Positions 1 to 64,000 of a DNA stretch of 64,000 bases are shown here, one piece after another; positions within the stretch are counted from its first letter, which is position 1, and the number at the start of each line of letters is the position of its first letter. The translations under genes and the position numbers were made by a program. The stretch covers positions 24,656 to 88,655 of the forward strand of contig JANWIN010000004.1 of NCBI GenBank assembly GCA_025449905.1, written 5' to 3'. The notes under the pieces are model-generated. The model saw only the letters and a list, made by a program, of their open reading frames with translations, ran no database searches and was not told the DNA's origin. This stretch comes from Candidatus Saccharimonadales bacterium. GTDB lineage: Bacteria > Patescibacteriota > Saccharimonadia > Saccharimonadales > JANWIN01.

Positions 1-20
1 AAAATGACGCCCGTTATAAT

Positions 21-305
21 TTGAAGATTATAGACAACGGCTACCCTCGCCCAGAACGCACCGAGCGTCGAGAAGACTACCGCCGAGAAGAGCCTAGCCC
101 GCAACAGGAGCAACCAGCTGAGGAACCTGCGACTAGCACACCAGTTGATCAACCGGCTGATGCACCACCACCTGAAGAAACTTCTGTAGACGAAGCCAAA
201 GAAGAGGTAGCGGCTGCTGAACCAGAAAGCACTGACGAAGAACGCGAGAATGTAGTAAGTAAGACTCGCCGAGAGCTTGAAGAACTAGATGACCTTGACG
301 TATAA
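21..305 (+). CDS. hypothetical acidic protein; the reading frame is open to the window edge, so this may be the 3' part of a longer gene
   Basis: ORF track (TTG start at 21); no in-frame stop between position 3 and 21; Glu/Pro-rich low-complexity sequence; no family recognised. Confidence 0.3.
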   Translation: MKIIDNGYPRPERTERREDYRREEPSPQQEQPAEEPATSTPVDQPADAPPPEETSVDEAKEEVAAAEPESTDEERENVVSKTRRELEELDDLDV

Positions 306-412
306 TATTACTCGTTAGAAGAGCTCGTTTGCGAGCCAACTTTCGTAAGTTGGGAGCTTTATGTGACAAAATTATCCGCGCTACTAGCGGATATTTTTGT
401 AGAAGGAACGTT

Positions 413-1054
413 GTGAAGATTCAAGTAATTACACTTTTCCCGGAAATGTTTAAACCAGTCCTGGAAACTAGCATGTTGTTTAAAGCCAAGGACAAAAAAC
501 TTGTCGAGTATTTGTATATTAATTTACGGGATTTTGGTTTAGGCAACCGAAAAACAGTCGACGACACTCCTTATGGCGGCGGCGACGGCATGCTACTTAA
601 ACCTGAACCTTTATTTGCGGCAGTTGAATATGCTAAAGAGCAAGATTCTAAAGCTAAAGTCATTTTGATGACGCCGCGCGGCAAAACTTTGACTCAAGCC
701 ATGTCTAAGAAATTGTCTAAAGAAAAAGACTTAATAATTATTTGTGGACGCTATGAAGGCTATGACGAACGTATAGCTTCTATAGTTGATGAGCAGGTCT
801 CCATTGGTGAATATGTTCTAACTGGCGGCGAACTACCGGCTATGATATTGATTGACTCGGTCGTACGCTTAATTCCGGGCGTCTTGGGGGGTGAAAATTC
901 GGCTGAAATAGAAAGTTTCAGTGATGGTAAAACCAAAGAATTTCCTCAGTACACTCGGCCGGAAAAATTCAAAGGCATGAAAGTGCCGGAGGTATTACTC
1001 AGCGGCAACCACGGCGAAATCGCCAAGTGGCGTAAAAACCAACAGAAAAATTGA
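413..1054 (+). CDS. trmD: tRNA (guanine37-N1)-methyltransferase TrmD
   Basis: VKIQVITLFPEMF...DDTPYGGGDGMLLKPEP...ILMTPRG...IICGRYEGYDERI are diagnostic SPOUT/TrmD motifs; GTG at 413 preceded by a GGAA RBS is a more plausible start than the track's 329. Confidence 0.9.
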   Translation: MKIQVITLFPEMFKPVLETSMLFKAKDKKLVEYLYINLRDFGLGNRKTVDDTPYGGGDGMLLKPEPLFAAVEYAKEQDSKAKVILMTPRGKTLTQAMSKKLSKEKDLIIICGRYEGYDERIASIVDEQVSIGEYVLTGGELPAMILIDSVVRLIPGVLGGENSAEIESFSDGKTKEFPQYTRPEKFKGMKVPEVLLSGNHGEIAKWRKNQQKN

Positions 1055-1085
1055 ATTAAAATCTTGAATATTATATAATATTGCT

Positions 1086-1952
1086 ATGTCACCGGAGTCT
1101 TGCGCGCCGCCGCAGAAACCTAAGCTGCCTTTAGCTGAAGTTCATAGAACTGAAGGATATAAGGATATGGGCACCGCTTATGCAGAAACAATGACACCTC
1201 ATATTGTAGACGCGTGTTTGAGACAGGGTCTGCCAGCGGAATTTGTACCTATGTTTGAAGCGCACTTAAAAGATTTACACTTTGTACTCTTTGATGAAAA
1301 GGAAGTTGAAGACCGCGTAAGCCCACAGCCCAGGATGGACGCTCCTAAACTACCTAAAAATGGTGACGAAAATGGCGGTTCATACATAAGGCGGATACTT
1401 GTCAGCAAACAAGAAATTGTGAGACGGGCTGATCTTCTCGAGGAAGTTTTTGGTGAGATTGGGCTTGATAATTTAAACAGAGATAAAGCAAGACAAGTAG
1501 CTGAGGATTGGACCTTTTATGATATGGCCATGGTGGCGCTAGGTAATTCATGCTACATGCAACAAAATCATCCCAGATACATTCCTGACTTTAATGGTCA
1601 AGCAGCCCATGTTAACGCTCACAGGACGCTAAGCTCAAATTTTTTATCTCTGCACCCAGAATACTCAATTTCAGCCCAGGAAGACACACGGCGCTTAATT
1701 AAAGGTTTTGGCATTATGATGGTACAGGATGCGTTATTGGCAAAGGGTTTGGTAAAAAGGGATGCTCATGCCAATTGGATGGTTCAAGGAATTCGCAACC
1801 GGATTCCAGACGCATATAACAGTGTGCAAGTGTCGGAAAGGCTAGAAACAACTCTGCCTAGCAAGGATACTAATAGAAGATTTGCGGAACTCGCAATGGC
1901 TACTTATGACCCAGATATCAAACTTGACGAAGTTGATGTTACGGACCTCTAA
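1086..1952 (+). CDS. hypothetical protein
   Basis: 288-aa ORF in the position where rplS normally follows trmD; no recognisable motif. Confidence 0.5.
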   Translation: MSPESCAPPQKPKLPLAEVHRTEGYKDMGTAYAETMTPHIVDACLRQGLPAEFVPMFEAHLKDLHFVLFDEKEVEDRVSPQPRMDAPKLPKNGDENGGSYIRRILVSKQEIVRRADLLEEVFGEIGLDNLNRDKARQVAEDWTFYDMAMVALGNSCYMQQNHPRYIPDFNGQAAHVNAHRTLSSNFLSLHPEYSISAQEDTRRLIKGFGIMMVQDALLAKGLVKRDAHANWMVQGIRNRIPDAYNSVQVSERLETTLPSKDTNRRFAELAMATYDPDIKLDEVDVTDL

Positions 1953-1963
1953 AACTTAATCAG

Positions 1964-3151
1964 TTAAATTTTTTTACAATAACTACACGTTTCTTCAACC
2001 TCATCGGCAGCTAGCCATTGGCGAGATGCTTTCCACCAGGGCTCCAGGTCTCGGTATGCCATAAACTCAGCAAAGCGGCGGGCTAGCCAACCTAACCGGC
2101 CGTATAAATGCCATTTCTTATATCTAACTGCTGCCCAGTGCGGTCCAATTGGCGTTAAATAGACAGGTTCTTTGGGGTTATATGTTTCAAGAGGCTTCTC
2201 CTTGATACGACGCAGAATATTTTCAGCCACAAAATGACCATCACGAATAGCGGTTTGAGCCATGCCGCTAAATGGTGTATCGGCATTGTCGCCAATTACA
2301 AATATGTCCACTTCAGCTTCAAGATGTTCATTAACCTCCACTCGTCCGTTTTCGCTAAGCTTAAATTTATTAGCTGCAAAGAATGGATTATTAGTAACGC
2401 CGGCCGTCCAAATAACTGTGTGGCTTTTAATCGGCACGCCCTCAACAATTAAGTCGTCAAGAGTCTCGCCACTAACTTTCTTGTCTAGTAATAACCTGAC
2501 ACCCAGCCGCTTTAATCTTCTAGCTGCTACCTGTGAAGTACTGCGAGGCATATTTGGCAAAACCCGCCGGTTGGCTTCAACCAGCTTTATTTGGACTACG
2601 CGGTTTTTTAAGCAGTGTTTCTTTAAAATTTGTTTGATATAGCCGGGTAAAACTCCTGCCAGCTCTACGCCTGTTGGTCCACCACCAACCACAATGTAGT
2701 TGTAGTCAGGCTGGCCGGTATCTATTAACTGTTTGTGCAAATGAGTCTTCAACTCCATAGCTTTTTGGTAGTTCTTTATGCCGAAAGAATATTCTTCCAG
2801 ACCCTTTATGCCAAAATAATTAGTCACTGCGCCAATAGCTAAAATCAAGCTGTCGTATTTAAGCTTTTTGCCACTACTTGTTACCAGGTATTTATTTCTG
2901 CGATCTAACTTCGCAACCTTAGCCACTACTAGTTTGACTGGAATCTTGTCGAATAAATCCTTGAGGCTCATCATCGATTGGGCTCGGCTGCCACCGGTGG
3001 CAGCATGATACAAGCTAGCATGGTAATGAAAGTCTTGATAATCGGAGACCAGAACAACTTCAACTTGATTACTTTTTGCTAATTCCTGAGCAGCTTTTAC
3101 ACCGCCAAAACCGCCGCCGGCAATTATCACTTTATGCTTTTGATTTTTCAT
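1964..3151 (-). CDS. ndh: type II NADH dehydrogenase (NDH-2) / FAD-dependent pyridine nucleotide-disulfide oxidoreductase
   Basis: N-terminal KVIIAGGGFGGVKAA Rossmann motif and second dinucleotide fold IVVGGGPTGVELAG; about 395 aa. Confidence 0.8.
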   Translation of the reverse strand: MKNQKHKVIIAGGGFGGVKAAQELAKSNQVEVVLVSDYQDFHYHASLYHAATGGSRAQSMMSLKDLFDKIPVKLVVAKVAKLDRRNKYLVTSSGKKLKYDSLILAIGAVTNYFGIKGLEEYSFGIKNYQKAMELKTHLHKQLIDTGQPDYNYIVVGGGPTGVELAGVLPGYIKQILKKHCLKNRVVQIKLVEANRRVLPNMPRSTSQVAARRLKRLGVRLLLDKKVSGETLDDLIVEGVPIKSHTVIWTAGVTNNPFFAANKFKLSENGRVEVNEHLEAEVDIFVIGDNADTPFSGMAQTAIRDGHFVAENILRRIKEKPLETYNPKEPVYLTPIGPHWAAVRYKKWHLYGRLGWLARRFAEFMAYRDLEPWWKASRQWLAADEVEETCSYCKKI

Positions 3152-3216
3152 AAATTCTCTTATGATTATACAAGATTACACTTGATAATTAGTGTTAGTT
3201 AAAGTAAGTATTAGTT

Positions 3217-3942
3217 ATGACTCAAAGTAAATTCAAAGCCTTAAACCCAAAAGTTGTATTAGGCGTAGCTGCTCATCCCGATGATCTGGACTTTGGCGCA
3301 GCCGGCACAATGGCCAAGTGGGCCAGAGGCGGTGCCGAAGTTTCATATTTAATACTAACTGACGGCTCACGCGGCTCAGCAAATAGAAAAGTCTCGCCCG
3401 AGGAACTAGTCAAAACCCGCAAACATGAGCAAGAAGATGCCGCCAAAGTGCTAGGTGTCAAAAATGTCTTTTTTTGTAAATGGGAAGATTGCTGCCTTGA
3501 GTGCCATGATGACGTAAAACGCGAAATTGTTAGGGAAATCCGTGAGCTCAAGCCAGATGTTGTGGTGACTATGGATCCAACAATGATATATGCTGCCGAG
3601 ATTGGCTTTATAAATCACTCTGATCATCGGGCTGCCGGGCAAGCTACGCTGGACGCTGTTTTTCCGCTGGCACGTGATCATCTTAGTTTCCCAGAGCTTT
3701 TAAAAGAAGGCTTGGAGCCCCATAATACACCCACCCTACTATTGATTAATTTAGAAAAGCAAAATTGGTTTGAAGATATCTCGAACCAAGTTGAGGCTAA
3801 ATTAAAGGCATTACAGACACACCAGAGCCAGTTACCCGAAATGGAACAGGCTTTAAAAATGATAAAAGAACTAGCTGTTGATATGGGCAAAAAAGCCGGT
3901 TGTGAATTTGCCGAAGGCTTCATGCGAATTGATATCCGCTAA
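3217..3942 (+). CDS. PIG-L/LmbE family N-acetylglucosaminyl deacetylase (BshB/MshB-like)
   Basis: VLGVAAHPDDLDFGAAGTMAKW...LILTDGSRGS signature of the PIG-L family. Confidence 0.8.
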   Translation: MTQSKFKALNPKVVLGVAAHPDDLDFGAAGTMAKWARGGAEVSYLILTDGSRGSANRKVSPEELVKTRKHEQEDAAKVLGVKNVFFCKWEDCCLECHDDVKREIVREIRELKPDVVVTMDPTMIYAAEIGFINHSDHRAAGQATLDAVFPLARDHLSFPELLKEGLEPHNTPTLLLINLEKQNWFEDISNQVEAKLKALQTHQSQLPEMEQALKMIKELAVDMGKKAGCEFAEGFMRIDIR

Positions 3943-3958
3943 CTGCTACAATTAGGGG

Positions 3959-4348
3959 ATGATTGAGGTTAGCGATGAAGAATTTGAGCAGATTGTTAGA
4001 AGCGCGGTTGATGACATTCCTGAAAAATACGGCCGGCATATAAAAAATCTGGCTTTTGTGGTTGAAGATGAACCCAACGACAACCAACGACAGCGACTTA
4101 AGCTGCATCCTGGGACTAGCCTGTTTGGACTGTATGAGGGTATACCGCTGACTAAACGTGGTGCCGGTTATAACTTGGTACTACCTGATAAGGTTACTAT
4201 TTTTAAGAAGCCAATTTTAAATGCTTGTCATACTAGCGAGCACGTTGAAATTCTGGTGCGGCAAACTATTTGGCATGAAGTGGCTCATTACTATGGATTA
4301 GACCACGGAGATATTGACCGTTTAGAAAATAATAGCGCTAAAGATTGA
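3959..4348 (+). CDS. zincin-like metallopeptidase family protein (DUF1025-like)
   Basis: HEVAHYYGLDH metal-binding motif in a small acidic protein typical of this family. Confidence 0.7.
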   Translation: MIEVSDEEFEQIVRSAVDDIPEKYGRHIKNLAFVVEDEPNDNQRQRLKLHPGTSLFGLYEGIPLTKRGAGYNLVLPDKVTIFKKPILNACHTSEHVEILVRQTIWHEVAHYYGLDHGDIDRLENNSAKD

Positions 4349-4936
4349 CTTAGTTAAGTTAAACAACTCTTCGGCCAGCTTAATCTCGAGCACAATTCCG
4401 CCGGCGCCTATTAGGCAACCGATTACATAAAGTAGCGCATCTTCTAAAATTAGCGACAAACTAACTATTACTACCCCCAACGCCGGCAGTGTATCAAGCC
4501 AGGAAAAAGGCGGTGCTACCAAGGCCCCAAAGGTCAAAACAAAAATCACTAAACCGCTAACTCGCAGGAAATTCGGATCATTCAGCAGCCCGCTAAGTCT
4601 TGGTTTTGAATAATGCTCAAGCCATTTTACTCTTTTTGTTAAAGCAGGTAATAATTTAGTTTCGGTTTTTGATGAAATTTTTAGATTGCGCCATTTTTTG
4701 GGAATCCAGATTACTCGACGGCCAATAATAAGTTCAACCGATAAAACCATAACAATAATTTCAAAAATATGCGTCAGTCCGCCAGTCGGAATTGGCAGGG
4801 CCGGTATAGCCATGAGGATTAGAATAATAAAAGCAAAACTCTTTTCGGCAAACACACTTTCCAAATTAGCTAAAGTCTTGGGGCTATGGTCTTTTAACCA
4901 AGCCTCTAATTGCTCACTGAAAGGGCGATCATCCAT
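4322..4936 (-). CDS. ExoD-like exopolysaccharide synthesis membrane protein
   Basis: ALPIPTGGLTHIFE motif and hydrophobic topology resemble the ExoD family. Confidence 0.55.
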   Translation of the reverse strand: MDDRPFSEQLEAWLKDHSPKTLANLESVFAEKSFAFIILILMAIPALPIPTGGLTHIFEIIVMVLSVELIIGRRVIWIPKKWRNLKISSKTETKLLPALTKRVKWLEHYSKPRLSGLLNDPNFLRVSGLVIFVLTFGALVAPPFSWLDTLPALGVVIVSLSLILEDALLYVIGCLIGAGGIVLEIKLAEELFNLTKSIFSAIIF

Positions 4937-4974
4937 AAACCTATATTAGTTGACAAGGTTAAAATAAGAAAACG

Positions 4975-5385
4975 CTAACGGGGTGCAGCAGGCGGAGCTG
5001 GTTTATCATTATCGTATGATTTCACAATATCAATTAGATCACTGGGGATAGTGTTAGCCTTAATTATGTAGCCGTCGGCATTACTTTCTGCTGCTTCCTT
5101 GGCCAAGTTTTCTTGGGCTAAATTGGTTAGCAGGATAATTTTAACTTTTTGACTGGCATGCTTAGGGTTAGTCCGCAGCTCCTTTAAAATTTCCATGCCC
5201 GATTGACCTGGCAACATGATGTCAACGAAAATAATATCCGGACGATACTGCTCTAATATTTTGTAAGTAGCCGGGGCATCATTAACTACCTGAATTTCAT
5301 AGCCGGCACCAGCAAAAGCTGTCCGATACAGCTCTCGAATCATAAAATCATCTTCAATTAGTAGGATCTTTTTTGAGCCAGCCAC
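4975..5385 (-). CDS. single-domain response regulator (CheY-like receiver)
   Basis: ILLIEDD...DIIFVDIMLPGQSGME...K at the conserved position; no output domain; overlaps the upstream histidine kinase by about 30 nt. Confidence 0.85.
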   Translation of the reverse strand: MAGSKKILLIEDDFMIRELYRTAFAGAGYEIQVVNDAPATYKILEQYRPDIIFVDIMLPGQSGMEILKELRTNPKHASQKVKIILLTNLAQENLAKEAAESNADGYIIKANTIPSDLIDIVKSYDNDKPAPPAAPR

Positions 5386-7627
5386 GTGTCCCCATTACTT
5401 GGTTAGTTTCCGACACTAGTTTAGCATGTTTGGCATCGTCATAAATCGGCAGGGTGAAGTAAAAAGTTGAACCTTTGCCAGCTTCGGACTCAACCCCAAT
5501 CTCTCCATGGTGAAGTTCGATGATGGCTTTTGATATATAAAGACCCAGCCCAGTGCCTCGGTTACCGGTTGTTAAACTATGCTCGACACGGTAAAACTTG
5601 CGGAACAACCGCGACTTGGCTTCTGGCGGAATTCCTAGACCATAATCTTTCACGCTAACTCTTGCCAAATCATCCTGGCGAGTAACATTAATCTCAATTT
5701 GGCCATTATCGGGCGAATATTTAATAGCGTTATTAAGTAAGTTATTAATTACTTCGCTAAGAGCCGAGGCGTCAGCGGGCACTGTAATCTCTGGCTCTTT
5801 AGCGCTGAAAATTAGTTTTTGGTTTTTCATTTTGGCACTCGATTGCTGTTGATTACATAAGCTATTGACTAGTTTCGGCAAGTCAACCTTGGTCATATGA
5901 ATCTCCATTGAACCGCGTTCCACCCTGGACACGTTTAATAAGTTGTTTATTAAGGTACTAAGTTGATCGGTGCCGATTAAGGCTCGATGCAGACGCTCCT
6001 GCCCATCGGGCGGTAATTTTGGTGCGTCCTGGTTCTTCATTAGCTCCAAATAACCACGCAGGAAAGTCAATGGTGTTCGCAGCTCGTGTGCAGCAATGGC
6101 CACAAAATCAACTTTCATAACTTCCAATTCGCGGCTTTGTGTTAAGTCGCGGATGGTGATAATGGCGCTAACATCACTGGTCTTATTTTCTAGAATTACC
6201 ACCACCAGGTTTACGTAGGAAGCTTTATTTGGGCTGGGCACTACTAAGCCGTTATATAAATAAATACCCGGTTTGTCATAATCAATTTGGACAGCCTTAT
6301 CATCGTGCAGCCATTGGTAGGCATGTTCAATTTGCTGACCCATTATTTCCGTGTCACTGCGATCCAGTAGCTTAGCAGCCGGCGGGTTAATTGATACAAT
6401 TTTATGGTTGTTATCAATAGCCACAATACCGTCGCTAACGCTTTTAATAATGCTGTTAAGTTTATTATGCTCAATTTCTAGAGTCAGATTTTTATCTTTT
6501 AGACTGCCAATCATCAGCGATAAGTTGCCACCCATTTTATTGAAGTTTTCAGCCAGGTGACCCAGCTCATCATTCGTTTTTACCGGCAGCTTATAGTTAA
6601 AATCACCAGAGCCTAGCCGGTCAGCGCCAGCCGACAAACTCTGTATGGGTGTTAAGATCTGTTTTCTCATTAAAAAGCTCAAAACAAAGACTAAGACAGC
6701 GGCGCCTATAAAAACACTAATTCCCAATCTATAGAGGGCTGATACTTCTTTATAGACACTGGAAATTGGCTCTTCGGTTATTACTCCCCACTTTGTGCGG
6801 CTTATTTCTTTGGAGCTGCTAAGCACAGCTTGGCCTCTTTCAGAAGTAGACTGATGTTGATCATTCTTGCCTTCCAAAAAATGGTTAACCTGATGCACTG
6901 CGGCTACCACCTGATTATTGCGTCTAAATTTATCATCCGGGTGGGCAATTAAGTTACCTTTATCGTCAACCACGTAAGCGTAACCTTGCTCGCCAATTTT
7001 AATGGACAACACTGAATCCCAAAGATTACCCAAGCTGTAATTACCAATAAGGACGCCGGTAATGTCGCTTTGGGAGCGATATTTGCCGAACTCGGCTGTT
7101 GATAAGTGCGACAAATCTTGCTGCTGATTAAACTTTATTAAAGGCACAGCAATCAATACGTGTGGCGATCGATTCTCGTCATATATTACCGGGCCGATAT
7201 ATTCTTTGCCGGCTAGAAAAGTCGCTGCTCTAAAAGCATCGCTGGCGGCAATGTTTACATGTTTTTCAATCAGCCCACTTCGATTAACAACTACTAATTG
7301 TTTGCCTTGTTTATTGGCAAGAGTTATATCTAATAAATCACGGTCGCCTTTTATGTAGGTTGCTAGATTTAGGCTGGCATCTTTAGTGTCCAATAGTCGA
7401 ACGGCGCTAGTCTGAGATTCAAATATAAGATTATCAATTTTAGAGCCCAGAAAATTATCAACTCGTTCAGCAGCTTGAGTGGCTGCCAGATTTTGACGAA
7501 CAAAGGCTTCACGTTTTAATTGCGATTGAGTGGTGAAGATCAAAGCTAAATTAACAACCAATAACGGCCCCAAGGAAACAAATAAAAACAAAAGCAAAAT
7601 TTTATGCCTTATTTTTAAGCCATGCAT
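5354..7627 (-). CDS. sensor histidine kinase (TM, extracellular Cache-like region, HAMP, PAS, HisKA, HATPase_c)
   Basis: H-box AAHELRTPLT, N-box NLLNNAIKYS, G-boxes DYGLGIP/GTGLGL, N-terminal TM segment. Confidence 0.85.
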   Translation of the reverse strand: MHGLKIRHKILLLFLFVSLGPLLVVNLALIFTTQSQLKREAFVRQNLAATQAAERVDNFLGSKIDNLIFESQTSAVRLLDTKDASLNLATYIKGDRDLLDITLANKQGKQLVVVNRSGLIEKHVNIAASDAFRAATFLAGKEYIGPVIYDENRSPHVLIAVPLIKFNQQQDLSHLSTAEFGKYRSQSDITGVLIGNYSLGNLWDSVLSIKIGEQGYAYVVDDKGNLIAHPDDKFRRNNQVVAAVHQVNHFLEGKNDQHQSTSERGQAVLSSSKEISRTKWGVITEEPISSVYKEVSALYRLGISVFIGAAVLVFVLSFLMRKQILTPIQSLSAGADRLGSGDFNYKLPVKTNDELGHLAENFNKMGGNLSLMIGSLKDKNLTLEIEHNKLNSIIKSVSDGIVAIDNNHKIVSINPPAAKLLDRSDTEIMGQQIEHAYQWLHDDKAVQIDYDKPGIYLYNGLVVPSPNKASYVNLVVVILENKTSDVSAIITIRDLTQSRELEVMKVDFVAIAAHELRTPLTFLRGYLELMKNQDAPKLPPDGQERLHRALIGTDQLSTLINNLLNVSRVERGSMEIHMTKVDLPKLVNSLCNQQQSSAKMKNQKLIFSAKEPEITVPADASALSEVINNLLNNAIKYSPDNGQIEINVTRQDDLARVSVKDYGLGIPPEAKSRLFRKFYRVEHSLTTGNRGTGLGLYISKAIIELHHGEIGVESEAGKGSTFYFTLPIYDDAKHAKLVSETNQVMGTRGWLKKDPTN

Positions 7628-7703
7628 TACACTTATGGTATTACTGAATCCACTCTGCTACAACCTTGACAAACGGTAACAATAATTAATATGCTTATGC
7701 TAG

Positions 7704-8330
7704 ATGAATCCACAAAACAATAACCCTGGTCCGCTAACTAATACTAATAGCCAACCAATGCAACCACCACCGCCTGTAGAATTAACTGCACCCCAACCTA
7801 AAAAGAAGCCTAGATCTAAAGGATTAGTTGGCATACTTATTATTCTAGTATTTATTAGCAGCTTAGCCGGAGCCTATGCTCTAGGTAGAAATTCTAAAAA
7901 ACCAGCCGTGGTAACCAATCAGACGCCCTTTAAAACACTGTCTTTGCCGCCAGAAGCCATCGTCGCGGCTGAATGTGAGCCTGGACGCGGCAAGCAGTAT
8001 ATTATCCCTAAAGACATACCAAAGGGCGGGCCGCTTTATGATGTCAATAATAACCGTGTAATAGCGATTGAATATCTTATTAAGGTGCAGGACCTTCTAA
8101 CTAAACCCGATTCATTAACCGACAAAATTACTGATCTTACAAAAAACTATCAGGTAGACCACTTCAGCATAGTGCCTACCGCACCACACGCCGGCGAAAA
8201 CTCCCAGCACATTCACTTAATTATGTTTGTCGTTTCTAAAGATGAGGCTAAAACTATAACTTGCGGTCAAAGTTCTTCTGACGCTACCAATAGTGAAGGC
8301 ACAACTGAAGAGATGATGCATATGCATTAA
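7704..8330 (+). CDS. hypothetical membrane-anchored protein (Pro/Gln-rich N-terminus, one TM segment)
   Basis: ORF track; TM helix GILIILVFISSLAGAYAL; no family recognised. Confidence 0.5.
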   Translation: MNPQNNNPGPLTNTNSQPMQPPPPVELTAPQPKKKPRSKGLVGILIILVFISSLAGAYALGRNSKKPAVVTNQTPFKTLSLPPEAIVAAECEPGRGKQYIIPKDIPKGGPLYDVNNNRVIAIEYLIKVQDLLTKPDSLTDKITDLTKNYQVDHFSIVPTAPHAGENSQHIHLIMFVVSKDEAKTITCGQSSSDATNSEGTTEEMMHMH

Positions 8331-8338
8331 GTGGTAAT

Positions 8339-8860
8339 CTAAGCTTTTTCAATACGACCGCAGGCTAAACGCGGCCCGCCACTGACACCAGAACCAATTG
8401 CGCCCGTTTTATTCGAGTCAATATTGGCATGCACCATTAATGATGTGCCTTCTTTGGGTTGCAAGATTGAAACTGGCCCGTCAGACAAAGTAACTCGAGT
8501 TGTAATAGTCTCTAAGACGCCACTACCATTTTTATCAATCGTAATCATCGGTAAATCACCGGCGTGGTAGCCATGGTTGGTGTCTGGATCACTATTACCG
8601 CTGGGTCCGGGGTCAAAATGGCCACCGGCGCACTTAAAACCATCGCATTCGCAATCACCCTTTTCGTGAATGTGCACGGCGTGCTTGCCGGGCTTTAACA
8701 TTTTGGGGTTACCGTTTAGCTCCAGGTGGATATGAACATATTTCCAACCGCCAATATCGTATTCAGTAAAAATTGCTGAACCATCAACATCCGGGCCGCT
8801 AAGCGTCACTTTAGCTCTGGATGATACTTTTTTATTGTCAGCTGTCAGGTCAACTTTCAT
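8339..8860 (-). CDS. sodC: Cu/Zn superoxide dismutase
   Basis: HAVHIHEKGDC...GGHFDP...HAGDLP...GGPRLACG metal-ligand motifs of the SodC family; no obvious signal peptide. Confidence 0.85.
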   Translation of the reverse strand: MKVDLTADNKKVSSRAKVTLSGPDVDGSAIFTEYDIGGWKYVHIHLELNGNPKMLKPGKHAVHIHEKGDCECDGFKCAGGHFDPGPSGNSDPDTNHGYHAGDLPMITIDKNGSGVLETITTRVTLSDGPVSILQPKEGTSLMVHANIDSNKTGAIGSGVSGGPRLACGRIEKA

Positions 8861-9050
8861 TTATTCCTCCTCCAAGCCACTACTAAAAGTAAGGCACTTA
8901 AAATAACTAGCAATACTATGGGCAAGTTCATGCTGATTGTATGAGCCGGCGTATGGTGGGCAAAAATCACTGGGCCTCCTTAATTTATTTAATTGTAACA
9001 CTGCGCGCTTAGCAAATTCTGTCACAAATTTAACATGCTATAATCCAGCC

Positions 9051-10070
9051 ATGATTAGACTGCCGTCGTATCTCTACCGAGATGCTCGGATGGGTGAACT
9101 GTTGGAACTGTTTATGGTATCAGCCGTAACAGCCTTGCTCGTTAATCGCTTTATTTTGTTTCTACTGGGCTATCCATCTATAGGCGGCAGCAAGCTGCAT
9201 ATTGCCCATATGCTTTGGGGTGGCCTCCTAATGCTGATTGGTTTAATTTTAGTCTTTGTTTTTTTGGGTTACCGGGTGCGCCAACTAGCCAGCATTGTTG
9301 CTGGCGCTGGCTTTGGCCTATTCATTGACGAGCTGGGTAAGTTCATAACTCGTGATAACAACTATTTCTTTCAACCGACGATTGCTCTAATTTATCTAAT
9401 TTTTGTTATCCTATTTATCATTTTTAGAAGCTTAAGCAGCCAACGGCGACTAAGCCAGCAGGAGTACCTAATGAACGCCTTAAGCTTGTCAGAGGAGACG
9501 ATAATGATTGATTTGTCTAGTATTGAGCGCCAACAAGCGCTTAGCTATCTTGAAAAAGCCGATCAATCAAACCCGTTGGTTAAGGCCTTAACTGAGGCTC
9601 TAAATTCGACTAAAACAGTGGATTCCGATAATCGGGCCTGGCTTAAAAAATGGGCTGACGGAGTAGTTAACTTTTATAATAAATTGATTCATCTGCCTTA
9701 CGCGGCCAAAGTTATTGATGGGGTTTTTATAATCAAAGCCCTGATTTTCCCATTGCTATTAATACTTGGACCGATTGATAGTTTAAAAAACGGTATATCC
9801 GGCAAGCTGGATTGGATGACGGTTTTAGAACTTATTAGTTCACTGGTAGCAGGCGCCTATGTGCTAGCCGGCGTGCTTAAAATTAAAAAATCACGCTTAA
9901 AGGCTTATGAGCTTTTTTCTAAGTCACTGTTGATTGATATTTTTATCACCCAGTTTTTTGCATTTTACGTCAGCCAGTTCCAAACCCTGTATGTCCTAGC
10001 TATAAATGTGGCTCTATACTTTGCCGTTCGCTTCCTCATTCAGCAGGAAAAACGCAAACTCGTTACTTAG
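9051..10070 (+). CDS. hypothetical polytopic membrane protein
   Basis: ORF track; start moved to the ATG at 9051, which lies 8 nt after a TATAAT box (leaderless-like); multiple TM helices. Confidence 0.5.
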   Translation: MIRLPSYLYRDARMGELLELFMVSAVTALLVNRFILFLLGYPSIGGSKLHIAHMLWGGLLMLIGLILVFVFLGYRVRQLASIVAGAGFGLFIDELGKFITRDNNYFFQPTIALIYLIFVILFIIFRSLSSQRRLSQQEYLMNALSLSEETIMIDLSSIERQQALSYLEKADQSNPLVKALTEALNSTKTVDSDNRAWLKKWADGVVNFYNKLIHLPYAAKVIDGVFIIKALIFPLLLILGPIDSLKNGISGKLDWMTVLELISSLVAGAYVLAGVLKIKKSRLKAYELFSKSLLIDIFITQFFAFYVSQFQTLYVLAINVALYFAVRFLIQQEKRKLVT

Positions 10071-11004
10071 TATTTTCACAAACGACAACAAGTTGCTCTA
10101 CACTAACTTTTTTATAGCCGCGATTACGTACTTCTAAATCAAAATCAGACTTATTAACTTCTTCTATAGCGTCAAAGACAACGGCTGGGCTTGGGCGGGG
10201 CAATCGTTTATTTACTCTTTCTTTTAACTTCATGCTATGCAGAAGAGACATTATGACCCATTGATAGTCACCCCATCCCTCTGCAGGCACCCGCAATTCT
10301 GCGGGTTCAGCTGATTCCTGGGACTGTTCAATATAACTCCTTATGGTTACTCTAGCAGCTAAATCTGCAATCACTTTATCGGGACCGTGTTTCTTGTACC
10401 AGTTTTCCGGGAGTTCGTAATCAGGGAATTTTTCACTTATTACTTTTTCGGCATCTTCCCATGCTTCTTGATGGTAGCTTTCACCTCTTGTAGCTTCGAC
10501 AATTAAAGCGCCTCGTTTTACTCCGCGAACTAAATTATCAATCGTTTTGCCATTTTCATCTATATGATAACTAGCCATAAGTTTATAACCTGCATCGTAT
10601 TGGCTCTCTTCCCCTATAGGACGAGTAATGTCCGCTCTTCTAAGCACGATAGTTGAATGTCCTGCTTCGTGTGCGTCTAGCAGGGCAACATGTTCAGAGG
10701 CATGGTCTAATACGGCTTCTGAATAATCAACCCCAACAATTCTTAAACCGCTGGGGTGCTGACTGTAAAGACGTCTTATAAAATAGCCATCTCCACATGC
10801 TAGGTCAATAACTCGCCCATCTGTAATGTCGAAGGGAATTTCCGCAATTTCTTGATAAATATTACGGCGCGGCACAGCATACTTGAGAGTAAATCCCCGA
10901 CGTATTCCTGCATACATAAAAGAATAGTCATACTGATCATGAGATACTTCACTTGGGCGACTCAACATAGCCGCAGGATCTCCCACACTTTCACTAGCTG
11001 ACAT
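10063..11004 (-). CDS. class I SAM-dependent methyltransferase
   Basis: Motif I VIDLACGDGYF followed by a post-I acidic residue; about 313 aa. Confidence 0.7.
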   Translation of the reverse strand: MSASESVGDPAAMLSRPSEVSHDQYDYSFMYAGIRRGFTLKYAVPRRNIYQEIAEIPFDITDGRVIDLACGDGYFIRRLYSQHPSGLRIVGVDYSEAVLDHASEHVALLDAHEAGHSTIVLRRADITRPIGEESQYDAGYKLMASYHIDENGKTIDNLVRGVKRGALIVEATRGESYHQEAWEDAEKVISEKFPDYELPENWYKKHGPDKVIADLAARVTIRSYIEQSQESAEPAELRVPAEGWGDYQWVIMSLLHSMKLKERVNKRLPRPSPAVVFDAIEEVNKSDFDLEVRNRGYKKVSVEQLVVVCENTK

Positions 11005-11080
11005 ATTTTATACAATATCAAAAAAATTATATTGCAAGAACTGCTTAAGTAATGCCATAAATAGGGTAAAATAAGGCTAT

Positions 11081-11752
11081 ATGTCTGTAGAGGCTCTGTC
11101 AGAACTTCGAAAAGTTTTAAGTGAGGGCAGGACTTATGAAATACAAAAAGGCCAGGTTATTCTATCAACAGAAGATCGAGAAGTCTTTAATTATATCTCT
11201 TCAGGTTTTGTTAAGCGTTACCTAATTTCTCACAAAGGGGATATTGGCGTGCAGATTATTTACGGGCCGGGTGATTTTTTCCCTCTTAGCCGTGTATATA
11301 AAGTTTTATTTAATCAAGACCTTTATAAAGGACCAGAAATTTATTACTACGAAGCTATGACAGACCTTGAGCTTAGCACTATTGACGCTGCAGAATTAAA
11401 AGAAAAAGTAACCGGCAGTATGTTATTGCACCGTGCTCTTCTAATAGAGGCCGGCAAGCGGCTAGAAACGACTCTTTGGGGGCTGGAAAATATCATGATG
11501 GAGAATTCTCAAAAAAGGGTAGCTCACCAATTGGCCTATTATGCTCGCCATTTTGGCAAAAAAACCAGCAAAGGAGTTGAAATTAAAATCCCTCTAACCC
11601 ATCAAGACTTAGCCGACATCCTTAGTGTTGCGCGTGAGACGGTTTCGCCGGCAATGAAGCAACTTAGAAAAGAGGGCTTGATTAAAACCAATAGACACAT
11701 AGTAGTGCCAAATATAAATAAGCTAGAAAAAGAAGCCTATACAAGCGAATAG
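11081..11752 (+). CDS. Crp/Fnr family transcriptional regulator
   Basis: cNMP-binding-like N-terminal domain and C-terminal HTH (THQDLADILSVARETVSPAMKQLRKEGLI). Confidence 0.8.
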   Translation: MSVEALSELRKVLSEGRTYEIQKGQVILSTEDREVFNYISSGFVKRYLISHKGDIGVQIIYGPGDFFPLSRVYKVLFNQDLYKGPEIYYYEAMTDLELSTIDAAELKEKVTGSMLLHRALLIEAGKRLETTLWGLENIMMENSQKRVAHQLAYYARHFGKKTSKGVEIKIPLTHQDLADILSVARETVSPAMKQLRKEGLIKTNRHIVVPNINKLEKEAYTSE

Positions 11753-11757
11753 TGATT

Positions 11758-12141
11758 TTATTTTTCGAAAGTTTTAATAGCGCTAATTAAATCATCCAGC
11801 GAAACTTCAGCTTTGACAAGATAACCATCCATAATTTTTTTAACATCTGGGGTTAAAAGAGTGCTATCTTGACCAAGGTTTGTCAGCATTATTATTTTCG
11901 GCTGGCTAGTCAAGAGAGATGGGTCGCTGCGCAAGGTTTTTAAAACTTCATAGCCATCTTTTTTAGGCATCATAATGTCTAAAAAAATTAAATCTGGCTT
12001 GTAGCTTTTGGCAACGGCTATGGCTTGCTCGCCGTCAAAGGCAACATTTACATCATAGCCTTTAGACTTAATAAAATTTCTATACATCTCGCAGAGCTCG
12101 GCGTTATCCTCGACCATTAATATTTTATGTATAGCTGCCAT
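11758..12141 (-). CDS. single-domain response regulator (CheY/PilH-like receiver)
   Basis: ILMVEDN...DLIFLDIMMPKKDGYEVL...; no output domain. Confidence 0.85.
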   Translation of the reverse strand: MAAIHKILMVEDNAELCEMYRNFIKSKGYDVNVAFDGEQAIAVAKSYKPDLIFLDIMMPKKDGYEVLKTLRSDPSLLTSQPKIIMLTNLGQDSTLLTPDVKKIMDGYLVKAEVSLDDLISAIKTFEK

Positions 12142-12164
12142 GGCTTATAAGTTCGAACCAATCA

Positions 12165-12938
12165 TTATTTTTTAATAATACTTACCAGTTCTTCGAAGTC
12201 ACCGGTTTCTAAATCTGTAGTTGCTACTTCAGCCGCCACCCCCGGGCAATGCCACTTATTCTCTTTAGTTTTTTTATCAATTGGCGTCCAATCGTAAAAC
12301 TTAATGCAGCCGGTGTAGGTCGCCAGCTTAGTTTTTACAGTTTCATTTACGGCTACGACGTTTCGCGTGTCTTCAGCCTCACCTTTGTCATATTCTTGTT
12401 TGTAAGAATCACCTACTTTATTATCAGCCTTTATCCAATAACCGGGTTTAGCCCCGTTAACGCCAGCCAACCACGAACCTTCGTGGTCAGTAAATTGCCC
12501 GCCTTCGTAATTTTCAACATCCTCACCAAAATACCAAACATTACCATCTTTATCTTGGGCTACATAGTCGCGGGTGGCCTCTGCGACTATGCCGTTAACC
12601 GACACTACATCATGATAAATTAAGGTCTCTACGCCAGTTATTTTTTTGGTAGCACCGGTTATGGTAATAACCGATCTTTCCAGACCTTCCTTAGTATTAA
12701 CTTCATAAACTAGTTTGCGGCCAACCGGTAGCGAAAAGTAGGGATTGGTTATTTTGGTGGTAAAGTCTTCAGGATTTATCGACGGGTTGTATTCCTCGAC
12801 GGCGGGCTGGCTAGACTGCTTTTTATCATCGTTCCTGTTTATAACATAGTACGCACCGCTACCAATTAAAACCAAGGCTAGCAATAAAACTATGATTTCA
12901 ATAATGCCAAAACCGCTGTTATTGTGCTTGTGTTTCAC
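12165..12938 (-). CDS. secreted protein with a prepilin-type N-terminal cleavage/methylation signal (pseudopilin-like)
   Basis: N-terminus MKHKHNNSG|FGIIEIIVLLLALV: short basic leader, Gly, then Phe+1 and Glu+5, followed by a hydrophobic helix. Confidence 0.55.
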   Translation of the reverse strand: MKHKHNNSGFGIIEIIVLLLALVLIGSGAYYVINRNDDKKQSSQPAVEEYNPSINPEDFTTKITNPYFSLPVGRKLVYEVNTKEGLERSVITITGATKKITGVETLIYHDVVSVNGIVAEATRDYVAQDKDGNVWYFGEDVENYEGGQFTDHEGSWLAGVNGAKPGYWIKADNKVGDSYKQEYDKGEAEDTRNVVAVNETVKTKLATYTGCIKFYDWTPIDKKTKENKWHCPGVAAEVATTDLETGDFEELVSIIKK

Positions 12939-12957
12939 AACTTTACTTTATCATAGG

Positions 12958-12998
12958 AACTAAAATGCCCCCAGTCCTGCAGTCCCAGAGCTGGGGGC
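12958..12998 (-). terminator. rho-independent terminator for the KGG stress-protein gene
   Basis: 8-bp GC-rich stem gcccccag/ctgggggc followed on the minus strand by TTTTAGTT, immediately 3' of the CDS at 13022. Confidence 0.5.
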
Positions 12999-13021
12999 AC
13001 TAAGGTTAACTTACAATCTTG

Positions 13022-13192
13022 CTAAGATCGCTTCGAGCTAGCACCACCTTTTCGTCCGGCTTCACTGGCTTTTTTACGGTCGTTTTTAAAATTACCACCG
13101 CTCATTCGGCCGCCTTTACTGGCTATTTCTCGTTGCCTTTCTTTATCCATTGCCGCAAAGCCGCGTTTGCGCGTAAGCATGGTCTGATTCAT
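13022..13192 (-). CDS. KGG-repeat stress-induced protein (YciG/con-10/GsiB-like), 56 aa; not in the ORF track
   Basis: My own translation: MNQTMLTRKRGFAAMDKERQREIASKGGRMSGGNFKNDRKKASEAGRKGGASSKRS. Repeated KGG/RKGG motifs; strong RBS AAAGGAGGG 5 nt upstream; terminator downstream. Confidence 0.7.
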   Translation of the reverse strand: MNQTMLTRKRGFAAMDKERQREIASKGGRMSGGNFKNDRKKASEAGRKGGASSKRS

Positions 13193-13333
13193 AAACCCTC
13201 CTTTTACCCGCCTAAACTTTGTAAAAAAATTGTGCGGGTTAAATTAATTGCCAACTAAGCTTAAAAGCTTGGCAACTTCTTGTCAGTAAAGTTTTTGACA
13301 AACGCAGTGTGAGCTTTTTATCAGAATTTTAAA

Positions 13334-13657
13334 TTAAGCTATAGCTTTGTCTTGGAGAGCAGCACCAAAGTGGTCTTCCATGGTCAGCATGTGCTTACCC
13401 GCTTGATCACTGACTGTAACTAGTCTTTGGGTAAGATCAACAATTGCTCTGGCCTCTGCTTCGGCTTCTGTAACTCTTTGCTGCAACTGTTCACGGAATT
13501 CTTTAATAGTCGGAGTACTAAAAGCCGCCTCATGATCGGTCAAGGCTTTAGATAATATTTGTAGGGTCCGAGAAACTTCTGCAAGTTCTGCCAGCAATTC
13601 ACGAATTTCTCGGTTGGCCGTTTGGTAGGATTGACTATCGATTTTGTATACGAACAT
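13334..13657 (-). CDS. hypothetical small alpha-helical protein
   Basis: 107 aa; heptad-like helical hairpin composition; no WXG motif. Confidence 0.45.
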   Translation of the reverse strand: MFVYKIDSQSYQTANREIRELLAELAEVSRTLQILSKALTDHEAAFSTPTIKEFREQLQQRVTEAEAEARAIVDLTQRLVTVSDQAGKHMLTMEDHFGAALQDKAIA

Positions 13658-13850
13658 TTAAACCTCCGTTAGTCAATGAAATGTTACCACATAGTTTATG
13701 TCTTGTAAATAAGATTATGATAGTAGCGTTTATGTTTTAATTTGGGCTAAAACGGCGTGTGAGAAATTTCACATTCTTGCAATTGTAAAGTGATATAATT
13801 TTCCCACAGCATACTGTTTATGCTTATATAAACTATCAAAAAGGAAAAAC

Positions 13851-14396
13851 ATGGCAAAATCTTCAGCAAAAAGTAAACAAGTTGTTAAGGACCGCACGCG
13901 TTTGGAATGGGCGCTGTTAATAGCACTGCTACTTATAGCATTTCTGCTATTAGCCTCGCGGAATGATTGGTGGCCTTGGAATACGACCAACGATAATTTA
14001 GGCACAGCATTTTACGTAATCAAAGCCAAAGATTCTAAAAATACCAGCAGTTCTGGCCACAGTGCCAGCGGCTCTGGCGGCAGCAGCGGCAGCTCTAACA
14101 ATGGTAGCGCAGGTAGCAATGGTAGCGGCAACGGAGGTAGCGGTGGTGGAAATGGTGGAGGAGGTTCATCTTCTACTACGTCCCGACTCCTAACCTTTGC
14201 GGCTGGAGTTGACACTGGCGACACCAAAGAACAGACTAGCGCCGAAGCTGGCGACTTAAATGAAAACTGTGCACTTTTGGTAAATTCGTCAACTGCTGGC
14301 AAGCAAGAGGTTTGTACCTACACCGAAGGCGATAAAGTCGTAACCGTTACGTTCTTGAACGATCACGTTGTAAGCGCTTCTAAATCAGGCTTCTAG
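13851..14396 (+). CDS. hypothetical membrane-anchored Gly/Ser-rich protein
   Basis: N-terminal TM helix, then about 60 aa of SGSGGSSG low complexity, then a Cys-containing C-terminal domain. Confidence 0.5.
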   Translation: MAKSSAKSKQVVKDRTRLEWALLIALLLIAFLLLASRNDWWPWNTTNDNLGTAFYVIKAKDSKNTSSSGHSASGSGGSSGSSNNGSAGSNGSGNGGSGGGNGGGGSSSTTSRLLTFAAGVDTGDTKEQTSAEAGDLNENCALLVNSSTAGKQEVCTYTEGDKVVTVTFLNDHVVSASKSGF

Positions 14397-14406
14397 ATAA
14401 AGTTAC

Positions 14407-14424
14407 TGGCTTCGGGACTAGGAT
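14407..14424. repeat. 18-bp direct repeat identical to the 3' end of the adjacent tRNA-Gln (att-like remnant)
   Basis: tggcttcgggactaggat is identical at 14407-14424 and 14577-14594; the flanks diverge immediately. Confidence 0.6.
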
Positions 14425-14576
14425 ATCGTGCTCACTGTGTTCGCACTCCGCCTTCGCTGCTCGATAAAATCAGACAAGTCTAATTTTCTCTGCGCGGCTC
14501 ATCTGCCCAACCCACGGTTCTCATCCTAGTTCAAAATAATCCTCCATAGTTCGTACAAAAGGCGAACGACGGAGGA

Positions 14577-14650
14577 TGGCTTCGGGACTAGGATTCGAAC
14601 CTAGATTGCTGGGACCAGAACCCAGAGTCCTACCATTAGACGATCCCGAA
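14577..14650 (-). tRNA. tRNA-Gln (anticodon CTG)
   Basis: Minus-strand 74-nt cloverleaf TTCGGGATCGTCTAATGGTAGGACTCTGGGTTCTGGTCCCAGCAATCTAGGTTCGAATCCTAGTCCCGAAGCCA: 7-bp acceptor stem with U1:A72 and G73 (typical Gln identity), anticodon loop TTCTGGT, T-loop GGTTCGAATCC, encoded CCA. Confidence 0.85.
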
Positions 14651-14702
14651 ATATCTAAGGCTATTATATCTTAGGCGGCATGTGTAATAGAATAAAGCTT
14701 AA

Positions 14703-15194
14703 ATGAGAACTATAAACCGCGAATACATGCGCAGCGTCATGTTTGGGATTGAAAATAGCCTGATTTCTACTGCTGGCCTAATTGCTGGCCTAAGCGTCGG
14801 CAGCAAGGATAAAGAGTTGGTTGTATTAGGTGCAGTAGTAGCCATTTTGATTGAAGCGGTAGCCATGGGTGTAGGTGAGTATCTTAGCGACGATGCTGTG
14901 CAAGAACTCGATAAGATTAAACGCCACCCGGACAATTCGATGCTTAGCGGACTATTGATGACTACGGCCGGTACGGTTGCCGGCCTGATACCGCTGGCGC
15001 CAGTAATCTTTCTGGACTACCCAACTTCATTAATAGTAAGCATCAGCGTAGCCCTCGCCGTACTGTTTTTGCTCGGTTATGTAAAAGGCAGGTTATTAAA
15101 AACCAACCCCATCAAGGGCGGCATAAAAATATTGATTGTCGGCGGTTTAGCTACTAGTGTCGGTGTTGTAGTTGGTCTAATCTTTAAAGTCTAA
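14703..15194 (+). CDS. VIT1/CCC1 family iron/manganese transporter-like membrane protein
   Basis: FGIENSLISTAGLIAGLSVG and repeated GxxxG helices are characteristic of the VIT family. Confidence 0.7.
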   Translation: MRTINREYMRSVMFGIENSLISTAGLIAGLSVGSKDKELVVLGAVVAILIEAVAMGVGEYLSDDAVQELDKIKRHPDNSMLSGLLMTTAGTVAGLIPLAPVIFLDYPTSLIVSISVALAVLFLLGYVKGRLLKTNPIKGGIKILIVGGLATSVGVVVGLIFKV

Positions 15195-15281
15195 AACAAA
15201 CCCAATTCTTAGTTGGTATCCTAGACAATCATCGTCTTCATAAATTTGACATAATTCTAAACAACTGTTATTAATTTATAT

Positions 15282-16100
15282 ATGAAAGCAGAGCCGTTAA
15301 AAGAAGCACTAGATCGCTTTAGCCAACTAGAGGATATTGAAAGACGACGCGAAACAGCCAGTGAATTTATGAAAAATTCATTAGCGGTAGCCGCTAGAAC
15401 CGGTGAAGCTAAACTGGAAGAACTTTGTGCTTCAACCGAAGTTCGCGAGCCAATTTTGGAGTTCGCTAGAAGTTATGAAAGAGACAGAGAAGATCTAGCT
15501 TTCTTGAAAAGCCAACAAGACCTAGTCGATGCCGAGGACTTGGAATCCAAAACCAGGCAATTAGATGAACGTAGCTCAGATCCTCGGTTAAGATTTGCAG
15601 CTCGTTTCTTAGGTTATAGCTCATTAAATAACGCGAGTGATGAAACTGTGGAGACAACAGAGCCCGAACGAAGCGATAATGAGCCACCAATGGACTTAAC
15701 CTTCTTTGAAAGACCACCAGAAGTGGTAGCAGAAGATATGAAAGGGCTGACTATCAGTGTCAAGGGTAATAGTGCTGTCATAACCGAAACATTTCCCCAA
15801 GATGAAAAATATAATGAAAAGTGGGCTAGCGATCCGATTTTTGGCGATAACCGCGTTGATGTAATGGTAAGTAAGTATCGGGGGCATAAAATCCTTTATA
15901 TAAAGGCTGGTGACGCAAACCACAGTCTTGATTGTGTGCGTATAAATGGTATTGAAATTGACGGCAAAAAAATCAAAAGCGCCAACCAAATTTGTGAAGC
16001 TTTAGGTCTGGATGAAGAAGTTGTGGGTGATTTAAGATTCGATGGTAAAAAAATTAAAATTGTTAATTTAAAGCCGCTTAAAAACAAAAAGACTAGCTAG
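15282..16100 (+). CDS. hypothetical acidic protein
   Basis: ORF track; convergent with the helicase-MTase gene; no family recognised. Confidence 0.5.
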   Translation: MKAEPLKEALDRFSQLEDIERRRETASEFMKNSLAVAARTGEAKLEELCASTEVREPILEFARSYERDREDLAFLKSQQDLVDAEDLESKTRQLDERSSDPRLRFAARFLGYSSLNNASDETVETTEPERSDNEPPMDLTFFERPPEVVAEDMKGLTISVKGNSAVITETFPQDEKYNEKWASDPIFGDNRVDVMVSKYRGHKILYIKAGDANHSLDCVRINGIEIDGKKIKSANQICEALGLDEEVVGDLRFDGKKIKIVNLKPLKNKKTS

Positions 16101-16113
16101 ACGTAGCTTTTCC

Positions 16114-19100
16114 TTAGTCCTTTAAAAATACAGCACCCTGGGCCACCGAAAGCGGTCTAAACAATATGTGATTTCCTTGTTTGGTTAGTCGGATGCGAGA
16201 TAAACCACCCGCCACAATAACCTCGGGAGGTATATTTTTAATTTGTCTATAGCGTCGTTTTTTAGCAGTCATGTCTTTAAGGATTACCTCTTCTTCATCG
16301 GCAACATACTGATCATGACTATTAAAAGATGGCTTCAAAACAGTACCGCTATCTAAACGATACTCCTGATCAATTTTTTTAGGATTTCTAACTCGCGCAT
16401 TTCGTTTGACGAATTTAAGGCCGCTTAGCGACCTTTGACCCAATTGATTTGCTAAAGCATCAACATCAGTTAAGCAATCGGCTTGTTTTTCTAAAGTAAC
16501 TACACGACCCCTCAAATCGCCATTGCTATAGACTAGTCCGCTATAAGCTTTGACAACTTTGAAGCCCATTTGCCCAGCAAGATTATTGAACGTCCCGACA
16601 TCGGCCAGATCAAGTGAATATATCTGAGTTACTATAGCCTTGCCACCTACTTTAAGAACTCGGTTCATTTCTTTAAATATAGCTAATCGTTCCAAGGCTT
16701 CTGGATCAACCGATCTTTTGGACGGCCGATACTTTGTACTATCGAGCACTAAACCAAGGCTGACTACATCCATGGAGCCTGAAGCGATGGGTACATTAAC
16801 GACACTGCCGACAATGTTTTTAGGAGCTGGTCTATGATGATCAAAATGATTTAAATTGATATCTAGACTAGTAACATTCCTCGCTAGATTATCAGCAATA
16901 TGCTGTTTTAACATTTCGGGCCCCGAACCTAAATCCAAAATAGCCGGTGCAGCAAGCTCACCGTTTTTTCTATACTCTTCTATTATTGTGCTAGTTAAGC
17001 GTGCCATATTGGCTTGATAGCTGCGACTGGAAAGTTCTTTATAGGTTGATGCGTACTCGGCTCCGCTACTGGCAACCAAACGCCGAGTAGCTAATTCGCC
17101 TTGCTGCTTAAGCCGTCCAAACATTTTGTCGATGCGTTGGGTGGCATTGAAATAGTGTGCGGCCAGCTCTGGATTGACGTCGGCATTTGGTTCGACTTTT
17201 TCGTCTTCAGCGTCTATTAATGTTTTCCTATCAAGTTCAGATAGTGGCACGCCAAATAGTAATTTTCTAATAGCTTGATCTTTACGCTGAATATATTGGT
17301 GAATACCTTCTTCTATAGTTCCGGCGGCTATATAAGTATTGACTGTCAGCGGATTATTTCGACCCGGCCGCTGACATCTGCCAATTTCTTGCCTCTTTTC
17401 TGCCATTGTCCAGCCCTCGTTATAAAAACTAAGATCATCGGCCGCCGAAAAATCCACGCCGACGCCCGATGTCCTACCGCTAACTACCAATAACATTTTC
17501 TGATCCGAATTCTGAAATTCTTGCTGCAACTCGTACCTGGTTTCTTCTGGAGTATCCCCGTGAATTACACCAACTCTAACGTCGTCGGGGAGATCAAAAT
17601 AGTCAATTATAGAATCTTCACCAGCAATAACATCAGTAACAAAGTCGTTTACAAAAACCAGTGCTTTTCTCTTGTCTTCAAAAGTTTTTCTAAGTTCATT
17701 GCCGATATGCAAAGCTTTTGAAGGGATAATATGCGGTACAGCATCAACAGTCGCCGGGTTCAATAAAACGCGCCGGCAAGCTTGCATTTTTGATGAAAAA
17801 TCCAGTTCATCATCATCTAAAATAACCTGATATATTTCAGCTTCTGCTTCGCTAAGTGCAACATATTCAGTCTTTTCCTTTAGCATTGGTAAATCAATGC
17901 AGTCTTCCAGGCTTTTCATTTGCATTCTGGGTATTAACAAGCTGCGTAAATCTCTGACATCACGCGTGTCACCATTATCGCCGCCGCTAATCATTAGATA
18001 AGCCAGCTGTTTGTTACTGTATTTTGCGAACTTATCAGGATAAAGAACCCTTAGGGCCATGGCAATGTCACTGACTTTGTTTGGTGCCGGTGTTGCCGTG
18101 AGCATAACCGTGTAGGCATCTTTACGATTTAACAACTGGTCGGATAGCTCTACTAACTGGCTAGCTCTTTTACCGTCGCTTATATTATTTAACTGGTGTG
18201 CCTCGTCAATTATTAACATATCAAAACCAACTCGCTCCAAGGCCTTGCCGTAAGCTGGGTTGCTAAGTTTTTCATGCGAGATAAGAATGTAATCCCATTC
18301 TTCATTCCGAATATTTTCTACCATGGCTGGGCTGTTAACTTCCAAGACTCGAGGTCCTTCGCCAGTTTTAAAATATCCCAGTTGCTGACCGTTTGAATCC
18401 TTGCTATCCGATAAGTATGTTTGCCAAATTTGCTTTTCCAAAACACCGCTTGGCGCGATAACTACTGCCAGCTTTGCGCCAAGTTTCTCTTTGGCGATGA
18501 TGGCCGAAGCACTTTTGCCCAGTCCCGGATCATCAGCTATTAACATTCGTTTCTTTTCACAGATTTCTTTTATGTTAATTCGTTGGTTTAAATCCGGAAA
18601 TGGCCGCTCGGGTTTAAGGTTTTCAACTACTCTAGCAGGTAATTTAAAATCTACAAACAGAGCTAAGTAGTAGTCCATAACCTCATTAATCACCGAGTCT
18701 AAATGTTCATTATCCAGTTCGGCTACGCTTTCGCGAAGATTATCTAAATAACTAGCTATAATAGCAAAATCATCTTCAGCAGGGTTGCTGCGTTTTGTTC
18801 TGTGGTAAGTCGACAAACAGTCTTGCTTGATGACCTCAACTAAGGCCGCTTTAAGGCTAGGGCTTGATAAAAACTCAGCGGTTAAAGCCATTTGTTCAAA
18901 ATCGGGATTGCCGCGAAAAACAGTAAACTCGCCTAAGTAGTCAGCCAAGAAGCTTTTGACATAATCAATTGGCACATTTGTTAGATTTGGGCGGTAGTGA
19001 AAGAATAAGTCAGTTGCATATGCCGGTCCTAAAAGCTCTACCAATTTTTTAAATTCTTGGGCATCCAGACTCAATCCGGCTCTAATTTCTTCTGTAAACT

Positions 19101-19713
19101 CTCGAAAGTCAGTTTCGGTATCGCTGACTCGTGATCTTGCTCTTTGTTCGCGGTTGCGGAGGCTCTGACTAATAGTTGGTGCAAGATCTGGGGAAATATG
19201 AAGTTCAACCTCATCTTCAGTATTTTTATGAGGTCTAATATTCAGCGGATACTGATTCCTTAAACGCCTAGCAACTACTCGCAAATCTTCAACAGCGAAA
19301 CCGGTTAATCCAGCCAGCGAGCTGATACTAATCATATCTTCTGGTGCCGCAAGGTTTGCAGACAACCTATGCAGAACCTCCCAGTCACAATATAGAATCG
19401 CAGCATCTTCGGACGTAACGCCTAAACTAAAAAGCTGAGAAGCCTCGTCCATTACTTCATCAGTTAGCAACTTAACTTTAGATAATGGTAAGTCCAAAGC
19501 TAAAGCAATCTCAGGACGGCTAAATTTAATTCTCTCCCTAATTCCAGGTATTTCTTGGTTGACTTGGTCCTGGGCAGCGATTTCTATTAATCTCTCTTCA
19601 TATAGACGCCCAGAGTTGTCTTCCTCAACACCTCGGGCGGAAGCTTCTGCACTGTTTTGAGCTGAACTTGACTCTCTGACCATAAGACTGATTCTCTGAA
19701 CATATTTTATCAA
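16114..19713 (-). CDS. large SNF2-family (SF2) helicase fused to a C-terminal class I SAM-dependent methyltransferase domain; about 380-aa N-terminal region of unknown function
   Basis: Helicase motif I LIADDPGLGKSASAI, II MLIIDEAHQL, III MLTATPAPNK, VI QEIGRCQRPGR; MTase motif I AILDLGSGPE, post-II VVSLGLVLD, and RVLKVGGKAIV. Confidence 0.8.
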   Translation of the reverse strand: MIKYVQRISLMVRESSSAQNSAEASARGVEEDNSGRLYEERLIEIAAQDQVNQEIPGIRERIKFSRPEIALALDLPLSKVKLLTDEVMDEASQLFSLGVTSEDAAILYCDWEVLHRLSANLAAPEDMISISSLAGLTGFAVEDLRVVARRLRNQYPLNIRPHKNTEDEVELHISPDLAPTISQSLRNREQRARSRVSDTETDFREFTEEIRAGLSLDAQEFKKLVELLGPAYATDLFFHYRPNLTNVPIDYVKSFLADYLGEFTVFRGNPDFEQMALTAEFLSSPSLKAALVEVIKQDCLSTYHRTKRSNPAEDDFAIIASYLDNLRESVAELDNEHLDSVINEVMDYYLALFVDFKLPARVVENLKPERPFPDLNQRINIKEICEKKRMLIADDPGLGKSASAIIAKEKLGAKLAVVIAPSGVLEKQIWQTYLSDSKDSNGQQLGYFKTGEGPRVLEVNSPAMVENIRNEEWDYILISHEKLSNPAYGKALERVGFDMLIIDEAHQLNNISDGKRASQLVELSDQLLNRKDAYTVMLTATPAPNKVSDIAMALRVLYPDKFAKYSNKQLAYLMISGGDNGDTRDVRDLRSLLIPRMQMKSLEDCIDLPMLKEKTEYVALSEAEAEIYQVILDDDELDFSSKMQACRRVLLNPATVDAVPHIIPSKALHIGNELRKTFEDKRKALVFVNDFVTDVIAGEDSIIDYFDLPDDVRVGVIHGDTPEETRYELQQEFQNSDQKMLLVVSGRTSGVGVDFSAADDLSFYNEGWTMAEKRQEIGRCQRPGRNNPLTVNTYIAAGTIEEGIHQYIQRKDQAIRKLLFGVPLSELDRKTLIDAEDEKVEPNADVNPELAAHYFNATQRIDKMFGRLKQQGELATRRLVASSGAEYASTYKELSSRSYQANMARLTSTIIEEYRKNGELAAPAILDLGSGPEMLKQHIADNLARNVTSLDINLNHFDHHRPAPKNIVGSVVNVPIASGSMDVVSLGLVLDSTKYRPSKRSVDPEALERLAIFKEMNRVLKVGGKAIVTQIYSLDLADVGTFNNLAGQMGFKVVKAYSGLVYSNGDLRGRVVTLEKQADCLTDVDALANQLGQRSLSGLKFVKRNARVRNPKKIDQEYRLDSGTVLKPSFNSHDQYVADEEEVILKDMTAKKRRYRQIKNIPPEVIVAGGLSRIRLTKQGNHILFRPLSVAQGAVFLKD

Positions 19714-19810
19714 AATATTGCAAATTTGTAAAATATAGATAATAAGATAATTCTAGATAATAATATTGACCGACATCTAAAATTAGGATAGAATATAACC
19801 TGAAGTAATT

Positions 19811-21961
19811 ATGACACGTGAACTTGGTGAATATGGCAAAGCTTACAGAGAGGCTTTTGAAGGCTGGTCTGCATTAGAATTTCAAAAGGCATCTCAACCT
19901 GATTTAGCTGATACTTTTGAAGATGCCTCAACTCAGGCTCGCTTAATTATGGACATGCTAGAGGCAGAAGCGACCAATGATTTTCGCCAGCTAATTGATT
20001 ATGAATCGGCTCAAGCTGAAGATAAAACCCGCACAAACATTGAAGCTATTCGGGAAACTCCTACATACCAACGTGGTGGGAAAATTGCCGAGACGCTAGA
20101 AAACCAGATTCAAGCTCGTTTGGCTAGTTTGCCTGAAGTAAATCACTACAGTGAAGCAGATCAAAAAATGGCTACTGCTTTCGTGGTGGGCCGTATAGCT
20201 AGGATAGCTATTCCCCCTAAGGCAATTGAACTGCCGGCTGAGCAGGCAAGTAGTCCTTCTAAGCCAGAAAAGCCGATAAGCAATAAGCTTAAAATTCAAG
20301 TTTTTACTAAAGATAGCATGCTTTTAGTAAATGGAGTTGAAGCTATACCTTTAGCTCGTGAAGTAGGTTCTAGTAAATATACTGCCGAGGAAGAAAGTCT
20401 GATCGAAGAGTATCGTTTAACTACATTAAAATTTTTAGCCGACCACCCAGATGAGGAATTTTTAGCAAGCAAAATCTGGCAAGCTATTGACCGCACTGGT
20501 ACTCCATATAGTTCATCTGTCTGGGATAATTTTATCGGCGAGTGGCTGGAAGATTTAGAGATCAGAAATCAGTCGTTAATAAATGTCCGTAAGCCATCGC
20601 CCGTTGCAAAAAGACGCTATTACTCGCTTGGGGATTTTTCTGTTGATTTCGAAACGTTAAATGAAGATTCTGGTCTCGAACAATTAACTATTTTTAAATT
20701 GTCAAACGGTGAAGTCTTGGCGGGAAAAGCAGGTATGCTCGCTCACCTTCTATCGCGTGCCACAGTAGAAAATCCGGTAGTATCACAGATGCTGCTGGAC
20801 AAACGAGTATATTCCGACGAAGAACTGGTTGATCTAAAATACCCAGAAAATATATTAAGTGGGCTGGTATCAACTGTTAGACAGGATCTAAGAGAAGCTG
20901 GGGTTGAGCAGCAATACAGGATAGAAAAAGTAGACACTGGCGTCGCAAGAGAAGGTCGCGGCCGGAGAAATGAACCCGGCTATTATATGGAGCTGTTGAG
21001 CAGCGGCGAAATTGAAAAGCGAAAAGCTATCCATGAGGCTAACATAATTGCTAACTATATTTACTTGCGAAACGGACTACTCGAGGCCTTGAACTTACCT
21101 ACTCTACCTAGAGCTACTGTTGATATGTTGAAAACACTGGATGAATCTGTCAGCCAGGAAGAATTACTAGCTGTTCGTGATAGTGCCTATGAAACAATAC
21201 AAGTCCTTTTTGGCACCGAAGGCATAGAAAAACTATTAAACGAAGTAGATGCTTCTGATCCGCGCTACGGACTTGCCGATTGGGCGCTTCCTCTGTTAAA
21301 TCAACCTGAAAGTCGCCAAACCTTGGAAAATGCTCTAAGAGCTGATGTTGAAAGGGTTGTTGGCACCACAGAAGCAGAGCCAAAGACAGGCTCTCAAAGA
21401 ATCAAAAGAATTGACTACAACGTTAAAGGCGTCGGCACGCTTCCAGTCAATTATCCAGATGAAGATTTTGAAGTTGAGCATTTCAGCTTAGCGCTCTTGG
21501 CTTCAATTGATCAGGACGATAAAGATATTGTTGTGGCTCAAAATGGGCATGATGCTCCAACACCTCCGGCTAATAATGACAATGGTGAGAATCTTACACG
21601 TCGCAAAAGAAGGGAAGCTAAAATTCGGGAAATAAGGAGCCGAACAGTACCTATGGTTCGTTCTGCCATTCATGAGATGCATCAACGCGGTCTTCATAGG
21701 CCAGAGGGTTCGCTAGTGCCCCAAATTGTCAATGTTTTTCCAAAACTGACAACCGAAACTGTCGAACGTCATATTGGTAAGATTGAACATAAGAATCACG
21801 GGAGAGTTAGTGCGGCAGATATCTTATATGTACATATCGTGACAGAAACTGGCTACACTATAAACTACGAACAAAAGGCTATTAAAGAAGTAGTCAAAGA
21901 AGAACTTGAAAAATATGAGCGTGGTTTAGAAAGACGGCAGCAGGCCAACGGTCGTCATTAA
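19811..21961 (+). CDS. hypothetical 716-aa protein divergently transcribed from the helicase-MTase gene
   Basis: ORF track; AT-rich divergent promoter region 19714-19810; no recognisable catalytic motifs. Confidence 0.55.
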   Translation: MTRELGEYGKAYREAFEGWSALEFQKASQPDLADTFEDASTQARLIMDMLEAEATNDFRQLIDYESAQAEDKTRTNIEAIRETPTYQRGGKIAETLENQIQARLASLPEVNHYSEADQKMATAFVVGRIARIAIPPKAIELPAEQASSPSKPEKPISNKLKIQVFTKDSMLLVNGVEAIPLAREVGSSKYTAEEESLIEEYRLTTLKFLADHPDEEFLASKIWQAIDRTGTPYSSSVWDNFIGEWLEDLEIRNQSLINVRKPSPVAKRRYYSLGDFSVDFETLNEDSGLEQLTIFKLSNGEVLAGKAGMLAHLLSRATVENPVVSQMLLDKRVYSDEELVDLKYPENILSGLVSTVRQDLREAGVEQQYRIEKVDTGVAREGRGRRNEPGYYMELLSSGEIEKRKAIHEANIIANYIYLRNGLLEALNLPTLPRATVDMLKTLDESVSQEELLAVRDSAYETIQVLFGTEGIEKLLNEVDASDPRYGLADWALPLLNQPESRQTLENALRADVERVVGTTEAEPKTGSQRIKRIDYNVKGVGTLPVNYPDEDFEVEHFSLALLASIDQDDKDIVVAQNGHDAPTPPANNDNGENLTRRKRREAKIREIRSRTVPMVRSAIHEMHQRGLHRPEGSLVPQIVNVFPKLTTETVERHIGKIEHKNHGRVSAADILYVHIVTETGYTINYEQKAIKEVVKEELEKYERGLERRQQANGRH

Positions 21962-22057
21962 ATAGTTCACTTTCCATCTTAATAGCTAAGTGCTTCAAAC
22001 ATAAGCATTGACAACTCAGCAGTATGATATACTAACCGCATTAATAATGGAGGGGCT

Positions 22058-22708
22058 ATGAAAAAGGTGCTATTAATAGTATTGGTGGTATTACTTTTAG
22101 GTGGCGGGGCTGCCTATTTACTGACCAAAGACGACAAAAATGACCAGACCCCAACCAATACCGAGAGCCAGCCAACGACCGATACTTCCTCGGAACCCAC
22201 TGCCAGCTTTTCGCCCCTGTCAACAGAAGGTAAGGATTTTGTTGCCACAGTTACCACTACTACTAAAACTGGAACATCCACTGCTAAATTCGAACAAGAT
22301 GGCACCAAAACCCGCTATACCATAAGCACCAGCAATACTAACAGCCAGTTTATTTACACTAAAGACACTTACTACGTTTGTGGTAGCGGCCAATGCTATA
22401 AGTACACGGCTAAACAGTCAAACTCCAGTGGCGTTGACGTCAAAAACTACCAGTACAGCGGCTCAGAGCTAAGTTCTTTCAAAAATTCGGCAGCTTATAA
22501 GGGCAAACAAAGCTGTCCGGCAGGTACGTGTGACGTTTGGTCAGTAACCGCGGGTGGCATAACCTCGACCCTTTATTTAGATGACCAGCAACGTATCAGC
22601 CAAGTTGAAAGTTCTCAGGCGGGCACAACCACCAAGATTACTTACGAATATAAAGACGTCACGATTAGTTTGCCAACCAACGCTAAATCGCCAACAACTT
22701 CGTTCTAA
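22058..22708 (+). CDS. hypothetical secreted/surface protein with a Thr-rich linker
   Basis: N-terminal signal/anchor MKKVLLIVLVVLLLGGGAAYLL, then TPTNTESQPTTDTSSEPT low complexity. Confidence 0.5.
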   Translation: MKKVLLIVLVVLLLGGGAAYLLTKDDKNDQTPTNTESQPTTDTSSEPTASFSPLSTEGKDFVATVTTTTKTGTSTAKFEQDGTKTRYTISTSNTNSQFIYTKDTYYVCGSGQCYKYTAKQSNSSGVDVKNYQYSGSELSSFKNSAAYKGKQSCPAGTCDVWSVTAGGITSTLYLDDQQRISQVESSQAGTTTKITYEYKDVTISLPTNAKSPTTSF

Positions 22709-22761
22709 CTTTTGCCAGCTAAGCCTAGTTTTTAAAGCTTAACTATCTTATATTTAACTGT

Positions 22762-23046
22762 ATGCATAGCGCTCGTCACAAACAGACATTTTGGGATAAG
22801 TTTTGGCGTGATGAACACGGTAACGATATTATTTTAAAGCGGCCTAACAAATTATTGATAATATGGGCAGCAACGGCTTTTCTGAGGGTGTTTCTGCATG
22901 GTGGCTTCTTAGAAGACATATTAAGAGCCATCAGCCTAATTGCATTAGTACTTTGGTGTCTAGTTGAAATAGCTTGGGGCGTAAACTACTTTTGGCGCTC
23001 TATTGGCTGCATGGTCCTAATTATTATTATCTTCGCCACCATCTAA
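22762..23046 (+). CDS. hypothetical small membrane protein
   Basis: 94 aa with two hydrophobic helices. Confidence 0.4.
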   Translation: MHSARHKQTFWDKFWRDEHGNDIILKRPNKLLIIWAATAFLRVFLHGGFLEDILRAISLIALVLWCLVEIAWGVNYFWRSIGCMVLIIIIFATI

Positions 23047-23089
23047 AATTGTACAAGATATTGACGATCGTCATTTCGTTGTACAATTT
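23046..23089. repeat. 44-bp palindromic repeat element, copy 1 (AAATTGTACAA ... TGACGATCGTCA ... TTGTACAATTT)
   Basis: 11-bp terminal inverted repeats flank the perfect 12-bp palindrome TGACGATCGTCA (23062-23073); lies between convergent genes. Confidence 0.6.
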
Positions 23090-23110
23090 CAGAGTTAGAG
23101 TAAGGTGCTG

Positions 23111-23608
23111 TTAACTGTATGAACTGCGTATCTGGAACAACAGCCACAAGCCGATAGCTGAACCTATAAGACTCATTATGAAAGTTCCAACGCCGCCATA
23201 GTCTGTAAACAGAAGTATTACGCCGTAAACAATGTTAACCAGTGCGGCATAGAACATTAAGTTCCAACCAGCTTTTTTACGGTCGCGCGTCCCACGGAAA
23301 GCAGCAATGTACAGAACTGCCTGGACAACTAAAACTATAATCGCCAGCCAAATCCCAACGGTTAGACGGTCTTTGTTAAGGTTGCTGCCGGTAGAAGTCT
23401 TATAAAAACTGTTTGCATAATCAATTAATTTGTTGACGGTATGTGCCCAGTGGTATAGGTTCCAAGCAGCAAGTAGCATTAAAGCTCCTAAAACTACATT
23501 GATCCAGGGCAAATACTTAACCAGCCATTTTTTACCATTTTCTGGTAATTTAGGGGCACTTTTAAAAACGTCCGCCAGGGACTTTTCTAATGAATTTACT
23601 GCAGACAT
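23111..23608 (-). CDS. hypothetical polytopic membrane protein
   Basis: 165 aa, four predicted TM helices; GGAGG RBS upstream. Confidence 0.55.
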   Translation of the reverse strand: MSAVNSLEKSLADVFKSAPKLPENGKKWLVKYLPWINVVLGALMLLAAWNLYHWAHTVNKLIDYANSFYKTSTGSNLNKDRLTVGIWLAIIVLVVQAVLYIAAFRGTRDRKKAGWNLMFYAALVNIVYGVILLFTDYGGVGTFIMSLIGSAIGLWLLFQIRSSYS

Positions 23609-23763
23609 TATGTCTTTTCCTCCTTAATTTATTAATACTAGGATAACCCGTTATTTTTCCGCTCGCAAGCCCCGTCAGAAATAAGCCGCTCAAAGCGGCT
23701 GTTGCAATGGCCACAGGCTGTAGCGGATTTCCTACGGGGCAAGTTTAATATTAGTATAAAAAG

Positions 23764-24324
23764 ATGCTTGATTTACCGGACGATGCTGTGGCGGCTGCCA
23801 AGGTTATATTAGGGCAACTACTAGTTCGAGAAATTAATGACTATAAATTGATGGGCAAAATCGTGGAAACTGAGGCCTACGACCAGAAAGATGCGGCTAG
23901 CCATAGTTACCGCGGCCAAACGCCGCGGACAGATGTTATGTTCGGCCCACCAGGCCGAGCTTATGTTTATTTTACCTACGGCATGCATTACTGCATGAAC
24001 ATAGTCATCGGCAAGCCAGGCTATGGTAGCGCTGTATTAATTCGGGCAATTGAACCTTTAAAAGGTATTGAGCAAATGAAAAAGAAGCGAGGAACGGATA
24101 ATATTCACCAATTAACTAATGGGCCGGCAAAATTATGTCAAGCTTTGAGCATCAATAAAGAATTCAATGGCCATGATTTATCCAAATTACCCCTAAATCT
24201 ACAACTTGGACAAAAAATTCCACCCAGTCAAATTTTCAAAACTACGCGTATAGGTATATCCAAAGACACCCACCGTTTATGGCGTTTTTACATCAAAGAC
24301 AACCTCTTCGTCTCTAAACCCTGA
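23764..24324 (+). CDS. mpg: DNA-3-methyladenine glycosylase (Mpg/AAG family)
   Basis: GKIVETEAYDQKDAASHSYRGQTPRTDVMFGPPGRAYVYFTYGMHYCMNIV is the core Mpg family signature. Confidence 0.85.
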   Translation: MLDLPDDAVAAAKVILGQLLVREINDYKLMGKIVETEAYDQKDAASHSYRGQTPRTDVMFGPPGRAYVYFTYGMHYCMNIVIGKPGYGSAVLIRAIEPLKGIEQMKKKRGTDNIHQLTNGPAKLCQALSINKEFNGHDLSKLPLNLQLGQKIPPSQIFKTTRIGISKDTHRLWRFYIKDNLFVSKP

Positions 24325-24340
24325 GGTATACTTAAGCATA

Positions 24341-24967
24341 ATGCGCGCTAAAAAAGTCCAGCCCCGGCAACAGCTTATTATTATTGCTTCTGCTGGAGTA
24401 CTTTTCTTGGTTTCAGCTGCCCTCGCTTCGGCACACACCCTAAAAGGTTTAGAGAAACAGGTTTTTGATTTTATTTATGGCTGGCCAAATGGGCTAAAAC
24501 CGGCGCTCTGGACTATTACGCAGTTGGGCAGTATATGGACGTTTATAGCCGCTAGTTTAATCTTTGTTTGGCAGCAAAAGAAGCACCTAGCCGCCAAATT
24601 AATAATTTGCGGCTTAAGTTCATATCTTCTGACATCCGTTCTAAAAGGCTTAATTGACAGGCCCAGGCCGGAACTTTTACTGCCTGGCGTCGTCACCAGA
24701 GAAATAATGGCCCCGGGCATGGGCTTTCCCTCAGGCCACACCGCCGCTATAACCGTAGCGGCTTTAATCATTGCCCCATATCTTAAGAAAAAATACCGCT
24801 GGTTGGCTTACTTAGCTATTGCAATGGTGGCAATTTCCAGAATATATCTGGGAGTACATGCGCCGCTTGATGTCGTCGGTGGTTTTGCTCTAGGGGTAAT
24901 AATTGTAAAGTCTTATGAGCTCTTGGCGCTCAAGCTAAAACTTGAAAAAGTTGACCAGCGGGACTAA
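24341..24967 (+). CDS. PAP2 family phosphatase (undecaprenyl-diphosphatase/phosphatidate phosphatase-like)
   Basis: PAP2 motifs KGLIDRPRP ... PSGHT ... RIYLGVHAPLD. Confidence 0.8.
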   Translation: MRAKKVQPRQQLIIIASAGVLFLVSAALASAHTLKGLEKQVFDFIYGWPNGLKPALWTITQLGSIWTFIAASLIFVWQQKKHLAAKLIICGLSSYLLTSVLKGLIDRPRPELLLPGVVTREIMAPGMGFPSGHTAAITVAALIIAPYLKKKYRWLAYLAIAMVAISRIYLGVHAPLDVVGGFALGVIIVKSYELLALKLKLEKVDQRD

Positions 24968-24996
24968 AATTAGGTTGGAAGTGTGAGGCTTCCGCC

Positions 24997-25029
24997 GACC
25001 CTAGGTAATCACCTGGGGTCTTTTTGTTT
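24997..25029 (+). terminator. rho-independent terminator after the PAP2 gene
   Basis: gaccctagg/cctggggtc stem followed by TTTTTGTTT. Confidence 0.55.
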
Positions 25030-25101
25030 GATCTCGATGAATAATTTAACCGCCTCTGTATATATTTGCAATAATACTACTAATATGGTAAAGTCTATTA
25101 A

Positions 25102-26364
25102 ATGAGTCAAATCGAGAGCCTTAACTTTCTTGAGGCGGGCACCGCTGCTGAAGTTGCAGAGCAGTGGGGAACACCAGTTTTTGTATATAACGAAACAACC
25201 CTTGCTGGTCAGGCTGAAAAGGCTTTAGCTTTTGATGCTCCTTACGGACTAACGGTTCGCTATGCTATGAAAGCTAATCCCAATCGCTTTATTATTAATG
25301 CGCTTGCTCGGAGAGGCATTGCTATAGACGCCAGTTCAGGTTTTGAAGCTAGCAGGGCAATACAAGCAGGTGTTAATCCGCAGGATATCTTATTAACCGG
25401 CCAAGAACTCCCTAAAAACTTAGAATCGTTAGTAGAGCAAGGCATCCTCTTTAATGCTTGCTCACTTCGACAACTACACGAATATGGCGAGAAGTTCCCA
25501 GGTACAAATGTTAGTGTCCGGATAAATCCTGGTTTAGGGTCAGGACACTCGAATCGCACAAATGTTGGCGGTCCTTCATCGAGTTTTGGTATTTGGCATG
25601 AATATACAGACCAAGTATTAGCAGTGGCAAAAGAGCACAGCCTAACTATTAATCGTATGCATACGCACATAGGCTCAGGCAGCGATCCTGAGGTATGGAC
25701 CCGTGTGGCAGAAATGAGCCTTGAGCAAACTAAGCATTTTCCTGACGTTGAAGTTTTGAATTTAGGCGGCGGATTTAAAATCGCCAGAATGCAGGATGAA
25801 ATCGAAACAAATTTGGGTACTATCGGTCCAGTTGTTGCCTCTGCTTTAGAAAAGTTTTATCAGCAAACTGGCAGACAACTTAAGTTAGAAATAGAACCCG
25901 GGACATTTTTGGTGGCTAATGCCGGTTCTTTAGTCACCACTATTCACGACATCGTTGACACCGGCGAAGAAGGCTATACTTTTTTGAAAATAGATAGCGG
26001 TATGACAGAAGTTATGCGACCCAGTTTGTATGGCGCTCAGCATCCAATTGTAGTAGTAAATAATAGCCCTGAAGAACACAAAAAATACGTTGTGGTTGGC
26101 CATTGTTGTGAATCAGGCGACCTTTTGACTCCATATCCAAGCGACCCAGAAGTCGTAGCTGAAAGGCTCCTTCAAAAGGCCGATGTCGGGGACCTTTTAG
26201 TAGTTGAGGGTGTTGGTGCATACTGCGCGTACATGTCTGCGCAAAATTACAATTCATTTCCTCTAAGACCTGAAGTTATGAGAACTTGCGCGGGAGAGTT
26301 AATTGAAATTTGCCGCCGCGAGACCCTTCCGGAGATGCTTCAGCTGGAAACTGGTTCCGATTGA
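25102..26364 (+). CDS. lysA: diaminopimelate decarboxylase (Orn/DAP/Arg decarboxylase family 2)
   Basis: YAMKANPNRFII PLP-lysine region; GGG motif LNLGGGFKI; C-terminal EPGTFLVANAG ... GHCCESGD. Confidence 0.8.
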   Translation: MSQIESLNFLEAGTAAEVAEQWGTPVFVYNETTLAGQAEKALAFDAPYGLTVRYAMKANPNRFIINALARRGIAIDASSGFEASRAIQAGVNPQDILLTGQELPKNLESLVEQGILFNACSLRQLHEYGEKFPGTNVSVRINPGLGSGHSNRTNVGGPSSSFGIWHEYTDQVLAVAKEHSLTINRMHTHIGSGSDPEVWTRVAEMSLEQTKHFPDVEVLNLGGGFKIARMQDEIETNLGTIGPVVASALEKFYQQTGRQLKLEIEPGTFLVANAGSLVTTIHDIVDTGEEGYTFLKIDSGMTEVMRPSLYGAQHPIVVVNNSPEEHKKYVVVGHCCESGDLLTPYPSDPEVVAERLLQKADVGDLLVVEGVGAYCAYMSAQNYNSFPLRPEVMRTCAGELIEICRRETLPEMLQLETGSD

Positions 26365-26792
26365 AGCGACTTAGTTCGCTTTAGTTCTTTGCATCTAGGA
26401 CAGTAACCACGGATTTCCAGCTGATGATCCATGGCTTTAAAGCCTTGTTTATCAACCATACTTTTTATGTTTTTCTCTATAGCTGGTTGGTCGGGCAGGG
26501 TAATCACCTTACCGCAGTTTATGCAGGTGAAATGATGATGGTGATGCTGAAAAATATCGCTCAACTCAATTTTGGTTAGCCAGCCAAGGCGCAGGCGATT
26601 TATTACTCCCAGCTCCTCAAATAAGGCAATGTTGCGATAAACAGTTGCCTGATCGTGTTTGGGTACCAGCAGAATTAGTTGATTAACTGTCAGGGCAGGA
26701 TGCTTTTGCAAAACAGCAAAAAGTCTGAGCCGGGGTTTGGTTATATAGTGCTTGTTTTTCTTAAGCAGAGACTTGAGGCGGCGAATTTCCAT
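26340..26792 (-). CDS. Fur family transcriptional regulator (Zur-like by genomic context)
   Basis: Winged-helix N-terminus; HHHHHF ... CINCGK ... CPRCK metal-site motifs; divergent from a ZIP transporter. Confidence 0.8.
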   Translation of the reverse strand: MEIRRLKSLLKKNKHYITKPRLRLFAVLQKHPALTVNQLILLVPKHDQATVYRNIALFEELGVINRLRLGWLTKIELSDIFQHHHHHFTCINCGKVITLPDQPAIEKNIKSMVDKQGFKAMDHQLEIRGYCPRCKELKRTKSLQSEPVSS

Positions 26793-26805
26793 ATCGCAAT
26801 TTTAC

Positions 26806-26834
26806 TATAATTTGCGAAAAATTTGCAAATTATA
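26806..26834. promoter_or_regulatory. candidate Zur/Fur box in the divergent promoter
   Basis: Inverted repeat TATAATTTGC-GAAAAATTT-GCAAATTATA, 14 bp upstream of the regulator's start and upstream of the ZIP gene. Confidence 0.5.
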
Positions 26835-26858
26835 AGGAAGAGGGGTATATTCCAGATA

Positions 26859-27614
26859 ATGGCAAATTATTGGCAAGTTATATTTTTCTCGCTGGTCGGT
26901 GGCGTATTTTCGCTGGTCGGTGGCCTGTTGATGCTCAGCCACAAAAAAACGGCTGAAATTTTAGCCGCCTATGCCACACCCTTTGCAGCCGGGGCTCTGC
27001 TGGCTGCAGTTTTTATGGATCTTTTAAAAGACGGGCTGGAAGTAGCCTCGGCTGATACGGTTTTACTGGCTACTATGATTGGTCTTGTATCTTTCTTTTT
27101 TGCCGAGCGGTTTTTGCATTGGTTTCACCACCATCACCAGCACGAAAATAGTGACCCGGCGATTGGGCTAATAGTTGTTGGTGACACTATCCATAACGCT
27201 CTCGACGGTGTGGCTATTGCCGCAGCCTTTTTAATAAGCGTTCCAACCGGCATAGTTACAACCATAGCGGTAGCGGCGCACGAAATTCCTCAGGAAATTG
27301 GCGATTTTGGCTTATTGTTAGCCAAAGGCATGAAACGGACTAAAGTCCTATGGGTCAATGTTTTTAGCGCACTGGCAACGACTGTGATGGCAATTATAAC
27401 TTTTGCTTTGGGTAGTGAGGATAAATTGCCGTTGGGGTGGCTGATTGGAATTAGTGCCGGCTTTTTGCTTTATATCGCCGCCAGCGATATTATTCCAGAG
27501 ATTCATGAAAAGGCTCATCCTAAGCGTCTATTTGATCTGCAACCGGTAATGCTTCTTGTAGGTGTGATAGTGGTGAGTGTTGCCATTCAGCTGGCTCATC
27601 AATTTGTCGAATAA
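26859..27614 (+). CDS. ZIP family zinc transporter (ZupT-like)
   Basis: His-rich loop HHHHQHE; GDTIHNALDG and HEIPQEIGDF motifs; start taken at the ATG at 26859 rather than the track's TTG at 26823. Confidence 0.8.
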   Translation: MANYWQVIFFSLVGGVFSLVGGLLMLSHKKTAEILAAYATPFAAGALLAAVFMDLLKDGLEVASADTVLLATMIGLVSFFFAERFLHWFHHHHQHENSDPAIGLIVVGDTIHNALDGVAIAAAFLISVPTGIVTTIAVAAHEIPQEIGDFGLLLAKGMKRTKVLWVNVFSALATTVMAIITFALGSEDKLPLGWLIGISAGFLLYIAASDIIPEIHEKAHPKRLFDLQPVMLLVGVIVVSVAIQLAHQFVE

Positions 27615-27876
27615 ATTCTTGGTTTTGGATTCGAACCTGATCTCTATATTTTCTAAAGCCACTTTTGACAATCAAACTACCACCTACAATAGCTGCGGCT
27701 CCCAAAAGCCTTTCAGCTATACTTTTGCTGTTACCAAATAATAGGCGGCGTCCCACCTCGGCACTTAACAGACCTACTGGAACACTGATGGTTGGTAGGC
27801 TTTCGGCAACTTCCTCCGTGAAATCACAAGCTGCGCCAAGCCACTCTATCCCTGTTGCAAACACCTGCTCGCTCAT
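27520..27876 (-). CDS. hypothetical protein (doubtful; overlaps the ZIP gene's 3' end by about 95 nt)
   Basis: ORF track only. Confidence 0.3.
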   Translation of the reverse strand: MSEQVFATGIEWLGAACDFTEEVAESLPTISVPVGLLSAEVGRRLLFGNSKSIAERLLGAAAIVGGSLIVKSGFRKYRDQVRIQNQEFIRQIDEPAEWQHSPLSHLQEALPVADQIDA

Positions 27877-27938
27877 AGACTAAATTTACCACTTTTTTGC
27901 CAGAATGCAAATTACAGTCAACTGTTATAATTTAGACC

Positions 27939-28145
27939 ATGCTAAAGGCAAAAAACAAAAAATTAGACATTGCTGTTTTACTAGCCCTGGCTGTTATAAT
28001 TGCGGGTTTTATTATTTTTTCGCTAAGCTCTTCAAATCAAGAACGGGCCAATAGTATTAAAGAAGCCTGCAAAAGGGCCGAAAAAAATCGTTCCACTGAA
28101 CTGTCTCGCGACGACTACATTTGTCTGACGGGTAGAACAGAGTAA
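27939..28145 (+). CDS. hypothetical small membrane protein
   Basis: 68-aa ORF with one TM helix. Confidence 0.3.
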   Translation: MLKAKNKKLDIAVLLALAVIIAGFIIFSLSSSNQERANSIKEACKRAEKNRSTELSRDDYICLTGRTE

Positions 28146-28168
28146 CAAATGTGTCGTAAAATATCAAC

Positions 28169-29230
28169 ATGCTAATTGCATTAATTGTTTTGGGATTTTT
28201 GTGCTTGGCTCTGGCCGGCCTGGCATTGTATTTCTTGCTCAAAAAACCAGCCACCGATAATAGCACCCTGATGCTCAAACAAGATTTAACGCAGCTCAGC
28301 GAAAATGTTAGCAAACTACAAACCGGCCTGCAGAAGCAATTCACCGAACAACTGGGACAGAGCAACAAGCAGATGACCGCCCAATTTCAGGCCAGTGCCA
28401 AAATCATCACTGACGTTACTAAAAAACTTACCGAGCTGGACAGAACCAATAAAAATGTCGGCGATATTGCTTCGGAGCTTAAAACTCTGCAAAACGTTCT
28501 GCAAAACCCCAAGCAACGCGGCGTGATTGGCGAATATTACCTGGAGCAGATTTTAAAAAACATGTTGCCACCTGGTGCTTATCAGCTGCAATATAACTTG
28601 GGCGATGGGCAAGTGGTTGACGCTGTGATTAAACTGGACGACAAACTTCTGCCGATCGACAGCAAATTCAGTCTGGAAAACTACAACCGCTTAGTTGATG
28701 CTAAAACAGAGGAAAAACCGGCCTTGGAGCGAGCCTTTAAAGAAGATTTAAAAAAACGTATAGATGAAACAGCTAAATACATTAAACCGGGCAAGGGCAC
28801 TCTAAACCAGGCTCTGATGTTTGTGCCTTCGGAAGCCATTTACTATGATCTGCTGGCCAATAAGGTTGGGCTTGGTAAGGTCTCTGGTCGCAGTTTGATG
28901 CAATACGCCGCCGGCGATAAGAAAGTTACGATTGTTGGTCCCAGTACACTGTCGGCCATGATGCAAATTATTATTCAGGGCCTGCGTTCTATGGAAATTC
29001 ATAAGGACACCGAGCAAATACGCAAAAACATCGAAGCCCTAAGCAAGCACTTGGTTGCCCATAACGGCTATATGCAAAAGCTTGGCAACAGTTTAGGCAC
29101 TACTGTTGGGCATTACAACACCACCTACAAAGAGCTAGGCAAAATAGACCGCGATATTGTCAAGATTGCTGAAACTAAGCCATCTGTTGAGCCAATCCTC
29201 CTTGATAAGCCCACAAACGATAATGATTGA
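28169..29230 (+). CDS. rmuC: DNA recombination protein RmuC
   Basis: N-terminal TM helix, long coiled coil, and the conserved RmuC C-terminal block MFVPSEAIYYDLL. Confidence 0.8.
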   Translation: MLIALIVLGFLCLALAGLALYFLLKKPATDNSTLMLKQDLTQLSENVSKLQTGLQKQFTEQLGQSNKQMTAQFQASAKIITDVTKKLTELDRTNKNVGDIASELKTLQNVLQNPKQRGVIGEYYLEQILKNMLPPGAYQLQYNLGDGQVVDAVIKLDDKLLPIDSKFSLENYNRLVDAKTEEKPALERAFKEDLKKRIDETAKYIKPGKGTLNQALMFVPSEAIYYDLLANKVGLGKVSGRSLMQYAAGDKKVTIVGPSTLSAMMQIIIQGLRSMEIHKDTEQIRKNIEALSKHLVAHNGYMQKLGNSLGTTVGHYNTTYKELGKIDRDIVKIAETKPSVEPILLDKPTNDND

Positions 29231-29262
29231 CAGTAATTTATAAGTGTGATATAGTATTATAA

Positions 29263-29691
29263 ATGACAGCAAGTTTAGAGTTCAGCGAACTAATAGTAAA
29301 TATGCGCATAAACGCAGGTTGGTCAGAAAAGCGTGCTCGAGAAATTCTCAGCCTTGAAAAATCTCAAGAGATATATCCAGACCGTGAAGCTAGCTATTTA
29401 GAATACAGAGGGCTGGCTATTGGTGAGTTAGCAGTACGCCAGAGCTTAGATAATGAAGAAGCTGATGGCTCCTATGTCGCATTTTCCTGGCAAGAACCTG
29501 CCACTGTTCTACTAGCTGCTAATAGATTTTATACTACAAATGGCTATTCTGACGATACTTCAACGGCGCGCTCCCATGAAGCTGTAGACTCTCTAGTTGA
29601 TCAAATTGTTACTTGGAAAACTTCTTTAGGAAGAGTCGCAGTTGATTTACAACCTAGTGCAGGTCCAATTTCTGCAAGTCACCAGCTTTGA
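29263..29691 (+). CDS. hypothetical protein
   Basis: ORF track; no motif recognised. Confidence 0.45.
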   Translation: MTASLEFSELIVNMRINAGWSEKRAREILSLEKSQEIYPDREASYLEYRGLAIGELAVRQSLDNEEADGSYVAFSWQEPATVLLAANRFYTTNGYSDDTSTARSHEAVDSLVDQIVTWKTSLGRVAVDLQPSAGPISASHQL

Positions 29692-29704
29692 GACAACTTA
29701 ACCT

Positions 29705-31021
29705 TTAACTGAGTAAATCAATCATAAGTGCGGCGCTCCAGGATAGAGTACGGCTGCCGGCTGGCGAGCCGTCAATCGGTGAAAAGTATTCCCGGAAGCC
29801 ACTCTTTTTTATCATTTGAATCATTTGCATCTTTATATGCTCAGCCTCTTTTTCAAAACCATATCTTTTTAAACCTTCAATAATTAACCAGTTGGTATTT
29901 ATCCAAACCGGACCTTGCCAATAGCGATGCGGGTCAAACCAGCTAGAGTTTAGCGGCACGCTCGGTACTGGAAATTTTGGCCCGAAAACTTTGCTTTGGT
30001 GCAGCATTTCAATTAATTCAGCCGCCCGTTCTTTGCTAATACAACCGGCATAAAGTGGCATCAGTGCGCCTATACTCGGCTCAATTATAAGATTATGGGT
30101 AACAAAGTTACGTGAGTAATACTGCTTGGTCTGTTCGTCCCAAAGTGATTCCAGGGCTGCTTCACTTTTGCGCATACTTTCCAGCAGCTTTTCGGGGAGT
30201 TTAGCATCTATGGCTTTGGCAATTTGTTTCAGTTGGTGGTTAGCGCGAATTAAGATGCAGTTAAAGTTAATGTCTTCAATGGCAAAAATTGAATGATCGA
30301 GTATTTTATCTATATCGTAAGCTTTTCGCTTTAATCTTCTTTGAACAGAGAATAGCACTAAGGTTTCAAAGTTGGTCAGTCTTTCGCTAGAGCGTACAAA
30401 ACGCGTATCTCTTCTAACTAAATGAACAGCTGGTTCAAGAAGCTTGCTTGATAAAATCCTTATCCATAAAGGAAATTTATGATCTTTTAAGGCTCTCATC
30501 CAGGGTGGTGTGTTATCTAGGCCGGTTTCCCAAGGATGAACCTGCAGGGTCAAACCTTCATCATGCGGATCGCGCTCAGCGTACAGCCACTCGTGGTAAC
30601 GAACAATGTGCGGGTAGGTAGACTTAAACCAACTATGTTTTTCGACTAGACTAAGCTTCTCGCCAATTTTGACGACGGCCTCGGCTACCATTGGCGGCTG
30701 GGTTAATCCGCTGGTTGCTACGTTATTAGGTGAATTAGGATTTAAGTCGGCTCGAAATAATTCTCTGTCGCGATAATGCTCGCGGCCTGGCAAAAATATA
30801 ATGTGTGGCAGCATACCGTTTAGCCATTGGCCGCGTAGCAAGCTTTTTATCTCTTTCTGTGCTCGCTCAACATCGTAGTGGCGAATTCCAATAGAGATAA
30901 AACAACTGTCCCATAACCACTGATGAGGATACAAGCCGGCCGCCGGAATGGTGTAGTCACCCTTGTCGCTGGCGCGCAAAACTTCACGCGCGCCAGCAAT
31001 GATATCGGCCGGCTCTTCCAT
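29705..31021 (-). CDS. six-hairpin glycoside hydrolase, GH63-like (glucosyl/mannosylglycerate hydrolase-like)
   Basis: N-terminal YPHQWLWDSCF and WLNGMLPHIIF motifs resemble GH63/MGH family enzymes. Confidence 0.55.
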   Translation of the reverse strand: MEEPADIIAGAREVLRASDKGDYTIPAAGLYPHQWLWDSCFISIGIRHYDVERAQKEIKSLLRGQWLNGMLPHIIFLPGREHYRDRELFRADLNPNSPNNVATSGLTQPPMVAEAVVKIGEKLSLVEKHSWFKSTYPHIVRYHEWLYAERDPHDEGLTLQVHPWETGLDNTPPWMRALKDHKFPLWIRILSSKLLEPAVHLVRRDTRFVRSSERLTNFETLVLFSVQRRLKRKAYDIDKILDHSIFAIEDINFNCILIRANHQLKQIAKAIDAKLPEKLLESMRKSEAALESLWDEQTKQYYSRNFVTHNLIIEPSIGALMPLYAGCISKERAAELIEMLHQSKVFGPKFPVPSVPLNSSWFDPHRYWQGPVWINTNWLIIEGLKRYGFEKEAEHIKMQMIQMIKKSGFREYFSPIDGSPAGSRTLSWSAALMIDLLS

Positions 31022-31094
31022 TCTTCAAGTATAACTCCACCGCAGTAAAATTGCTCATGCTTGCGTGGCATGAACTGGTTGTTATGCTAGATAT

Positions 31095-32246
31095 ATGTCC
31101 AATCTGCCAGAAACTGTTGAACTGCCAGGACTCGTTGACCTCCATGTACATCTTCGGGAGCCAGGCGACAATAAAGCTGAAACAATAGAATCGGGAACCA
31201 AAGCAGCAATGCTGGGCGGCTATGTTTTAATCTGCGATATGCCTAATAACCCGGGGGAACCAACTTGGACAGAAGAAGCAATAAAGACAAAACACAAAAT
31301 TGCGAGACAATCTGCCTGGATTCCCACAGCTTTTTATGCTGGCTGGCAGCCAGGTAATGAAACGGGCATACATGAACTTCCTAAGATGGCTACACACGCA
31401 ATAGGCCTGAAACTTTATGGCGCACCGACTACAGGAAACGATAAAGACTACGAAGCGCAGGAATTTAGAGCTGGAGTTGAAGCTTGGCATGAAGCAGCAC
31501 CCGATAAACCAATTATGTTTCATGCAGGTACGGAAAACTTAGAAGATATGATTGGCTATGTGGCTGGCGATTTTGGTCATCATTTACACGTCTGCCATGT
31601 CAACAGTCGCGACCAGGTGTCATTGGTGATAGGAGCTAAGGCTGATGAATTACCCGTAACTGCCGGTGTTACTCCTCACCATTTATTAAAAACCTCGCAT
31701 GATGTTAGAAGTGAGGGATGGTTTGCTCGCATGCAACCTCCCTTGGCCGAACAGGCTGATGCTGAATACCTTATGCACAAGCTAGATATTGGAGACATTG
31801 ACGTAATAGAAACCGACCATGCACCGCACAGTCAAGATAGCAAATGGGATGCTGAGCATGAGAATCCATTCGGTGTTCATGACCCTGAGCATAAAACATG
31901 CTTTGGTGTACCGGGAATTGAGTTTGCGGCGGGGTTGATGCTTTATCAAGTGAAAAAAGGCCACTTGACTCTAGCTAGGCTCATTAGTGCGATGTCACAC
32001 AAGCCTGCTGAAATAATTGGTGTAAAAATTGGTAAGAACACAAAAGTAACACTGGACACTATTGAATATAGAATATATGAAGATCAACACGATGTAATCT
32101 CAGGTTCTGGCTGGACGCCCTTTTTAGGTAAGATCGGCTTGGGCGGTGTTGAAAGACTCACAATTTCAGGAGAAACTTTAGTTGATCATGAGCGCACTCC
32201 GGGAGTTGATACAAGAGTTATATCTCAAAGGGGAACAGTAATTTAA
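31095..32246 (+). CDS. pyrC: dihydroorotase (amidohydrolase superfamily)
   Basis: LPGLVDLHVHLREPG metal-binding motif; ICDMPNNPG; VIETDHAPH; directly upstream of pyrD. Confidence 0.8.
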   Translation: MSNLPETVELPGLVDLHVHLREPGDNKAETIESGTKAAMLGGYVLICDMPNNPGEPTWTEEAIKTKHKIARQSAWIPTAFYAGWQPGNETGIHELPKMATHAIGLKLYGAPTTGNDKDYEAQEFRAGVEAWHEAAPDKPIMFHAGTENLEDMIGYVAGDFGHHLHVCHVNSRDQVSLVIGAKADELPVTAGVTPHHLLKTSHDVRSEGWFARMQPPLAEQADAEYLMHKLDIGDIDVIETDHAPHSQDSKWDAEHENPFGVHDPEHKTCFGVPGIEFAAGLMLYQVKKGHLTLARLISAMSHKPAEIIGVKIGKNTKVTLDTIEYRIYEDQHDVISGSGWTPFLGKIGLGGVERLTISGETLVDHERTPGVDTRVISQRGTVI

Positions 32247-33208
32247 TGGCTTTTGAAAATCATCCGTTACACCCCGGTGAAGGTGTACCAATATTTATAG
32301 CTGCCGGACCACTAAAAGATGGCCCGCAACTTGAACCGTTTCTGGCTATTGAAGATCCATTAGTGGTACCGGTACTTGTGAGTGGTGGTTGGACCTTAGG
32401 TGAATGGGCTGGAAATGCCACCAGTGAAAATCCACAAGATTTTGTTTATTATTCTGACAAACAAATGGCTGGCAACGCCCGTGGGTTACCCAATAGTGGC
32501 CTAGAAGGCATGCGCCAGCTAAAAGAACCTATCAGGCGTTTAAGTGATAAAGGCATAAAAGTAATTATCCAAGTCACCAACCTTCCTCACGAAAAGCCGA
32601 TCGATGTAATACCTAACCTTGTAGAAGAAGCTGCCCTGCTTAAACCTACTGGAGTTGAAGTTAACCTTAGCTGCCCCAATGGTCTCGACGATGACGGCAA
32701 CCTACATCCGCCAACTTGTGACGATGTTGATGTTAGCGGGGAGGTTATGTCTGAAAGTTGGTACAGGGTTGGCGATGAAGTTGTTTTGGGAGCTAAAGAC
32801 TCGCCACATGCTGCTTCGTTGGAGAGTGGAGTAAATAGAGTTGCTGTCATAAGACTTATCACAGCTATTAAACCCTACATAAATTTTATTACTGGCATAA
32901 ACACTATTGGCGGCCAACTGTTTCCTGAATTAAAGTGCGCCAAGGGCAAGGGTGGTATGAGCGGACCGGTTGTGGCGCCTATAGCTCATGAATGGCTAAT
33001 AGCTGCAAACGATGCGCTAGAAGGAGATAGTAAAGTTGCCATCCTCTCATGTGGTGGTGTTGATTCGCAAAATGCTTCAATAGAAATTCCTACTCGTCAA
33101 CAAGAAGGAGCGCTGCTTATAGGTGGCGCGCAACACTTCTTTAGAGCCCAGAAACCTGAGCAGCTAGCTCTACGATGGGCTCAAGCTTATGCGGACAGCG
33201 CAGAATAA
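32246..33208 (+). CDS. pyrD: dihydroorotate dehydrogenase (class 1-like)
   Basis: NARGLPNSGLEG, VEVNLSCPNG, ILSCGGVDSQNAS motifs; start codon overlaps the pyrC stop. Confidence 0.75.
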   Translation: MAFENHPLHPGEGVPIFIAAGPLKDGPQLEPFLAIEDPLVVPVLVSGGWTLGEWAGNATSENPQDFVYYSDKQMAGNARGLPNSGLEGMRQLKEPIRRLSDKGIKVIIQVTNLPHEKPIDVIPNLVEEAALLKPTGVEVNLSCPNGLDDDGNLHPPTCDDVDVSGEVMSESWYRVGDEVVLGAKDSPHAASLESGVNRVAVIRLITAIKPYINFITGINTIGGQLFPELKCAKGKGGMSGPVVAPIAHEWLIAANDALEGDSKVAILSCGGVDSQNASIEIPTRQQEGALLIGGAQHFFRAQKPEQLALRWAQAYADSAE

Positions 33209-33230
33209 CCTCTGATATAATCTAGGGAAT

Positions 33231-34280
33231 ATGGGGTATGAAATTAAGAAGGTTGCTGATGTTGCTGATGTGCTTAAAAAGCGCCTAAAAACGATGGAGC
33301 ATAAACCTAGTATTTTGCGCGCTATTGAACTTAAAGCCCTGGCCGATGAAATTCCACTACTAAAGCCTGAAAAACGGGCCGCGTTTGGCAAAGAACTCAA
33401 CAAACTAAAAGCTGAACTACAGAAGATGGTTGAAGTGGCCGAGGAAGAAACTACCAAACTCGAACCGATTGATGTTACCGCGCCATTTGATGTCAATACT
33501 CGCAAAAGGCCTAGACCGCTAAGCAGCGAACTAGGCAGCCAAAACCCGATCATGGCTGATCAGGACGAGCTGATAAATATTTTTGCCCGCATGGGCTTTA
33601 CGGCCATTGAATCTCGACAAATTGATGATGATTATCACATGTTTGGCAGCCTGAACTTTCCCGAGGGCCACCCAGCGCGTGATGATTACGATAGTTTTGT
33701 AACGGCCGAAAAAGACAAAAATGGCAAGCCTTTCATTGCCCCAGCTCACACCAGCACCATGCAGAATCGTGTGCTCAAACAATTCAAACCTAATCTAGAA
33801 AAAGGGCAGGCCATTGCCGTGGTCATCCCAGGCCGTGTTTTCCGCAATGAAGACTTAGACCCAAGGCACGAGCATACCTTTCAGCAAATTGAAGGCGTTT
33901 ATGTAGATAAGGGTATTCATGCTGGCCATTTGATCGCCACGCTTAAAACTTTTTTGCAGGAGTACTATGGCCAGGAACTGGATGTCAAAACCCAGCCGTT
34001 TTATTTCCCATTTACTGAACCGAGCTTTGAATTCGCTATGAGCTGTCCATTTTGCCGAAAGAAAGGATGTAATGTTTGTAGTTACTCCGGTTGGATTGAA
34101 ATTTTGGGCTGCGGCATGATTCACCCTAATGTTTTGAAGGAAGCTGGCATTGACCCAAATGTTTTCACTGGCTTTGCATGGGGCGTCGGCACCATGCGCT
34201 TAACCATGATGAAATACGGCATTGAAGATATTCGCCACTTCAATAGCGGAAAACTAGAATTTTTGAGGCAGTTCAAATGA
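33231..34280 (+). CDS. pheS: phenylalanine--tRNA ligase alpha subunit
   Basis: FPEGHPARDDYDSF ... class II aaRS motifs 2/3 RVFRNEDLDPRHEHTFQQIEG, GCGMIHPNVL. Confidence 0.9.
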   Translation: MGYEIKKVADVADVLKKRLKTMEHKPSILRAIELKALADEIPLLKPEKRAAFGKELNKLKAELQKMVEVAEEETTKLEPIDVTAPFDVNTRKRPRPLSSELGSQNPIMADQDELINIFARMGFTAIESRQIDDDYHMFGSLNFPEGHPARDDYDSFVTAEKDKNGKPFIAPAHTSTMQNRVLKQFKPNLEKGQAIAVVIPGRVFRNEDLDPRHEHTFQQIEGVYVDKGIHAGHLIATLKTFLQEYYGQELDVKTQPFYFPFTEPSFEFAMSCPFCRKKGCNVCSYSGWIEILGCGMIHPNVLKEAGIDPNVFTGFAWGVGTMRLTMMKYGIEDIRHFNSGKLEFLRQFK

Positions 34281-36838
34281 AAGTTAGTTTGAACGCTATT
34301 CGGTTCATGAATCAGCGATACGGCACAGCTGGCGAAGTTGTGCCGGCTGGTGGAGTCAATCAACTTGTTGAGAAAATTGGTGCTCAGCTAGGTGCAGTCG
34401 AAGAAGTCATTGATGTTGGTAAAAAATATAAGGGTATTGTTATTGCCAAAGTTGTTTCCTGCGAATCTCATCCTGACGCCGACAAGCTTAGTCTTTGCCG
34501 AATTGATGATGGCCGAAAAGTAAAAGGTGTTAAACGTGGTCCGCGTGGTCTAATCCAAGTAGTCTGTGGCGCCCCAAACGTAAAAGAAGGCATGCTAGCT
34601 GTCTGGTTACCACCCGGCACAATCGTACCAGCCACAGCCGACAAAGATCCGTTAAAACTTGAAGCTCGCGAAATCCGTGGGCAAGTTAGCAATGGCATGC
34701 TTGCTAGCTCGCATGAGCTAGGGCTTAGTGAAGACCATAGCGGCATCCTTGACGTTGATCAAAGTGTAAGGCCCATAAAACCAGGCACTAGCTTCGCAGA
34801 AGTTTATGAACTTGAAAATGACGTTGTCATTGATATTGAGAACAAGATGTTTACACACCGCCCAGACCTTTTCGGCTTTTTAGGAATATCGCGAGAACTA
34901 GCTGGCATTCAGCAAAAACCTTTCATAAGCCCTGAATGGTATAAAGAAAATCCAATTTTTCCCGCAATAGAAGGGCAACGATTGGAGCTGAAAGTACAAA
35001 ATGAACTGCCGAAACTTGCGCCTAGGTTCAACGCCGTTGCTATGAGTGATGTAAAGGTTGGCCCCAGCCCAATTTGGCTACAAGTTGAATTATCACGAGT
35101 TGGCATCCGACCCATCAATAACATTGTTGATTACACAAACTTTTTTATGATGGAAACTGCTCAACCGCTTCATGCCTATGACTACGACAAAGTTACGGCC
35201 AAAGATGCCGGTGCCAAGCACGCCACAATCACCATTCGCCATCCTAAAAAAGGTGAAACCATCACATTACTGGGCGGAAAAGAAGTCAAACCTCATCCTG
35301 AAGCTATAATGATCGCTTCTAAAACTAAGGCCATAGGCATTGGTGGGGTAATGGGTGGGGCAGACACAGAAGTAGACGCAACAACGACCAATATTATTTT
35401 AGAAGCCGCTAACTTTGATATGTACTCTATACGTAAAACTGCCATGGAGCACGGCTTGTTTACTGACGCGGTTACTCGTTTCACAAAAGGACAAAGCCCC
35501 TTACAGACAGTGACTGTATTGGCAAAAATTGTAGATGAAATTCGAAAATTCGCTGGAGGTAAAGTTGCCAGTAATTTGAGAGATAGTAAGCATCGTTTGC
35601 AAAATCCAGAGCCGGTCAAAGTCACAGCGAAATTTATTAATGAGCGGCTGGGGTTGAACCTAACGCCTGCCAAGATGGCAAGACTACTAGAAAATGTTGA
35701 ATTTAAAGTTATGAGGCTAGCCGGCGGCAGTCTGGGTGTGATGCCACCATTTTGGCGGACTGATATTCATATACCAGAAGATGTAGTTGAAGAAATTGGC
35801 CGGTTGTATGGCTATGACCATTTGCCGTTGGATCTGCCAAAACGGGATCTAACATCAGTTGAACCAGAGCCAATGCTGGAATTTAAAGCAGGCCTGCGCG
35901 AGGTTTTGTCAGCTGCTGGAGCTAACGAAGTTCTAACTTACAGTTTTGTCCCCGGCCAGCTAATGAAAAAGGCCGGCCAGAACCCTGCCAACGCTTTTAA
36001 GATTGCCAATGCTCTGTCGCCGGAGCTGGAATATTACCGAATGAGCCTAGTGCCCAGCTTGCTTGATAAAATTCACCTAAACATTAAATCTGGCTTTAAT
36101 GAATTTGCTTTATTTGAGATTAATCAGACTCACGCTAAAGATTTGATTGAGAAGGATGGCTTGCCAATTGAAGAATACCGACTGGGGCTGGTTTTTGCAG
36201 CCGAGGCTAAGCGGGCTAAGTACAAGTACCAAGGCGCAGCGTATTATCAAGTTAAAAAATACCTGGAGCTTCTGCTAAGCCACTTAAATATTGAAGCTGT
36301 TTATGAGCCTATGACCTTGCGTGAGCCCAAAATGGAGGTCGGCAAAGCCGCCGCCGCACCTTTTGAAAGGCAACGCTCGGCCTACGTCATGACCAAAGAC
36401 AACAAACTAATTGGCGAAATAGGCGAATTCAAGCCTAGTGTGACTAGTAAGTTCAAACTGCCGGCCTTTACGGCTGGTTTTGAAATTGATGTCGCCCAGC
36501 TATTGAAACAGCAGTCACCACAGTCCAGCTACCAGCCAATACCTAAATTTCCTAAAGTTGAGCAGGACATTTCACTAAAAGTGCCAGGCAGGGTTGACTA
36601 CGCCCAGCTTCATAGTGTGATCACCAAAAACGTCGATAAATTTAAACCCAGCAACCCACAATTCAGCCTTAATGGTGTGGATATTTATCAAGACGAAGAG
36701 GATAAAACCCATAAGCACATTACTTTCCATCTGGAAATTGCCTCATTTGATAGAACTTTGACAGCCGAAGAAGTAAACAAATTATTAGACAAAGCTGCCG
36801 CAGAAGCCAACAAAAAACTAGGCGCCGAGAGGCTATAG
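34277..36838 (+). CDS. pheT: phenylalanine--tRNA ligase beta subunit
   Basis: 853 aa; tRNA-binding, B3/B4, B5 and FDX-ACB-like regions; translationally coupled to pheS. Confidence 0.9.
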   Translation: MKVSLNAIRFMNQRYGTAGEVVPAGGVNQLVEKIGAQLGAVEEVIDVGKKYKGIVIAKVVSCESHPDADKLSLCRIDDGRKVKGVKRGPRGLIQVVCGAPNVKEGMLAVWLPPGTIVPATADKDPLKLEAREIRGQVSNGMLASSHELGLSEDHSGILDVDQSVRPIKPGTSFAEVYELENDVVIDIENKMFTHRPDLFGFLGISRELAGIQQKPFISPEWYKENPIFPAIEGQRLELKVQNELPKLAPRFNAVAMSDVKVGPSPIWLQVELSRVGIRPINNIVDYTNFFMMETAQPLHAYDYDKVTAKDAGAKHATITIRHPKKGETITLLGGKEVKPHPEAIMIASKTKAIGIGGVMGGADTEVDATTTNIILEAANFDMYSIRKTAMEHGLFTDAVTRFTKGQSPLQTVTVLAKIVDEIRKFAGGKVASNLRDSKHRLQNPEPVKVTAKFINERLGLNLTPAKMARLLENVEFKVMRLAGGSLGVMPPFWRTDIHIPEDVVEEIGRLYGYDHLPLDLPKRDLTSVEPEPMLEFKAGLREVLSAAGANEVLTYSFVPGQLMKKAGQNPANAFKIANALSPELEYYRMSLVPSLLDKIHLNIKSGFNEFALFEINQTHAKDLIEKDGLPIEEYRLGLVFAAEAKRAKYKYQGAAYYQVKKYLELLLSHLNIEAVYEPMTLREPKMEVGKAAAAPFERQRSAYVMTKDNKLIGEIGEFKPSVTSKFKLPAFTAGFEIDVAQLLKQQSPQSSYQPIPKFPKVEQDISLKVPGRVDYAQLHSVITKNVDKFKPSNPQFSLNGVDIYQDEEDKTHKHITFHLEIASFDRTLTAEEVNKLLDKAAAEANKKLGAERL

Positions 36839-38584
36839 ATGATAAAAAAAGTTCTTTTCAGCCTAAGCGCAGCCCTTAGCTTATTTTTTCTATCAGCCAG
36901 CCCGTTAGCGCATGCCGATGTTAATGATTTTGTTATTAATAATTTTGATGGCACCTACACACTCAGTACAGCTGATAAGCAAGGCGAACTACATATAGTC
37001 GAACAAATTGACTTAACTTTTAGCGATTATAATCATGGTATTTTGCGAGCTATACCAAAAAAGTATAAGGGCCAGTCTCTTAAGCTCCATGTTAATAGTA
37101 TTAGTTCTAACAGTGGTGCGCCAACCCAGTACACGTCCTACACCGACAGCGGAAACACAGTGCTTAAAATTGGTGACAAAAACCGTACCATAACTGGCAA
37201 ACAATCATATACTATCGATTATACGGTCGACAATGTTATAACTTTTTATCCTGACCATGATGAACTGTATTGGGATATTAATGGTGATCAGTGGAATCAA
37301 CTGTTTGAGAAAGTTAAAGCCCACTTTATTTTATTGTCTGAAAATCTTAGTTCCATAAAAGAAGCTTGCTTTACAGGCAGTTTTGGCTCAGTGCAAAAAA
37401 ACTGCCGCATTACAAATCCAGATATTACGAACACGGTTGTCACAACCAATCAACCGCTAAAGGAAAACGAAACCCTGACAACTGTTATTGCTTTTGATAA
37501 GGATATTTTTCAACCAGCTACTTTTTGGGACAAGTTAAATGACCAAAAAGGATTATTAATTGCGCTAATTGCCCCAACACTTATTTTTGGTGGCTATGCT
37601 TTTGGACGCTGGTACAAAAAGGGGCGCGACTTTAAGGGTAGGGGGGTAATTGTGCCCGAATACGGCCCGCCAGATAATCTGACACCGGCCGAAGTTGGTG
37701 TTATAGCTGATTATAAGTTAGACAACAAAGACTTTTCGGCTACGATTATTGACTTCGCGGTCAGAAAATACATCCTCATCCACGAGATAAAACAAAAGAA
37801 AATATTAAAAGACTCCAAAAAGTACGAGTTGGAATTGCTAAGCACAGACATATCAGGCCTTAAGCCTCATGAAGCAACTATACTGACAGGATTGTTTGAT
37901 AGCTTTACGCCCGGGTCTAAAGTTTTTATCGAGGATTTGAAAAATAAGTTCTACATTACTGTTGCCAAAGTTCGCAAAGACTTGCTGAAATCCTTAACCG
38001 AGGCTGGTTATTTTGACGGGAACCCGATTAAAGCCAGCGGTGGGCTGTATGCTTTAGCAATTGGCTTAGCATTGGTTGGCCTTACTTTTGCACCAGATTG
38101 GTGGCGAGTAGGCGTACCACTGGCAGCAATCCCAGTCTTTATCTTTGGCACACTTATGGACCGTCGCACACCAAAAGGCGTGGCTGCCAAAGAACATATT
38201 GAGGGGCTTAAACTTTATCTAAAAGTCGCTGAAAAAGACCGCATTAAAATGCTGCAAAGTCCTGATGCGCCTTACGCTGAAAAGTCTGCCGCTCCCAAAA
38301 TGACCGTCCACTTGTATGAAAAACTTTTGCCATATGCCATTTTACTGGGCGTGGAAAGGGAATGGTCTAAGAAGTTTGAGAATATCTATACCCAGCCGCC
38401 TGATTGGTATGACGGCGACTTCAGAACCTTCAATACTGTGCTATTTATAAGCAGCCTCAACAGCAGCGTCGGAACTATGAATACAAACTTCTCTGCGCCT
38501 TCAAGTTCGTCCAGTAGCGGCTTTAGTGGTGGCGGCGGCTTCTCAGGCGGTGGTGGAGGCGGCGGAGGCGGGGGTGGCTGGTAA
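36839..38584 (+). CDS. DUF2207 family membrane protein
   Basis: Signal peptide, large extracellular domain, TM segments and a C-terminal poly-Gly tail (GGGGFSGGGGGGGGGGGW) typical of DUF2207. Confidence 0.7.
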   Translation: MIKKVLFSLSAALSLFFLSASPLAHADVNDFVINNFDGTYTLSTADKQGELHIVEQIDLTFSDYNHGILRAIPKKYKGQSLKLHVNSISSNSGAPTQYTSYTDSGNTVLKIGDKNRTITGKQSYTIDYTVDNVITFYPDHDELYWDINGDQWNQLFEKVKAHFILLSENLSSIKEACFTGSFGSVQKNCRITNPDITNTVVTTNQPLKENETLTTVIAFDKDIFQPATFWDKLNDQKGLLIALIAPTLIFGGYAFGRWYKKGRDFKGRGVIVPEYGPPDNLTPAEVGVIADYKLDNKDFSATIIDFAVRKYILIHEIKQKKILKDSKKYELELLSTDISGLKPHEATILTGLFDSFTPGSKVFIEDLKNKFYITVAKVRKDLLKSLTEAGYFDGNPIKASGGLYALAIGLALVGLTFAPDWWRVGVPLAAIPVFIFGTLMDRRTPKGVAAKEHIEGLKLYLKVAEKDRIKMLQSPDAPYAEKSAAPKMTVHLYEKLLPYAILLGVEREWSKKFENIYTQPPDWYDGDFRTFNTVLFISSLNSSVGTMNTNFSAPSSSSSSGFSGGGGFSGGGGGGGGGGGW

Positions 38585-39027
38585 TGCCTGCTGAACCGCA
38601 GCCAAATATAGACAATCGCCGTCAATTATTTGTTGATGGACTAGTGGCTGTAGATTACTTTCCCTCATTGGACAAAAGCCAAAGAGAGGGACTTGTGGGT
38701 TATTTAAATAGAAAGCACATAAGTATGGGTTACTTGACCTTACAACTAACCCTTCCAGAAGTTGTTGGACAAATTGAGAATGGATCTAATCCTGTTTTAT
38801 TTGAAAGAGCATCCTACGAGGCTACGCTGCAAGAAGTTGCCGGCGCAGTTTCAATAGCTGCTTCATTCCTAGACCGTTTTGTTTGGGCGCCGTTTAGAAC
38901 GAAGGAAGTGTGGGCCAAAAATAACGAAACACCGCTGCAAGTAGAGAGACGCTATCGCAGGAAACACTATAAATTGGAAGATTCTGAAGTCTTTAAGAAA
39001 TGGCTGGAAAGTCAGCAAATCACCTAG
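38584..39027 (+). CDS. hypothetical protein
   Basis: ORF track; overlaps the previous stop codon. Confidence 0.45.
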   Translation: MPAEPQPNIDNRRQLFVDGLVAVDYFPSLDKSQREGLVGYLNRKHISMGYLTLQLTLPEVVGQIENGSNPVLFERASYEATLQEVAGAVSIAASFLDRFVWAPFRTKEVWAKNNETPLQVERRYRRKHYKLEDSEVFKKWLESQQIT

Positions 39028-39096
39028 CCTGCTCTTCTCTGCCCTTCGTCAACTCTTAACATGTTAAGCATAAATTTTAAGTTATAATTATATGTA

Positions 39097-40866
39097 ATGA
39101 AACATATTTGGCGGATTATTAGATTTACCAAAGATTTGTGGCCCTATTATTTGGCCATAAGTATCTTTAGCGTGCTAATTGCTGGCATGGGCTTAATAAT
39201 CCCTCTGTTATCCGGTAATGCTATTGATGAATTGAGGTTAGGCACAGGTAGCAATATTGAGACACTGGTTTGGCTGGCTATCGGCATATTCTTAGTCGAC
39301 CTCGGCACAACGGTTGTCTCTAACATTAGCGGCTATCTGGGCGATCGCATGTCTACAAAACTGCAGCGGATTTTAAGCAACCGCTACTATGAGCACATTA
39401 TTAGTTTGCCACAGGAATTTTTCGACAAAGAGCTGTCCGGCAAGATTATTAACCGCCTAAACCGTTCCATCAGCCAAATAACAAACTTTATGCAAATGTG
39501 GAGCAATAACTTTCTACAGTTTGTTTTTAGCACCATTTTTGCCCTGGTGGTAATTGCTTACTTTAGCTGGCCGATTGCGCTGCTTCTGTTCACCCTTTAT
39601 CCAATCTTTATATTTATGACTGTTAAAACAAGTAGCAAGTGGATGAAATACGCTACGCGCATCAACAGGCAATGGGATGTCGCTACCGGCCGTTTCGCCG
39701 AGGCCATAAATCAGGTCAAAGTCGTAAAAAGTTTCAATCAGGAAAAATTCGAGCTGAAATTTTTTGACCGCCGCTACCGGCGTATGACCAATATTGCTAA
39801 GCCCCAGTCTATTTTATGGCACAAGCGCGATGTTCAGCGTCGGGTGATTTTAAATCTAATATTTTTAGGTGTCTATCTTTTGGTATTTATTCAGGCGGCA
39901 AATGGCGCATTTACAGTTGGCCAAGCTGTGACTCTAATTTTGTATGCCGCCCAAATTAGAATCCCAATCTTTACTATCAGTTTCTTAGTAGAGAATACCC
40001 AGCGGGCGGTGGCCGATAGCAAGGATTATTTCGAGATTATGAACATCACTCCGGCGATTGAAGATAAACAGGGAGCCAAAAAGCTAAAAATCAGCCGCGG
40101 CGAGATAAAGTTTGAAAGTGTCTCCTTTGCCTATGACCAACAAGCTGTTTTAAAAACAGTTAGCTTTAGCGTTAAACCTGACAGTAAAGTGGCTCTAGTC
40201 GGCGAAAGCGGCGAGGGAAAGACAACCATAGTAAATTTGCTGATGCGGCTTTATGAACCGCAAAAGGGCAAGATATTAATAGATGGGCAAGATATTAATG
40301 AAGTCACTCAAGCCAGCCTGCGGGCCAACGTTGGGGTGGTCTTTCAGGACCCGGCATTATTTTCTGGCACAATTCTTGAGAACATTGCTTACTCAAACCC
40401 AGACGCCACTAAAGAGCAGGTAGTTTCGGCGGCCAAATCGGCCAATGCCCACGAATTTATTAGCAAATTTGAAAAAGGTTACGACAGCGAGATAGGCGAG
40501 CGCGGCCTCAAGCTCAGCGGCGGTCAAAAACAGCGTATCGCTATCGCCCGAGCACTATTAAAAGATGCGCCAATTTTAATTCTGGATGAGGCCACTAGCA
40601 GCCTGGACAGCAAAAGCGAAGTTTTGGTCCAGCAAGCCCTGGGGCGCTTGATGGAGGCCCGCACTACTTTGATAATTGCTCACCGTCTAAGCACCATTCA
40701 ACATGTCAATGAAATAATTACACTGCGCGGCGGCAAGGTTGATGAAATTGGCTCACCGGAAAAACTGGCCACCAGCGGCGGTATCTACGATCAACTACTC
40801 AAGCTCCAGCGCCGCCACACTGACACTAGCGCCAAGAAGCTAAAAGAATTTGAAATAGCTGGCTAG
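39097..40866 (+). CDS. ABC transporter permease/ATP-binding fusion (MsbA-like exporter)
   Basis: Six-helix TMD; Walker A GESGEGKTT; signature LSGGQKQR; Walker B ILILDEATS; H-loop IAHRLS. Confidence 0.85.
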   Translation: MKHIWRIIRFTKDLWPYYLAISIFSVLIAGMGLIIPLLSGNAIDELRLGTGSNIETLVWLAIGIFLVDLGTTVVSNISGYLGDRMSTKLQRILSNRYYEHIISLPQEFFDKELSGKIINRLNRSISQITNFMQMWSNNFLQFVFSTIFALVVIAYFSWPIALLLFTLYPIFIFMTVKTSSKWMKYATRINRQWDVATGRFAEAINQVKVVKSFNQEKFELKFFDRRYRRMTNIAKPQSILWHKRDVQRRVILNLIFLGVYLLVFIQAANGAFTVGQAVTLILYAAQIRIPIFTISFLVENTQRAVADSKDYFEIMNITPAIEDKQGAKKLKISRGEIKFESVSFAYDQQAVLKTVSFSVKPDSKVALVGESGEGKTTIVNLLMRLYEPQKGKILIDGQDINEVTQASLRANVGVVFQDPALFSGTILENIAYSNPDATKEQVVSAAKSANAHEFISKFEKGYDSEIGERGLKLSGGQKQRIAIARALLKDAPILILDEATSSLDSKSEVLVQQALGRLMEARTTLIIAHRLSTIQHVNEIITLRGGKVDEIGSPEKLATSGGIYDQLLKLQRRHTDTSAKKLKEFEIAG

Positions 40867-40884
40867 CGGTTATAATAAAAAGCC

Positions 40885-41412
40885 ATGGCCGAATTACCTA
40901 AACGCATCGCTGCCCTGACCTTGGCAGGAGTCTTTTTAATTACCACCATTGGCTTTAGCGTCTTGATTATTGTTCAAATCAATCAGCAGAATAAAAATAA
41001 TAGCGGCCAGCAGGACTCGATTAATAAGCAGCTAAAAGGTACAAAACTAGAGAATTTTACACCCGTTAGTAAGGTTGACAAACTGAAAATTACCGATTTG
41101 GAAAAAGGTAAAGGCGTAGCCGCGAAAGCTGGAGATAACGTAACTGTTTATTATATTGGCGCTCTGGCAAATAGCGGCGTAGTGTTCGATTCATCTTCCG
41201 ATCATGGTAGTGAACAACCAGTCAGCACCGTTAATTTAAGCGAAGTGATAAAGGGCTGGAGTCGTGGCATCCCAGGCATGAAACCGGGCGGAACGCGCCG
41301 CTTATTGATACCTGCCGACCTCGCCTATGGCGCCAATCCTCCAGCTGGGGCGGGCATTCCTGCCGATACTGATTTGGTGTTTGATATAACGCTATTGGCA
41401 GCCCAAAAATAG
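40885..41412 (+). CDS. FKBP-type peptidyl-prolyl cis-trans isomerase, membrane-anchored
   Basis: GDNVTVYYIGALANSGVVFDSS ... IKGWSRGIPGMKPGGTRRLLIPADLAYG. Confidence 0.8.
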   Translation: MAELPKRIAALTLAGVFLITTIGFSVLIIVQINQQNKNNSGQQDSINKQLKGTKLENFTPVSKVDKLKITDLEKGKGVAAKAGDNVTVYYIGALANSGVVFDSSSDHGSEQPVSTVNLSEVIKGWSRGIPGMKPGGTRRLLIPADLAYGANPPAGAGIPADTDLVFDITLLAAQK

Positions 41413-41416
41413 CAGG

Positions 41417-41450
41417 CGCTAAATAGCGTGGTTTTTAGCCAATTTGGTGC
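41417..41450 (+). terminator. probable rho-independent terminator after the FKBP gene
   Basis: ggcgcta/tagcgtgg hairpin followed by TTTTT. Confidence 0.4.
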
Positions 41451-41473
41451 AAAAAACACTACATATGGGGCTA

Positions 41474-41502
41474 TTGACATTAACTAATACGCTAACTATA
41501 CT
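41474..41502 (+). promoter_or_regulatory. sigma70-type promoter for the grx-trxB unit
   Basis: TTGACA (41474-41479), 17-nt spacer, TATACT (41497-41502); RBS AAAGGGGA before the ATG at 41568. Confidence 0.55.
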
Positions 41503-41567
41503 GAAGACACAACTTAAATATTCAACATAAACACCTCACATAAATTCATCAAAAAAAGGGGACTAAG

Positions 41568-41816
41568 ATGCCAAAAAACATCACTATCTTTACTACCAAC
41601 ACCTGCGCTTACTGCGGCATGGTAAAAAAATGGCTGGGCGCTAAGGGCTACAGCTACGAGGAAGTCAACATAGACGAGCATCCCGAACGACAGCAAGAAG
41701 CCCTACAAGCCAGCGGCCAGTTAGCTGTACCGGTTACGGTTGTTACTCGCCAAGACGATTCACAAGAAGTAGTTGTGGGTTATAATTTAGCCAAACTAGC
41801 CCCTGCCGTCTCGTAG
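41568..41816 (+). CDS. glutaredoxin/NrdH-like redoxin
   Basis: CAYC active site in ITIFTTNTCAYCGMVKKWL; about 80 aa thioredoxin fold. Confidence 0.75.
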   Translation: MPKNITIFTTNTCAYCGMVKKWLGAKGYSYEEVNIDEHPERQQEALQASGQLAVPVTVVTRQDDSQEVVVGYNLAKLAPAVS

Positions 41817-41955
41817 ATTTGTTTTATATAAATACATTGCGGTGTCGAAACTTGCGCGCTTCATTCAGCGTACTATTCAAGTACGCCTCATTACAGTGCT
41901 CAGCTTCTCTTAGCACTGCATTCATCTAAAACAAATCTGTTAGAATAGAAAAAAT

Positions 41956-42921
41956 ATGGTTGAAGAGACGACTGATAAAAATAAGGTTTGGGATGTGGTG
42001 ATGATTGGCGCTGGGCCGGCTTCACTAGCCGCCGCCGTCTATACAACCCGTGAAGATATCGAGACTGTATTATTCGAAAAAGGTGCTATTGGCGGTTTAG
42101 CGGCAGTAACCGACTGGGTAGATAATTACCCGGGCTTTCCCAAAGGCATCTCCGGACTAGATTTATCTGCTAATCTTCAAGCCCAAGCCGAACGTTTCGG
42201 CGCCAAGATTGAGCTGGGCGAAGTCAGCAAAATTGAAGATAAGGGTGATTATAAGCTCCTGCAAACCACTGAAGGGGAATATAAGGCCAAGGCCATCTTA
42301 ATCGCCACAGGCAGTGATTATAAAAAAATTGGTGTACCTGGCGAGGCGGAATTTTATGCCCGAGGCGTACACTACTGCGCCACCTGCGACGGTGCCTTTT
42401 ACCGTGACAAAAAACTGGTGGTGGTTGGCGGTGGCAACTCAGCAGCTCAGGAATCATTATTCTTAACCAAATTTGCCACCCATATTGATTTGTTAGTGCG
42501 CAGTACTTTTAAGGCTAGCGATATCTTGCAAAAAGAAGTTAAACAAAATCCTAAAATCACAATTCACATAGGCACCACAACTGATGAAATTGTCGGTAAA
42601 GACGGTAAAGTTACAAAAGTGATTGGAACGGACACGGCCAGCGGCAAAAAAGTGGAGTTTCCAACTGATGGGGTGTTTGTGTTTGTTGGCCTATCACCAA
42701 ATACCGAATTTTTGGCTGGCAGTAGTATTGAGCTTGATAACATTGGACTGATTAAAACTAGCATGAACGATTTGCAAACAAATATGCCCGGTGTGTTTGT
42801 GGCTGGCGATGTTCATTCCGGAGCGACCATGCAAATTGCCAGCGCCGTTGGCGAAGGCGCCACGGCCGCTCTACATATCCGCGAGTATCTTGAAGGCAAA
42901 CCACATCCGATTCAGAATTAA
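41956..42921 (+). CDS. trxB: thioredoxin-disulfide reductase
   Basis: GAGPASLAAAVY FAD motif; CATCDG redox-active disulfide; VVGGGNSA NADPH motif. Confidence 0.9.
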   Translation: MVEETTDKNKVWDVVMIGAGPASLAAAVYTTREDIETVLFEKGAIGGLAAVTDWVDNYPGFPKGISGLDLSANLQAQAERFGAKIELGEVSKIEDKGDYKLLQTTEGEYKAKAILIATGSDYKKIGVPGEAEFYARGVHYCATCDGAFYRDKKLVVVGGGNSAAQESLFLTKFATHIDLLVRSTFKASDILQKEVKQNPKITIHIGTTTDEIVGKDGKVTKVIGTDTASGKKVEFPTDGVFVFVGLSPNTEFLAGSSIELDNIGLIKTSMNDLQTNMPGVFVAGDVHSGATMQIASAVGEGATAALHIREYLEGKPHPIQN

Positions 42922-43595
42922 ATGGGGGGGTAGCCGGGGAAGAAGTCACCAACTAGTTCGTTCTTGGGCACACCCAGTTTTTCTAGCTCTTCCATAAAAG
43001 TTTCAACCATTGGCTCTGGCCCGGATATATAAATTCGCTTGGCCTTGCCGGTTAATTTCAGTATTTTTTGCGAGGTTAAGCTCTGGCCTTTTTCTTTTAC
43101 GAACAAAACCGGCTTTATACCATACTTCTTAAACAGATCTAAAAATATAGCGTCCCGGGCTTCATTAAGCGCCCAGATAAATTGAATTTCGCGCTTTTCA
43201 CCTGTATCAAGCAAGTATTGAACTATGCTGTGAAACGGTGTGACGCCAATGCCGCCGGCTACAAAAACCAAAGGAATACTTTTATCTTTGGGTAGGACAA
43301 AGTCTCCCATTGGCTCAGCCAAATCAACCTCGGCGCCTTCTTTAAGCTTAAAGAGTGTTTTCTTGAATGAGCTACCTTTAGCGCCGGCGTCTTTGGTGGT
43401 TATAGACCAGAGATTATTCGTCGGCGATGCTGAAATCGTAAACCAGTGCTTTTTGCCGCGTTCGTCTGGGTTTTTATGCGGTAAGTAAAGTTCAGTAAAC
43501 TGGCCGGCTGTAAATTTAACCTTGCGGGGTAGCCGCCACCAAAAAGTTGTAACGTTATGATTAATTTTCTCCTTGTGGTCAAACACCGCTTTCAT
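42918..43595 (-). CDS. FNR-like FAD/NAD(P)-binding oxidoreductase
   Basis: Ferredoxin-reductase-type motifs RLPRKVKFTAGQF ... WFTISASP ... FVAGGIGVTP; start trimmed to the internal ATG at 43595 (MKAVFDH) to avoid a 185-nt overlap with ppa. Confidence 0.6.
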   Translation of the reverse strand: MKAVFDHKEKINHNVTTFWWRLPRKVKFTAGQFTELYLPHKNPDERGKKHWFTISASPTNNLWSITTKDAGAKGSSFKKTLFKLKEGAEVDLAEPMGDFVLPKDKSIPLVFVAGGIGVTPFHSIVQYLLDTGEKREIQFIWALNEARDAIFLDLFKKYGIKPVLFVKEKGQSLTSQKILKLTGKAKRIYISGPEPMVETFMEELEKLGVPKNELVGDFFPGYPPI

Positions 43596-43640
43596 AGGCC
43601 TTTTTAGTGTACAATAAGTGCTGAAATTAAGGAGAAATAA

Positions 43641-44168
43641 ATGCCTGACTTTAATAAAATACTGAACCCTGGAGACATAGAAAAGGGAATAGTAAATACC
43701 GTTATTGAAATTCCTAAATGGTCTACTTTGAAAATTGAGTGGAATCGCGAACTTGCCTGCTTTGAATTGGACCGCGTTGAGCCAAGTATTTTTGCTAAGC
43801 CAGCCAATTATGGCTTTATTCCGCAAACTCTAGATGGCGACGGTGATGAGTTAGACACATTGGTTTTGACTAATGACCCTATCCCAACCGGAGTTTATGT
43901 CAAAGCCAAAGTCATCGGCGTACTTAATTTTGAGGACGATGGTGACGAAGATCATAAAATTGTTTGTGTCCCGGTTGATGATAGAAATACGGGAGATGCG
44001 ATTCAGTCTTTAGATGATGTCCACGATCGCTGGAAAGAAAAAATTGAACATCATTTCAACCATTACAAAGACTTATATAAGCCTGGCTCTACTAAAGTAT
44101 TAGGCTGGGGTGATGCCGAAGCAGCTAAGAAAATAATCCAAGAATCGATAGAACGCGCCAAGAAGTGA
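43641..44168 (+). CDS. ppa: inorganic pyrophosphatase (family I)
   Basis: EIPKWSTLKIEWNRE ... YGFIPQTLDGDGDELD metal-binding Asp cluster. Confidence 0.9.
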   Translation: MPDFNKILNPGDIEKGIVNTVIEIPKWSTLKIEWNRELACFELDRVEPSIFAKPANYGFIPQTLDGDGDELDTLVLTNDPIPTGVYVKAKVIGVLNFEDDGDEDHKIVCVPVDDRNTGDAIQSLDDVHDRWKEKIEHHFNHYKDLYKPGSTKVLGWGDAEAAKKIIQESIERAKK

Positions 44169-44581
44169 AAAACATACGAACTGTAGCTAAAGCTGTTCTT
44201 TTTAATGGCGACAAAGTTTTAACTGTACGCCGAAGCAAAACCGATCCGCGTCGTCCTTTAGAGTGGGATTTGCCTGGTGGGATTGTTGAAGACGGCGAAG
44301 AGTTCAACGAAGCTTGCGCCAGGGAAATACTAGAAGAAGTAAATATAAAAGTCGATCCTAAAAAGCTACATCTAGCTCATGCGCAAACTGAGATGGTTGA
44401 AGGTAAAGGCAATACATCTTGGCTTATTTATGTAGGTAGGATAAACGAGACAAAAGTAGAGCTAAGCTTTGAGCATGATAAATTTCAATGGGTAAGTTTG
44501 GTGGAAGCCATAAAACTAAACTATTATGAGCGTCAGCTTCGTGCTCTTAACCATATAAAAGAAAATAATTTAATACCTTGA
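44165..44581 (+). CDS. NUDIX hydrolase
   Basis: Nudix box GGIVEDGEEFNEACAREILEEVNI. Confidence 0.8.
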   Translation: MKNIRTVAKAVLFNGDKVLTVRRSKTDPRRPLEWDLPGGIVEDGEEFNEACAREILEEVNIKVDPKKLHLAHAQTEMVEGKGNTSWLIYVGRINETKVELSFEHDKFQWVSLVEAIKLNYYERQLRALNHIKENNLIP

Positions 44582-44614
44582 TTTATAGCTTAAAAAGTAT
44601 TATAATAAGTTAAT

Positions 44615-44920
44615 ATGGAAAGTTTTTATTCTTTGGCTGACTTTGATAAAGATCACGACAGGTGGGCGGCTACTGGTCGTCATGGAGCAGCGGCGGAAGA
44701 GTTTTTCTATTTCTACACTAAACGCGATGAGCACAGCGGAAGATTAAGACCAGCGGTTGAGCTAACATCAGAAATAGCTCAGCAGTACCATCATCATCTA
44801 GCTGGGCTGGTAACCGTCGACGCCGTTCCTTTGGCAGTTCATGGCAGAATACAAAAAGCAGAGCTTGCTGACTTTGCGGCTAAATTGACTGACCTGTATA
44901 CAACAGTTGAACAAGCTTAG
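44615..44920 (+). CDS. hypothetical protein
   Basis: ORF track; no motif. Confidence 0.4.
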   Translation: MESFYSLADFDKDHDRWAATGRHGAAAEEFFYFYTKRDEHSGRLRPAVELTSEIAQQYHHHLAGLVTVDAVPLAVHGRIQKAELADFAAKLTDLYTTVEQA

Positions 44921-44976
44921 TTCTATCTATATAATTGCCAAAAGAAAAACACTAGCGTTTAAAGGGTAAAATATTT

Positions 44977-45993
44977 ATGAAAATTAGGGTGGCTATCAAC
45001 GGCTTCGGAAGAATTGGGCGCAACACTTTTAAAATTGCTTTTGATCGACCCGACCTGGATATCGTCGCTATTAACGACCTAACTGATACCAAAACCCTAG
45101 CTCATCTTTTGAAGCATGATAGCAACTACGGACTTTACGACAAAGATGTTAAATCTGACGAACAACACATCATAGTAGAGGGCCAACCAATCAAGGTTCT
45201 GGGAGAAAAAGATCCGTCAAAATTACCTTGGAACGAAATGGGCGTTGACGTGGCCATTGAGTGTACCGGTTTGTTCACGCATCACGAGGATCTAGAGATG
45301 CATCTTAAAGCCGGTGCCAAGCGGGTAGTTTTATCGGCACCGGAAAAAGATGACACTCACCACGACACTTACTTAATTGGCGTTAACGAGCACGACCTAA
45401 AACCAGAACACACGATTATTTCTAACGCCAGTTGTACAACCAACTGCATTACACCTGTTGCCGCGGTAGTGGAAAGCAAATTTGGTATTGAAAAAGTTAT
45501 GATGACCACCGTCCATAGTTATACAGCCAGCCAAAAATTGCAGGATGCCCCAGCCAAAGATTTGCGCGAAGCCCGGAACGCTGCCGAGAACATTGTGCCG
45601 ACCACGACCGGCGCCTCAATTGCGGCGTCTAAGGCTCTGCCAGCCCTAAAAGGTGTCTTTGGAGGTATGAGCATTCGCGTGCCCACCCCGGTGGTCAGTC
45701 TTAGCGATTTTGTCTTTATAACCAAGCGCAAAGTCACTGTTGATGAAGTCAACCAGGCTTTTGTTGAAGCGGCTCGAAATCCTTACTACCAAGGCATATT
45801 AGATGTTACCGAGGAAGAACTAGTTAGCAGCGACTTCATCGGCAATAGCCACTCGGCAATTGTCGATTTAAAACTTACAGCTGTGATTGATGGCGATATG
45901 CTCAAAGTTGTAGCTTGGTATGACAACGAATGGGGCTACTCCAATCGTCTAGTGGAAATGGTTGCCGAAGCCGGCAAACAACTTGCCCGATGA
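44977..45993 (+). CDS. gap: glyceraldehyde-3-phosphate dehydrogenase
   Basis: INGFGRIGR NAD motif; active site ASCTTNC; WYDNEWGYS. Confidence 0.9.
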   Translation: MKIRVAINGFGRIGRNTFKIAFDRPDLDIVAINDLTDTKTLAHLLKHDSNYGLYDKDVKSDEQHIIVEGQPIKVLGEKDPSKLPWNEMGVDVAIECTGLFTHHEDLEMHLKAGAKRVVLSAPEKDDTHHDTYLIGVNEHDLKPEHTIISNASCTTNCITPVAAVVESKFGIEKVMMTTVHSYTASQKLQDAPAKDLREARNAAENIVPTTTGASIAASKALPALKGVFGGMSIRVPTPVVSLSDFVFITKRKVTVDEVNQAFVEAARNPYYQGILDVTEEELVSSDFIGNSHSAIVDLKLTAVIDGDMLKVVAWYDNEWGYSNRLVEMVAEAGKQLAR

Positions 45994-46433
45994 AGATTTT
46001 TATTGGCGCTGATCACCAGGGTTTCCACTTGCGCAACGCTTTAATTAGCTATCTAAAAAGTGCCGGCTATGATGTAGTTGATGATGGCGACAAACAACTT
46101 AATCCCGAAGATGATTTCCCGATTTTTACGCAAAAAGTTATTAAAGACGTTCTGGCCAGTGACGACAACGAATCGCGCGGTATTTTAATCTGCGGCAGCG
46201 GCCAAGGGATGTGTATAGCCGCAAATCGTTTTAAGGGCATTCGTGCATGCCTGGGTTTTGATAAAGAAAGTATCCGCAGTGCGCGAAGTGACGATAATGC
46301 CAATGTACTATGCCTACCATCAAAAATTTTAGAAAAAGACGAGGCCAATATTATGGTTGAGCTATTTCTAAATACTCAATTTGCTGATGCGCCGCGTTTC
46401 AACCGTCGTCTCCGCGAAATAGATGAGTTCTAA
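45990..46433 (+). CDS. rpiB: ribose-5-phosphate isomerase B
   Basis: MKIFIGADHQGF ... ILICGSGQGMCIAANRF; ATG overlaps the gap TGA stop (ATGA). Confidence 0.85.
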   Translation: MKIFIGADHQGFHLRNALISYLKSAGYDVVDDGDKQLNPEDDFPIFTQKVIKDVLASDDNESRGILICGSGQGMCIAANRFKGIRACLGFDKESIRSARSDDNANVLCLPSKILEKDEANIMVELFLNTQFADAPRFNRRLREIDEF

Positions 46434-47064
46434 AATGAGCGTTATTTGCCCGACAGTTACCGCCACCAATAGCCACATTTACCGCGCCCAGTTGGAAAAG
46501 GTGGCCAAATTTTCCAAGCGCATACACTTAGATTTTGCCGATAGTGAGTTTACTGATGTACAACTGATGGACTTAAGCCAAGCCTGGAAGCCAGAAGGCT
46601 TAGTTGTTGATTTGCACATGATGTTTAAAAATCCTACCGAACAATTAGAACATGCTATTAAACTCAAAGCTGACCTAATTATCTTGCAAGCTGAATCGGA
46701 AGGAAATTTCAGAGATTTAGCCAGTCGGATTAAACAGTCTAATATAAAAGTCGGCATAGCTTTATTACCAAAAACGTCGGTAGCAAACATATCTAAAATC
46801 TTGCCAATCCTTGACCATGTTTTAATTTTTAGCGGTCACTTGGGGCACCAGGGCGGTCGGGCTGACCTATCACTACTTGGTAAAATAAGTGAAGTTAAAG
46901 AAATCAAGCCGGATATTGAAATCGGTTGGGACGGTGGCATTAATGATCAAAACTCTAAAACCTTATCGACAAATGGTGTTGATGTCCTAAATGTCGGCGG
47001 CTTCATCCAGCAGGCCAAAAATCCGGCCAAGGCCTACTCAAAACTCATCAAAATCGTCTCTTAA
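46423..47064 (+). CDS. ribulose-phosphate 3-epimerase-like TIM-barrel protein (divergent Rpe family)
   Basis: ICPTVTA ... HLDFADSEF ... GWDGGIN pattern parallels the Rpe motifs ICPSILSAD ... HLDVMDG ... VDGGI. Confidence 0.55.
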   Translation: MSSKMSVICPTVTATNSHIYRAQLEKVAKFSKRIHLDFADSEFTDVQLMDLSQAWKPEGLVVDLHMMFKNPTEQLEHAIKLKADLIILQAESEGNFRDLASRIKQSNIKVGIALLPKTSVANISKILPILDHVLIFSGHLGHQGGRADLSLLGKISEVKEIKPDIEIGWDGGINDQNSKTLSTNGVDVLNVGGFIQQAKNPAKAYSKLIKIVS

Positions 47065-47106
47065 ATTGTACAAGATATTGACGATCGTCACAAAAGGGGA
47101 CAATTT
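47063..47106. repeat. 44-bp palindromic repeat element, copy 2
   Basis: aaattgtacaagatattgacgatcgtcacaaaaggggacaattt; shares its left half with copy 1 and its right half with copy 3; central TGACGATCGTCA at 47079-47090. Confidence 0.6.
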
Positions 47107-47678
47107 CAAAAAAGTGCTGGGTAGAGTTTTTTGAAATGCTTCATCATATTGCCAGTCGGCTGAAAATCTACCACCTCCAATAGCTGCAAATGTTGCTCAA
47201 TTCCGTAGGCTTTTTGGATTGCATGAAAGGCCTCAAGATAGGGCAGAGGGTGAATCCACAGACTTAGCTGCAGTTGCTTAAAGCCTAACTCTTTTAGTAA
47301 CCGACGGATGTGGTGTCTGGCGTCGCGTAATGGTTCAGGAATATCGAAGGCCACTAGACGCCAGCGACCATCCCACTTAGCAATTTTAGGTTGCTTATAT
47401 TTTAAGAATGTAAGTTTTTCTAGTTCTTCTATGCCGGTTTTGGTAATTGCGAATTCGGCCTTGCCATAAGTGCCACTCTTTTTAATTAAGCCAACCTCCT
47501 CTAGGTTGTAAAGTTGGCGTTGAACCTCTCGCCGTGTCGGTCGTTTACCAAAGTTGGGATTAACCAACACTTTGTCCATAATTTCGTTTAAGCTAGCACC
47601 GGCGCTAATTTCTTTGATGACCTGCATATACCAAAAAGCAGCATCGCTAATTTTGTGTGGCCAAATATATTTCCCCAT
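47106..47678 (-). CDS. PaaX family transcriptional regulator
   Basis: N-terminal winged helix; C-terminal PaaX_C block WDGRWRLVAFDIPE ... RRLLKELGF ... SLWIHP. Confidence 0.7.
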   Translation of the reverse strand: MGKYIWPHKISDAAFWYMQVIKEISAGASLNEIMDKVLVNPNFGKRPTRREVQRQLYNLEEVGLIKKSGTYGKAEFAITKTGIEELEKLTFLKYKQPKIAKWDGRWRLVAFDIPEPLRDARHHIRRLLKELGFKQLQLSLWIHPLPYLEAFHAIQKAYGIEQHLQLLEVVDFQPTGNMMKHFKKLYPALF

Positions 47679-47684
47679 TTGCTA

Positions 47685-47728
47685 AAATTGTACCAAAAGA
47701 TGACGATCGTCACAAAAGGGGACAATTT
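47685..47728. repeat. 44-bp palindromic repeat element, copy 3 (in the divergent paaX-like/tkt promoter region)
   Basis: aaattgtaccaaaagatgacgatcgtcacaaaaggggacaattt; TGACGATCGTCA at 47701-47712; 7 bp upstream of the regulator's start codon. Confidence 0.6.
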
Positions 47729-47781
47729 GGGTGGTTACAAGGGGTTTGGTATAGTCATAAGCATGATTATAGGGCGTAAAT

Positions 47782-48639
47782 ATGGCCGGTAAATTTTCGG
47801 TTGAACAGCTGCAACTTAAGGCTGAAGCAATCCGCGAGGACATCATCCGCATGCTGGAACATGCTGGTAGCGGCCACAGTGCCGGACCGCTTGGTTTGGC
47901 CGATATTTTTACCGCGTTATATTTTGACATTTTGCAGCACGATCCTAAAAACCCAGACTGGGCGGAGCGTGATATGCTAGTGCTTTCAAATGGACACTGT
48001 GTGCCGGTGCGCTATGTGACCATGGCGCACGCTGGCTATTTTGATAAAGCCGAGCTTATGACTCTGCGCAAATTTGGCTCGCGTCTGCAAGGCCACCCGG
48101 AAAGATTAAAACTGCCGGGCATGGAAACTACCAGCGGGCCGCTGGGTAGCGGCATCAGCCAGGCGTCCGGCATGGCGCTGGGGTTGAAAATGGATAAAGC
48201 CAGCCACCGCTGGGTGTATGTGGTGACTAGCGACGGCGAGCTGGATGAAGGCAACTCGTGGGAGGGAGCCATGCTGGCGTCCAAATATAAACTCAATAAC
48301 CTAGTCGCCATAGTTGATAGAAATAACATCCAAATTGACGGCCCAACAGAAAACGTTATGCCACTCGAAGATTTAAAGGCCAAGTGGGAGGCTTTTGGCT
48401 GGCACGTTATTGAGATTGATGGCAACAACATAGAAGCTGTGATCGACGGCTGCGCCATGGCTCGAGCGATTGTTGAAAAACCATCCGTTATTTTGGCGCA
48501 CACAGTGCCGGGTAAGGGCGTGGACTTTATGGAGTACGACTTTCATTGGCATGGCAAACCGCCTAATCACGAAGAGGCTAAAAAGGCCTTGCATGAACTG
48601 CGAACATTGAAGGGCAAAATAAAAGGTGAGCATGAGTAA
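47782..48639 (+). CDS. transketolase, N-terminal subunit (TPP-binding)
   Basis: GHSAGPLGLADIF ... GPLGSGISQASGMAL ... DGELDEGNSWE. Confidence 0.85.
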   Translation: MAGKFSVEQLQLKAEAIREDIIRMLEHAGSGHSAGPLGLADIFTALYFDILQHDPKNPDWAERDMLVLSNGHCVPVRYVTMAHAGYFDKAELMTLRKFGSRLQGHPERLKLPGMETTSGPLGSGISQASGMALGLKMDKASHRWVYVVTSDGELDEGNSWEGAMLASKYKLNNLVAIVDRNNIQIDGPTENVMPLEDLKAKWEAFGWHVIEIDGNNIEAVIDGCAMARAIVEKPSVILAHTVPGKGVDFMEYDFHWHGKPPNHEEAKKALHELRTLKGKIKGEHE

Positions 48640-49603
48640 TCATTTTATAGTCAATATTGATGCCAAGCTGGAGGAAGAGCCAATCCGCAAGGGTTTTGGT
48701 CGCGGTCTGCTGGAGGCGGGCAAGCAAAACGACAAAGTTGTGGCGCTCTGTGCCGATTTGACCGATTCAACCCAAATGAGCTTGTTTAAAGAAGCTTTTC
48801 CGGACCGCTTTGTTGAAGTTGGGGTGGCTGAGCAAAATTTGGTAACTGTTGGTTCAGGTCTGGCCGCTACCGGTAAGATGCCGTTTGTATCATCTTACGC
48901 AGCGTTTAGCCCGGGACGCAACTGGGAGCAAATCCGCACCACAATTTGTTTAAATGATCGTCCGGTTAAGATTATCGGCTCACACGCCGGTGTATCAGTT
49001 GGTGCTGATGGCGCCACTCACCAAATGCTGGAAGACATCGCTCTAATGCGTGTTCTGCCCAACATGACTGTCATAGCTCCTTGCGATAGTGTTGAGGCCG
49101 AAAAGGCTACCATTGCTTTGGCTAGTTATAAAAAGCCAGCTTATATGCGTCTGGCCCGGGAAGCCACACCAGTTATTACGACTGTTAAAACGCCGTTCGA
49201 GATTGGCAAAGCCTACGTTTTTGCTGAAGGTAAAGATGTCAGTCTTATTACCACAGGCACTATGACTTATCAGGCGCTGGCAGCAATTGAGCCATTGTTT
49301 AAACAGGGTATCAGCGCCGAAGTTGTGCACGTGCCGACTATCAAACCCTTAGATGAAAAGGCAATTTTAGCCAGTGTGAGCAAAACCCGTCGGGTTGTTA
49401 CTGCTGAAGAAGGCCAGGCGGTTGGCGGTTTAGGTGGTGCCATCGCTGAGCTTTTGAGTGAACATGATCCGGTGCCAATTAAACGCATTGGTATGCGGGA
49501 CCGCTTTGGCGAATCTGGCGAGCCAGCTGAACTCCTAAAGCATTTTGGCCTGACCGCCAAGCAAATTGCCCTAGCTGCCTATCAAGTTGTGGAGAAAACC
49601 TAA
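48626..49603 (+). CDS. transketolase, C-terminal subunit (pyrimidine-binding plus C-terminal domain)
   Basis: RKGFGRGLLEAG ... VGVAEQNLV ... FSPGRNWEQIR; overlaps the N-terminal-subunit gene. Confidence 0.85.
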   Translation: MSMSNHFIVNIDAKLEEEPIRKGFGRGLLEAGKQNDKVVALCADLTDSTQMSLFKEAFPDRFVEVGVAEQNLVTVGSGLAATGKMPFVSSYAAFSPGRNWEQIRTTICLNDRPVKIIGSHAGVSVGADGATHQMLEDIALMRVLPNMTVIAPCDSVEAEKATIALASYKKPAYMRLAREATPVITTVKTPFEIGKAYVFAEGKDVSLITTGTMTYQALAAIEPLFKQGISAEVVHVPTIKPLDEKAILASVSKTRRVVTAEEGQAVGGLGGAIAELLSEHDPVPIKRIGMRDRFGESGEPAELLKHFGLTAKQIALAAYQVVEKT

Positions 49604-50511
49604 TGACAACCTTAGAGGAAATTAAGAAAAATAATCAAAAAGCTCGGGTTGCGATGACTAGGGCGCGCAAAGGCCATTATGCATTGGGAGCGTTTAACCT
49701 GGATAACCAGGAAACCCTAAAAGCTGTTTGTTTAGCGGCCAAAGCCAAGAATGCACCAGTTTTAGTTGAAGTTAGCCACGGCGAGGTTGAAGCTATAGGG
49801 CTAGAGAATGTTCGCGATATGGTTGATAACTATAAAGATGAATACAAAATTGAAATGTACATAAATCTTGATCACTCGCCATCAGTTGAAGCCGCTAAGG
49901 CTGGCATAGACGCCGGCTTTGAGTTCATTCATATTGATATCTCCCAGGCTGACCATGATGCAACGGAAGCTCAAATAATAGATAAAACTAAGGAAGTTGT
50001 TAAATATGCCAAGAAAACTGGCGCGCTGGTGGAGAGCGAGCCGCACTATTTTGGCGGCGGTTCCAATGTTTTTAAAGAGAAGTTTGATTACGATGAAATA
50101 AAGAAAACTTTCTCGAGTCCGAAAGATGCTAAAGCCTTTGTAGAAGCCACTGGCATTGATACTTACGCGGCGGCGGTTGGTAACCTGCATGGCCATTATC
50201 CGGCGCCTAAAGTCCTTGATTTAGAGCTGTTGCAGCAGGTCAGAGATGCCGTTGATTGCAATGTTTCGTTGCACGGTGGCAGCGGTACTCCGGGCCACTA
50301 CTTTAAATCAGCGGTAAAAATTGGTGTTACTAAAATAAATATTAATACTGATATGCGCATCGCCTACCGCAAAACCCTAGAAGAAGAGCTAAAAGCTAAT
50401 CCTGACGAGTTTGCGGTGGTAAAACTGATGGATAAAGTTATCGAAGCCGTTCAAAAAGTTGTTGAGTCAAAAATTGATATGTTCAATGCCGAAGGTAAAG
50501 CCAAGCCCTAA
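49603..50511 (+). CDS. fba: class II fructose-bisphosphate aldolase
   Basis: GAFNLDNQE; NLDHSPS; LHGGSGTP; metal-binding His pattern. Confidence 0.85.
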   Translation: MTTLEEIKKNNQKARVAMTRARKGHYALGAFNLDNQETLKAVCLAAKAKNAPVLVEVSHGEVEAIGLENVRDMVDNYKDEYKIEMYINLDHSPSVEAAKAGIDAGFEFIHIDISQADHDATEAQIIDKTKEVVKYAKKTGALVESEPHYFGGGSNVFKEKFDYDEIKKTFSSPKDAKAFVEATGIDTYAAAVGNLHGHYPAPKVLDLELLQQVRDAVDCNVSLHGGSGTPGHYFKSAVKIGVTKININTDMRIAYRKTLEEELKANPDEFAVVKLMDKVIEAVQKVVESKIDMFNAEGKAKP

Positions 50512-50536
50512 CAGGGTATGATAAACTTAAGCGTAA

Positions 50537-51538
50537 ATGAGCCAGATTGATGTCTTAAGCGTCGGTGATGTCGTAACAGATGCTTTTATAAAATTGCAGG
50601 ACGACCAGGCTTATGTGCAGGAAAACGACCATGGCAAATGGCTGACCATGCAGTTTGCCACAAAGTTGCCGTTTGACCACGTCGAAATCGTTGAAGGCGT
50701 TGGTAATGCCGGCAATGCGGCGGTCGGTTTTGCCCGGCTGGGCCTAAAAACCGGTTTTGTGACTAATGTTGGCGGCGATCAATACGGCCGCGATATTATC
50801 AACTCGCACCACACCAATGGTGTAGACACGCGCTTTATTCACATCAATCCCGATAAAAAGAGCAATTACCACTACGTGCTTTGGTATAAAGAAGAGCGCA
50901 CCATTTTAATTAAGCATGAAGATTATGAGTATCATTGGCCGCACCTGCGTCCAGATGAAATCCCCAAATGGATTTATTTTAGTTCGATTAGCAAGAACGC
51001 TTTGCCATTTCATGACGATTTAGCGGAGTGGCTGGAACAGCACGAAGATGTTAAACTGGCGCTGCAACCAGGCACTTTTCAAATAGAAGCCGGCGCTGAA
51101 CGCTTAAGCCGACTGTATCGCCGCTGTGAAGTATTGCTTGTTAACCGCGAGGAAGCGGTCAAAGTTGGCGGTGGTAAGCATGAGGATATCAACGACTTAT
51201 TTACAAAGCTGCACGCTCTAGGCCCGCGAATCGTAGTTATTACTGATGGTCCGGACGGAGCCTATGCCAGCTCACCGGAGGGCAAGCTTAAAATGCCGGC
51301 CTACCCAGACCCCAAACCGCCATATGAGCGAACCGGCGCAGGCGATGCTTTTTCACTGACATTTGTAGCCGCTCTGGCCAAAGGCAATAACATTCAGGGC
51401 GCCTTACAGTGGGCGCCAATTAACTCAATGAATGTTGTGCAATCGGTTGGCGCCCAAAAGGGTTTATTAAACGAGCAGCAAATTACCGAGCTGCTAAAAG
51501 ATGCTCCCGAGTGGTATAAGTCTGCACCACTGGCCTAA
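50537..51538 (+). CDS. PfkB family carbohydrate/sugar-phosphate kinase
   Basis: N-terminal GxGNAG-like VGNAGNAAVG; C-terminal TGAGDAFSLTFVAALA anion-hole motif. Confidence 0.75.
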   Translation: MSQIDVLSVGDVVTDAFIKLQDDQAYVQENDHGKWLTMQFATKLPFDHVEIVEGVGNAGNAAVGFARLGLKTGFVTNVGGDQYGRDIINSHHTNGVDTRFIHINPDKKSNYHYVLWYKEERTILIKHEDYEYHWPHLRPDEIPKWIYFSSISKNALPFHDDLAEWLEQHEDVKLALQPGTFQIEAGAERLSRLYRRCEVLLVNREEAVKVGGGKHEDINDLFTKLHALGPRIVVITDGPDGAYASSPEGKLKMPAYPDPKPPYERTGAGDAFSLTFVAALAKGNNIQGALQWAPINSMNVVQSVGAQKGLLNEQQITELLKDAPEWYKSAPLA

Positions 51539-51570
51539 GCTAAGCCGCTCATGCTAATCTAAAAGCAACT

Positions 51571-52818
51571 ATGAGCAGGATGTTATCCGAACTTCTCGGG
51601 GTTGCCGAGCCTAACTTAACTAGAATAATCAGAGGCTTGGAAGTGGCCAGTGGCCACCCCAATATTGATGTGCGTTTAACAGCCGAAGTGATTGGTTTGG
51701 CGCGGTTGAAAGTCAGGGAAATGGGACTAGATGTTGATGATACTAGCGGGCGAGAACTTTATCATAGCTTACAACAAATGATAGCCAAGCATGATGAGTT
51801 TTTAGCCGAACACTTAGAGGCCAAGTCTGACGGTGAAGTTAACTTGATAGGTTTAAAGAAGACCATTGATAAGCTAGATTTGCCCAGAGGCTGCTGGACG
51901 CTTAAAAATTCCGCCGCCAAAAGATTACTTAAAACTTCTCCGCCCAAGCAAGCTATGAAAAAGCTTGGCTACAAGTCGATAGATTCAATGCTCAAGCGTG
52001 AACCGCCGGCCAATATCTATCTAGCCATTCAGTTGGCCGAGTCGGGTATGTGGCAACAAAAATTTATCAAAAGCTATAAAGGTTTAAGCCCTAGCGACTT
52101 TACTAAAAGTGAAGTCAAAGTCCTGATTGTTAACGAAGACCACCTACTAGCTACTAGCCGTGATTATGTCAGACGTCACCGCCACAATATTGTTAGCCTT
52201 AAAGAATTTGGCATTATTGCACTGTTGCCATTACCAACCAAGTCTTTACCGGGCGCACATTTAACAATCCTAACGATGCTTATCAGCGCTCTTAATGATA
52301 TGCGGGCCCATAGTACTTATCTCAAACTCCAGCAGGTCAAGCCCAACTTTGGCGCTTTGGTCAGCAAGACCTTGCAGGGCCAGCCAGTTGGTCTGACAGT
52401 TGCTGGCCAGCACTTGCCATGGCGAATAATTCAGCAATACCTTAGTCGCCTGGAGATCATTCATCATCCGGATATTTTTGGTCCGCACGTCCAACCCGAG
52501 GATGTCGCTTGGCATAAACCCGAGGAGGTTCTGTTTCGTTTGGAGCCAGCCTTAAAGTTTTGGGAAAATGTTGATTTTGTCGGTGCACTTTATAAAGACC
52601 AGCCAGTATCGTTTAATCTTATGGATAGCGCACTTAGTTATTGCAACTCTTTGGCTTATACCAATCAAGCAACTCACTACTTCCGCGATAGCTTACTTAC
52701 CGAGCTTTACTTACGCTATTTACTGGAGACGCCACTGGGCGAGCGGGCACTTAATAAGCTGGATGATGGGCTGGTCGGTGAGCATGTTGATTTATTTGAG
52801 GGGGTAGAAGTTGGCTAA
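51571..52818 (+). CDS. hypothetical protein
   Basis: 415-aa ORF in the same operon as pfkB; no motif recognised. Confidence 0.5.
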   Translation: MSRMLSELLGVAEPNLTRIIRGLEVASGHPNIDVRLTAEVIGLARLKVREMGLDVDDTSGRELYHSLQQMIAKHDEFLAEHLEAKSDGEVNLIGLKKTIDKLDLPRGCWTLKNSAAKRLLKTSPPKQAMKKLGYKSIDSMLKREPPANIYLAIQLAESGMWQQKFIKSYKGLSPSDFTKSEVKVLIVNEDHLLATSRDYVRRHRHNIVSLKEFGIIALLPLPTKSLPGAHLTILTMLISALNDMRAHSTYLKLQQVKPNFGALVSKTLQGQPVGLTVAGQHLPWRIIQQYLSRLEIIHHPDIFGPHVQPEDVAWHKPEEVLFRLEPALKFWENVDFVGALYKDQPVSFNLMDSALSYCNSLAYTNQATHYFRDSLLTELYLRYLLETPLGERALNKLDDGLVGEHVDLFEGVEVG

Positions 52819-53380
52819 GTACCAAATTTGCATATCAGGGTCGCACACCGGCAAAAGTGTTGAATCCGGTAAGATTTTAGCCCAAGAATTAGGGCGAGCC
52901 GTAGCTAAGGGCGGGCATACCTTACTGACCGGCGCCACTATAGGACTACCTCATTTGGCCTCCGAAGCTTATAAAAAAGCTGGCGGTGAATTCAGTATTG
53001 GTATTAGTCCGGCTTCCTCTAAGGTCGAGCACGTTATGAAATATCGCTTGCCGGTGGAGACCTATGATGCTGTGCTTTACAGTGGAATGCACTATGCTGG
53101 CCGCGATGCCTTTTTAATTAATTCCAGCGATGCGGTCTTGAGCGTTGGCGGGCGGATGGGAACGTTTCATGAATTTGCCATCGCTGTTGAAACTGATACG
53201 CCAATTGGCTTTTTGCGCGGCGCTGGAGGCGTAAGCGATGAAATAAAAAATGTGCTAGAAGCGACTGGCGAGGGCAGCAACAAGCACGTCGTTTTTGCCG
53301 ACAGCGCCGAAGAACTTTTAAAAAAGATTGAGCACATACTAGATACTGATTTTGCCAAGTACCGCGACATCTATAAATAA
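52811..53380 (+). CDS. TIGR00725/LOG-like (SLOG) Rossmann-fold protein
   Basis: YQICISGSHTGKS ... GATIGLPHLASEAYKKAGG ... GGRMGTFHEFAIA pattern of LOG/DprA-like Rossmann proteins. Confidence 0.6.
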   Translation: MAKYQICISGSHTGKSVESGKILAQELGRAVAKGGHTLLTGATIGLPHLASEAYKKAGGEFSIGISPASSKVEHVMKYRLPVETYDAVLYSGMHYAGRDAFLINSSDAVLSVGGRMGTFHEFAIAVETDTPIGFLRGAGGVSDEIKNVLEATGEGSNKHVVFADSAEELLKKIEHILDTDFAKYRDIYK

Positions 53381-53449
53381 CTTGAATAATGTTCGTTTTT
53401 AGCGTATAAACTTAAGCAGTTTAGATACTAACCTACAAAGGAAATAAAA

Positions 53450-54070
53450 ATGAAAAAAATCAACACTCGCGGCCCTGTCCAGCTAGTTGGTGGCCAACAG
53501 GCTGGGTTCACCGCCGTTGAAGGCCTCTTGATTCTAGTAGTCGTCGGCATTATTGGCGGTGTTGGCTGGTTTGTTTTTAAGTCTAAAGATGACACCAACA
53601 AGACCTATGATAACTCAGCAAATTCATACACCAACCAAACCGCTAAAACCACAGAGTCTACTACTATGTGTGAAGCATCTGAAGAAGGTATGTTGCACAT
53701 TCATGAGCTTGGGATACAGCTTAAACTAGATGCCAAGGTTCTAGACGCGACTTGCGCTAAGATTAAAGACTATGACAGTCACTATCCAATAGGTTTATCT
53801 ACCAAAGCTTTAGAGAAATACGATGCTAACTGTAAGGCAGAGATGGGAAGCGTGGCGCAAATTGTAGTTTTTACAAACCCAAATGGCACTGATGCTAGTG
53901 TTGCTAACGGAACAAACATTGAGAATTTTCCAGATGCAATAAAGGTAGGTAATAAATACTACGCCATCTTTAATATTGGTCATCAATCGCCTTGTGGGAA
54001 AGAGTTTATAGAAGCTCAACATGAAGCTCTTGAAGGCTTTGAAAAAAGCGAAATAGAAAAAATGGAATAA
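53450..54070 (+). CDS. type IV pilin-like protein (prepilin-type N-terminal cleavage/methylation domain), paralogue 1
   Basis: Leader ...QQAG|FTAVEGLLILVVVGIIGGVGWFVF (Gly-1, Phe+1, Glu+5, hydrophobic helix); Cys pair in the C-terminal domain. Confidence 0.75.
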   Translation: MKKINTRGPVQLVGGQQAGFTAVEGLLILVVVGIIGGVGWFVFKSKDDTNKTYDNSANSYTNQTAKTTESTTMCEASEEGMLHIHELGIQLKLDAKVLDATCAKIKDYDSHYPIGLSTKALEKYDANCKAEMGSVAQIVVFTNPNGTDASVANGTNIENFPDAIKVGNKYYAIFNIGHQSPCGKEFIEAQHEALEGFEKSEIEKME

Positions 54071-54075
54071 GTCTG

Positions 54076-54765
54076 ATGAAAAAACTATCACAAAACGGAC
54101 CTGCCCAGCCAGTTGGAAATCAACAGGCTGGGTTTACGGTAATCGAAGGGTTACTAATCTTGGTAGTTGTCGGAATTATAGGCGGAGTTGGTTGGTTTGT
54201 GTTGAAATCTAAGAACGATTCTGAAAATACGCCTAAAGTTCAGACTGATCCTGAGTACATACCTAATGTTACGCAAAATAAAGTTGATCCTTATGCCCGG
54301 TGGAAGACCTACCACAATGATAAATATGGTTTCAGCATAAAGTACCCAGAGGGCTGGAAAACAATTGACATGAATCAGAATGATATTATTGGATTTGCAT
54401 CCGCAGACATAAAGTTTCCTAATGCTGAAGAAGGCCAGCTTAACCTTAATCCGCTAAGAGGTTCATGGCTTGAATTGTATGCCGGCAAAAACGTTGCCCA
54501 TGAAGACGGCTCAAAAGATTCCTACGAGTCAGATTTAAAAACCAACTCTGAAGCAGTAAAGGCCTTTAGCGGCAATTACAAGACAATAAAGATAGACGGA
54601 TACAACGCAATCTGGAGTACCATTTCACCAGAAGGAAGCTATATTGAAGCGAATACTTACGCTAATAATAATTACTATCTTTTTAGGTTTAATGTGCCGG
54701 ATGAAGAAAATAAAAAATCACAAGATTTGTTTAAAAAAATCCTAGCAAGTGTGGACTTAGAATGA
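54076..54765 (+). CDS. type IV pilin-like protein, paralogue 2
   Basis: MKKLSQNGPAQPVGNQQAG|FTVIEGLLILVVVGIIGGVGWFVL. Confidence 0.75.
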   Translation: MKKLSQNGPAQPVGNQQAGFTVIEGLLILVVVGIIGGVGWFVLKSKNDSENTPKVQTDPEYIPNVTQNKVDPYARWKTYHNDKYGFSIKYPEGWKTIDMNQNDIIGFASADIKFPNAEEGQLNLNPLRGSWLELYAGKNVAHEDGSKDSYESDLKTNSEAVKAFSGNYKTIKIDGYNAIWSTISPEGSYIEANTYANNNYYLFRFNVPDEENKKSQDLFKKILASVDLE

Positions 54766-55424
54766 AAAAGCTATCACAAAACGGGTTTACGGCAGTAGAA
54801 GGTCTCTTGATTTTGGTAATTGTTGGGATTATCGGCGGCGTAGGTTGGTTTGTCTGGAACAATAGATCAGCTGGAGTGAAGCCAGCGGCCGACAAAAGCT
54901 CGCAGTCAATTAAAGCTGTTTCTGCAAAAGATACCACGAAGACTTTCTCTTATTCCTATCCGAGCAGTTGGAAGCTACAAAAATTTGTTTGGCAAGATTG
55001 CTGTGAAGGACCACCTAAAAGTGAGCCAGATTGGAATAAAACCTCACAAACGATAACACTACAGAATAAAAGCAATGATAAAGCAGAAATCATTATTAAT
55101 GGCTTTACGAACTTTCCTGATTCGGTTGACAGAGAAATCGAGTCAGAAATAGAGTCAATTGATAAAGACCAATTCAATACATATTCAAAGGTTACCATCA
55201 ATGGCTACAAAGGGATTAAGCATGTGCTTGATTTCGTCGGCCCGAGTGACGCAGAAAAGTACAAGGATACAACCTACATAATTTTTCATGGAAATGATAA
55301 GGTCAATCTTTACTTTAGGGAACGATATAGCAACGCAACACTAAATGGTGAGAATGATTTTGATGCAACAAACTTATATTCCGATTTTGAAACTATTGTA
55401 AACTCAATTAAATTTAATAGCTGA
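54762..55424 (+). CDS. type IV pilin-like protein, paralogue 3
   Basis: MKKLSQNG|FTAVEGLLILVIVGIIGGVGWFVW; CC pair in the C-terminal domain. Confidence 0.75.
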   Translation: MKKLSQNGFTAVEGLLILVIVGIIGGVGWFVWNNRSAGVKPAADKSSQSIKAVSAKDTTKTFSYSYPSSWKLQKFVWQDCCEGPPKSEPDWNKTSQTITLQNKSNDKAEIIINGFTNFPDSVDREIESEIESIDKDQFNTYSKVTINGYKGIKHVLDFVGPSDAEKYKDTTYIIFHGNDKVNLYFRERYSNATLNGENDFDATNLYSDFETIVNSIKFNS

Positions 55425-56161
55425 TGATGAAAAAACTATCACAAAAAGGATTTACAGTTATCGAAGGCCTATTGATTTTACTAATTGTCGGGATCATTGG
55501 TGGCGTCGGTTGGCATGTTCATAAGACAAAAGATGATACTAGCAATACTTATGACAATTCTGTTAATACAGGCGAACCAAGCAAAAACACCATAGATTCT
55601 TTCGAGGAATGCAAAAAAGCCGGAAATCCGATCCAAGAAAGCTATCCTGAAAGATGTAGTGCTGGGAGTAAAAGCTTCACAAACATAGCTCAAGAATCCA
55701 AAGATTGGCTGCAATATGTTGCCAAGGATGGGACATACAAAGTTAAACTCAACGATGGTTGGGTTATAGACAAGCTTAAATCTTCAGACATTTTACTAAC
55801 TTTTAATAACGAAAACCTAAAACCTAAAGCAGGCAATCGGGCACTGGTAAAAACCGTAAGTGACGGACCCGGTGAATATTACGACAGTATTCTATTTATA
55901 AAAGTAGAAAATGATCGCTTTTCAACTGATAGCTCTACAGAGACTCCAGTCTTTAATACGTTGAGCGGCATAAAAGTCTACAGAACCAAAAGCGTTGAGG
56001 ATAACGATGGCCAACCTTTACCGAAAGGTACAAAAAGGTATTACTACGCAATTGGTCACAAAAATAAAACTTTCACAGTACTTTACAGTGTTCAACCGGG
56101 TGAGACAGACTACCATGAAGAAGTAGAAAAGGTAGTACAGACCGTAGAACTCACATACTAA
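55424..56161 (+). CDS. type IV pilin-like protein, paralogue 4
   Basis: MMKKLSQKG|FTVIEGLLILLIVGIIGGVGWHVH; C-terminal domain with a Cys pair. Confidence 0.75.
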   Translation: MMKKLSQKGFTVIEGLLILLIVGIIGGVGWHVHKTKDDTSNTYDNSVNTGEPSKNTIDSFEECKKAGNPIQESYPERCSAGSKSFTNIAQESKDWLQYVAKDGTYKVKLNDGWVIDKLKSSDILLTFNNENLKPKAGNRALVKTVSDGPGEYYDSILFIKVENDRFSTDSSTETPVFNTLSGIKVYRTKSVEDNDGQPLPKGTKRYYYAIGHKNKTFTVLYSVQPGETDYHEEVEKVVQTVELTY

Positions 56162-56180
56162 TCGTTGTTACAATTAAAGG

Positions 56181-58142
56181 ATGGCTTTCCATCTTAAAAG
56201 CGAATATAAGCCTACCGGTGATCAGCCGGCGGCTATTGCGGCATTGACTGCAGGGCTCGAGAAGAACACTAAAGAGCAGACACTTTTAGGTGTAACCGGC
56301 TCCGGCAAGACTTTTACGATGGCCAATGTCATCCAAAACGCTCAAAAACCGACGCTGGTGCTCAGCCACAATAAAACCCTGGCCGCCCAGCTGTACAGCG
56401 AGTTCAAGCGCTTTTTCCCGGATAATCCGGTTCATTACTTTGTTAGTTACTTCGATTATTACCAGCCGGAGGCTTACATTCCGCGCTCTGATACTTATAT
56501 AGAAAAAGACAGCCAGATAAATGAAGAAATTGACCGGCTGCGCCACGCTGCCACCGATGCGCTATTAACCCGCCGCGACGTGATTATTGTGGCCAGCGTG
56601 AGTTGCATTTACGGTATTGGCTCGGTGGAAGATTACGGTGATATGGCGGTGAAGATTAAGAAAGGCGAGCGATGCCTGCGAGACAAACTGATGCGCCAAC
56701 TGACCGATATCCAGTACCGGCGCAATGATGTGGCTTTTGAGCGCGGCAACTTTAGGGTACGCGGCGATACGGTGGATATTTATCCGGCTGGCGAGGAAGA
56801 TGCTTACCGCGTCGAGTTTTTTGGCGATGAGGTAGAGCGCATGACCAAAATTGACCCGCTGACCGGCACAATCCTCGGCGAACCGCCAGAAGTTAGGATT
56901 TTCCCCAGTTCCCACTACGTCACACCGGAGGCTAAGCTTAAAGGAGCATTGGGTCAGATTCAAAAAGAATTAGGGGAGCGCCTGGCTTATTTTAAAAAGA
57001 ACAATTTATTATTAGAAGCTCAGCGTCTAGAGCAACGCACTAAGTTTGATCTGGAGATGATGGAAGAGACCGGTTTTGTTAAAGGTATAGAAAATTACTC
57101 AAGATATCTAACTAACCGTGAGCCGGGTGAACAGCCAGCCACGCTGCTGGACTATTTCCCGGATGATTACCTGATGTTTATAGACGAGTCGCATATGAGT
57201 ATTCCGCAGGTCCGCGGTATGTATAACGGCGACCGGGCTCGCAAGGAAGTCTTGGTAGAGCATGGTTTTCGCCTGCCCAGTGCGCTAGACAACCGGCCGC
57301 TGACCTTTACCGAATTTGAGCGGCATATGAATAAGGTGGTTTATGTCAGTGCCACGCCGGCCGACTATGAACTGTCGCGCAGCGCCAAGCCGGTTCAGCA
57401 GATTATCCGCCCGACCGGACTAATTGATCCCAAAATTGATATTCGGCCGATTGAGGGCCAGATTGATGATTTAATTGCTGAAATACGGGCGACGGTTGAA
57501 AAGCGCCAGCGAGTGCTGGTAACTACGCTAACTAAGCGGATGGCCGAAGATTTAACTGATTATCTAAAAGACGTCGATATTAAGGTCACTTATCTTCATA
57601 GTGATGTTGAGACACTGGAGCGGACTGATATTTTGCGTGACCTGCGCCTCGGGACTTATGACGTAGTAGTTGGTATTAATCTGCTGCGTGAGGGGCTGGA
57701 TTTGCCGGAAGTTAGCCTAGTGGCTATTTTGGATGCTGATAAAGAGGGGTTCCTGCGTAGTGAACAAGCCTTAATTCAAACTATTGGCCGGGCGGCGCGG
57801 CATATTGATGGGCGGGTGCTGATGTATGCCGATCATGAAACGGGCAGTATGAAGCGGGCTATTGGCGAGACTAACCGGCGCCGTAAGATTCAGGAAGAAT
57901 ATAACAAGGAGCATAAGATTACGCCTAAGGGCATTTCGACAAAGATTGAAAAAGGTTTACGTCCTGATTTACCGGAGGAGGCTAAGCGGGCCAAGCTGGA
58001 TCTTAAGAAGATTCCTAAGGATGAGTATGGGCACCTTATCAAGGATTTGACGGGGCAGATGGATTTGGCGGCCGCCAACCTTGAATTTGAAAAAGCTGCT
58101 GAGCTTAGGGACATTATTTCGGATATTAAAGCTAAAATGTAG
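56181..58142 (+). CDS. uvrB: excinuclease ABC subunit B
   Basis: [13 protein letters not shown] Walker A; DESH box; beta-hairpin; C-terminal UVR domain FEKAAELRD. Confidence 0.95.
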
Positions 58143-58412
58143 TCACACTTTTTTGAATCGCGGGACTTTTTTGCCTTGCCACTCCACGATTTCTAGCCAT
58201 TCACTCAGTGGTCTTACGAAAGTGGGCTTGTTTTTGATACGAAGCGAACTGTAAATTACGCAAATTTCGTCGTTGGCTTCAAGCACTCCCAATTCCTTCA
58301 CTTCATAAAGGCTGTCTGGGTTTTTATAGTGGGTGTATTTACCGCCAATTGTGACTTTAGTTCTTGCTTCTGCCAACTCTCTATTTAATTGCTCATCAGG
58401 TTTGTGGGCCAC
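58143..58412 (-). CDS. DUF1653 domain protein
   Basis: GKYTHYKNPDSLYEVKELGVLEANDEICVIYSSL matches the DUF1653 pattern; GTG start. Confidence 0.65.
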   Translation of the reverse strand: MAHKPDEQLNRELAEARTKVTIGGKYTHYKNPDSLYEVKELGVLEANDEICVIYSSLRIKNKPTFVRPLSEWLEIVEWQGKKVPRFKKV

Positions 58413-58669
58413 TAAAGTATATTTTAATAGTCTTTTCTAATAAATAAACCCATTTCGCGCTGGTTTCACCAGCTACCCGAGATACTTTTGTCTCCAGCAA
58501 CAAAAGTATCCAAAAATGCCGCAGGCGACTTCCGGCTCTATAGGAACTCCATTGTCAAGCGCTACCATGCTCACCGCTGCCGCTAAAGCTCCACGGCTTC
58601 GCTCTAAAGGTAGCTTTGACACTACGTTCCTCAGGAACCTCCAGAGCCTGAAAAGCCAGTGGTGTTCGG

Positions 58670-59125
58670 CTATTTTTTGAGGTAGCCGAGTTGGTGAAGG
58701 ATTTTGATAGTTGGCGGAGAGATAATTTCTAGCTTCGCTAATTCTTCTCTTGAAAACCAGTGAAGATCGGAAAGGTCATCTGTAGGATCGATGTTTATTT
58801 TATTGGCAACTTCTTTCATGGCAATTTTATAATCGAAAAATTTCATCTTTACTAGAACCCGCTCACCGGTGTTGCGCAGAGTCTTTTCGCTTTCGCCATG
58901 ATGGATTTCTTTGAAAGGCGTAATTTCGGCATCTTTTATATCAATTCCAGTTTCTTCCAGGGTTTCTCGAATCAATGCCTGAAGTTTTGTTTCGTCTTCT
59001 TCAATCCCACCACCTGGCACAACCCATAGCCCTTCATAGGCGCCGGTTTTGCCGAACAATACCTTGCCATCTTTAGAAAATATAAAAGCTCCAACAATAT
59101 CACGCTCAATAGTACGCATGCACAA
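58670..59125 (-). CDS. NUDIX hydrolase
   Basis: Nudix box GGGIEEDETKLQALIRETLEETGI. Confidence 0.75.
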   Translation of the reverse strand: MCMRTIERDIVGAFIFSKDGKVLFGKTGAYEGLWVVPGGGIEEDETKLQALIRETLEETGIDIKDAEITPFKEIHHGESEKTLRNTGERVLVKMKFFDYKIAMKEVANKINIDPTDDLSDLHWFSREELAKLEIISPPTIKILHQLGYLKK

Positions 59126-59152
59126 AATTATACGCCCGGAGGGGGTGTTCGA

Positions 59153-59425
59153 CTATTTCTTTGGTTTATTTAGATAGTAAAGACCTGCTAAAACAAAGTA
59201 TCCTGTGAAGGTAAGGGTGATGAGACCTTGTCCCAATATAAGGGGCATATCGTCTAGTTTTATAAACTTAACCAAAATGATTAATAGGGCGGCATAGCGG
59301 ATAGTCATTCCTAGCAGTGATAGATCCCGAGAAGATTTAGTTTTATGAACTCTTCTTATCTGTAGAACGATATCAATGTTCAAAGCCAAATAAGAAACTA
59401 GCGTCAACCAGTCTAATAAATCCAT
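59153..59425 (-). CDS. hypothetical small membrane protein
   Basis: 90 aa, three hydrophobic helices. Confidence 0.4.
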   Translation of the reverse strand: MDLLDWLTLVSYLALNIDIVLQIRRVHKTKSSRDLSLLGMTIRYAALLIILVKFIKLDDMPLILGQGLITLTFTGYFVLAGLYYLNKPKK

Positions 59426-59512
59426 AAGCGGAATTATACTTGTTGAGGCTGTTTAAGGCTATTTAGGAACGTGTGGTTGCAGTATTGGGCTAATCATTAG
59501 ATAATTATTTGA

Positions 59513-60943
59513 ATGAGCATATCTGATGTATCTCCTCGTGATTTCTTTTCTGAGACACCACCGCCTCGTATTATTGGGACTGAGTGCGAGTACAATGTAC
59601 AAAACTATTCAAAACTTTCCAGCAATATTAAACTTGTTGATTATATAAGTGATAGAGCTCTTGAAAATTGCGGAATAAGTCATTACGGGGGCTATTTAGA
59701 TAATGGCGCTCGCCTGTACTACGATGTCGGCCATTTAGAATATGCGACACCTGAATCATTAGGGCCACGTCAGGCAGCAGCAGCAGATTTAGCTGGCGTA
59801 TTAGTAATGAGAGAAGTTATAAAAAATAGTGAATACCCGCATAGCGGCGTTTTTCGTCTGGCCGGTTCATATCTGGAGCGGAATCCAGAAGCATCTGACG
59901 CACAGGGTGTAACCAGCGGTTATCACGAAAACTATTTAATACCGCGAAATATTACCCGGAGCCCTTTTATCAATATGCTTTTACCGGCACATCTGGCTAG
60001 CCGCATATGGTCTGGTGGAGGAACGCTTAAAACAAGTTTTGTTTTCTCACAGAAAGTTTGGGGCGTATTTGGACCACCCATTAGTGAATCATATGGCCGT
60101 AGGACCAGTCATCAACATAAACCAATGGTATTACTACCCACCGCAGCAATGGACAGCGATGTATTGGGCGACCCTAAGTGGGCGAGAGCTGAAGTTCGTT
60201 TTGGAGATGCCGGTCTGTCGCCAGCAAGCAGATTTCTGAGCTTAGCTACGACATCATTAGTGTTAAGAATTGTAGAACATAGAAAAAAATTGGACGATCA
60301 CCGTCTTTGGGCAGTAGATTTTAAAAACCCAGCCGATGCAGCTCATTTATTTGCTAGTGACCTAAGCCTTAAAGACACTGCTCCGACGACTGAAGGTAAA
60401 AGATATACAGCCCTAGATATGCAGGAAATCCTTGCAGGCTTGGCATTCGACTTAAGTATGGAAATAGACCTCCCTCCAGACGAAAGCCTAGCTTTAGCAA
60501 TTTGGCCCGATATTATCGCGAAAATGAAGGCCGCTAAACCAGAAAAAGGAGATTATGGTCTGTTGCCCAGCGAGCTGGATGTTGCAGCTAAGCATGCTTA
60601 TCTATCTCGCCATTTTAAGCCAAAAAATTTGCACCGGTCTAATGCGCCTGCTGCTTGGGCGAACTTAATATGGGATAGAATTGAGCCGGCTGGTGGCGGT
60701 ACTTTATGGTGGCGGAATCATCCATCTAAACTAGTTCCCGGTCATGAAATTGATGCGCTGACTGTGAGTCCTCCACAAACTCGGGCAGCTCTTAGGTCTA
60801 GATATATACAAGATTATGGCGACAGAATTAGCAAAATAAATTGGTGCAGCATTGATATAGTCGATGGAGATGATGTGACTAATAGCGAGAGCACTAAAGT
60901 ACAGACTGTCGCACTGCCCGACCCATATTTGGCTTTCTTATAA
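59513..60943 (+). CDS. PafA/Dop family Pup ligase/deamidase homologue (carboxylate-amine ligase fold)
   Basis: RIIGTECEYNV, NGARLYYDVGHLEYATPE and GYHENYLIPR align with the PafA/Dop N-terminal catalytic blocks (RIMGIETEFGV / NGARLYLDVGSHPEYAT / GCHENYLIVR); 476 aa. Confidence 0.8.
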   Translation: MSISDVSPRDFFSETPPPRIIGTECEYNVQNYSKLSSNIKLVDYISDRALENCGISHYGGYLDNGARLYYDVGHLEYATPESLGPRQAAAADLAGVLVMREVIKNSEYPHSGVFRLAGSYLERNPEASDAQGVTSGYHENYLIPRNITRSPFINMLLPAHLASRIWSGGGTLKTSFVFSQKVWGVFGPPISESYGRRTSHQHKPMVLLPTAAMDSDVLGDPKWARAEVRFGDAGLSPASRFLSLATTSLVLRIVEHRKKLDDHRLWAVDFKNPADAAHLFASDLSLKDTAPTTEGKRYTALDMQEILAGLAFDLSMEIDLPPDESLALAIWPDIIAKMKAAKPEKGDYGLLPSELDVAAKHAYLSRHFKPKNLHRSNAPAAWANLIWDRIEPAGGGTLWWRNHPSKLVPGHEIDALTVSPPQTRAALRSRYIQDYGDRISKINWCSIDIVDGDDVTNSESTKVQTVALPDPYLAFL

Positions 60944-60950
60944 GTTTAGG

Positions 60951-61223
60951 CTACTGACCATTAACCTGACGGAAACCATCAATAAAATCTTGAGGATTAC
61001 CAACTTCTAGAAGCCCATCAATTTCAGTCAATAATTCATCAACGCTCGCAGTTACCTTGTCTTCATTTTCGTCTAAGACATCATCAATGTCATCCATCCA
61101 CTCATCAGCTTTTGTTGCCAGTTGTGCGCCGCGCACTGCTGTTTCGCCGGCATTTGTAGCCACATCTGCGCTTTCTTCTTCGGTTCTTGTCTCACTTTTT
61201 GGGCGGTGTATTCTTTCTGACAT
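60951..61223 (-). CDS. Pup-like ubiquitin-like modifier (Pup/UBact family), C-terminal ...QVNGQ
   Basis: WMDDIDDVLDENEDK ... QDFIDGFRQVNGQ parallels Pup DDLLDEIDDVLEENAEDFVRAYVQKGGQ; acidic, predicted disordered N-terminus; terminal Gln; convergent with the PafA/Dop homologue 8 bp away. Confidence 0.65.
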   Translation of the reverse strand: MSERIHRPKSETRTEEESADVATNAGETAVRGAQLATKADEWMDDIDDVLDENEDKVTASVDELLTEIDGLLEVGNPQDFIDGFRQVNGQ

Positions 61224-61319
61224 AATAACTCCTTTATTTTTGATAATTGTATATAACAGTTCTGTTTTTTGAAAGCATAAACATCACTGAATTTGAGGAT
61301 GAGTTATAATTATCACATT

Positions 61320-61610
61320 ATGGCAAAGTTTACACGCGAGGATGTTTTAAAGCTGGCCAAATTAGCCAAGCTGGAATTATCTGATGATGAAGTGGGCAGT
61401 TTTGCCGTCGAGTTAAAGGAGATACTTGGTTATGTTGAACAACTCCAAGATGTTGACATCGAAGGATTGGAGCCAACTTCGCAGGTTACCGGCCTCACGA
61501 ATATTACCAGAGCAGATGAAGTGGTTGACTACGGCGTCACGCCCCAAGAACTGCTTAAAAACGTGCCAGCTGTCAAAGATGGCCAAATAAAAGTTAAGCG
61601 AGTGCTATAA
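61320..61610 (+). CDS. gatC: Asp-tRNA(Asn)/Glu-tRNA(Gln) amidotransferase subunit C
   Basis: About 96 aa; LAKLAKLELSDDEV ... typical GatC; start at the ATG at 61320 with a GAGGATGAG RBS. Confidence 0.8.
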   Translation: MAKFTREDVLKLAKLAKLELSDDEVGSFAVELKEILGYVEQLQDVDIEGLEPTSQVTGLTNITRADEVVDYGVTPQELLKNVPAVKDGQIKVKRVL

Positions 61611-63029
61611 ATGGCAGCTTGGCCAGCCATTACCGATATTGCTGAAGGTGTAAAGACCGGCCGCCTTAAAGCAGTTGAACAAGTAAAACAATCATTGAAA
61701 GCCATTGACGACGCGGCTGAATATAAAGCTATCATTGCCAAAACTGAAAAGCGCGCCCTAGAGCGCGCCGAAGAGCTAGATAAGCGTATATCCAATGGTG
61801 AAACTGTTGGCCGGCTGGCTGGTGTGCCGTTTATTGCAAAGGATAACTTTTTAGCTTACGGCGCCGACACCACCGCGGCCAGCAATATTTTGAAAGGCTT
61901 CGATGCACCTTATCAAGCTACGGCAATTGAGCGACTAGAGGATGAGGGTGCAATCTGTGTGGCTAAAGCCAATCTAGATGCCTTTGCTCATGGCTCATCA
62001 ACTGAAAACAGCGACTTTTTTACCACGCTCAACCCGCATGACAAAACCCGGGTACCAGGCGGCTCATCCGGAGGCTCTGCCACGTCTGTAGTTCTAGACA
62101 TGGTACCTTTTGCCATTGGCACCGATACTGGCGGCTCAATTCGCCAGCCAGCCAGCTTTACCGGAGCTGTTGGCTACAAACCTACTTACGGTTTAGTATC
62201 GCGTAGCGGCGTAGTGGCTATGGCAAGCAGCACGGATGTAATTGGGCCGCTAGCAAAGACAACTAAAGATGCGGCAATGGTTTTAGATGCCATGGCCGGC
62301 CAGGATACGTTGGACAGCACAACTATCGAAAGAGACGATAGCTACGCAGATTTATCAGCCAGCCTTAAAGGTAAAAAAATCGGCGTTATAAAAGAATACA
62401 TGAGCGAAGGACTGGACAAAGATGTAAAAAAACAGATTGACGAGGCGATTGCTAAGCTCAAAGAAGCAGGGGTAGAAATCAGCGAAGTCAGCTTGCCGTC
62501 GCTACCGCTAGCCTTGGCGGTTTACTACATTATTATGCCGGCGGAAGTCAGCAGTAACCTATCGCGTTATGATGGTCAGCGTTTTGGCTACACTTATGAG
62601 AAAGCCAAAGATTTAGATGAGAGCTACAGCAAATCGCGATCTAAGGGCTTTGGCCGTGAAGCCAAGCGTCGAATTATGATTGGCACCTATGTGCTGTCCA
62701 GCGGCTATTACGACGCTTATTATAAAAAAGCCCAAACGGTGCGAACTAAACTGATCAATGAATTCAACGAGGCCTTCAGTAATGTTGACTTTCTTCTTGG
62801 CCCAACGACGCCAACTACAGCTTTTAAGATAGGAGAGAATACAGACGACCCACTAAAAATGTATTTAAGTGACATTATGACTGTAGCTGCTAACTTAACC
62901 GGCGTGCCGGCTATCAGCATTCCGGCCGGTGAGGTTGACGGACTACCAGTTGGCCTGCAATTAATGGCTGCCCAGAGTCGTGACAAACAATTACTGCAAC
63001 TAGCCAAAGCTGCGGAGGCACTATGGTAA
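61611..63029 (+). CDS. gatA: Asp-tRNA(Asn)/Glu-tRNA(Gln) amidotransferase subunit A (amidase)
   Basis: Amidase signature GGSSGGSATSVV ... GTDTGGSIRQPAS. Confidence 0.9.
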   Translation: MAAWPAITDIAEGVKTGRLKAVEQVKQSLKAIDDAAEYKAIIAKTEKRALERAEELDKRISNGETVGRLAGVPFIAKDNFLAYGADTTAASNILKGFDAPYQATAIERLEDEGAICVAKANLDAFAHGSSTENSDFFTTLNPHDKTRVPGGSSGGSATSVVLDMVPFAIGTDTGGSIRQPASFTGAVGYKPTYGLVSRSGVVAMASSTDVIGPLAKTTKDAAMVLDAMAGQDTLDSTTIERDDSYADLSASLKGKKIGVIKEYMSEGLDKDVKKQIDEAIAKLKEAGVEISEVSLPSLPLALAVYYIIMPAEVSSNLSRYDGQRFGYTYEKAKDLDESYSKSRSKGFGREAKRRIMIGTYVLSSGYYDAYYKKAQTVRTKLINEFNEAFSNVDFLLGPTTPTTAFKIGENTDDPLKMYLSDIMTVAANLTGVPAISIPAGEVDGLPVGLQLMAAQSRDKQLLQLAKAAEALW

Positions 63030-63400
63030 GGTTGGTTCCAAAAGCAATGCGTCCCAAAAAAATGCGTAAAAAATGGCACAAATTACAGCAAAACCTATCC
63101 AAGCGGGAAAATTGGTCTCAGGCTATACTTGAAGCCGATAAATTATTGGATAGAGCCTTAAAAAAGAAACGCATGAAAGGCAAGAGCACTGGCGAGCGCC
63201 TGGCGGCTGCCCAAGATTTAATGAGCGACAACGACCAGATATGGAAAGCCCACAACAACGCTAAGAAACTAAAGGAAGACGCGCAGGCTAAATTTAGCAA
63301 AAACGAAGTTAAAAAAACCCTGTTGGCTTTTGGCCAAGCATTGAAAGATTTGGGTGCGCTAAGAAATGGCAAAGATAACGGTAAAAAAAATGGCAAATAA
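63023..63400 (+). CDS. hypothetical highly basic small protein inserted between gatA and gatB
   Basis: 125 aa, Lys/Arg-rich; start overlaps the gatA end and stop overlaps the gatB start. Confidence 0.45.
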   Translation: MVRLVPKAMRPKKMRKKWHKLQQNLSKRENWSQAILEADKLLDRALKKKRMKGKSTGERLAAAQDLMSDNDQIWKAHNNAKKLKEDAQAKFSKNEVKKTLLAFGQALKDLGALRNGKDNGKKNGK

Positions 63401-64000
63401 ATACCACTCAGCCATTGGCATTGAGTGCCATGTTCAGCTCAACACTAAAACCAAGCTGTTTGCCGCCGTTGGCAATGATGCACGCGGCGCCAAACCCAAC
63501 AGCTTAATAAGTCACATTTGCTTAGGAATGCCCGGCGCTTTGCCGGTATTAAATCAAAAAGCCGTGGAGTTGGCGGCGCGGATGGCTTTTGCCGTTAACA
63601 CCAAACCACAAAAATATAGTTACTTTGAGCGCAAACACTATTTTTATCCAGATCTACCCAAGGGTTATCAGATTACCCAGCTCCAGAAGCCTATTATTAA
63701 GGGTGGCTATGTTGAAATTGATTCGCTGTCCAGCGAAGATGGCCAGACTAAAAAAATTAAACTGAACCGCGTGCAGATAGAGGAGGACGCCGGCAAAAAT
63801 ACTCATCCGGCCGGTGCGGACTACTCACTTGTGGACTTAAATCGTGCTGGCACACCGCTATTTGAAATTGTTAGTGAGCCAGACATATCTAGCGCCGAAG
63901 AAGCCAAAACTTACGCCCGCGAACTCTATTTGCTAGTCAAATACTCAGGTGTTGGTGATGCCGACCTTTACCACGGTAACATGCGCTTTGACGTCAATGT
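63390..64000 (+). CDS. gatB: Asp-tRNA(Asn)/Glu-tRNA(Gln) amidotransferase subunit B (5' partial; continues past the window end)
   Basis: MANKYHSAIGIECHVQLNTKTKLF ... NRAGTPLFEIVSEPD matches the GatB N-terminus; no stop before 64000. Confidence 0.85.
   Translation, partial: MANKYHSAIGIECHVQLNTKTKLFAAVGNDARGAKPNSLISHICLGMPGALPVLNQKAVELAARMAFAVNTKPQKYSYFERKHYFYPDLPKGYQITQLQKPIIKGGYVEIDSLSSEDGQTKKIKLNRVQIEEDAGKNTHPAGADYSLVDLNRAGTPLFEIVSEPDISSAEEAKTYARELYLLVKYSGVGDADLYHGNMRFDVN

Follow-up and report, generated by a model that had tools for sequence, protein, structure and literature searches.

It is known that modules combining a helicase with a methyltransferase recur in genome conflict. In class 1 DISARM (the SNF2 protein DrmD with the methyltransferase DrmMI) and in Hma (helicase-methylase-ATPase) an SNF2-type helicase and a methyltransferase act as a pair in such conflict, and in both of them the methyltransferase is a separate N6-adenine DNA enzyme. 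DISARM is recognised by the DrmD equivalog score together with DrmA/DrmB (the DUF1998 pair of helicases), to which a nearby PLD nuclease may be added, and Hma by an HmaA helicase, a separate HmaB methylase and an HmaC ATPase; Type ISP enzymes join an Mrr/PD-(D/E)xK nuclease, a helicase, a gamma-N6A methyltransferase and a TRD in one chain. HELLS/DDM1 with DNMTs is a eukaryotic case of DNA methylation coupled to an SNF2 motor. The best mechanistic precedent for base access enabled by a motor is Dnmt5 of Cryptococcus, where a SAM methyltransferase and an SNF2 ATPase share one polypeptide and methylation by the fused domain requires ATP hydrolysis by the SNF2 part, independently of nucleosomes (10.1101/2020.01.05.895227).

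The locus described here is bacterial and differs from the eukaryotic Dnmt5 in that its fused protein, the product of gene B, carries an Rrp8-like domain instead of a C5-cytosine DNMT domain and has putative AAG-like and winged-helix partners, the products of genes A and C. A conceptual precedent for the pairing proposed for A and B is the R.PabI family, whose fold is unrelated to that of MPG/AAG. In base-excision restriction by this family an epigenetic immune pair can consist of a DNA glycosylase with a methyltransferase (PMC10273834). R.PabI excises unmethylated bases and uses no motor protein, and its logic is probably the opposite of that proposed for A and B. The nearest kin of the methyltransferase domain itself is Rrp8, or nucleomethylin (Pfam Methyltransf_8), an rRNA m1A methyltransferase (PMC3553958) which, unlike B, is a eukaryotic nucleolar rRNA enzyme and has no helicase.

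In the window, that is, the whole stretch of 64,000 nucleotides that was analysed, the ORF list confirmed the three ORFs at 15282-21961 as they were first described (here the cassette), and the VIT gene and the tRNA-Gln gene which had been placed beside them were both located. The neighbours of the cassette are the VIT gene, a secreted protein, MPG and PAP2. The features are:

14577..14650, minus strand: tRNA-Gln
14703..15194: VIT gene (Pfam VIT1, E 9e-23)
15282..16100, plus strand: gene A, 272-aa ORF
15693..16064, plus strand: putative MPG/AAG-like domain of A (PF02245 fold), residues ~138-261, from remote profile evidence
16114..19683, minus strand: gene B as read from the ATG at 19683 (1189 aa), SNF2 ATPase and Rrp8-like SAM methyltransferase
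16114..19713, minus strand: gene B as the mechanical ORF, 1199 aa from the TTG at 19713
16117..16488, minus strand: conserved C-terminal tail of B, aa 1076-1199, a small alpha/beta domain, confidently modelled
16489..17166, minus strand: three-helix lead-in and Rrp8/nucleomethylin-like class I methyltransferase domain of B, aa 850-1075
17224..18558, minus strand: SNF2-type ATPase core of B, aa 386-830, motifs I (GLGKS), II (DEAH), III (TATP) and VI (QxxGRxxRxG)
18559..19131, minus strand: family-specific conserved N-domain of B, aa 195-385, with an invariant 'RPFPDLNQRIN' at its end, directly before motif I
19132..19683, minus strand: variable N-terminal region of B, aa 11-194 (1199-aa numbering), weakly similar to a ~73-aa HTH-like repeat
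19684..19810: divergent control region between B and C, 22% GC; it contains a TAGATAATAA direct repeat and, placed back to back, the two promoter-like sites that score best in the locus
19811..21961, plus strand: gene C, divergent from B, 716 aa, modelled as a multi-domain DNA-binding protein
20273..20665, plus strand: predicted OmpR/PhoB/CadC-type winged-helix DNA-binding domain of C, residues ~155-285, with beta-sheet, three helices and wing
20723..20995, plus strand: probable second winged-helix unit of C, residues ~305-395, H-H-H-beta-beta
23764..24324: canonical MPG, a separate gene of the window, 1.8 kb from the cassette

The start of B is most likely the ATG at 19683, predicted to give 1189 aa, since the exact 1189-aa product is found in the protein collection, from which the 1199-aa product is absent, and since the TTG-extended ORF would contain the best minus-strand promoter-like site, whose -10 ends at 19704. 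The spacer between B and C is AT-rich as was first described, but with the ATG start it measures 127 bp (22% GC) and not 97 bp (21% GC).

B is a genuine fusion of an SNF2 ATPase with a class I, non-DPPY methyltransferase, in which both the ATPase and the SAM-binding motifs are intact according to Pfam and alignments. Both lobes of the motor scored above the Pfam thresholds (SNF2-rel_dom, PF00176, aa 387-640, E 8e-15, 55.1 bits against a cutoff of 24.9; Helicase_C, PF00271, aa 678-784, E 2e-10, 41.2 bits against 23.5), and motifs I, II (DExH), III and VI are intact, which places B among the SNF2 family ATPases. The motifs quoted in the first-pass annotation are all present in the translation, and the ATPase motif residues are invariant in an alignment of 17 family sequences. 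The best PDB match of this core is SsoRad54 (1Z63, E 2e-16), a dsDNA translocase.

The methyltransferase domain was matched by Methyltransf_11 (aa 926-1027, E 2e-6), while Methyltransf_8 (PF05148) reached 24.5 bits with the window protein, under the 27-bit Pfam cutoff; a precomputed PF05148 match is present in some B homologues. By structural comparison its closest neighbour is the Rrp8-type class I fold, with the SAM site conserved, and the domain is specifically Rrp8-like. The next-best structural matches have small molecules, lipids and proteins as their substrates, and Bud23 and other rRNA/tRNA methyltransferases are also among the fold matches. The domain is not degenerate: the SAM motifs 'ilD..SGPE' and 'S.DiN..HF' are intact in B, strictly conserved in the family and at least 90% conserved across 70 homologues. 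No (D/N/S)PP(Y/F/W/H) motif of N6-adenine or N4-cytosine DNA methyltransferases occurs in B, which bears out the earlier remark that DPPY/NPPY is lacking. To our knowledge the domain belongs to no known class of DNA methyltransferase.

Conservation of the B family begins at about aa 200, and neither the conserved N-domain (aa 195-385) nor the whole N-terminus had a significant match in the PDB; no homologue is known for this family-specific N-domain. In front of the N-domain, aa 99-186 resemble the ~73-aa HTH-like repeat (hhalign, E 6e-4, probability 28%), which was found in tandem in six ORFs from six loci, with 13 copies in one protein (P0021). B proteins without C often have N-terminal extensions of 200-800 aa, and most B genes without C carry long N-terminal arrays of HTH-like repeats or have separate upstream ORFs that cluster with the B extensions. 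No BLAST or HMM match indicated that C or A is fused within the long extensions of other B proteins, and this possibility was discarded.

The first-pass annotation had set B apart from Type ISP and DISARM, and our comparisons agree and extend this to Hma. The NCBIfam DrmD model gave 54 bits against a cutoff of 950 and aligned to the SNF2 core alone, the PADLOC HmaA model matched only aa 389-563, and no DrmA, DrmB, DrmC or HmaC gene is present near B, which also lacks the nuclease domain and the N6A motif of Type ISP enzymes. PADLOC and NCBIfam models of DrmD, ZorD and HmaA match the ATPase core of B, and none of the PADLOC defence models matches it beyond this generic SNF2 core. A and C had no PADLOC match save a marginal one for A (E 0.011), and the cassette contains neither a nuclease nor any other effector. 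Full-text literature searches yielded no description of the cassette.

The 716-aa product of gene C had been described as having no recognisable domains. Its AF2 model (pLDDT 87) contains the beta-sheet, three helices and wing of the OmpR/PhoB winged-helix fold, and we would now assign to it DNA-binding domains of the OmpR/CadC type. Pfam gave no match to C, Trans_reg_C included. The protein differs from the OmpR, PhoB, CadC and ToxR effectors in having no receiver or membrane domain, in its length and in its several further domains; the members of its family measure 660-800 aa and share several conserved domains. A relationship between C and the 73-aa HTH-like repeat or the N-terminus of B was rejected, as no signal was obtained. 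The homologues of C came from BLASTP on neighbouring ORFs and from an exhaustive HMMER search, in which only 36 cluster representatives were found among 1.84e9 proteins; a word-indexed protein search with C, then with the A+C concatenate, returned the window's own C alone. C homologues lie divergent from B in L001 (33% identity, E 1e-130), L002, L003, L004, L008 and L011. The co-conservation of C with B held in all seven close loci and for both distant C homologues tested, but C is confined to one subclade of Saccharibacteria and most B genes are without it.

The 272-aa product of gene A, at first regarded as unknown and peripheral, has the most widely conserved relatives among the partners of B, and its C-terminal half is, to judge from remote similarity of sequences and profiles (probabilities 28-87%), a divergent MPG/AAG fold. 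The five best PDB matches of the A-family profile are all human AAG (E ~0.15), and hhalign likewise gave remote homology to the core of the MPG fold: A aligned to the window's MPG at 83.5%, and the long-A clade alone aligned to a 79-sequence MPG profile at 87.4% (E 3.7e-6, 119 columns). PF02245 was matched directly by four of 22 A-family members (best E 2.9e-6); for the A of the window no Pfam match, PF02245 included, was found at E up to 1. The alignment of the domain to residues 2-147 of MPG is co-linear and takes in the positions aligned to the 'Y-G' wedge and the Arg motif, and window A keeps the positions which hhalign aligns to the intercalating-Tyr motif of AAG ('YRG') and to its Arg motif ('CVRI'). 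Unlike MPG/AAG, A-like domains span only ~100-130 aa and are without the loop that corresponds in the alignment to 'AAHSRGG', a segment with a His, and the clade of the window has an additional 135-aa acidic N-terminal region. Moreover, window A has Phe at the position of the catalytic Glu (human E125) and Gln at that of the stacking Tyr (Y127); the whole long-A clade has no acidic residue at the aligned Glu position, whereas most short A-like proteins retain an [E/D]-x-[Y/F] dyad. Since the catalytic Glu is missing, base excision cannot be assumed for window A. The protein had been called acidic, which is true of the whole (pI 4.96) but comes from the N-terminal half alone (pI 4.6, whereas the C-terminal half has 7.2); residues 1-135 can be aligned only inside the Saccharibacteria clade. 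Across that clade A shows 35-45% identity with invariant Cys-Val-Arg and Gly-Leu positions, and in L001 (45% identity, E 5e-79) and L002 (35%, E 5e-48) a homologue directly follows B in convergent orientation.

In CPR lineages that are far apart, B is repeatedly found joined to A-like genes and to DNA-binding modules. The order A-B-C occurs with identical geometry and unrelated flanks in the window, L001, L002 (where the contig ends within C), L003/L004 and L008, while L011 has C and B and no A. An A-like ORF lies less than 400 bp from B in 26-28 of 79 loci (20-22 of the 53 having both flanks), in two arrangements, downstream-convergent (15) and upstream-codirectional (10-11); about 34 ORFs in all loci matched the A profiles, two genuine MPGs included, and 28 of them adjoin B. 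More than half of the B genes are surrounded by housekeeping genes with no A-like ORF beside them, so that A is not obligatory for B; one lies next to UvrA (L063). At the loci without A the neighbours are heterogeneous and no alternative conserved partner was found.

B is not a universal core gene, being present in 73 of 185,579 species genomes with different flanks in every locus, and the family appears to be confined to CPR/Patescibacteria, with one weak match in a DPANN archaeon. The cassette is probably accessory. In relatives, 47 loci anchored on MPG were compared, and it lies within 10 kb in none of them; as these relatives are too divergent (at most 68% identity, with only MPG-PAP2 conserved), this island test is suggestive and not decisive. 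Its GC content (0.418 against 0.436 ± 0.013, about -1.4 sd) reveals no clear compositional island, and no credible direct or inverted repeats flank it. One MAG has two B copies (L040/L049) and L042 a tandem pair; a large serine recombinase lies less than 6 kb from B in seven loci, L006 has a T4SS coupling protein and ORF6N, and L005 toxin-antitoxin genes. The full B architecture was not found in 50,697 phage records, 72,556 plasmids or IMG/VR, which yielded the SNF2 core alone at 20-29% identity, and PHROGs gave generic SNF2-core matches alone.

We are inclined to suggest, tentatively and at somewhat less than an even chance, that A, B and C work together as a single module for DNA-directed modification, an accessory one that does not extend beyond CPR/Patescibacteria. 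In such a module C, or in other lineages the HTH-like arrays fused to B, would set B on particular DNA, and ATP-driven translocation or distortion of the duplex by B would expose a base which the Rrp8-like domain would then methylate. By analogy with Rrp8 the target could be a purine ring nitrogen, for example N1 of adenine. The AAG-like partner would recognise the methylated purine; in the lineages that keep the Glu-x-Tyr dyad it would probably excise the base, and in the clade of the window (Phe-x-Gln) A would more likely only bind it, as reader, shield or regulator. A role in conflict, either in defence, which is plausible, or in the functioning of mobile elements, would be the likeliest biology on account of the patchy distribution, the variable DNA-binding arrays, the occasional duplication and the occasional recombinase, toxin-antitoxin or T4SS neighbours, and is the least supported step.

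Helicase-methyltransferase proteins are known from phage P1 (DarB) and from conjugative elements, and by this likeness B could be an orphan processive DNA methyltransferase of CPR mobile elements, protecting incoming or resident DNA or counteracting restriction, with A and C accessory. The recombinases, the T4SS and toxin-antitoxin genes, the different flanks and the duplicated copies fit this, but we consider it unlikely given that the full architecture was not seen in the phage, plasmid and IMG/VR sets, that most loci, the window included, have ordinary chromosomal neighbours and no integrase, and that the methyltransferase falls outside the known DNA-methyltransferase classes. It is also quite unlikely that there is no system at all, with B standing alone, C as its divergent transcription factor and A as a decaying MPG paralogue nearby by chance. 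B is indeed alone at most loci, OmpR-type winged-helix proteins are typically regulators, the C/B spacer has back-to-back promoter-like sites and a direct repeat, and window A has lost its catalytic residues. Chance and decay are nevertheless insufficient to explain A-like ORFs adjoining B in ~28 loci of distant CPR classes in two independent arrangements, or the identity and invariant residues of A, and C, with its length and several conserved domains, far exceeds a simple repressor.

The descent of the A domain from an alkylation-repair glycosylase could instead indicate housekeeping surveillance of DNA damage, in which the SNF2 motor would, much as Mfd, RapA or CSB do, clear or remodel stalled complexes and bring an AAG-like lesion sensor to alkylated bases, the methyltransferase being regulatory or protein-directed. 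Rad26/CSB and RapA serve repair and transcription, B has a weak RapA match, and many B genes lie amid housekeeping genes such as UvrA. This has, in our view, a small probability, as the very sparse and patchy spread is unexpected for a repair pathway, a canonical MPG is already available 1.8 kb away, the strictly conserved SAM site argues for real methyl transfer, and the hypervariable DNA-binding arrays suggest sequence targeting and not lesion scanning. An RNA- or ribosome-directed enzyme, with B as an Rrp8-like base methyltransferase of rRNA or other RNA that uses its helicase-like domain to remodel RNA or RNPs, and with unrelated neighbouring genes, would agree with the rRNA substrate of the closest characterised relative (PMC3553958) and with Bud23 and the rRNA/tRNA methyltransferases among the fold matches. 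Against it, the best SNF2 match is SsoRad54, and the associated modules are DNA-directed (the predicted winged helix of C, the HTH-like arrays, the glycosylase fold of A). SNF2-family motors act on duplex DNA. An rRNA modifier would moreover be expected to be near-universal in the lineage, and B occurs in ~73 scattered species, so that we regard this explanation as very improbable.

CPR bacteria are ultra-small and have minimal genomes and few recognised defence systems. An Rrp8-type methyltransferase on a DNA motor, a recurrent glycosylase-derived partner and the restriction of the family to CPR all appear to be undescribed. If B methylates DNA, it would represent a new enzyme class for prokaryotic DNA modification, and whether an AAG-fold protein reads or erases a mark that an enzyme has written could be tested directly; the MPG/AAG-derived partner points to Watson-Crick or minor-groove chemistry of purines and not to classical m6A or m5C marks. 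The full 'write-and-read' alkylation of DNA, in which an SNF2 translocase, guided by winged-helix or HTH modules, deliberately installs an N-methylpurine (for example m1A or m3A) on selected DNA through an Rrp8-type domain that came from RNA modification, and a co-evolving, cut-down AAG-family protein excises it, the abasic sites destroying invading DNA, or in the clade of the window binds the base as reader or shield, is a doubtful proposition at present. If true, bacteria with minimal genomes would be using enzymatically programmed DNA 'damage' for immunity or for epigenetic signalling. Even with a mundane role, the analysis offers putative fold assignments for A and C and a defined architecture for a family of ~100 proteins.

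The three open reading frames that the first-pass annotation had placed at 15282-21961 are real, and one flank of the cassette they form carries a tRNA gene and a VIT-family gene:

14577-14650, minus strand, tRNA-Gln gene
14703-15194, VIT-family gene, on the same flank as tRNA-Gln
15282-16100, plus strand, gene A, 272 aa
16114-19713, minus strand, gene B, 1199 aa from TTG or 1189 aa from the ATG at 19683
19811-21961, plus strand, gene C, 716 aa

Reading B from TTG does give the 1199 residues claimed for it, but the ATG at 19683 is most likely the true start, since the exact 1189-aa product is present in the public protein collection and the TTG-extended version is not, and since the best minus-strand promoter-like site ends within the TTG extension. 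With this start the divergent spacer between B and C is 127 bp long (22% GC), and the region's two best promoter-like sites lie in it back to back. Between these sites a 10-nt direct repeat, TAGATAATAA, occurs twice at 19737-19763 with its starts 17 bp apart, a putative operator of C, the winged-helix protein.

Every motif that had been quoted for B was found in it, and its sequence contains no DPPY-type motif, as had been noted. The proposed fusion of a helicase to a class I methyltransferase was borne out by Pfam, which gives an SNF2-related domain, Helicase_C and Methyltransf_11 above threshold, with Methyltransf_8 scoring just under it. The methyltransferase domain is outside all known DNA methyltransferase classes. 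It can be placed in a nucleic-acid base N-methyltransferase lineage because Rrp8, to which it has been likened, makes m1A645 of yeast 25S rRNA (PMC3553958). The closest relative of the SNF2 core is a Sulfolobus Rad54-like dsDNA translocase. Conservation among relatives begins near residue 200 and extends to the C-terminus, with ATPase motifs I, II, III and VI invariant in a 17-sequence alignment and SAM-binding motifs I and II at least 90% conserved among 70 members. For the conserved N-domain (aa 195-385) and the C-terminal tail (aa 1076-1199) homology comparison gave no family assignment.

B proteins differ in the length of their N-terminal extension, which is close to zero in some and reaches about 990 aa in others. 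The extension of the 1967-aa homologue P0021 (locus L006, 10001-15904) consists of 13 tandem copies of a module of about 73 aa at near-perfect spacing, with the pattern 'TGIYTD.EG.EWA...LG.....V..R......GR.......LY' and faint Pfam HTH matches. Related arrays, fused to B or as separate ORFs upstream, occur in five further loci (L017, L023, L028, L031 and L035), and the window's B matches the module weakly at aa 99-186.

About 30 full-length relatives of B were found in the protein database, and a pattern scan in which each of 185,579 species was represented by a single genome gave 73 B-type loci. Most record titles of these loci bear CPR names (Saccharibacteria, Levy-, Roizman-, Kaiser-, Taylor-, Vogel-, Morani-, Magasanik-, Doudna-, Peri-/Peregrini- and Gracilibacteria); 13 B-bearing MAGs are titled Gammaproteobacteria or Bdellovibrionales, an assignment that is that of the record title alone. 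One weak match (24% identity) spanning the SNF2 and methyltransferase regions was found in a Micrarchaeota (DPANN) MAG (L079, 55-1869), which could reflect either transfer between episymbiotic lineages or mis-binning. The full architecture was not found in GenBank phages, PLSDB plasmids or IMG/VR, where the generic SNF2 core alone matched, and matches to PADLOC, NCBIfam and PHROG models were confined to that core. B is duplicated as a tandem pair in L042 (8201-17176) and as two copies on separate contigs of one MAG, CAZXIF01 (L040 and L049). It is broken into several ORFs in L026, L037, L062, L067 and L078; the breaks may mark pseudogenes or errors of assembly, and in L067, a Gracilibacteria locus, they may stem from an alternative genetic code.

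A word-indexed protein search with C returned C itself and no relatives, while an exhaustive HMMER search found 36 cluster representatives among 1.84 billion. By direct comparison, L001 (33% identity, E 1e-130), L002, L003/L004, L008 and L011 each carry a homologue upstream of B in divergent orientation. Both of the distant relatives that were checked are also B-linked: P0143 (25% identity) adjoins a truncated B gene in L153, and P0124, at a contig end, comes from the same assembly as L069, a contig with B and A. In a single case (L155, 2766-3572, Saccharimonadales assembly JBDHUJ01) an Exo_endo_phos gene of the ExoIII/AP-endonuclease family is convergent after the C homologue, a neighbour that would be relevant if the system makes abasic sites.

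An HMM iterated from A was run over ORFs from all six frames of every fetched locus. It recovered small A-like ORFs adjoining many B genes and, unexpectedly, picked up a canonical methylpurine-DNA glycosylase (MPG) in the window itself (23764-24324; PF02245, E 9e-68). For all further comparisons every canonical MPG was removed from the A profile. Against PDB the top five matches of this profile were all human AAG, each with a marginal E value (about 0.15) and with long, co-linear alignments. With hhalign the A family matched the window's MPG at 83.5% probability. The long Saccharibacteria A clade alone matched a 79-sequence MPG profile at 87.4% (E 3.7e-6, 119 columns), and the two other A subgroups aligned there as well, at 42% and 28%. 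PF02245 was hit directly by 4 of 22 family members (best E 2.9e-6). On these comparisons A derives from MPG/AAG. No partner of B is spread more widely: an A-like ORF lies at most 400 bp from B in 26-28 of 79 loci (20-22 of the 53 having both flanks). Two independent arrangements are seen, the A-like ORF being downstream of B and convergent with it in 15 loci, and upstream in the same direction as B in 10-11.

In most short A-like forms the AAG catalytic dyad survives as [E/D]-x-[Y/F]; those of the L064 and L045 type have Glu-x-Tyr. In the window's clade the position reads x-[P/A]-Q, with Phe and Gln in the window's A itself, and the 'YRG' and 'CVRI' positions are kept, aligned to AAG motifs that we take, from AAG structures, to be those of the intercalating Tyr and the Arg. 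Having lost the dyad and kept these motifs, the A protein of the window probably binds its target without acting on it as an enzyme. Its acidic N-terminal half is specific to its clade. Given the canonical MPG at 23764, the genome encodes a true MPG and a degenerate A paralogue, both within 8 kb. The MPG gene is followed by a PAP2 phosphatase gene (23764-24967 for the pair).

The flanks of the cassette differ in each locus that bears it. In none of 47 MPG-anchored loci of relatives, each at least 6 kb long, does any of the three genes A, B and C lie within 10 kb; the MPG-PAP2 pair alone is syntenic, in several related metagenomic contigs, and everything upstream of MPG varies. The GC content of the cassette is slightly low (0.418 against 0.436 ± 0.013), and no repeats bounding it were found. 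On the tRNA side away from the cassette a perfect 18-nt direct repeat, TGGCTTCGGGACTAGGAT, is present at 14407-14424 and 14577-14594, 170 bp apart, the second copy forming the tRNA-Gln gene's 3' end; the pair resembles the att-site scar that an element integrating into the tRNA would leave. The segment 10063-12141 of the window holds a second class I SAM methyltransferase, free-standing and 313 aa long (Methyltransf_25/31/11), beside a regulator of the Crp family and an orphan receiver protein of the response-regulator type.

Among the relatives, a large serine recombinase lies at most 6 kb from B in 7 loci, L021 (5571-7184) among them, and in L010 (12245-14032) the ORF directly downstream of B has an N-terminus that we read as that of a putative OLD/AAA_15-like ATPase. 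Both features are hints of mobile or defence-rich segments carrying some of the B copies. Toxin-antitoxin pairs were seen at L005 and a T4SS coupling protein at L006. In most loci lacking A, B stands among housekeeping genes. B is an accessory gene, probably mobile on evolutionary timescales.

Of the four module types, the SNF2 motor, the winged-helix/HTH modules and the glycosylase fold are DNA-directed, and the fourth is a base N-methyltransferase. As to substrate, outcome and biological role, we infer, as the simplest joint reading, that the module would methylate a DNA base in a targeted and ATP-dependent way, with a ring nitrogen of a purine as the most plausible site. The dedicated AAG-derived protein would recognise this mark, and would excise it where the catalytic dyad survives and bind it without excision in the window's clade. 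An SNF2 ATPase gating a fused methyltransferase has a precedent in Dnmt5 (10.1101/2020.01.05.895227), and immune pairs of methyltransferase and glycosylase have one in the restriction glycosylases (PMC10273834). No description of a B-type family was found in the literature searched; a 2026 survey of CPR methyltransferases mentions SNF2 association in general terms only. The suggestion that the cluster is an undescribed defence or nucleic-acid-modification system is supported in part and substantially sharpened. We rate the locus as belonging with the helicase-methyltransferase modules. The less probable reading, in which DNA alkylation is written as a programmed mark and an AAG-like protein reads or erases it, would be categorically new if true.

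Follow-up and report, generated by a model that had tools for sequence, protein, structure and literature searches.

A palindromic site on both sides of a PaaX-like gene in CPR bacteria: a probable operator and promoter with occasional dispersal

The closest characterized relative of the system described here is PaaX of E. coli (8a39), a 316-aa protein in which a winged helix precedes a Cas2-like central domain. It is a repressor of its own promoter, Px, and its operator, TGATTC-N27-GAATCA (PMC9493321), is dyad symmetric over about 39 to 40 bp, with arm contacts about three helical turns apart. Several families of small bacterial repeats also invite comparison. REP elements with their RAYT genes (REPINs) are short intergenic palindromes, often past stop codons. 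They flank one vertically inherited gene, an IS200/IS605-like Y1 (HUH) transposase, on both sides, and their sequence co-varies with the lineage. They carry a GTAG/GTGG head and number tens to hundreds of copies per genome. Rickettsia palindromic elements (RPE), which are about 100 to 150 bp long, insert in frame and are kept as coding sequence in a reduced genome. The Correia (NEMIS) elements of Neisseria are small dispersed inverted repeats of about 100 to 155 bp, with a TA duplication and hundreds of copies; they contain hexamers that resemble promoter elements, as well as binding sites for proteins, and can act at transcript ends. We found no papers that join PaaX with Cas2-like proteins or with Patescibacteria, or that contain the 12-mer at the center of the site described below.

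The window, by which we mean the whole 64-kb stretch of Saccharimonadales DNA analyzed here, holds three copies of a 44-bp site, AAATTGT-N9-TGACGATCGTCA-N9-ACAATTT, where none is expected by chance. Copy 1 is at 23046 to 23089, copy 2 at 47063 to 47106, and copy 3 at 47685 to 47728, with no strand assigned to any of them. An earlier sequence-only reading had given exactly these coordinates, and the AAATTGT and ACAATTT arms and central 12-bp palindrome that it described are present in all three. The core TGACGATCGTCA occurs three times in the window against 0.06 expected, and the full pattern (26 specified bases) still has three matches with up to three mismatches, against 0.00 expected. The arm AAATTGTMC does not occur in the window outside these copies. 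On these counts we rejected coincidence, which the sequence-only reading had kept as an option. Conservation falls on the outer arms (7 bp each) and the core (12 bp), and the two 9-bp spacers make up the variable, mosaic portion of the site. The mosaic that the earlier reading had noted is real: copy 2 has the same first 28 nt as copy 1 and the same last 28 nt as copy 3. A CRISPR-like array was rejected, because the copies are 24017 and 622 bp apart and form no tandem array.

Copies 2 and 3 bracket a minus-strand gene (47106 to 47678) for a 190-aa PaaX-like protein, the presumed site binder. Copy 2, the stop-proximal member of the pair, is the entire convergent gap between the rpe stop codon (47062 to 47064) and that of the PaaX_M-domain gene (47106 to 47108, minus strand). 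Copy 3 is the start-proximal member, in the divergent promoter region of the PaaX-like and transketolase genes. The PaaX-like ATG (47676 to 47678) lies 6 nt from one end of it, and the ATG for the transketolase N-terminal subunit (47782) lies 53 nt from the other. A gapdh-rpiB-rpe operon (44977 to 47064, plus strand) ends at copy 2, and an operon for the transketolase N and C subunits, a class-II fructose-bisphosphate aldolase, and a PfkB kinase (47782 to 51538, plus strand) lies downstream of copy 3. Copy 1 is a solo site between convergent genes: a 94-aa ORF with its stop at 23044 to 23046 on the left and, on the right, a gene for a 165-aa membrane protein (23111 to 23608, minus strand) whose stop side faces the copy. 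The placement of each copy relative to its neighboring genes had been read correctly from the start.

PaaX_M (Pfam PF20803, E = 2.4e-21) is the only domain found in the 190-aa protein. Its profile matches E. coli PaaX 8a39 at E = 1e-6, and 8a39 is also the top Foldseek match of the AF2 model (pLDDT 83). Like 8a39, the CPR protein has a winged helix and then a Cas2-like domain. However, it is 190 and not 316 aa long, the PaaX_C effector domain was not found in it, and the PaaX equivalog model TIGR02277 scores it at 30.9 bits, far below the cut-off of 264.55. By these scores the protein is PaaX-like and is not a PaaX orthologue.

The Cas2-like half of the protein has features of its own. Cas2 models gave only a match below the cut-off (21.1 versus 24.5), and PADLOC gave weak Cas2 matches only, with no defense-system context. 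Cas2 is a stand-alone protein of about 90 aa, whereas the Cas2-like domain is here fused to a winged helix. The Cas2 catalytic-type Asp and the Cas2-type "FDIPE" motif are both retained in the CPR protein and missing from E. coli PaaX. Orthologues conserve the N terminus MGKYIWP, and their Cas2-like domains all share D103, D112, E115, and S139. The retention of D103, D112, and E115 makes a purely structural role in dimerization insufficient as an explanation. The protein alignment has no invariant His or Tyr and no HUH/Tyr, DDE, or recombinase motif. The family comprises 7341 clusters at 50% identity across CPR and seems largely confined to CPR/Patescibacteria.

Comparison with related genomes takes the finding beyond the three copies of the sequence-only reading: on sequence evidence, the site-gene-site arrangement is a module conserved across CPR. 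Palindromes of the same family, each about 40 bp, stand on both sides of a PaaX-like gene at 15 independent CPR loci (the window, L012, L015, L054, L055, L003, L010, L016, L027, L030, L038, L039, L047, L048, and L056), in Saccharimonadales, Liptonbacteria, and other lineages. The bracketed gene encodes a product of 170 to 220 aa with a winged helix and a Cas2-like domain (Pfam PaaX_M). The core varies with the lineage (TGACGATCGTCA, TGACGATCGG(C/A)A, CTACGATCGTA(C/G), TCACGATCGTGA, or TGACGGCCGTCA), and all 53 of the sites that were aligned contain CGATCG. No pattern was visible when the recognition helix was compared with the core and arm variants across the few lineages in that comparison. 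A search with the DNA pattern alone found a PaaX-like ORF directly adjoining the site at 11 of about 30 nonredundant CPR loci; by our estimate, a single-copy gene would adjoin about 0.2% of random intergenic gaps. We set aside as chance 8 of 11 genome-collection matches, which are in contigs labeled non-CPR, and about 7 of 38 metagenome matches, which lie inside long ORFs of GC-rich contigs and have nonsymmetric spacers. A viral-contig match (L064) lies within a run of GTGACG/GTCAC repeats and was judged unrelated.

Four Saccharimonadales relatives (L012, L015, L054, and L055) retain the synteny of the tkt-fba-pfkB operon and the position of copy 2, and the module is still found between rpe and tkt at protein identities as low as 44%. 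Its neighbors are gapdh, rpiB, rpe, tkt, fba, and pfkB; unlike for E. coli PaaX, no paa catabolic genes are among them.

We think it probable, from the sequence comparisons, that the repeat is the cognate operator and promoter of the adjacent PaaX-like protein, occasionally dispersed, within this conserved bracket. Dyad symmetry has its maxima 1 to 6 and 13 to 19 bp from the center and falls to background from position 21, for a span of 40 bp. In geometry, the only feature compared, the outer-arm spacing agrees with that of the E. coli PaaX operator. The CPR site differs from that operator in its extra invariant 12-bp core and in flanking the gene on both sides. A dimer held by the Cas2-like domain would contact both outer arms, 13 to 20 bp from the center, as in the E. 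coli operator, and would recognize the invariant CGATCG-centered core as well. Reaching across the approximately 33 bp between arm centers would be geometrically demanding for a dimer of a 190-aa protein.

Copy 3 also resembles a promoter. A scan found hexamers at 47687 to 47715 on the minus strand, TTGTGA and TG-n-TACAAT with 17 bp between them, directed toward the PaaX-like ATG. The end of the -10 box and this ATG are 8 nt apart, so the mRNA would be leaderless or nearly so. The ATG is at +26 to +31 bp from the dyad center in 11 of the 15 lineages, and an nACAAT hexamer stands 6 to 9 nt upstream of it in about 9 of 16 start-proximal sites. The core half, TTGACG or GTGACG, is 15 to 16 bp upstream of the nACAAT hexamer. 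This start-codon position and the sigma-70-like hexamers suggest a leaderless, autoregulated promoter. Copy 3 would then hold the gene's own sigma-70-type promoter, with the core half serving as its -35 and the nACAAT of the outer arm as its -10, and binding there would autoregulate the PaaX-like gene. The conservation, the bracketing, the geometry, and the presence/absence differences are observations; binding, promoter function, and the direction of regulation are inferred.

The putative promoter of the transketolase operon (47727 to 47755, plus strand), whose hexamers we assigned by our own reading of the sequence, has a -35-like TTGGGT (47727 to 47732), whose first 2 nt are also the end of copy 3, and, after a spacer of 17 bp, a -10 TATAGT (47750 to 47755). 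TATAGT is at +44 to +46 from the dyad center in all five Saccharimonadales genomes, and the CATAAG after it is conserved (CGTAAG in L055). The distance holds even in L055, in which the PaaX-like gene is inverted. Copy 3 would thus abut the transketolase-fba-pfkB -35 at a fixed distance and may place this operon, too, under the control of the protein. Copy 2 would be a second operator, possibly a DNA-loop anchor, a roadblock or insulator, or a terminator. The bracketing in 15 lineages, the promoter geometry, and the fixed transketolase-promoter distance give strong comparative support to the earlier suggestion of an operator for the adjacent protein, its putative binder.

The -35/-10-like hexamers occur in both directions in the sites, as they would in a signal that works independently of the protein: a symmetric sigma-70 promoter that fires both ways, an intrinsic terminator active in both directions, or both, with the PaaX-like gene adjacent only incidentally. 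Also in line with this, copy 1 and numerous metagenomic copies form strong hairpins directly past stop codons, and in relatives a terminator occupies the slot of copy 1. However, the occurrence of CGATCG in every aligned site is far stricter than a -35 box needs, the bracketing of one specific gene in 15 lineages is left unexplained, and a promoter between convergent genes would yield only antisense RNA. The poor folding of copies 2 and 3 and the lack of a called terminator, described next, also speak against this account, which we regard as very unlikely.

Copy 1 forms the best hairpin of the three, with 18 of 22 dyad positions complementary and fold z-scores of -4.6 and -6.0. Copies 2 and 3 fold poorly (z-scores for copy 2, -0.8 and -1.6); they keep the arms and core but not the hairpin. 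Protein recognition fits this pattern better than selection for folding does. A terminator scan called none at any of the three copies. An intrinsic terminator has a stable GC-rich stem and a U-tract; this combination was not found, though copy 1 folds well, and copy 2 has only TTT after the stem. On the fold scores, the terminator-like hairpin of the sequence-only reading suits copy 1 but not copy 2. No Rfam family matched at any copy, and the sole match in the window was a tRNA at 14580 to 14650.

Across lineages, arms that diverge in sequence remain self-complementary. Paired positions make up 86% of the arms versus 62% after shuffling, the covariation score is 0.56 versus 0.16 after shuffling, and copies within one genome show 22 compensated differences. 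Such complementarity, which counts against the operator reading, may point to the formation of hairpins or cruciforms, or to some process by which symmetry is restored. Many copies are perfect palindromes of 40 to 50 bp. RNA-level selection was considered through G·U wobble and rejected: GT plus TG mismatches (24) versus CA plus AC mismatches (30) give no RNA signal, in a test weakened by the sites not being oriented by transcription.

The site is also found, at low frequency, away from the module. There are three copies in 64 kb and about one solo copy in the roughly 190 kb of CPR sequence examined; this low copy number supports the operator reading. Many solo copies lie 0 to 50 bp past stop codons (for example at infB|rbfA, HAD|argS, trpS, efp, and VirD4). 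These neighbors are unrelated, and we rejected a coherent regulon; such copies count against the operator reading. A post-stop copy that is conserved across phyla, often between convergent genes, is likewise unusual for an operator. In L061 and in L065 and L066, the slot of copy 1 holds a GC-rich hairpin with a T-run terminator instead. In one case the site has been inserted in frame, encoding "FHQVDDRQRNGT," in a methyltransferase gene of the L026 clade; this insertion is limited to this clade and missing from most orthologues. The identity of spacers within a genome, together with presence and absence of the insertion type, indicates copying and not sites that arise afresh, a further point against a plain operator. 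The operator reading would include such occasional copying, at copy 1 and in the methyltransferase gene, with dispersed copies that are probably neutral or serve as hairpins or terminators.

No excess of direct repeats marking a target-site duplication was seen at any boundary (19 to 26 bp), and no transposase is involved with the sites. The REP/MITE-like element of the sequence-only reading thus has gains at new places (the copy 1 slot and the methyltransferase gene) in its favor, and the few copies, the lack of a target-site duplication, and the lack of a transposase against it. Both of the earlier proposals, operator and element, have thus gained support, and each leaves part of the picture out. 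Like a MITE, the site differs in presence between orthologous slots (L061, L065, L066, and the methyltransferase clade); unlike a MITE, it has neither a target-site duplication nor a parent transposon. The in-frame case recalls RPE, but the CPR element is 40 bp long, has one such case, and is associated with a protein gene that has no RPE counterpart. Its resemblance to Correia elements, in dispersal, inverted symmetry, hexamers, and position at transcript ends, does not extend to length, TA duplication, or, in the sequence examined, high copy number.

A mobile account would be a REP/RAYT-like system built on the Cas2 fold, in which the bracketed protein recognizes, cuts, and spreads mobile or maintained hairpins and any promoter or operator use is secondary. 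In 15 lineages the gene has its own palindrome on either side, much as REPs flank RAYT genes. The solo gains, the "FHQVDDRQRNGT" insertion, the variable spacers shared among copies in the window, the arm covariation and perfect palindromes, and the invariant D103, D112, E115, and S139 are all compatible with it. The flanked gene is not, however, a Y1 (HUH) transposase, and the protein has none of the catalytic motifs or invariant His or Tyr sought in it. The elements are AT-rich, without a GTAG/GTGG head, very few in the sequence examined, and without a detectable target-site duplication. The nearest solved relative is a transcriptional repressor, site positions relative to two promoters are conserved between species, and the module is fixed between rpe and tkt. 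We therefore consider such a system unlikely.

Orientation differences at the locus bear on another account, in which the palindromes are att-like crossover sites, with exchange at the core, and the gene inverts, excises, or integrates. Solo copies would then represent vacant sites or scars, and the half-site mosaic would be a footprint of exchange. Such a palindrome lacks polarity and would permit inversion as well as deletion. Relative to rpe and tkt, the PaaX-like gene of L055 runs opposite to its counterparts in the window, L012, L015, and L054, and it still has a site on each side; in L030, rpe and the PaaX-like gene are codirectional. The break point of the mosaic among copies 1 to 3 also falls at the core. 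However, no recombinase gene adjoins the module at the loci compared, and the one inversion among five lineages could have arisen by ordinary recombination between 44-bp inverted repeats. Three samplings of one species (L012, L013, and L014) share a single orientation, and gene conversion explains the mosaic equally well. This makes an att-like cassette very unlikely.

More broadly, the winged-helix/Cas2-like protein might be a Cas2-derived, site-specific DNA enzyme and not only a repressor, acting on the palindromes around its own gene as duplex or as hairpin or cruciform. It would occasionally copy, insert, or recombine them, in REP/RAYT-like or att-like fashion, across CPR. We hold this to be unlikely. 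What goes beyond an ordinary operator is the cross-phylum bracket, the retained Cas2 active-site-type residues, and the insertions elsewhere, even in frame.

How CPR/Patescibacteria control transcription has, to our knowledge, hardly been explored. The module offers a concrete, testable pairing of a putative regulator with its site in these bacteria, within a very large protein family. In Saccharimonadales, some of which are now culturable and genetically tractable, it sits in the middle of a pentose-phosphate/glycolysis gene cluster. If the protein does act enzymatically on its sites, this would be a new route from the Cas2 fold to a DNA-element system.

All three copies of the 44-bp palindrome proposed by the sequence-only reading were found, at 23046-23089 (copy 1), 47063-47106 (copy 2), and 47685-47728 (copy 3) of the window. 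Written as left part, core, and right part, they read AAATTGTACAAGATAT TGACGATCGTCA TTTCGTTGTACAATTT, AAATTGTACAAGATAT TGACGATCGTCA CAAAAGGGGACAATTT, and AAATTGTACCAAAAGA TGACGATCGTCA CAAAAGGGGACAATTT, respectively. The dyad axis is the center of CGATCG. All three copies have the same 7-bp arms and 12-bp core, and the differences lie in the two 9-bp spacers. A chance origin was excluded, as the 12-mer core occurs three times in the window against 0.06 expected, and the full pattern three times, even with three mismatches allowed, against 0.00 expected. The arm AAATTGTMC has no other occurrence in the 64-kb window. The copies are indeed mosaic, with the left 28 nt common to copies 1 and 2 and the right 28 nt common to copies 2 and 3. 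The spacers are unconserved between species, yet copies 1 and 2 have the same left spacer and copies 2 and 3 the same right one. Therefore, duplication or conversion links the copies, and the break point lies at the core.

The rpe gene (46423-47064, +) converges with one that has a PaaX_M domain (47106-47678, -), here called PaaX-like, and copy 2 takes up all of the space between their stop codons. Copy 3 lies between two start codons, that of PaaX-like at 6 nt and that of the transketolase N subunit at 53 nt, with fba and pfkB further downstream. Copy 1 is flanked by the stop codons of two convergent genes, a 94-aa ORF and one for a 165-aa membrane protein. The idea that the copies between convergent genes form terminator-like hairpins fits copy 1, which folds strongly as a single strand (RNA, -17.8 and -21 kcal/mol; z, -4.6 and -6.0), but not copy 2, which folds at the level of shuffled sequence; folding of copy 3 is moderate. 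Rfam has no family at any of the three copies, and its only match in the window is a tRNA gene (14580-14650, -).

Comparison with related genomes upheld the bracketing of the PaaX-like gene by two palindromes. Orthologues with 44 to 55% protein identity were found in four further Saccharimonadales lineages (comparison loci L012/13/14, L015, L054, and L055). The order gapdh-rpiB-rpe, PaaX-like, tktN-tktC, aldolase is kept in all four, with pfkB further on; the aldolase is class II in L012, L015, and L054 and class I "Glycolytic" in L055. All four have a CGATCG-centered palindrome in both gaps beside the PaaX-like gene. The core is TGACGATCGTCA in the window and L055, TGACGATCGG(C/A)A in L012, CTACGATCGTA(C/G) in L015, and TCACGATCGTGA in L054. 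The PaaX-like gene is co-directional with rpe and tkt in L055 (9328-11541) and opposite to them in the window, L012, L015, and L054. Therefore, the segment between the palindromes was inverted once, and both sites were kept. Such an inversion could suggest an att-like cassette, with the palindromes serving its inversion or excision; the gene has a single orientation in the other four loci, and we consider this reading very unlikely.

Several other features of these loci were recorded. The PaaX-like gene is co-directional with rpe also in locus L030 (2-1240). Transketolase is split into two ORFs with a 14-nt overlap (window 47782-49603, +), a thiamine-diphosphate N part and a pyrimidine-binding/C-terminal part, and the same split occurs in L012, L015, L054, and L055. 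At its longest, the rpiB ORF shares 64 nt with the end of gapdh (window 45930-45993); because its Pfam match starts only at residue 23, the true start is probably further downstream. Further along the window (53450-56161, +) are four tandem paralogous genes of 206, 229, 220, and 245 aa, with a near-identical N terminus typical of type IV pilins (GFT[AV][VI]EGLLIL...GIIGGVGW) and unrelated C-terminal parts.

The palindrome is not confined to Saccharimonadales. When genomes, one per species, were scanned for AAATTGT-N9-TGACGATCGTCA, 11 matches were obtained, three of them in genomes of the Candidate Phyla Radiation (CPR): Saccharibacteria (L010), Liptonbacteria (L003), and Parcubacteria (L008). 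In metagenomes, the pattern TTGT-N9/10-TGACGATCGTCA-N9/10-ACAA was present at 38 loci; about 7 of these, inside long ORFs of GC-rich contigs, were set aside as apparent chance matches. The remaining sites are intergenic; their contigs are AT-rich and CPR-like, and many derive from 0.1-µm filtrates of groundwater. The only match from a viral collection (L064, 1020-1110) falls within a run of GTGACG/GTCACAC motifs that looks like a different, iterated binding-site array, and it was judged unrelated. With a local HMM of the family, we found a PaaX-like gene adjoining the site in L003, L010 (=L045), L016, L027, L030, L038, L039, L047, L048, and L053; with L033, which has a truncated N terminus of this kind, that makes 11 of about 30 nonredundant CPR loci. 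When both gene ends were searched, a second, less perfect copy lay opposite wherever the contig allowed. A distant homologue (L056) is flanked on both sides by TGACGGCCGTCA palindromes, and in another (L057) one flank alone carries a palindrome, of a different kind. Altogether, the palindrome-gene-palindrome arrangement was found in 15 independent lineages.

The core and TTGT/ACAA were preset in the metagenome scan, so only the positions between these elements test symmetry without bias. Across 53 to 54 distinct sites, dyad symmetry was 94 to 100% at positions 1 to 6 from the center, 59 to 81% at 7 to 12, and 85 to 93% at 13 to 19, and it was at background level from position 21 outward. C20, G21, C24, and G25 are invariant in the gap-free alignment of these sites. 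The arms vary by lineage (TTGTAC, TTGTAACAAAA, TTGTCTAAT/TTGTCTCAT, TTGTTCCAY, TTGTTATAC, TTGTCCGC, and TTGTGCAA), and self-complementarity is retained inside each site. Paired cells made up 86.4%, versus 61.9% in shuffles, and the covariation score was 0.564, versus 0.162 in shuffles and 0.11 to 0.15 in slid controls. In comparisons of two copies from the same genome, 147 positions were identical and 22 differed with compensation; another 66 differed so as to break the symmetry of one copy, and 17 differed and were unpaired in both. Among mismatches across distinct sites, there was no excess of G·T over A·C. Copies beyond the PaaX-like stop codon (stop-proximal) and those away from the gene (solo) are on average more perfect than those at its ATG (start-proximal), and the stop-proximal copy outscored its partner in 10 of 13 informative loci.

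Two contigs carry a further palindrome besides the family member. In L028, one of other sequence (6226-6269; AGAGTGCACGCATTTC TTGCGATCGTTA AAAATGCGTACACTGA) lies near a Fic-domain gene, 77 bp from the family member at 6303-6346. In L036, a long variant-core palindrome (1003-1046; TAGATTATATTACATC GTACGACCGTAG GATGTAATATAATTCC) lies near an RF-type release factor gene whose ORF is apparently N-terminally truncated, perhaps due to the prfB frameshift.

The sole Pfam match of the 190-aa PaaX-like product is PaaX_M, the "central Cas2-like domain" (E = 2.4e-21). With a profile built from 33 homologues, Escherichia coli PaaX (8a39) was matched at 1e-6, and the lower-ranked matches were only weak ones to winged-helix, VapD, and Cas2 proteins. 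In the AlphaFold model (pLDDT 83), a winged helix precedes a beta-alpha-beta-beta-alpha-beta domain; the top Foldseek match of the model was 8a39, followed by 3kfw, 3l09, and Cas2 chains. The protein was rejected as a PaaX orthologue: it scored 30.9 bits against the TIGR02277 cutoff of 264.55, lacks the PaaX_C domain, and has no paa genes nearby. The family, mostly of 170 to 230 aa, comprises 7341 clusters at 50% identity (E ≤ 1e-3), or 5274 at E ≤ 1e-10. W102, D103, W106, D112, P114, E115, R121, and S139 are invariant. The aspartate of "FDIPE" falls in the segment aligned to the N-terminal strand of Cas2 models, and we read it as the likely equivalent of the Cas2 catalytic Asp; the profile alignment indicates that E. 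coli PaaX has lost this motif, whereas the PaaX-like family keeps it. The public entry P0001 (173 aa) begins at M18 (window 47627-47678, -, affected). We prefer the 190-aa reading because the upstream N terminus, MGKYIWP, is conserved among orthologues; the annotated start is thus probably 17 codons too short, and it masks the closeness of the gene to copy 3.

Measured from the dyad center, the PaaX-like ATG is at +26 to +31 in 11 of the 15 lineages; 3 others have it at +35 to +38. Start codons and promoter hexamers were assigned from sequence. In about 9 of 16 start-proximal sites, the gene-facing arm is TACAAT, GACAAT, AACAAT, TATGAT, or TAGTAT, ending 6 to 9 nt before the ATG, with TTGACG or GTGACG in the core half 15 to 16 bp upstream. 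The consensus scan of copy 3 gave TTGTGA-17-TG-n-TACAAT. We infer that the palindrome contains a promoter giving a leaderless mRNA, so that a protein bound there would autoregulate. On the tkt side, a -35-like hexamer abuts the palindrome arm, and all five Saccharimonadales genomes have TATAGT at +44 to +46 from the center, with CATAAG (CGTAAG in L055) after it. This puts the dyad center some 57 bp upstream of where tkt transcription probably starts, a placement compatible with repression or activation alike. In L040, a copy (1595-1650) spans the entire infB-rbfA gap, with the rbfA ATG at +31 from the dyad center, as for PaaX-like genes; it might be an internal promoter or control point of this translation-factor operon.

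The E. coli PaaX operator, TGATTC-N27-GAATCA (PMC9493321), has 6-bp arms about 14 to 19 bp from the center and is 39 bp overall. The arms of the CPR site lie at matching positions, which we regard as the strongest family-level argument that the PaaX-like protein may bind it; the invariant core, however, has no counterpart in the E. coli operator. We lean, with some confidence, toward the palindrome being the cognate site of the PaaX-like protein. If so, the start-proximal copy would both provide the promoter of the PaaX-like gene and, in Saccharimonadales, serve to control tkt-fba-pfkB. The copy past the stop codon, which is conserved across phyla, could form a DNA loop, act as a roadblock or insulator, or be a terminator. 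The embedded hexamers and the folding of copy 1 could also be read as a promoter or terminator working independently of any protein, but this fails to account for the invariant core and for the gene bracketing, and we give it hardly any credence.

Two further observations indicate that the site is copied to new places on occasion. The synteny flanking copy 1 is present in L061 (65% identity; PAP2, MPG, membrane protein, 89-aa ORF) and L065/L066 (72% identity), but the element is absent: the orthologous slot has no palindrome and holds a canonical GC-rich hairpin with a T-run. A genuine copy in L026, with arms TTGTTCCAT, lies in frame within a class-I methyltransferase gene. At this position most orthologues have a short linker, one clade has an extra "LLFHQVDDRQRNGT", in which GAC GAT CGT CAA encodes DDRQ, and a sister group has a shorter "xDDRQxxET". 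Such dispersal could point to a REP/RAYT-like role for the Cas2-like protein. Three observations count against a proliferating element: no target-site duplication was detected at site boundaries; solo copies are rare, about 1 in about 190 kb of the CPR sequence examined; and solo copies have mutually unrelated neighbors (infB|rbfA, HAD|argS, NUDIX, trpS, efp, RF2, VirD4, Fic, T4SS pilin, MFS, DUF1614, and acs). We consider a REP/RAYT-like role unlikely; both it and an att-like cassette are compatible with operator function.

Full-text literature searches turned up no papers that deal with PaaX-like proteins in Patescibacteria, that mention PaaX alongside Cas2-like, or that contain the 12-mer. 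What is new here is a predicted pair of a PaaX-type operator and its regulator, in which the bracketing is unusual and deeply conserved and the site occasionally disperses.

Follow-up and report, generated by a model that had tools for sequence, protein, structure and literature searches.

Saccharibacteria live attached to other bacteria, usually Actinobacteria, and the best-supported route by which they contact their hosts is through type IV pili. To our knowledge, the proteins with which they recognise these hosts are largely unknown. The pilus machinery itself is well conserved in Saccharibacteria, in which pilin-only loci and orphan pilins have been documented and the C-terminal regions of the pilins are diversifying (PMC11623550). 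For example, Nanosynbacter lyticus TM7x carries a locus with five pilins (locus 3) and an orphan pilin, PilK (Grossman et al. 2024, PMC11623550). Another well-described group is that of the modular type IV pilins, such as PilB and PilC of Streptococcus sanguinis (Raynaud et al. 2021, PMC8179133), in which a complete pilin module (alpha1 and beta-sheet) is followed by an extra module, grafted via a short loop.

Here we describe an array of four pilin-like genes, g1 to g4, in a stretch of 64,000 nucleotides from a Candidatus Saccharimonadales bacterium (the whole stretch analysed, hereafter the window). As in the pilin-only loci of TM7x, the genes are clustered away from the pilus machinery and their C-terminal parts diversify, in the same phylum-level setting. 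Three features of the array are absent from the TM7x account (PMC11623550): near-identical N-terminal modules in neighbouring genes, a position between a SLOG gene and uvrB, and PsbP-like domains. We propose, with a probability of about 0.6, that g1 to g4 are substrates of a prepilin peptidase that display binding domains on a tether.

Gene layout and prepilin-type N-termini

The ORF list of the window places the array at 53450-56161, as four co-directional, abutting ORFs on the plus strand (Table 1). The first two are 5 nt apart, g2 and g3 overlap by 4 nt, and g3 and g4 by 1 nt, as expected from an earlier note on this DNA that reported four consecutive, partly overlapping genes. Each is complete, with its own start and leader, and none is a silent cassette. 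The four probably form a co-transcribed tandem set; promoter and terminator scans gave scores no better than those of shuffled controls.

Table 1. Features of the array, its borders and the fifth prepilin-signal gene (positions in the window)
Feature	Position	Strand	Basis or remark
Fifth, more divergent prepilin-signal protein, 257 aa	12165-12938	-	ORF, motif scan; MKHKHNNSG/FGIIE...
SLOG (LDcluster4) gene, upstream slot border	52811-53380	+	Pfam PF18306, 102.6 bits
g1, pilin-like, 206 aa	53450-54070	+	ORF
g1 Ser/Thr/Asn-rich linker, then C-terminal "type A" domain with 4 Cys	within 53450-54070	+	
92-nt module, copy 1	53483-53574	+	direct-repeat search
g1 Gly-1 codon	53504-53506	+	motif; Phe opening the hydrophobic helix at 53507
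g2, pilin-like, 229 aa	54076-54765	+	ORF
92-nt module, copy 2	54109-54200	+	direct-repeat search
g2 Gly-1 codon	54130-54132	+	motif
g2 candidate PsbP-like domain, residues 67-222	54274-54741	+	profile matches
g3, pilin-like, 220 aa	54762-55424	+	ORF
92-nt module, copy 3	54762-54853	+	direct-repeat search
g3 Gly-1 codon	54783-54785	+	motif
g3 predicted PsbP/Mog1-fold domain, residues 50-220	54909-55421	+	AlphaFold2 and Foldseek
g4, pilin-like, 245 aa	55424-56161	+	ORF
92-nt module, copy 4	55427-55518	+	direct-repeat search
g4 Gly-1 codon	55448-55450	+	motif
g4 Cys-pair mini-domain, residues 63-78	55610-55657	+	sequence
g4 conserved C-terminal domain, residues 89-243	55688-56152	+	family conservation
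uvrB, downstream slot border	56181-58142	+	identity to relatives' uvrB; Pfam UvrB domains in L014

All four proteins begin with M(M)KK and continue, after the leader, as G/FT[AV][VI]EGLLIL[VL][VI]VGIIGGVGW[FH]V, where the slash marks the predicted cleavage site. The class III (prepilin) signals claimed in the earlier note are thereby recovered in every copy, with KK in the leader, Gly at -1, Phe at +1 and Glu at +5. Leaders measure 19 aa in g1 and g2, 8 aa in g3 and 9 aa in g4; the additional 11 or so residues previously noticed in the first two paralogues correspond to an insert, GPxQxVGxQQA, that precedes their Gly-Phe site. The hydrophobic stretch after the cleavage site (FTxxEGLLILxxVGIIGGVGWxV) comprises 24 residues, long enough for the alpha1N segment of a type IV pilin (about 20 or more).

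A six-frame motif scan of the 64 kb detected just five such N-termini, each at the start of a long ORF. The fifth had previously been placed beside two receiver-domain regulators; the prepilin-signal protein is there, on the minus strand, but its neighbours are one receiver protein and one Crp-type regulator. This protein has no Pfam match, was not found by the family HMMs and lies outside the g1, g3 and g4 families. Pfam searches on about 60 ORFs, together with the motif scan, detected none of pilB, pilC, pilD and pilM-Q in the window, in keeping with the earlier note, and neither the window nor the 25 other loci retrieved yielded a gene for a prepilin peptidase, an assembly ATPase or a platform protein.

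How pilin-like these N-termini are can be gauged from profile and database searches. Against Pfam N_methyl (PF07963), the check suggested at the outset, the window proteins stayed below the cut-off (g2 to g4 at 14.6 bits, against 21.2; g1 had no match), whereas 5 of 31 relatives from the g4 family matched at E<=0.01, the best at 4.5e-7. The paralogue P0005 scored 18.4 bits, and NCBIfam returned weak matches of the GspH/ComGC type for the window proteins. In a sequence search of the PDB the top matches were the N-termini of type IV pilins, namely PilA (9laa, E 1.1e-3) and geopilin (1.6e-3 and 4e-3), with the pilin matches running through the N-terminus; MshA (0.24) and PilE1 (0.37) followed at chance-level E-values, beside FliL and a flagellin. 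Among 149 representatives of the g4 family, the canonical motif (G/[F]xxxE) is present in 109, of which 105 have Phe at +1 and most have leaders of 6-10 aa. About a quarter (40 representatives) do not have the canonical motif, and most of these retain G-F; Glu+5 is also absent from several g3 orthologues. The content of Gly, Ala, Ser and Thr (GAST) in the array proteins is 25-31%, which resembles that of TM7x intracellular proteins and orphan pilins and not that of TM7x major pilins (PMC11623550).

Some of these observations would suit a plainer reading, in which the four proteins are ordinary N-terminal signal-anchor membrane proteins, the G-F-T-x-x-E motif is a relic or an insertion aid, and there is neither cleavage nor a link to pili. 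The N_methyl scores under the cut-off, the many relatives without Glu+5, the GAST composition and the fact that pilus machinery never adjoins these genes in 25 loci are all consistent with it. What disfavours it is the constraint on the leader and on Phe+1, kept as G-F even in most of the 40 representatives without the full motif, because a plain anchor needs no such constraint; the N_methyl matches of the relatives and the pilin N-termini at the top of the PDB search also argue against it.

Folds and families of the C-terminal domains

The C-terminal domain of g3 gave a confident model (AlphaFold2, 15 sequences, domain pLDDT about 90), in which a helix of about 26 residues (11-36) leads, through a disordered low-confidence linker (37-49), into a globular domain. 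In a Foldseek search of the PDB this model matched PsbP (2xb3, E 1.2e-5, prob 1.0), as well as BT_1490, Mycobacterium tuberculosis Apa, LpqN and MTC28, DcrB and Mog1, and no pilin is named among the 50 matches listed. The model contains no pilin head, having neither alpha1C nor beta-sheet packing, and the PsbP fold explains the whole of its globular domain. The earlier reading of the array as major and minor pilins thus fails for g3, which as modelled consists of nothing more than a short helix and a PsbP-fold domain joined by a disordered linker, and is not a pilin in the structural sense, neither major nor minor. Its stable polymerisation is uncertain, because there is no alpha1C or beta-sheet pilin head. 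Since a flexible linker connects the pilin-style signal and helix to a globular domain that is not of pilin type, g1 to g4 are probably accessory binding proteins, displayed on a pilus or on the membrane, rather than classical pilins.

The missing pilin head of g3 would also be expected of the signal-anchor proteins considered above, whose PsbP-like domains would then act as envelope proteins in the manner of the mycobacterial LpqN/Apa/MTC28 family; indeed, the structural neighbours of g3 include secreted and lipoprotein envelope proteins of Actinobacteria. Weighing this against the conserved leader and Phe+1, we regard plain membrane anchoring as unlikely; if it were true, the finding would be routine.

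We found 14 orthologues of g3 at 45-58% identity, two of which (P0011 and P0019) carry PF18933, and two orthologues are named "pseudopilin PulG" by JGI. One g3 orthologue adjoins a T4SS. The g4 family is far larger, with 1088 cluster representatives at E<=1e-3. Its C-terminal domain has no Pfam match, including none to PsbP_2 at E<=0.01, and aligns with the g3 family over its full length (hhalign, Prob 73.5%, E 3e-5, 140 columns); the g4 domain is probably PsbP/Mog1-like. The domain of g2 is, by its profile matches, probably PsbP-like: it scores 26.1 bits against Pfam PsbP_2 (cut-off 27; model positions 35-178 of 184), aligns with the g4 family at Prob 90% (hhalign, E 1.5e-6) and is found by the g4 C-terminal HMM at E 6.7e-7 (hmmsearch).

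These alignments link the domains of g2, g3 and g4 as apparent remote homologues, a link that is visible with family-level profiles only. Pairwise BLAST of the C-terminal parts, or comparison of single sequences with the g3 profile (hhalign), detected nothing past the N-terminus. The earlier description of these parts as unrelated therefore holds at the level of pairwise BLAST and not at that of profiles. The exception is g1, which on sequence evidence is a separate family with a domain unrelated to those of g2 to g4. It matched nothing in Pfam or the PDB, profile comparisons showed no PsbP-like signal, and jackhmmer assembled a family of P0005, L003a/b, L006 and L004b. Structure prediction, which the earlier note had recommended for all four domains, succeeded for g3 and gave an unusable model for g1 (pLDDT 38, one homologue in the alignment). 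Nor does each domain have a Cys pair, as had been stated: g1 has four cysteines, g2 none, g3 two adjacent ones (80-81) and g4 two.

The 5' module and the SLOG-uvrB slot

The N-terminal region is repeated at the DNA level as a direct-repeat family (D1) of four 92-nt copies, spaced 626-665 nt apart and 64-79% identical. The similarity of the module in DNA, emphasised in the earlier note, amounts to no more than this: synonymous sites are saturated (pS 0.62-0.84, with dN 0.06-0.16), and no two copies match exactly over more than 22 nt, so that the resemblance is at the level that amino-acid constraint alone would yield. Because synonymous sites are saturated and at most 22 identical bases are shared, the window modules are poor recombination substrates at present, and the four modules of the 64-kb window show no signature of gene conversion. 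In protein, the copies share a mean of 21 of 25 residues; typical identity to 153 family members from other genomes and one same-contig paralogue is 10-15 of 25.

A different picture emerged in two relatives, L003 and L004, in which neighbouring copies have 5' modules with 96-100% DNA identity. This identity ends at a sharp boundary, beyond which the 3' parts are divergent or, in L004, unrelated, and together the near-identical module DNA and the boundary indicate gene conversion of the module. The proposal that the module serves as a recombination substrate is thus upheld in L003 and L004 but not for the saturated copies of the window.

The array occupies a slot that we could follow in other genomes. 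The order SLOG, pilin-like gene(s), uvrB, or one of its two junctions on short contigs, was found on 8 independent contigs, the number of pilin-like genes ranging from 1 to 4, and every locus with a named source organism belongs to Saccharibacteria or Saccharimonadales. The SLOG border is syntenic in L004, L006, L014 and L022. Downstream, uvrB follows the pilin-like genes in L003, L004, L006, L014 and L021 at 76-84% identity to uvrB of the window, and in L016 at 62% over a 34-aa fragment. A metagenome scan, in contigs of about 1 kb, recovered two slot junctions (L021 and L022) and no arrays. The copy-number comparison between strains put forward in the earlier note showed that the array does vary between genomes, with 1, 2, 2 or 4 genes that differ in domain type. 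We rejected a functional link between the array and the flanking SLOG gene or uvrB, for which synteny is the sole evidence.

Beyond the slot, other genomes have conserved the g3 and g4 domains at 30-58% identity, often as single genes elsewhere in the genome, and word-indexed searches with g1 and g2 returned almost solely the queries themselves and their paralogues. By sequence comparison, the C-terminal domains of g3 and g4 represent old families, each conserved in its own right and each with orthologues in further genomes, which contradicts the idea of variant cassettes of one gene.

The same comparison bears on pilin diversification or antigenic variation, in which the four genes would be interchangeable variants and the 5' module would drive ongoing swaps of C-terminal cassettes. 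Near-identical modules on divergent or unrelated 3' parts in L003 and L004, and the changing copy number and domain type of the slot, are what such a process would leave behind. In the window, the saturated synonymous sites and short exact stretches, the age of the g3 and g4 families and the completeness of all four genes speak against it. The window also differs from variation of the Neisseria pilE/pilS type, which involves silent, promoterless, partial cassettes and identity tracts, in that its ORFs are complete and its tracts do not exceed 22 nt. We consider antigenic variation improbable here.

Proposed role and comparison with known systems

We suggest the following model for tethered display by g1 to g4. 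As we read them, each protein opens with a basic leader that ends in Gly and continues with F-T-x-x-E and about 24 hydrophobic residues, the counterpart of alpha1N in type IV pilins; a disordered polar linker (about 15-50 residues) then leads to a free globular domain. Cleavage after the Gly, a step that we regard as likely, would fall to a prepilin peptidase with its gene elsewhere in the genome, and the alpha1N helix would keep the protein anchored in the membrane. The pilus machinery may then build it into a fibre as an accessory subunit of low abundance, placed at the tip or at scattered points along the shaft; the chances of such filament entry we put slightly below even. Alternatively, the protein would stay in the membrane as an anchored stub. 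In either fate the tethered domain would be exposed for ligand binding, the most plausible target being the envelope of the host, and we propose a host-binding role tentatively. The SLOG-uvrB slot would be a hot spot for the accumulation and exchange of such genes, and the N-terminal module may be kept matched among copies by selection in this genome and by gene conversion in some relatives.

Another reading is that these proteins are the major subunits of an unusual thin filament, with alpha1N helices alone as its core and the globular domains tethered outside. In its favour, the copies have closely matching and highly conserved alpha1N segments, short pilins of the geopilin type are among the best PDB sequence matches, and TM7x has been reported to form a type IV pilus that is very thin (PMC11623550). 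However, that pilus is ascribed to PilA2, which has the classical lollipop fold (PMC11623550), and the low GAST content, the loss of Glu+5 in many relatives and the presence of four different domains in one operon, where a single major subunit would be expected, make this filament highly improbable.

If the tethered-display reading is correct, this widespread family, which combines a prepilin signal with a tethered PsbP-fold domain, provides concrete candidates for host-binding factors. The family occupies a variable syntenic slot and has structural neighbours among the envelope proteins of Actinobacteria. It also raises a question for pilus biology, namely whether the pilus machinery can handle a protein with an alpha1N segment alone. 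A bolder version, which we consider doubtful, is that "headless" pilin-like proteins form a large and so far undescribed class in Saccharibacteria, whose tethered binding domains, PsbP-like or other, are connected to the type IV pilus system through alpha1N alone. In that case the SLOG-uvrB slot would be dedicated to diversification, with gene conversion of the module swapping host-binding domains and helping to set host range.

Several known systems resemble the array in part. Archaeal class III signal proteins, such as the sugar-binding "bindosome" of Sulfolobus, use a prepilin-type signal to anchor or display a binding domain and build no fibre; they belong to another domain of life and have binding folds unlike those of the array. 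PsbP/Mog1-fold envelope proteins (cyanobacterial PsbP, M. tuberculosis LpqN, Apa and MTC28, and Salmonella DcrB) share the predicted fold of g3 (Foldseek E 1e-5 to 6e-4) at sequence identities of 4-15%, but they carry Sec or lipoprotein signals, unlike the prepilin-type N-terminus of the array proteins. A full-text literature search found no paper mentioning both PsbP and "type IV pilin". We rejected an identity with the VirB2 pilin arrays of Patescibacteria T4SS, which belong to a different protein family. The Pam pili of CPR bacteria are described as being built, through donor-strand exchange, from subunits with an Ig-like fold (Troman et al. 2026, bioRxiv 10.64898/2026.03.03.709456); the predicted PsbP fold and N-terminal transmembrane helix of g3 differ from this description, and an identity with Pam pili was likewise rejected.

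The closest parallels remain those with which we began. In TM7x the pilins have been described as having a lollipop shape and pilin heads (PMC11623550), a description that sets the array apart. Modular type IV pilins and the array proteins alike combine a class III signal and alpha1N with an attached non-pilin module for display; in the array this module is represented by the PsbP fold of g3 and the near-threshold PsbP_2 match of g2. The two differ in the pilin module, which is complete in the modular pilins and which in the g3 model is reduced to alpha1N, a helix of about 26 residues that runs into a disordered linker. Common to both is the principle of a pilus that presents a binding domain, probably as a tip or low-abundance component, and the array can be seen as a variation on the known theme of modular or orphan pilins.

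Four tandem genes with a prepilin-type N-terminus

The four pilin-like genes g1–g4 form a real array of abutting open reading frames, which closes a long co-directional block encoding GAPDH, RpiB, Rpe, transketolase, FBP aldolase, a PfkB kinase, a 415-aa protein and a SLOG (LDcluster4) protein; uvrB starts 19 nt downstream. Since spacing is tight, the four genes are likely co-transcribed; shuffled sequence gave promoter-like and terminator-like matches at least as often as the array and its surroundings did. The 415-aa protein, which has no Pfam family, is conserved at 36–43% identity in four further Saccharibacteria loci (L003, L004, L006 and L014), where it keeps its synteny with the SLOG and PfkB kinase genes.

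Features of the window
Feature	Position	Strand	Description
g1	53450-54070	+	ORF, 206 aa
g2	54076-54765	+	ORF, 229 aa
g3	54762-55424	+	ORF, 220 aa
g4	55424-56161	+	ORF, 245 aa
Leader insert, g1	53471-53503	+	11 aa
Leader insert, g2	54097-54129	+	11 aa
Cys-pair motif, g4	55610-55657	+	residues 63-78
415-aa protein	51571-52818	+	
SLOG gene	52811-53380		LDcluster4
uvrB	56181-58142		
Fifth prepilin-signal gene	12165-12938	-	ORF and motif scan; more divergent
Receiver gene	11758-12141	-	stand-alone
Regulator gene	11081-11752	+	Crp/Fnr-type
Helicase-methyltransferase fusion	16114-19713	-	1199 aa
Pup-ligase family protein	59513-60943	+	PF03136

All four proteins begin with M(M)KK..., then Gly and FT[AV][VI]EGLLIL[VL][VI]VGIIGGVGW[FH]V, and thus carry every sequence hallmark of a prepilin: a basic leader, Gly-1, Phe+1, Glu+5 and 24 hydrophobic residues. 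A six-frame motif scan of the 64 kb recovered just five such N-termini, each opening a long ORF, in agreement with the earlier note's claim of four consecutive genes with this start. Its 11-residue insertion in the first two paralogues is likewise present (GPxQxVGxQQA, ahead of the Gly-Phe site), giving leaders of 19 aa in g1 and g2 versus 8–9 aa in g3 and g4. In the related protein P0003 (ENA contig L001), this insert comes after a G-F-T that is itself intact, creating two Gly-Phe sites in tandem, an arrangement suggesting that part of the cleavage region was duplicated. The 126.6-kb NCBI contig that contains the window also carries, beyond it, a sixth paralogue, P0005 (179 aa). All members follow a common plan: a leader is followed by the hydrophobic alpha1N helix and a low-complexity, polar linker, and a domain comes last.

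Pilin profiles, proposed earlier as a check, gave a divided answer: g2–g4 scored 14.6 bits on Pfam N_methyl, under the cut-off of 21.2, and g1 had no match, while 5/31 g4-family relatives did match (best E 4.5e-7). NCBIfam returned only weak GspH/ComGC-type matches for window proteins. Scanning with g4 in HMMER yielded 1088 cluster representatives at E<=1e-3 and 177 at E<=1e-10, many of them full-length relatives of 210–255 aa. The pattern G|[F][TSGA]xxE occurred in 109 of the best 149 family members, with leaders mostly of 6–10 aa; 105 of these 109 have Phe at +1. Searched against all PDB sequences, the g4-family profile matched type IV pilin N-termini best (PilA 9laa, E 1.1e-3, then geopilin); MshA, PilE1, FliL and a flagellin were among weaker matches no better than chance. 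We consider it rather unlikely that these are plain signal-anchored envelope proteins.

Evidence against a prepilin signal is that the canonical motif is missing from about a quarter of relatives, which for the most part retain Gly-Phe and change at +5. Such a change is easier to bear in accessory or anchored proteins than in major subunits, and this counts against the proteins being major subunits of a thin filament made of alpha1N only, which we regard as very improbable.

The fifth prepilin-signal gene is also real. It had been placed beside two orphan receivers; its neighbours are one receiver and one Crp-type regulator, and the window's other receiver adjoins a histidine kinase. Directly downstream of the fifth gene, in the same orientation, is the stand-alone receiver gene, and the regulator gene is adjacent to this pair. 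Because these two genes adjoin it, its expression may be regulated.

Domains behind the shared module

Compared pairwise, the C-terminal parts of g1–g4 appear unrelated, as first described; this stands for g1, whereas family profiles link the other three. An AlphaFold2 model of g3, built with its 14 orthologues (45–58% identity), reached a mean pLDDT of 79 and comprises a helix (11–36), a low-confidence linker (37–49) and a globular domain (50–220, pLDDT about 90). Foldseek against the PDB assigned this domain to the PsbP/Mog1 fold (PsbP 2xb3, E 1.2e-5), with further matches to BT_1490, M. tuberculosis Apa, LpqN, MTC28, DcrB, Tsi3 and Mog1; no pilin was named among the 50 matches listed, and the model leaves zero residues for a pilin beta-sheet. 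g2 scored 26.1 bits on Pfam PsbP_2 (cut-off 27), spanning nearly the whole Pfam model, and matched the g4 C-terminal HMM (E 6.7e-7). In hhalign, a 120-sequence g4 C-terminal profile aligned end-to-end with the g3 family (Prob 73.5%, E 3e-5, 140 columns) and with g2 (Prob 90%, E 1.5e-6). From these scores, g2, g3 and g4 are probably remote homologues with a common PsbP-like fold, modelled for g3 only. g1 belongs to a separate family (type A) with P0005, both L003 genes, L006 and one L004 gene; it had no match in Pfam or PDB, and AlphaFold gave no usable model (pLDDT 38).

The Cys pair ascribed to each protein was not borne out, the counts being 4, 0, 2 (adjacent) and 2 in g1 to g4. Between linker and main domain, g4 carries a small Cys-pair motif, C..AGNP..ES.PE.C, present in 51/149 family representatives and without a Pfam match.

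Module conservation and genomic setting

The module recurs in the window as a 92-nt direct repeat in four copies, so the earlier claim of DNA-level similarity holds to that extent; identity is just 64–79%, however, and over 25 shared codons synonymous differences are saturated (proportion 0.62–0.84; dN 0.06–0.16). The longest exact match between any two window 5' regions is 22 nt or less. The DNA similarity is therefore no more than protein constraint by itself would produce, and, judged on these sequence comparisons, there is no recent gene conversion in the array. This argues against an active cassette-swapping variation system, which we think improbable. Residue identity among the window modules averages 21/25 (range 19–23), versus typical means of 10–15/25 for 153 family members of other genomes plus P0005, a single one of which reaches 20/25. 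It follows that matching is maintained among the copies of one genome; in the window selection does this, as the synonymous saturation indicates.

In the two-gene arrays of relatives, copies are matched by DNA exchange, as a gene-conversion signature indicates. Neighbouring modules are 96–100% identical, with 3 differences in about 85 nt in L003 (9980–10100 vs 10620–10740) and none across about 94 nt in L004 (2048–2143 vs 2677–2772); similarity collapses right after the module in both, and the L004 C-terminal parts come from different families. The idea of the module as a recombination substrate thus holds for the family and is inactive in the window array.

All related loci with a named source are Candidatus Saccharibacteria or Saccharimonadales. 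The SLOG gene and uvrB flank a slot that contains pilin-like genes in the window and seven other independent contigs, some short and showing only one of two junctions. Compared across genomes, as had been proposed, gene number and domain type vary: one type-A gene followed by three probable PsbP-like genes in the window, two type-A genes in L003, one gene of another type plus one type-A gene in L004, one type-A gene in L006 and a single g4-type gene in L014; L016, L021 and L022 contributed slot junctions only. The upstream LOG-like gene of L003 is on the opposite strand and unmatched by the SLOG query. Outside the slot, g3 and g4 relatives are single genes within variable regions, one between YkuD and pyrophosphatase genes. 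Two g3-orthologue contexts (L009–L011, L012–L013) are a SIR2-HerA and NgoPII restriction-modification island with a serine recombinase, and a Patescibacteria type IV secretion cluster (TrbC/TrbL/VirB4-like/CHAP).

Pfam found no pilus machinery across about 60 window ORFs, and motif scans of the window and the 25 loci recovered neither a T2SSE Walker A motif nor a His box nor an A24 peptidase motif, confirming that the window lacks pilD, pilB, pilC and pilM-Q. The window also encodes a fusion of SNF2/DEAD helicase and methyltransferase domains and, in an apparent Saccharibacteria genome, a Pup-ligase family protein (165 bits). Pupylation is a typical trait of Actinobacteria, the bacteria on which Saccharibacteria usually live.

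Proposed role and known systems

Our preferred reading, at a probability of roughly 60%, is that g1–g4 are prepilin-peptidase substrates: after processing, alpha1N would link them both to the membrane and to the type IV pilus system, and the flexible tether would present a binding domain. In that role they would be accessory subunits, or anchored proteins of a pseudopilin-like kind, rather than fibre-building pilins; with g3 devoid of a pilin beta-sheet, this replaces the major/minor pilin diversification suggested earlier. N-termini matched in this way are compatible with co-assembly or with a common processing and loading partner. The lifestyle makes a host-envelope ligand for the tethered domains plausible, as does the fold's kinship with envelope proteins of Actinobacteria.

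VirB2 arrays are a different system, as are Pam pili, and the literature searched held no paper naming both PsbP and 'type IV pilin'. The nearest concept is that of modular pilins, which keep a full pilin module (PMC8179133), unlike the window type. Published work on N. lyticus TM7x describes four pilus loci, among them one with five pilins and an orphan pilin located apart from the machinery; it reports good conservation of that machinery throughout Patescibacteria, and of locus one in distant Saccharibacteria clades as well, in contrast to pilin C-terminal parts, which diversify (PMC11623550). These pilin-only and orphan pilin loci of TM7x are the nearest biological setting.
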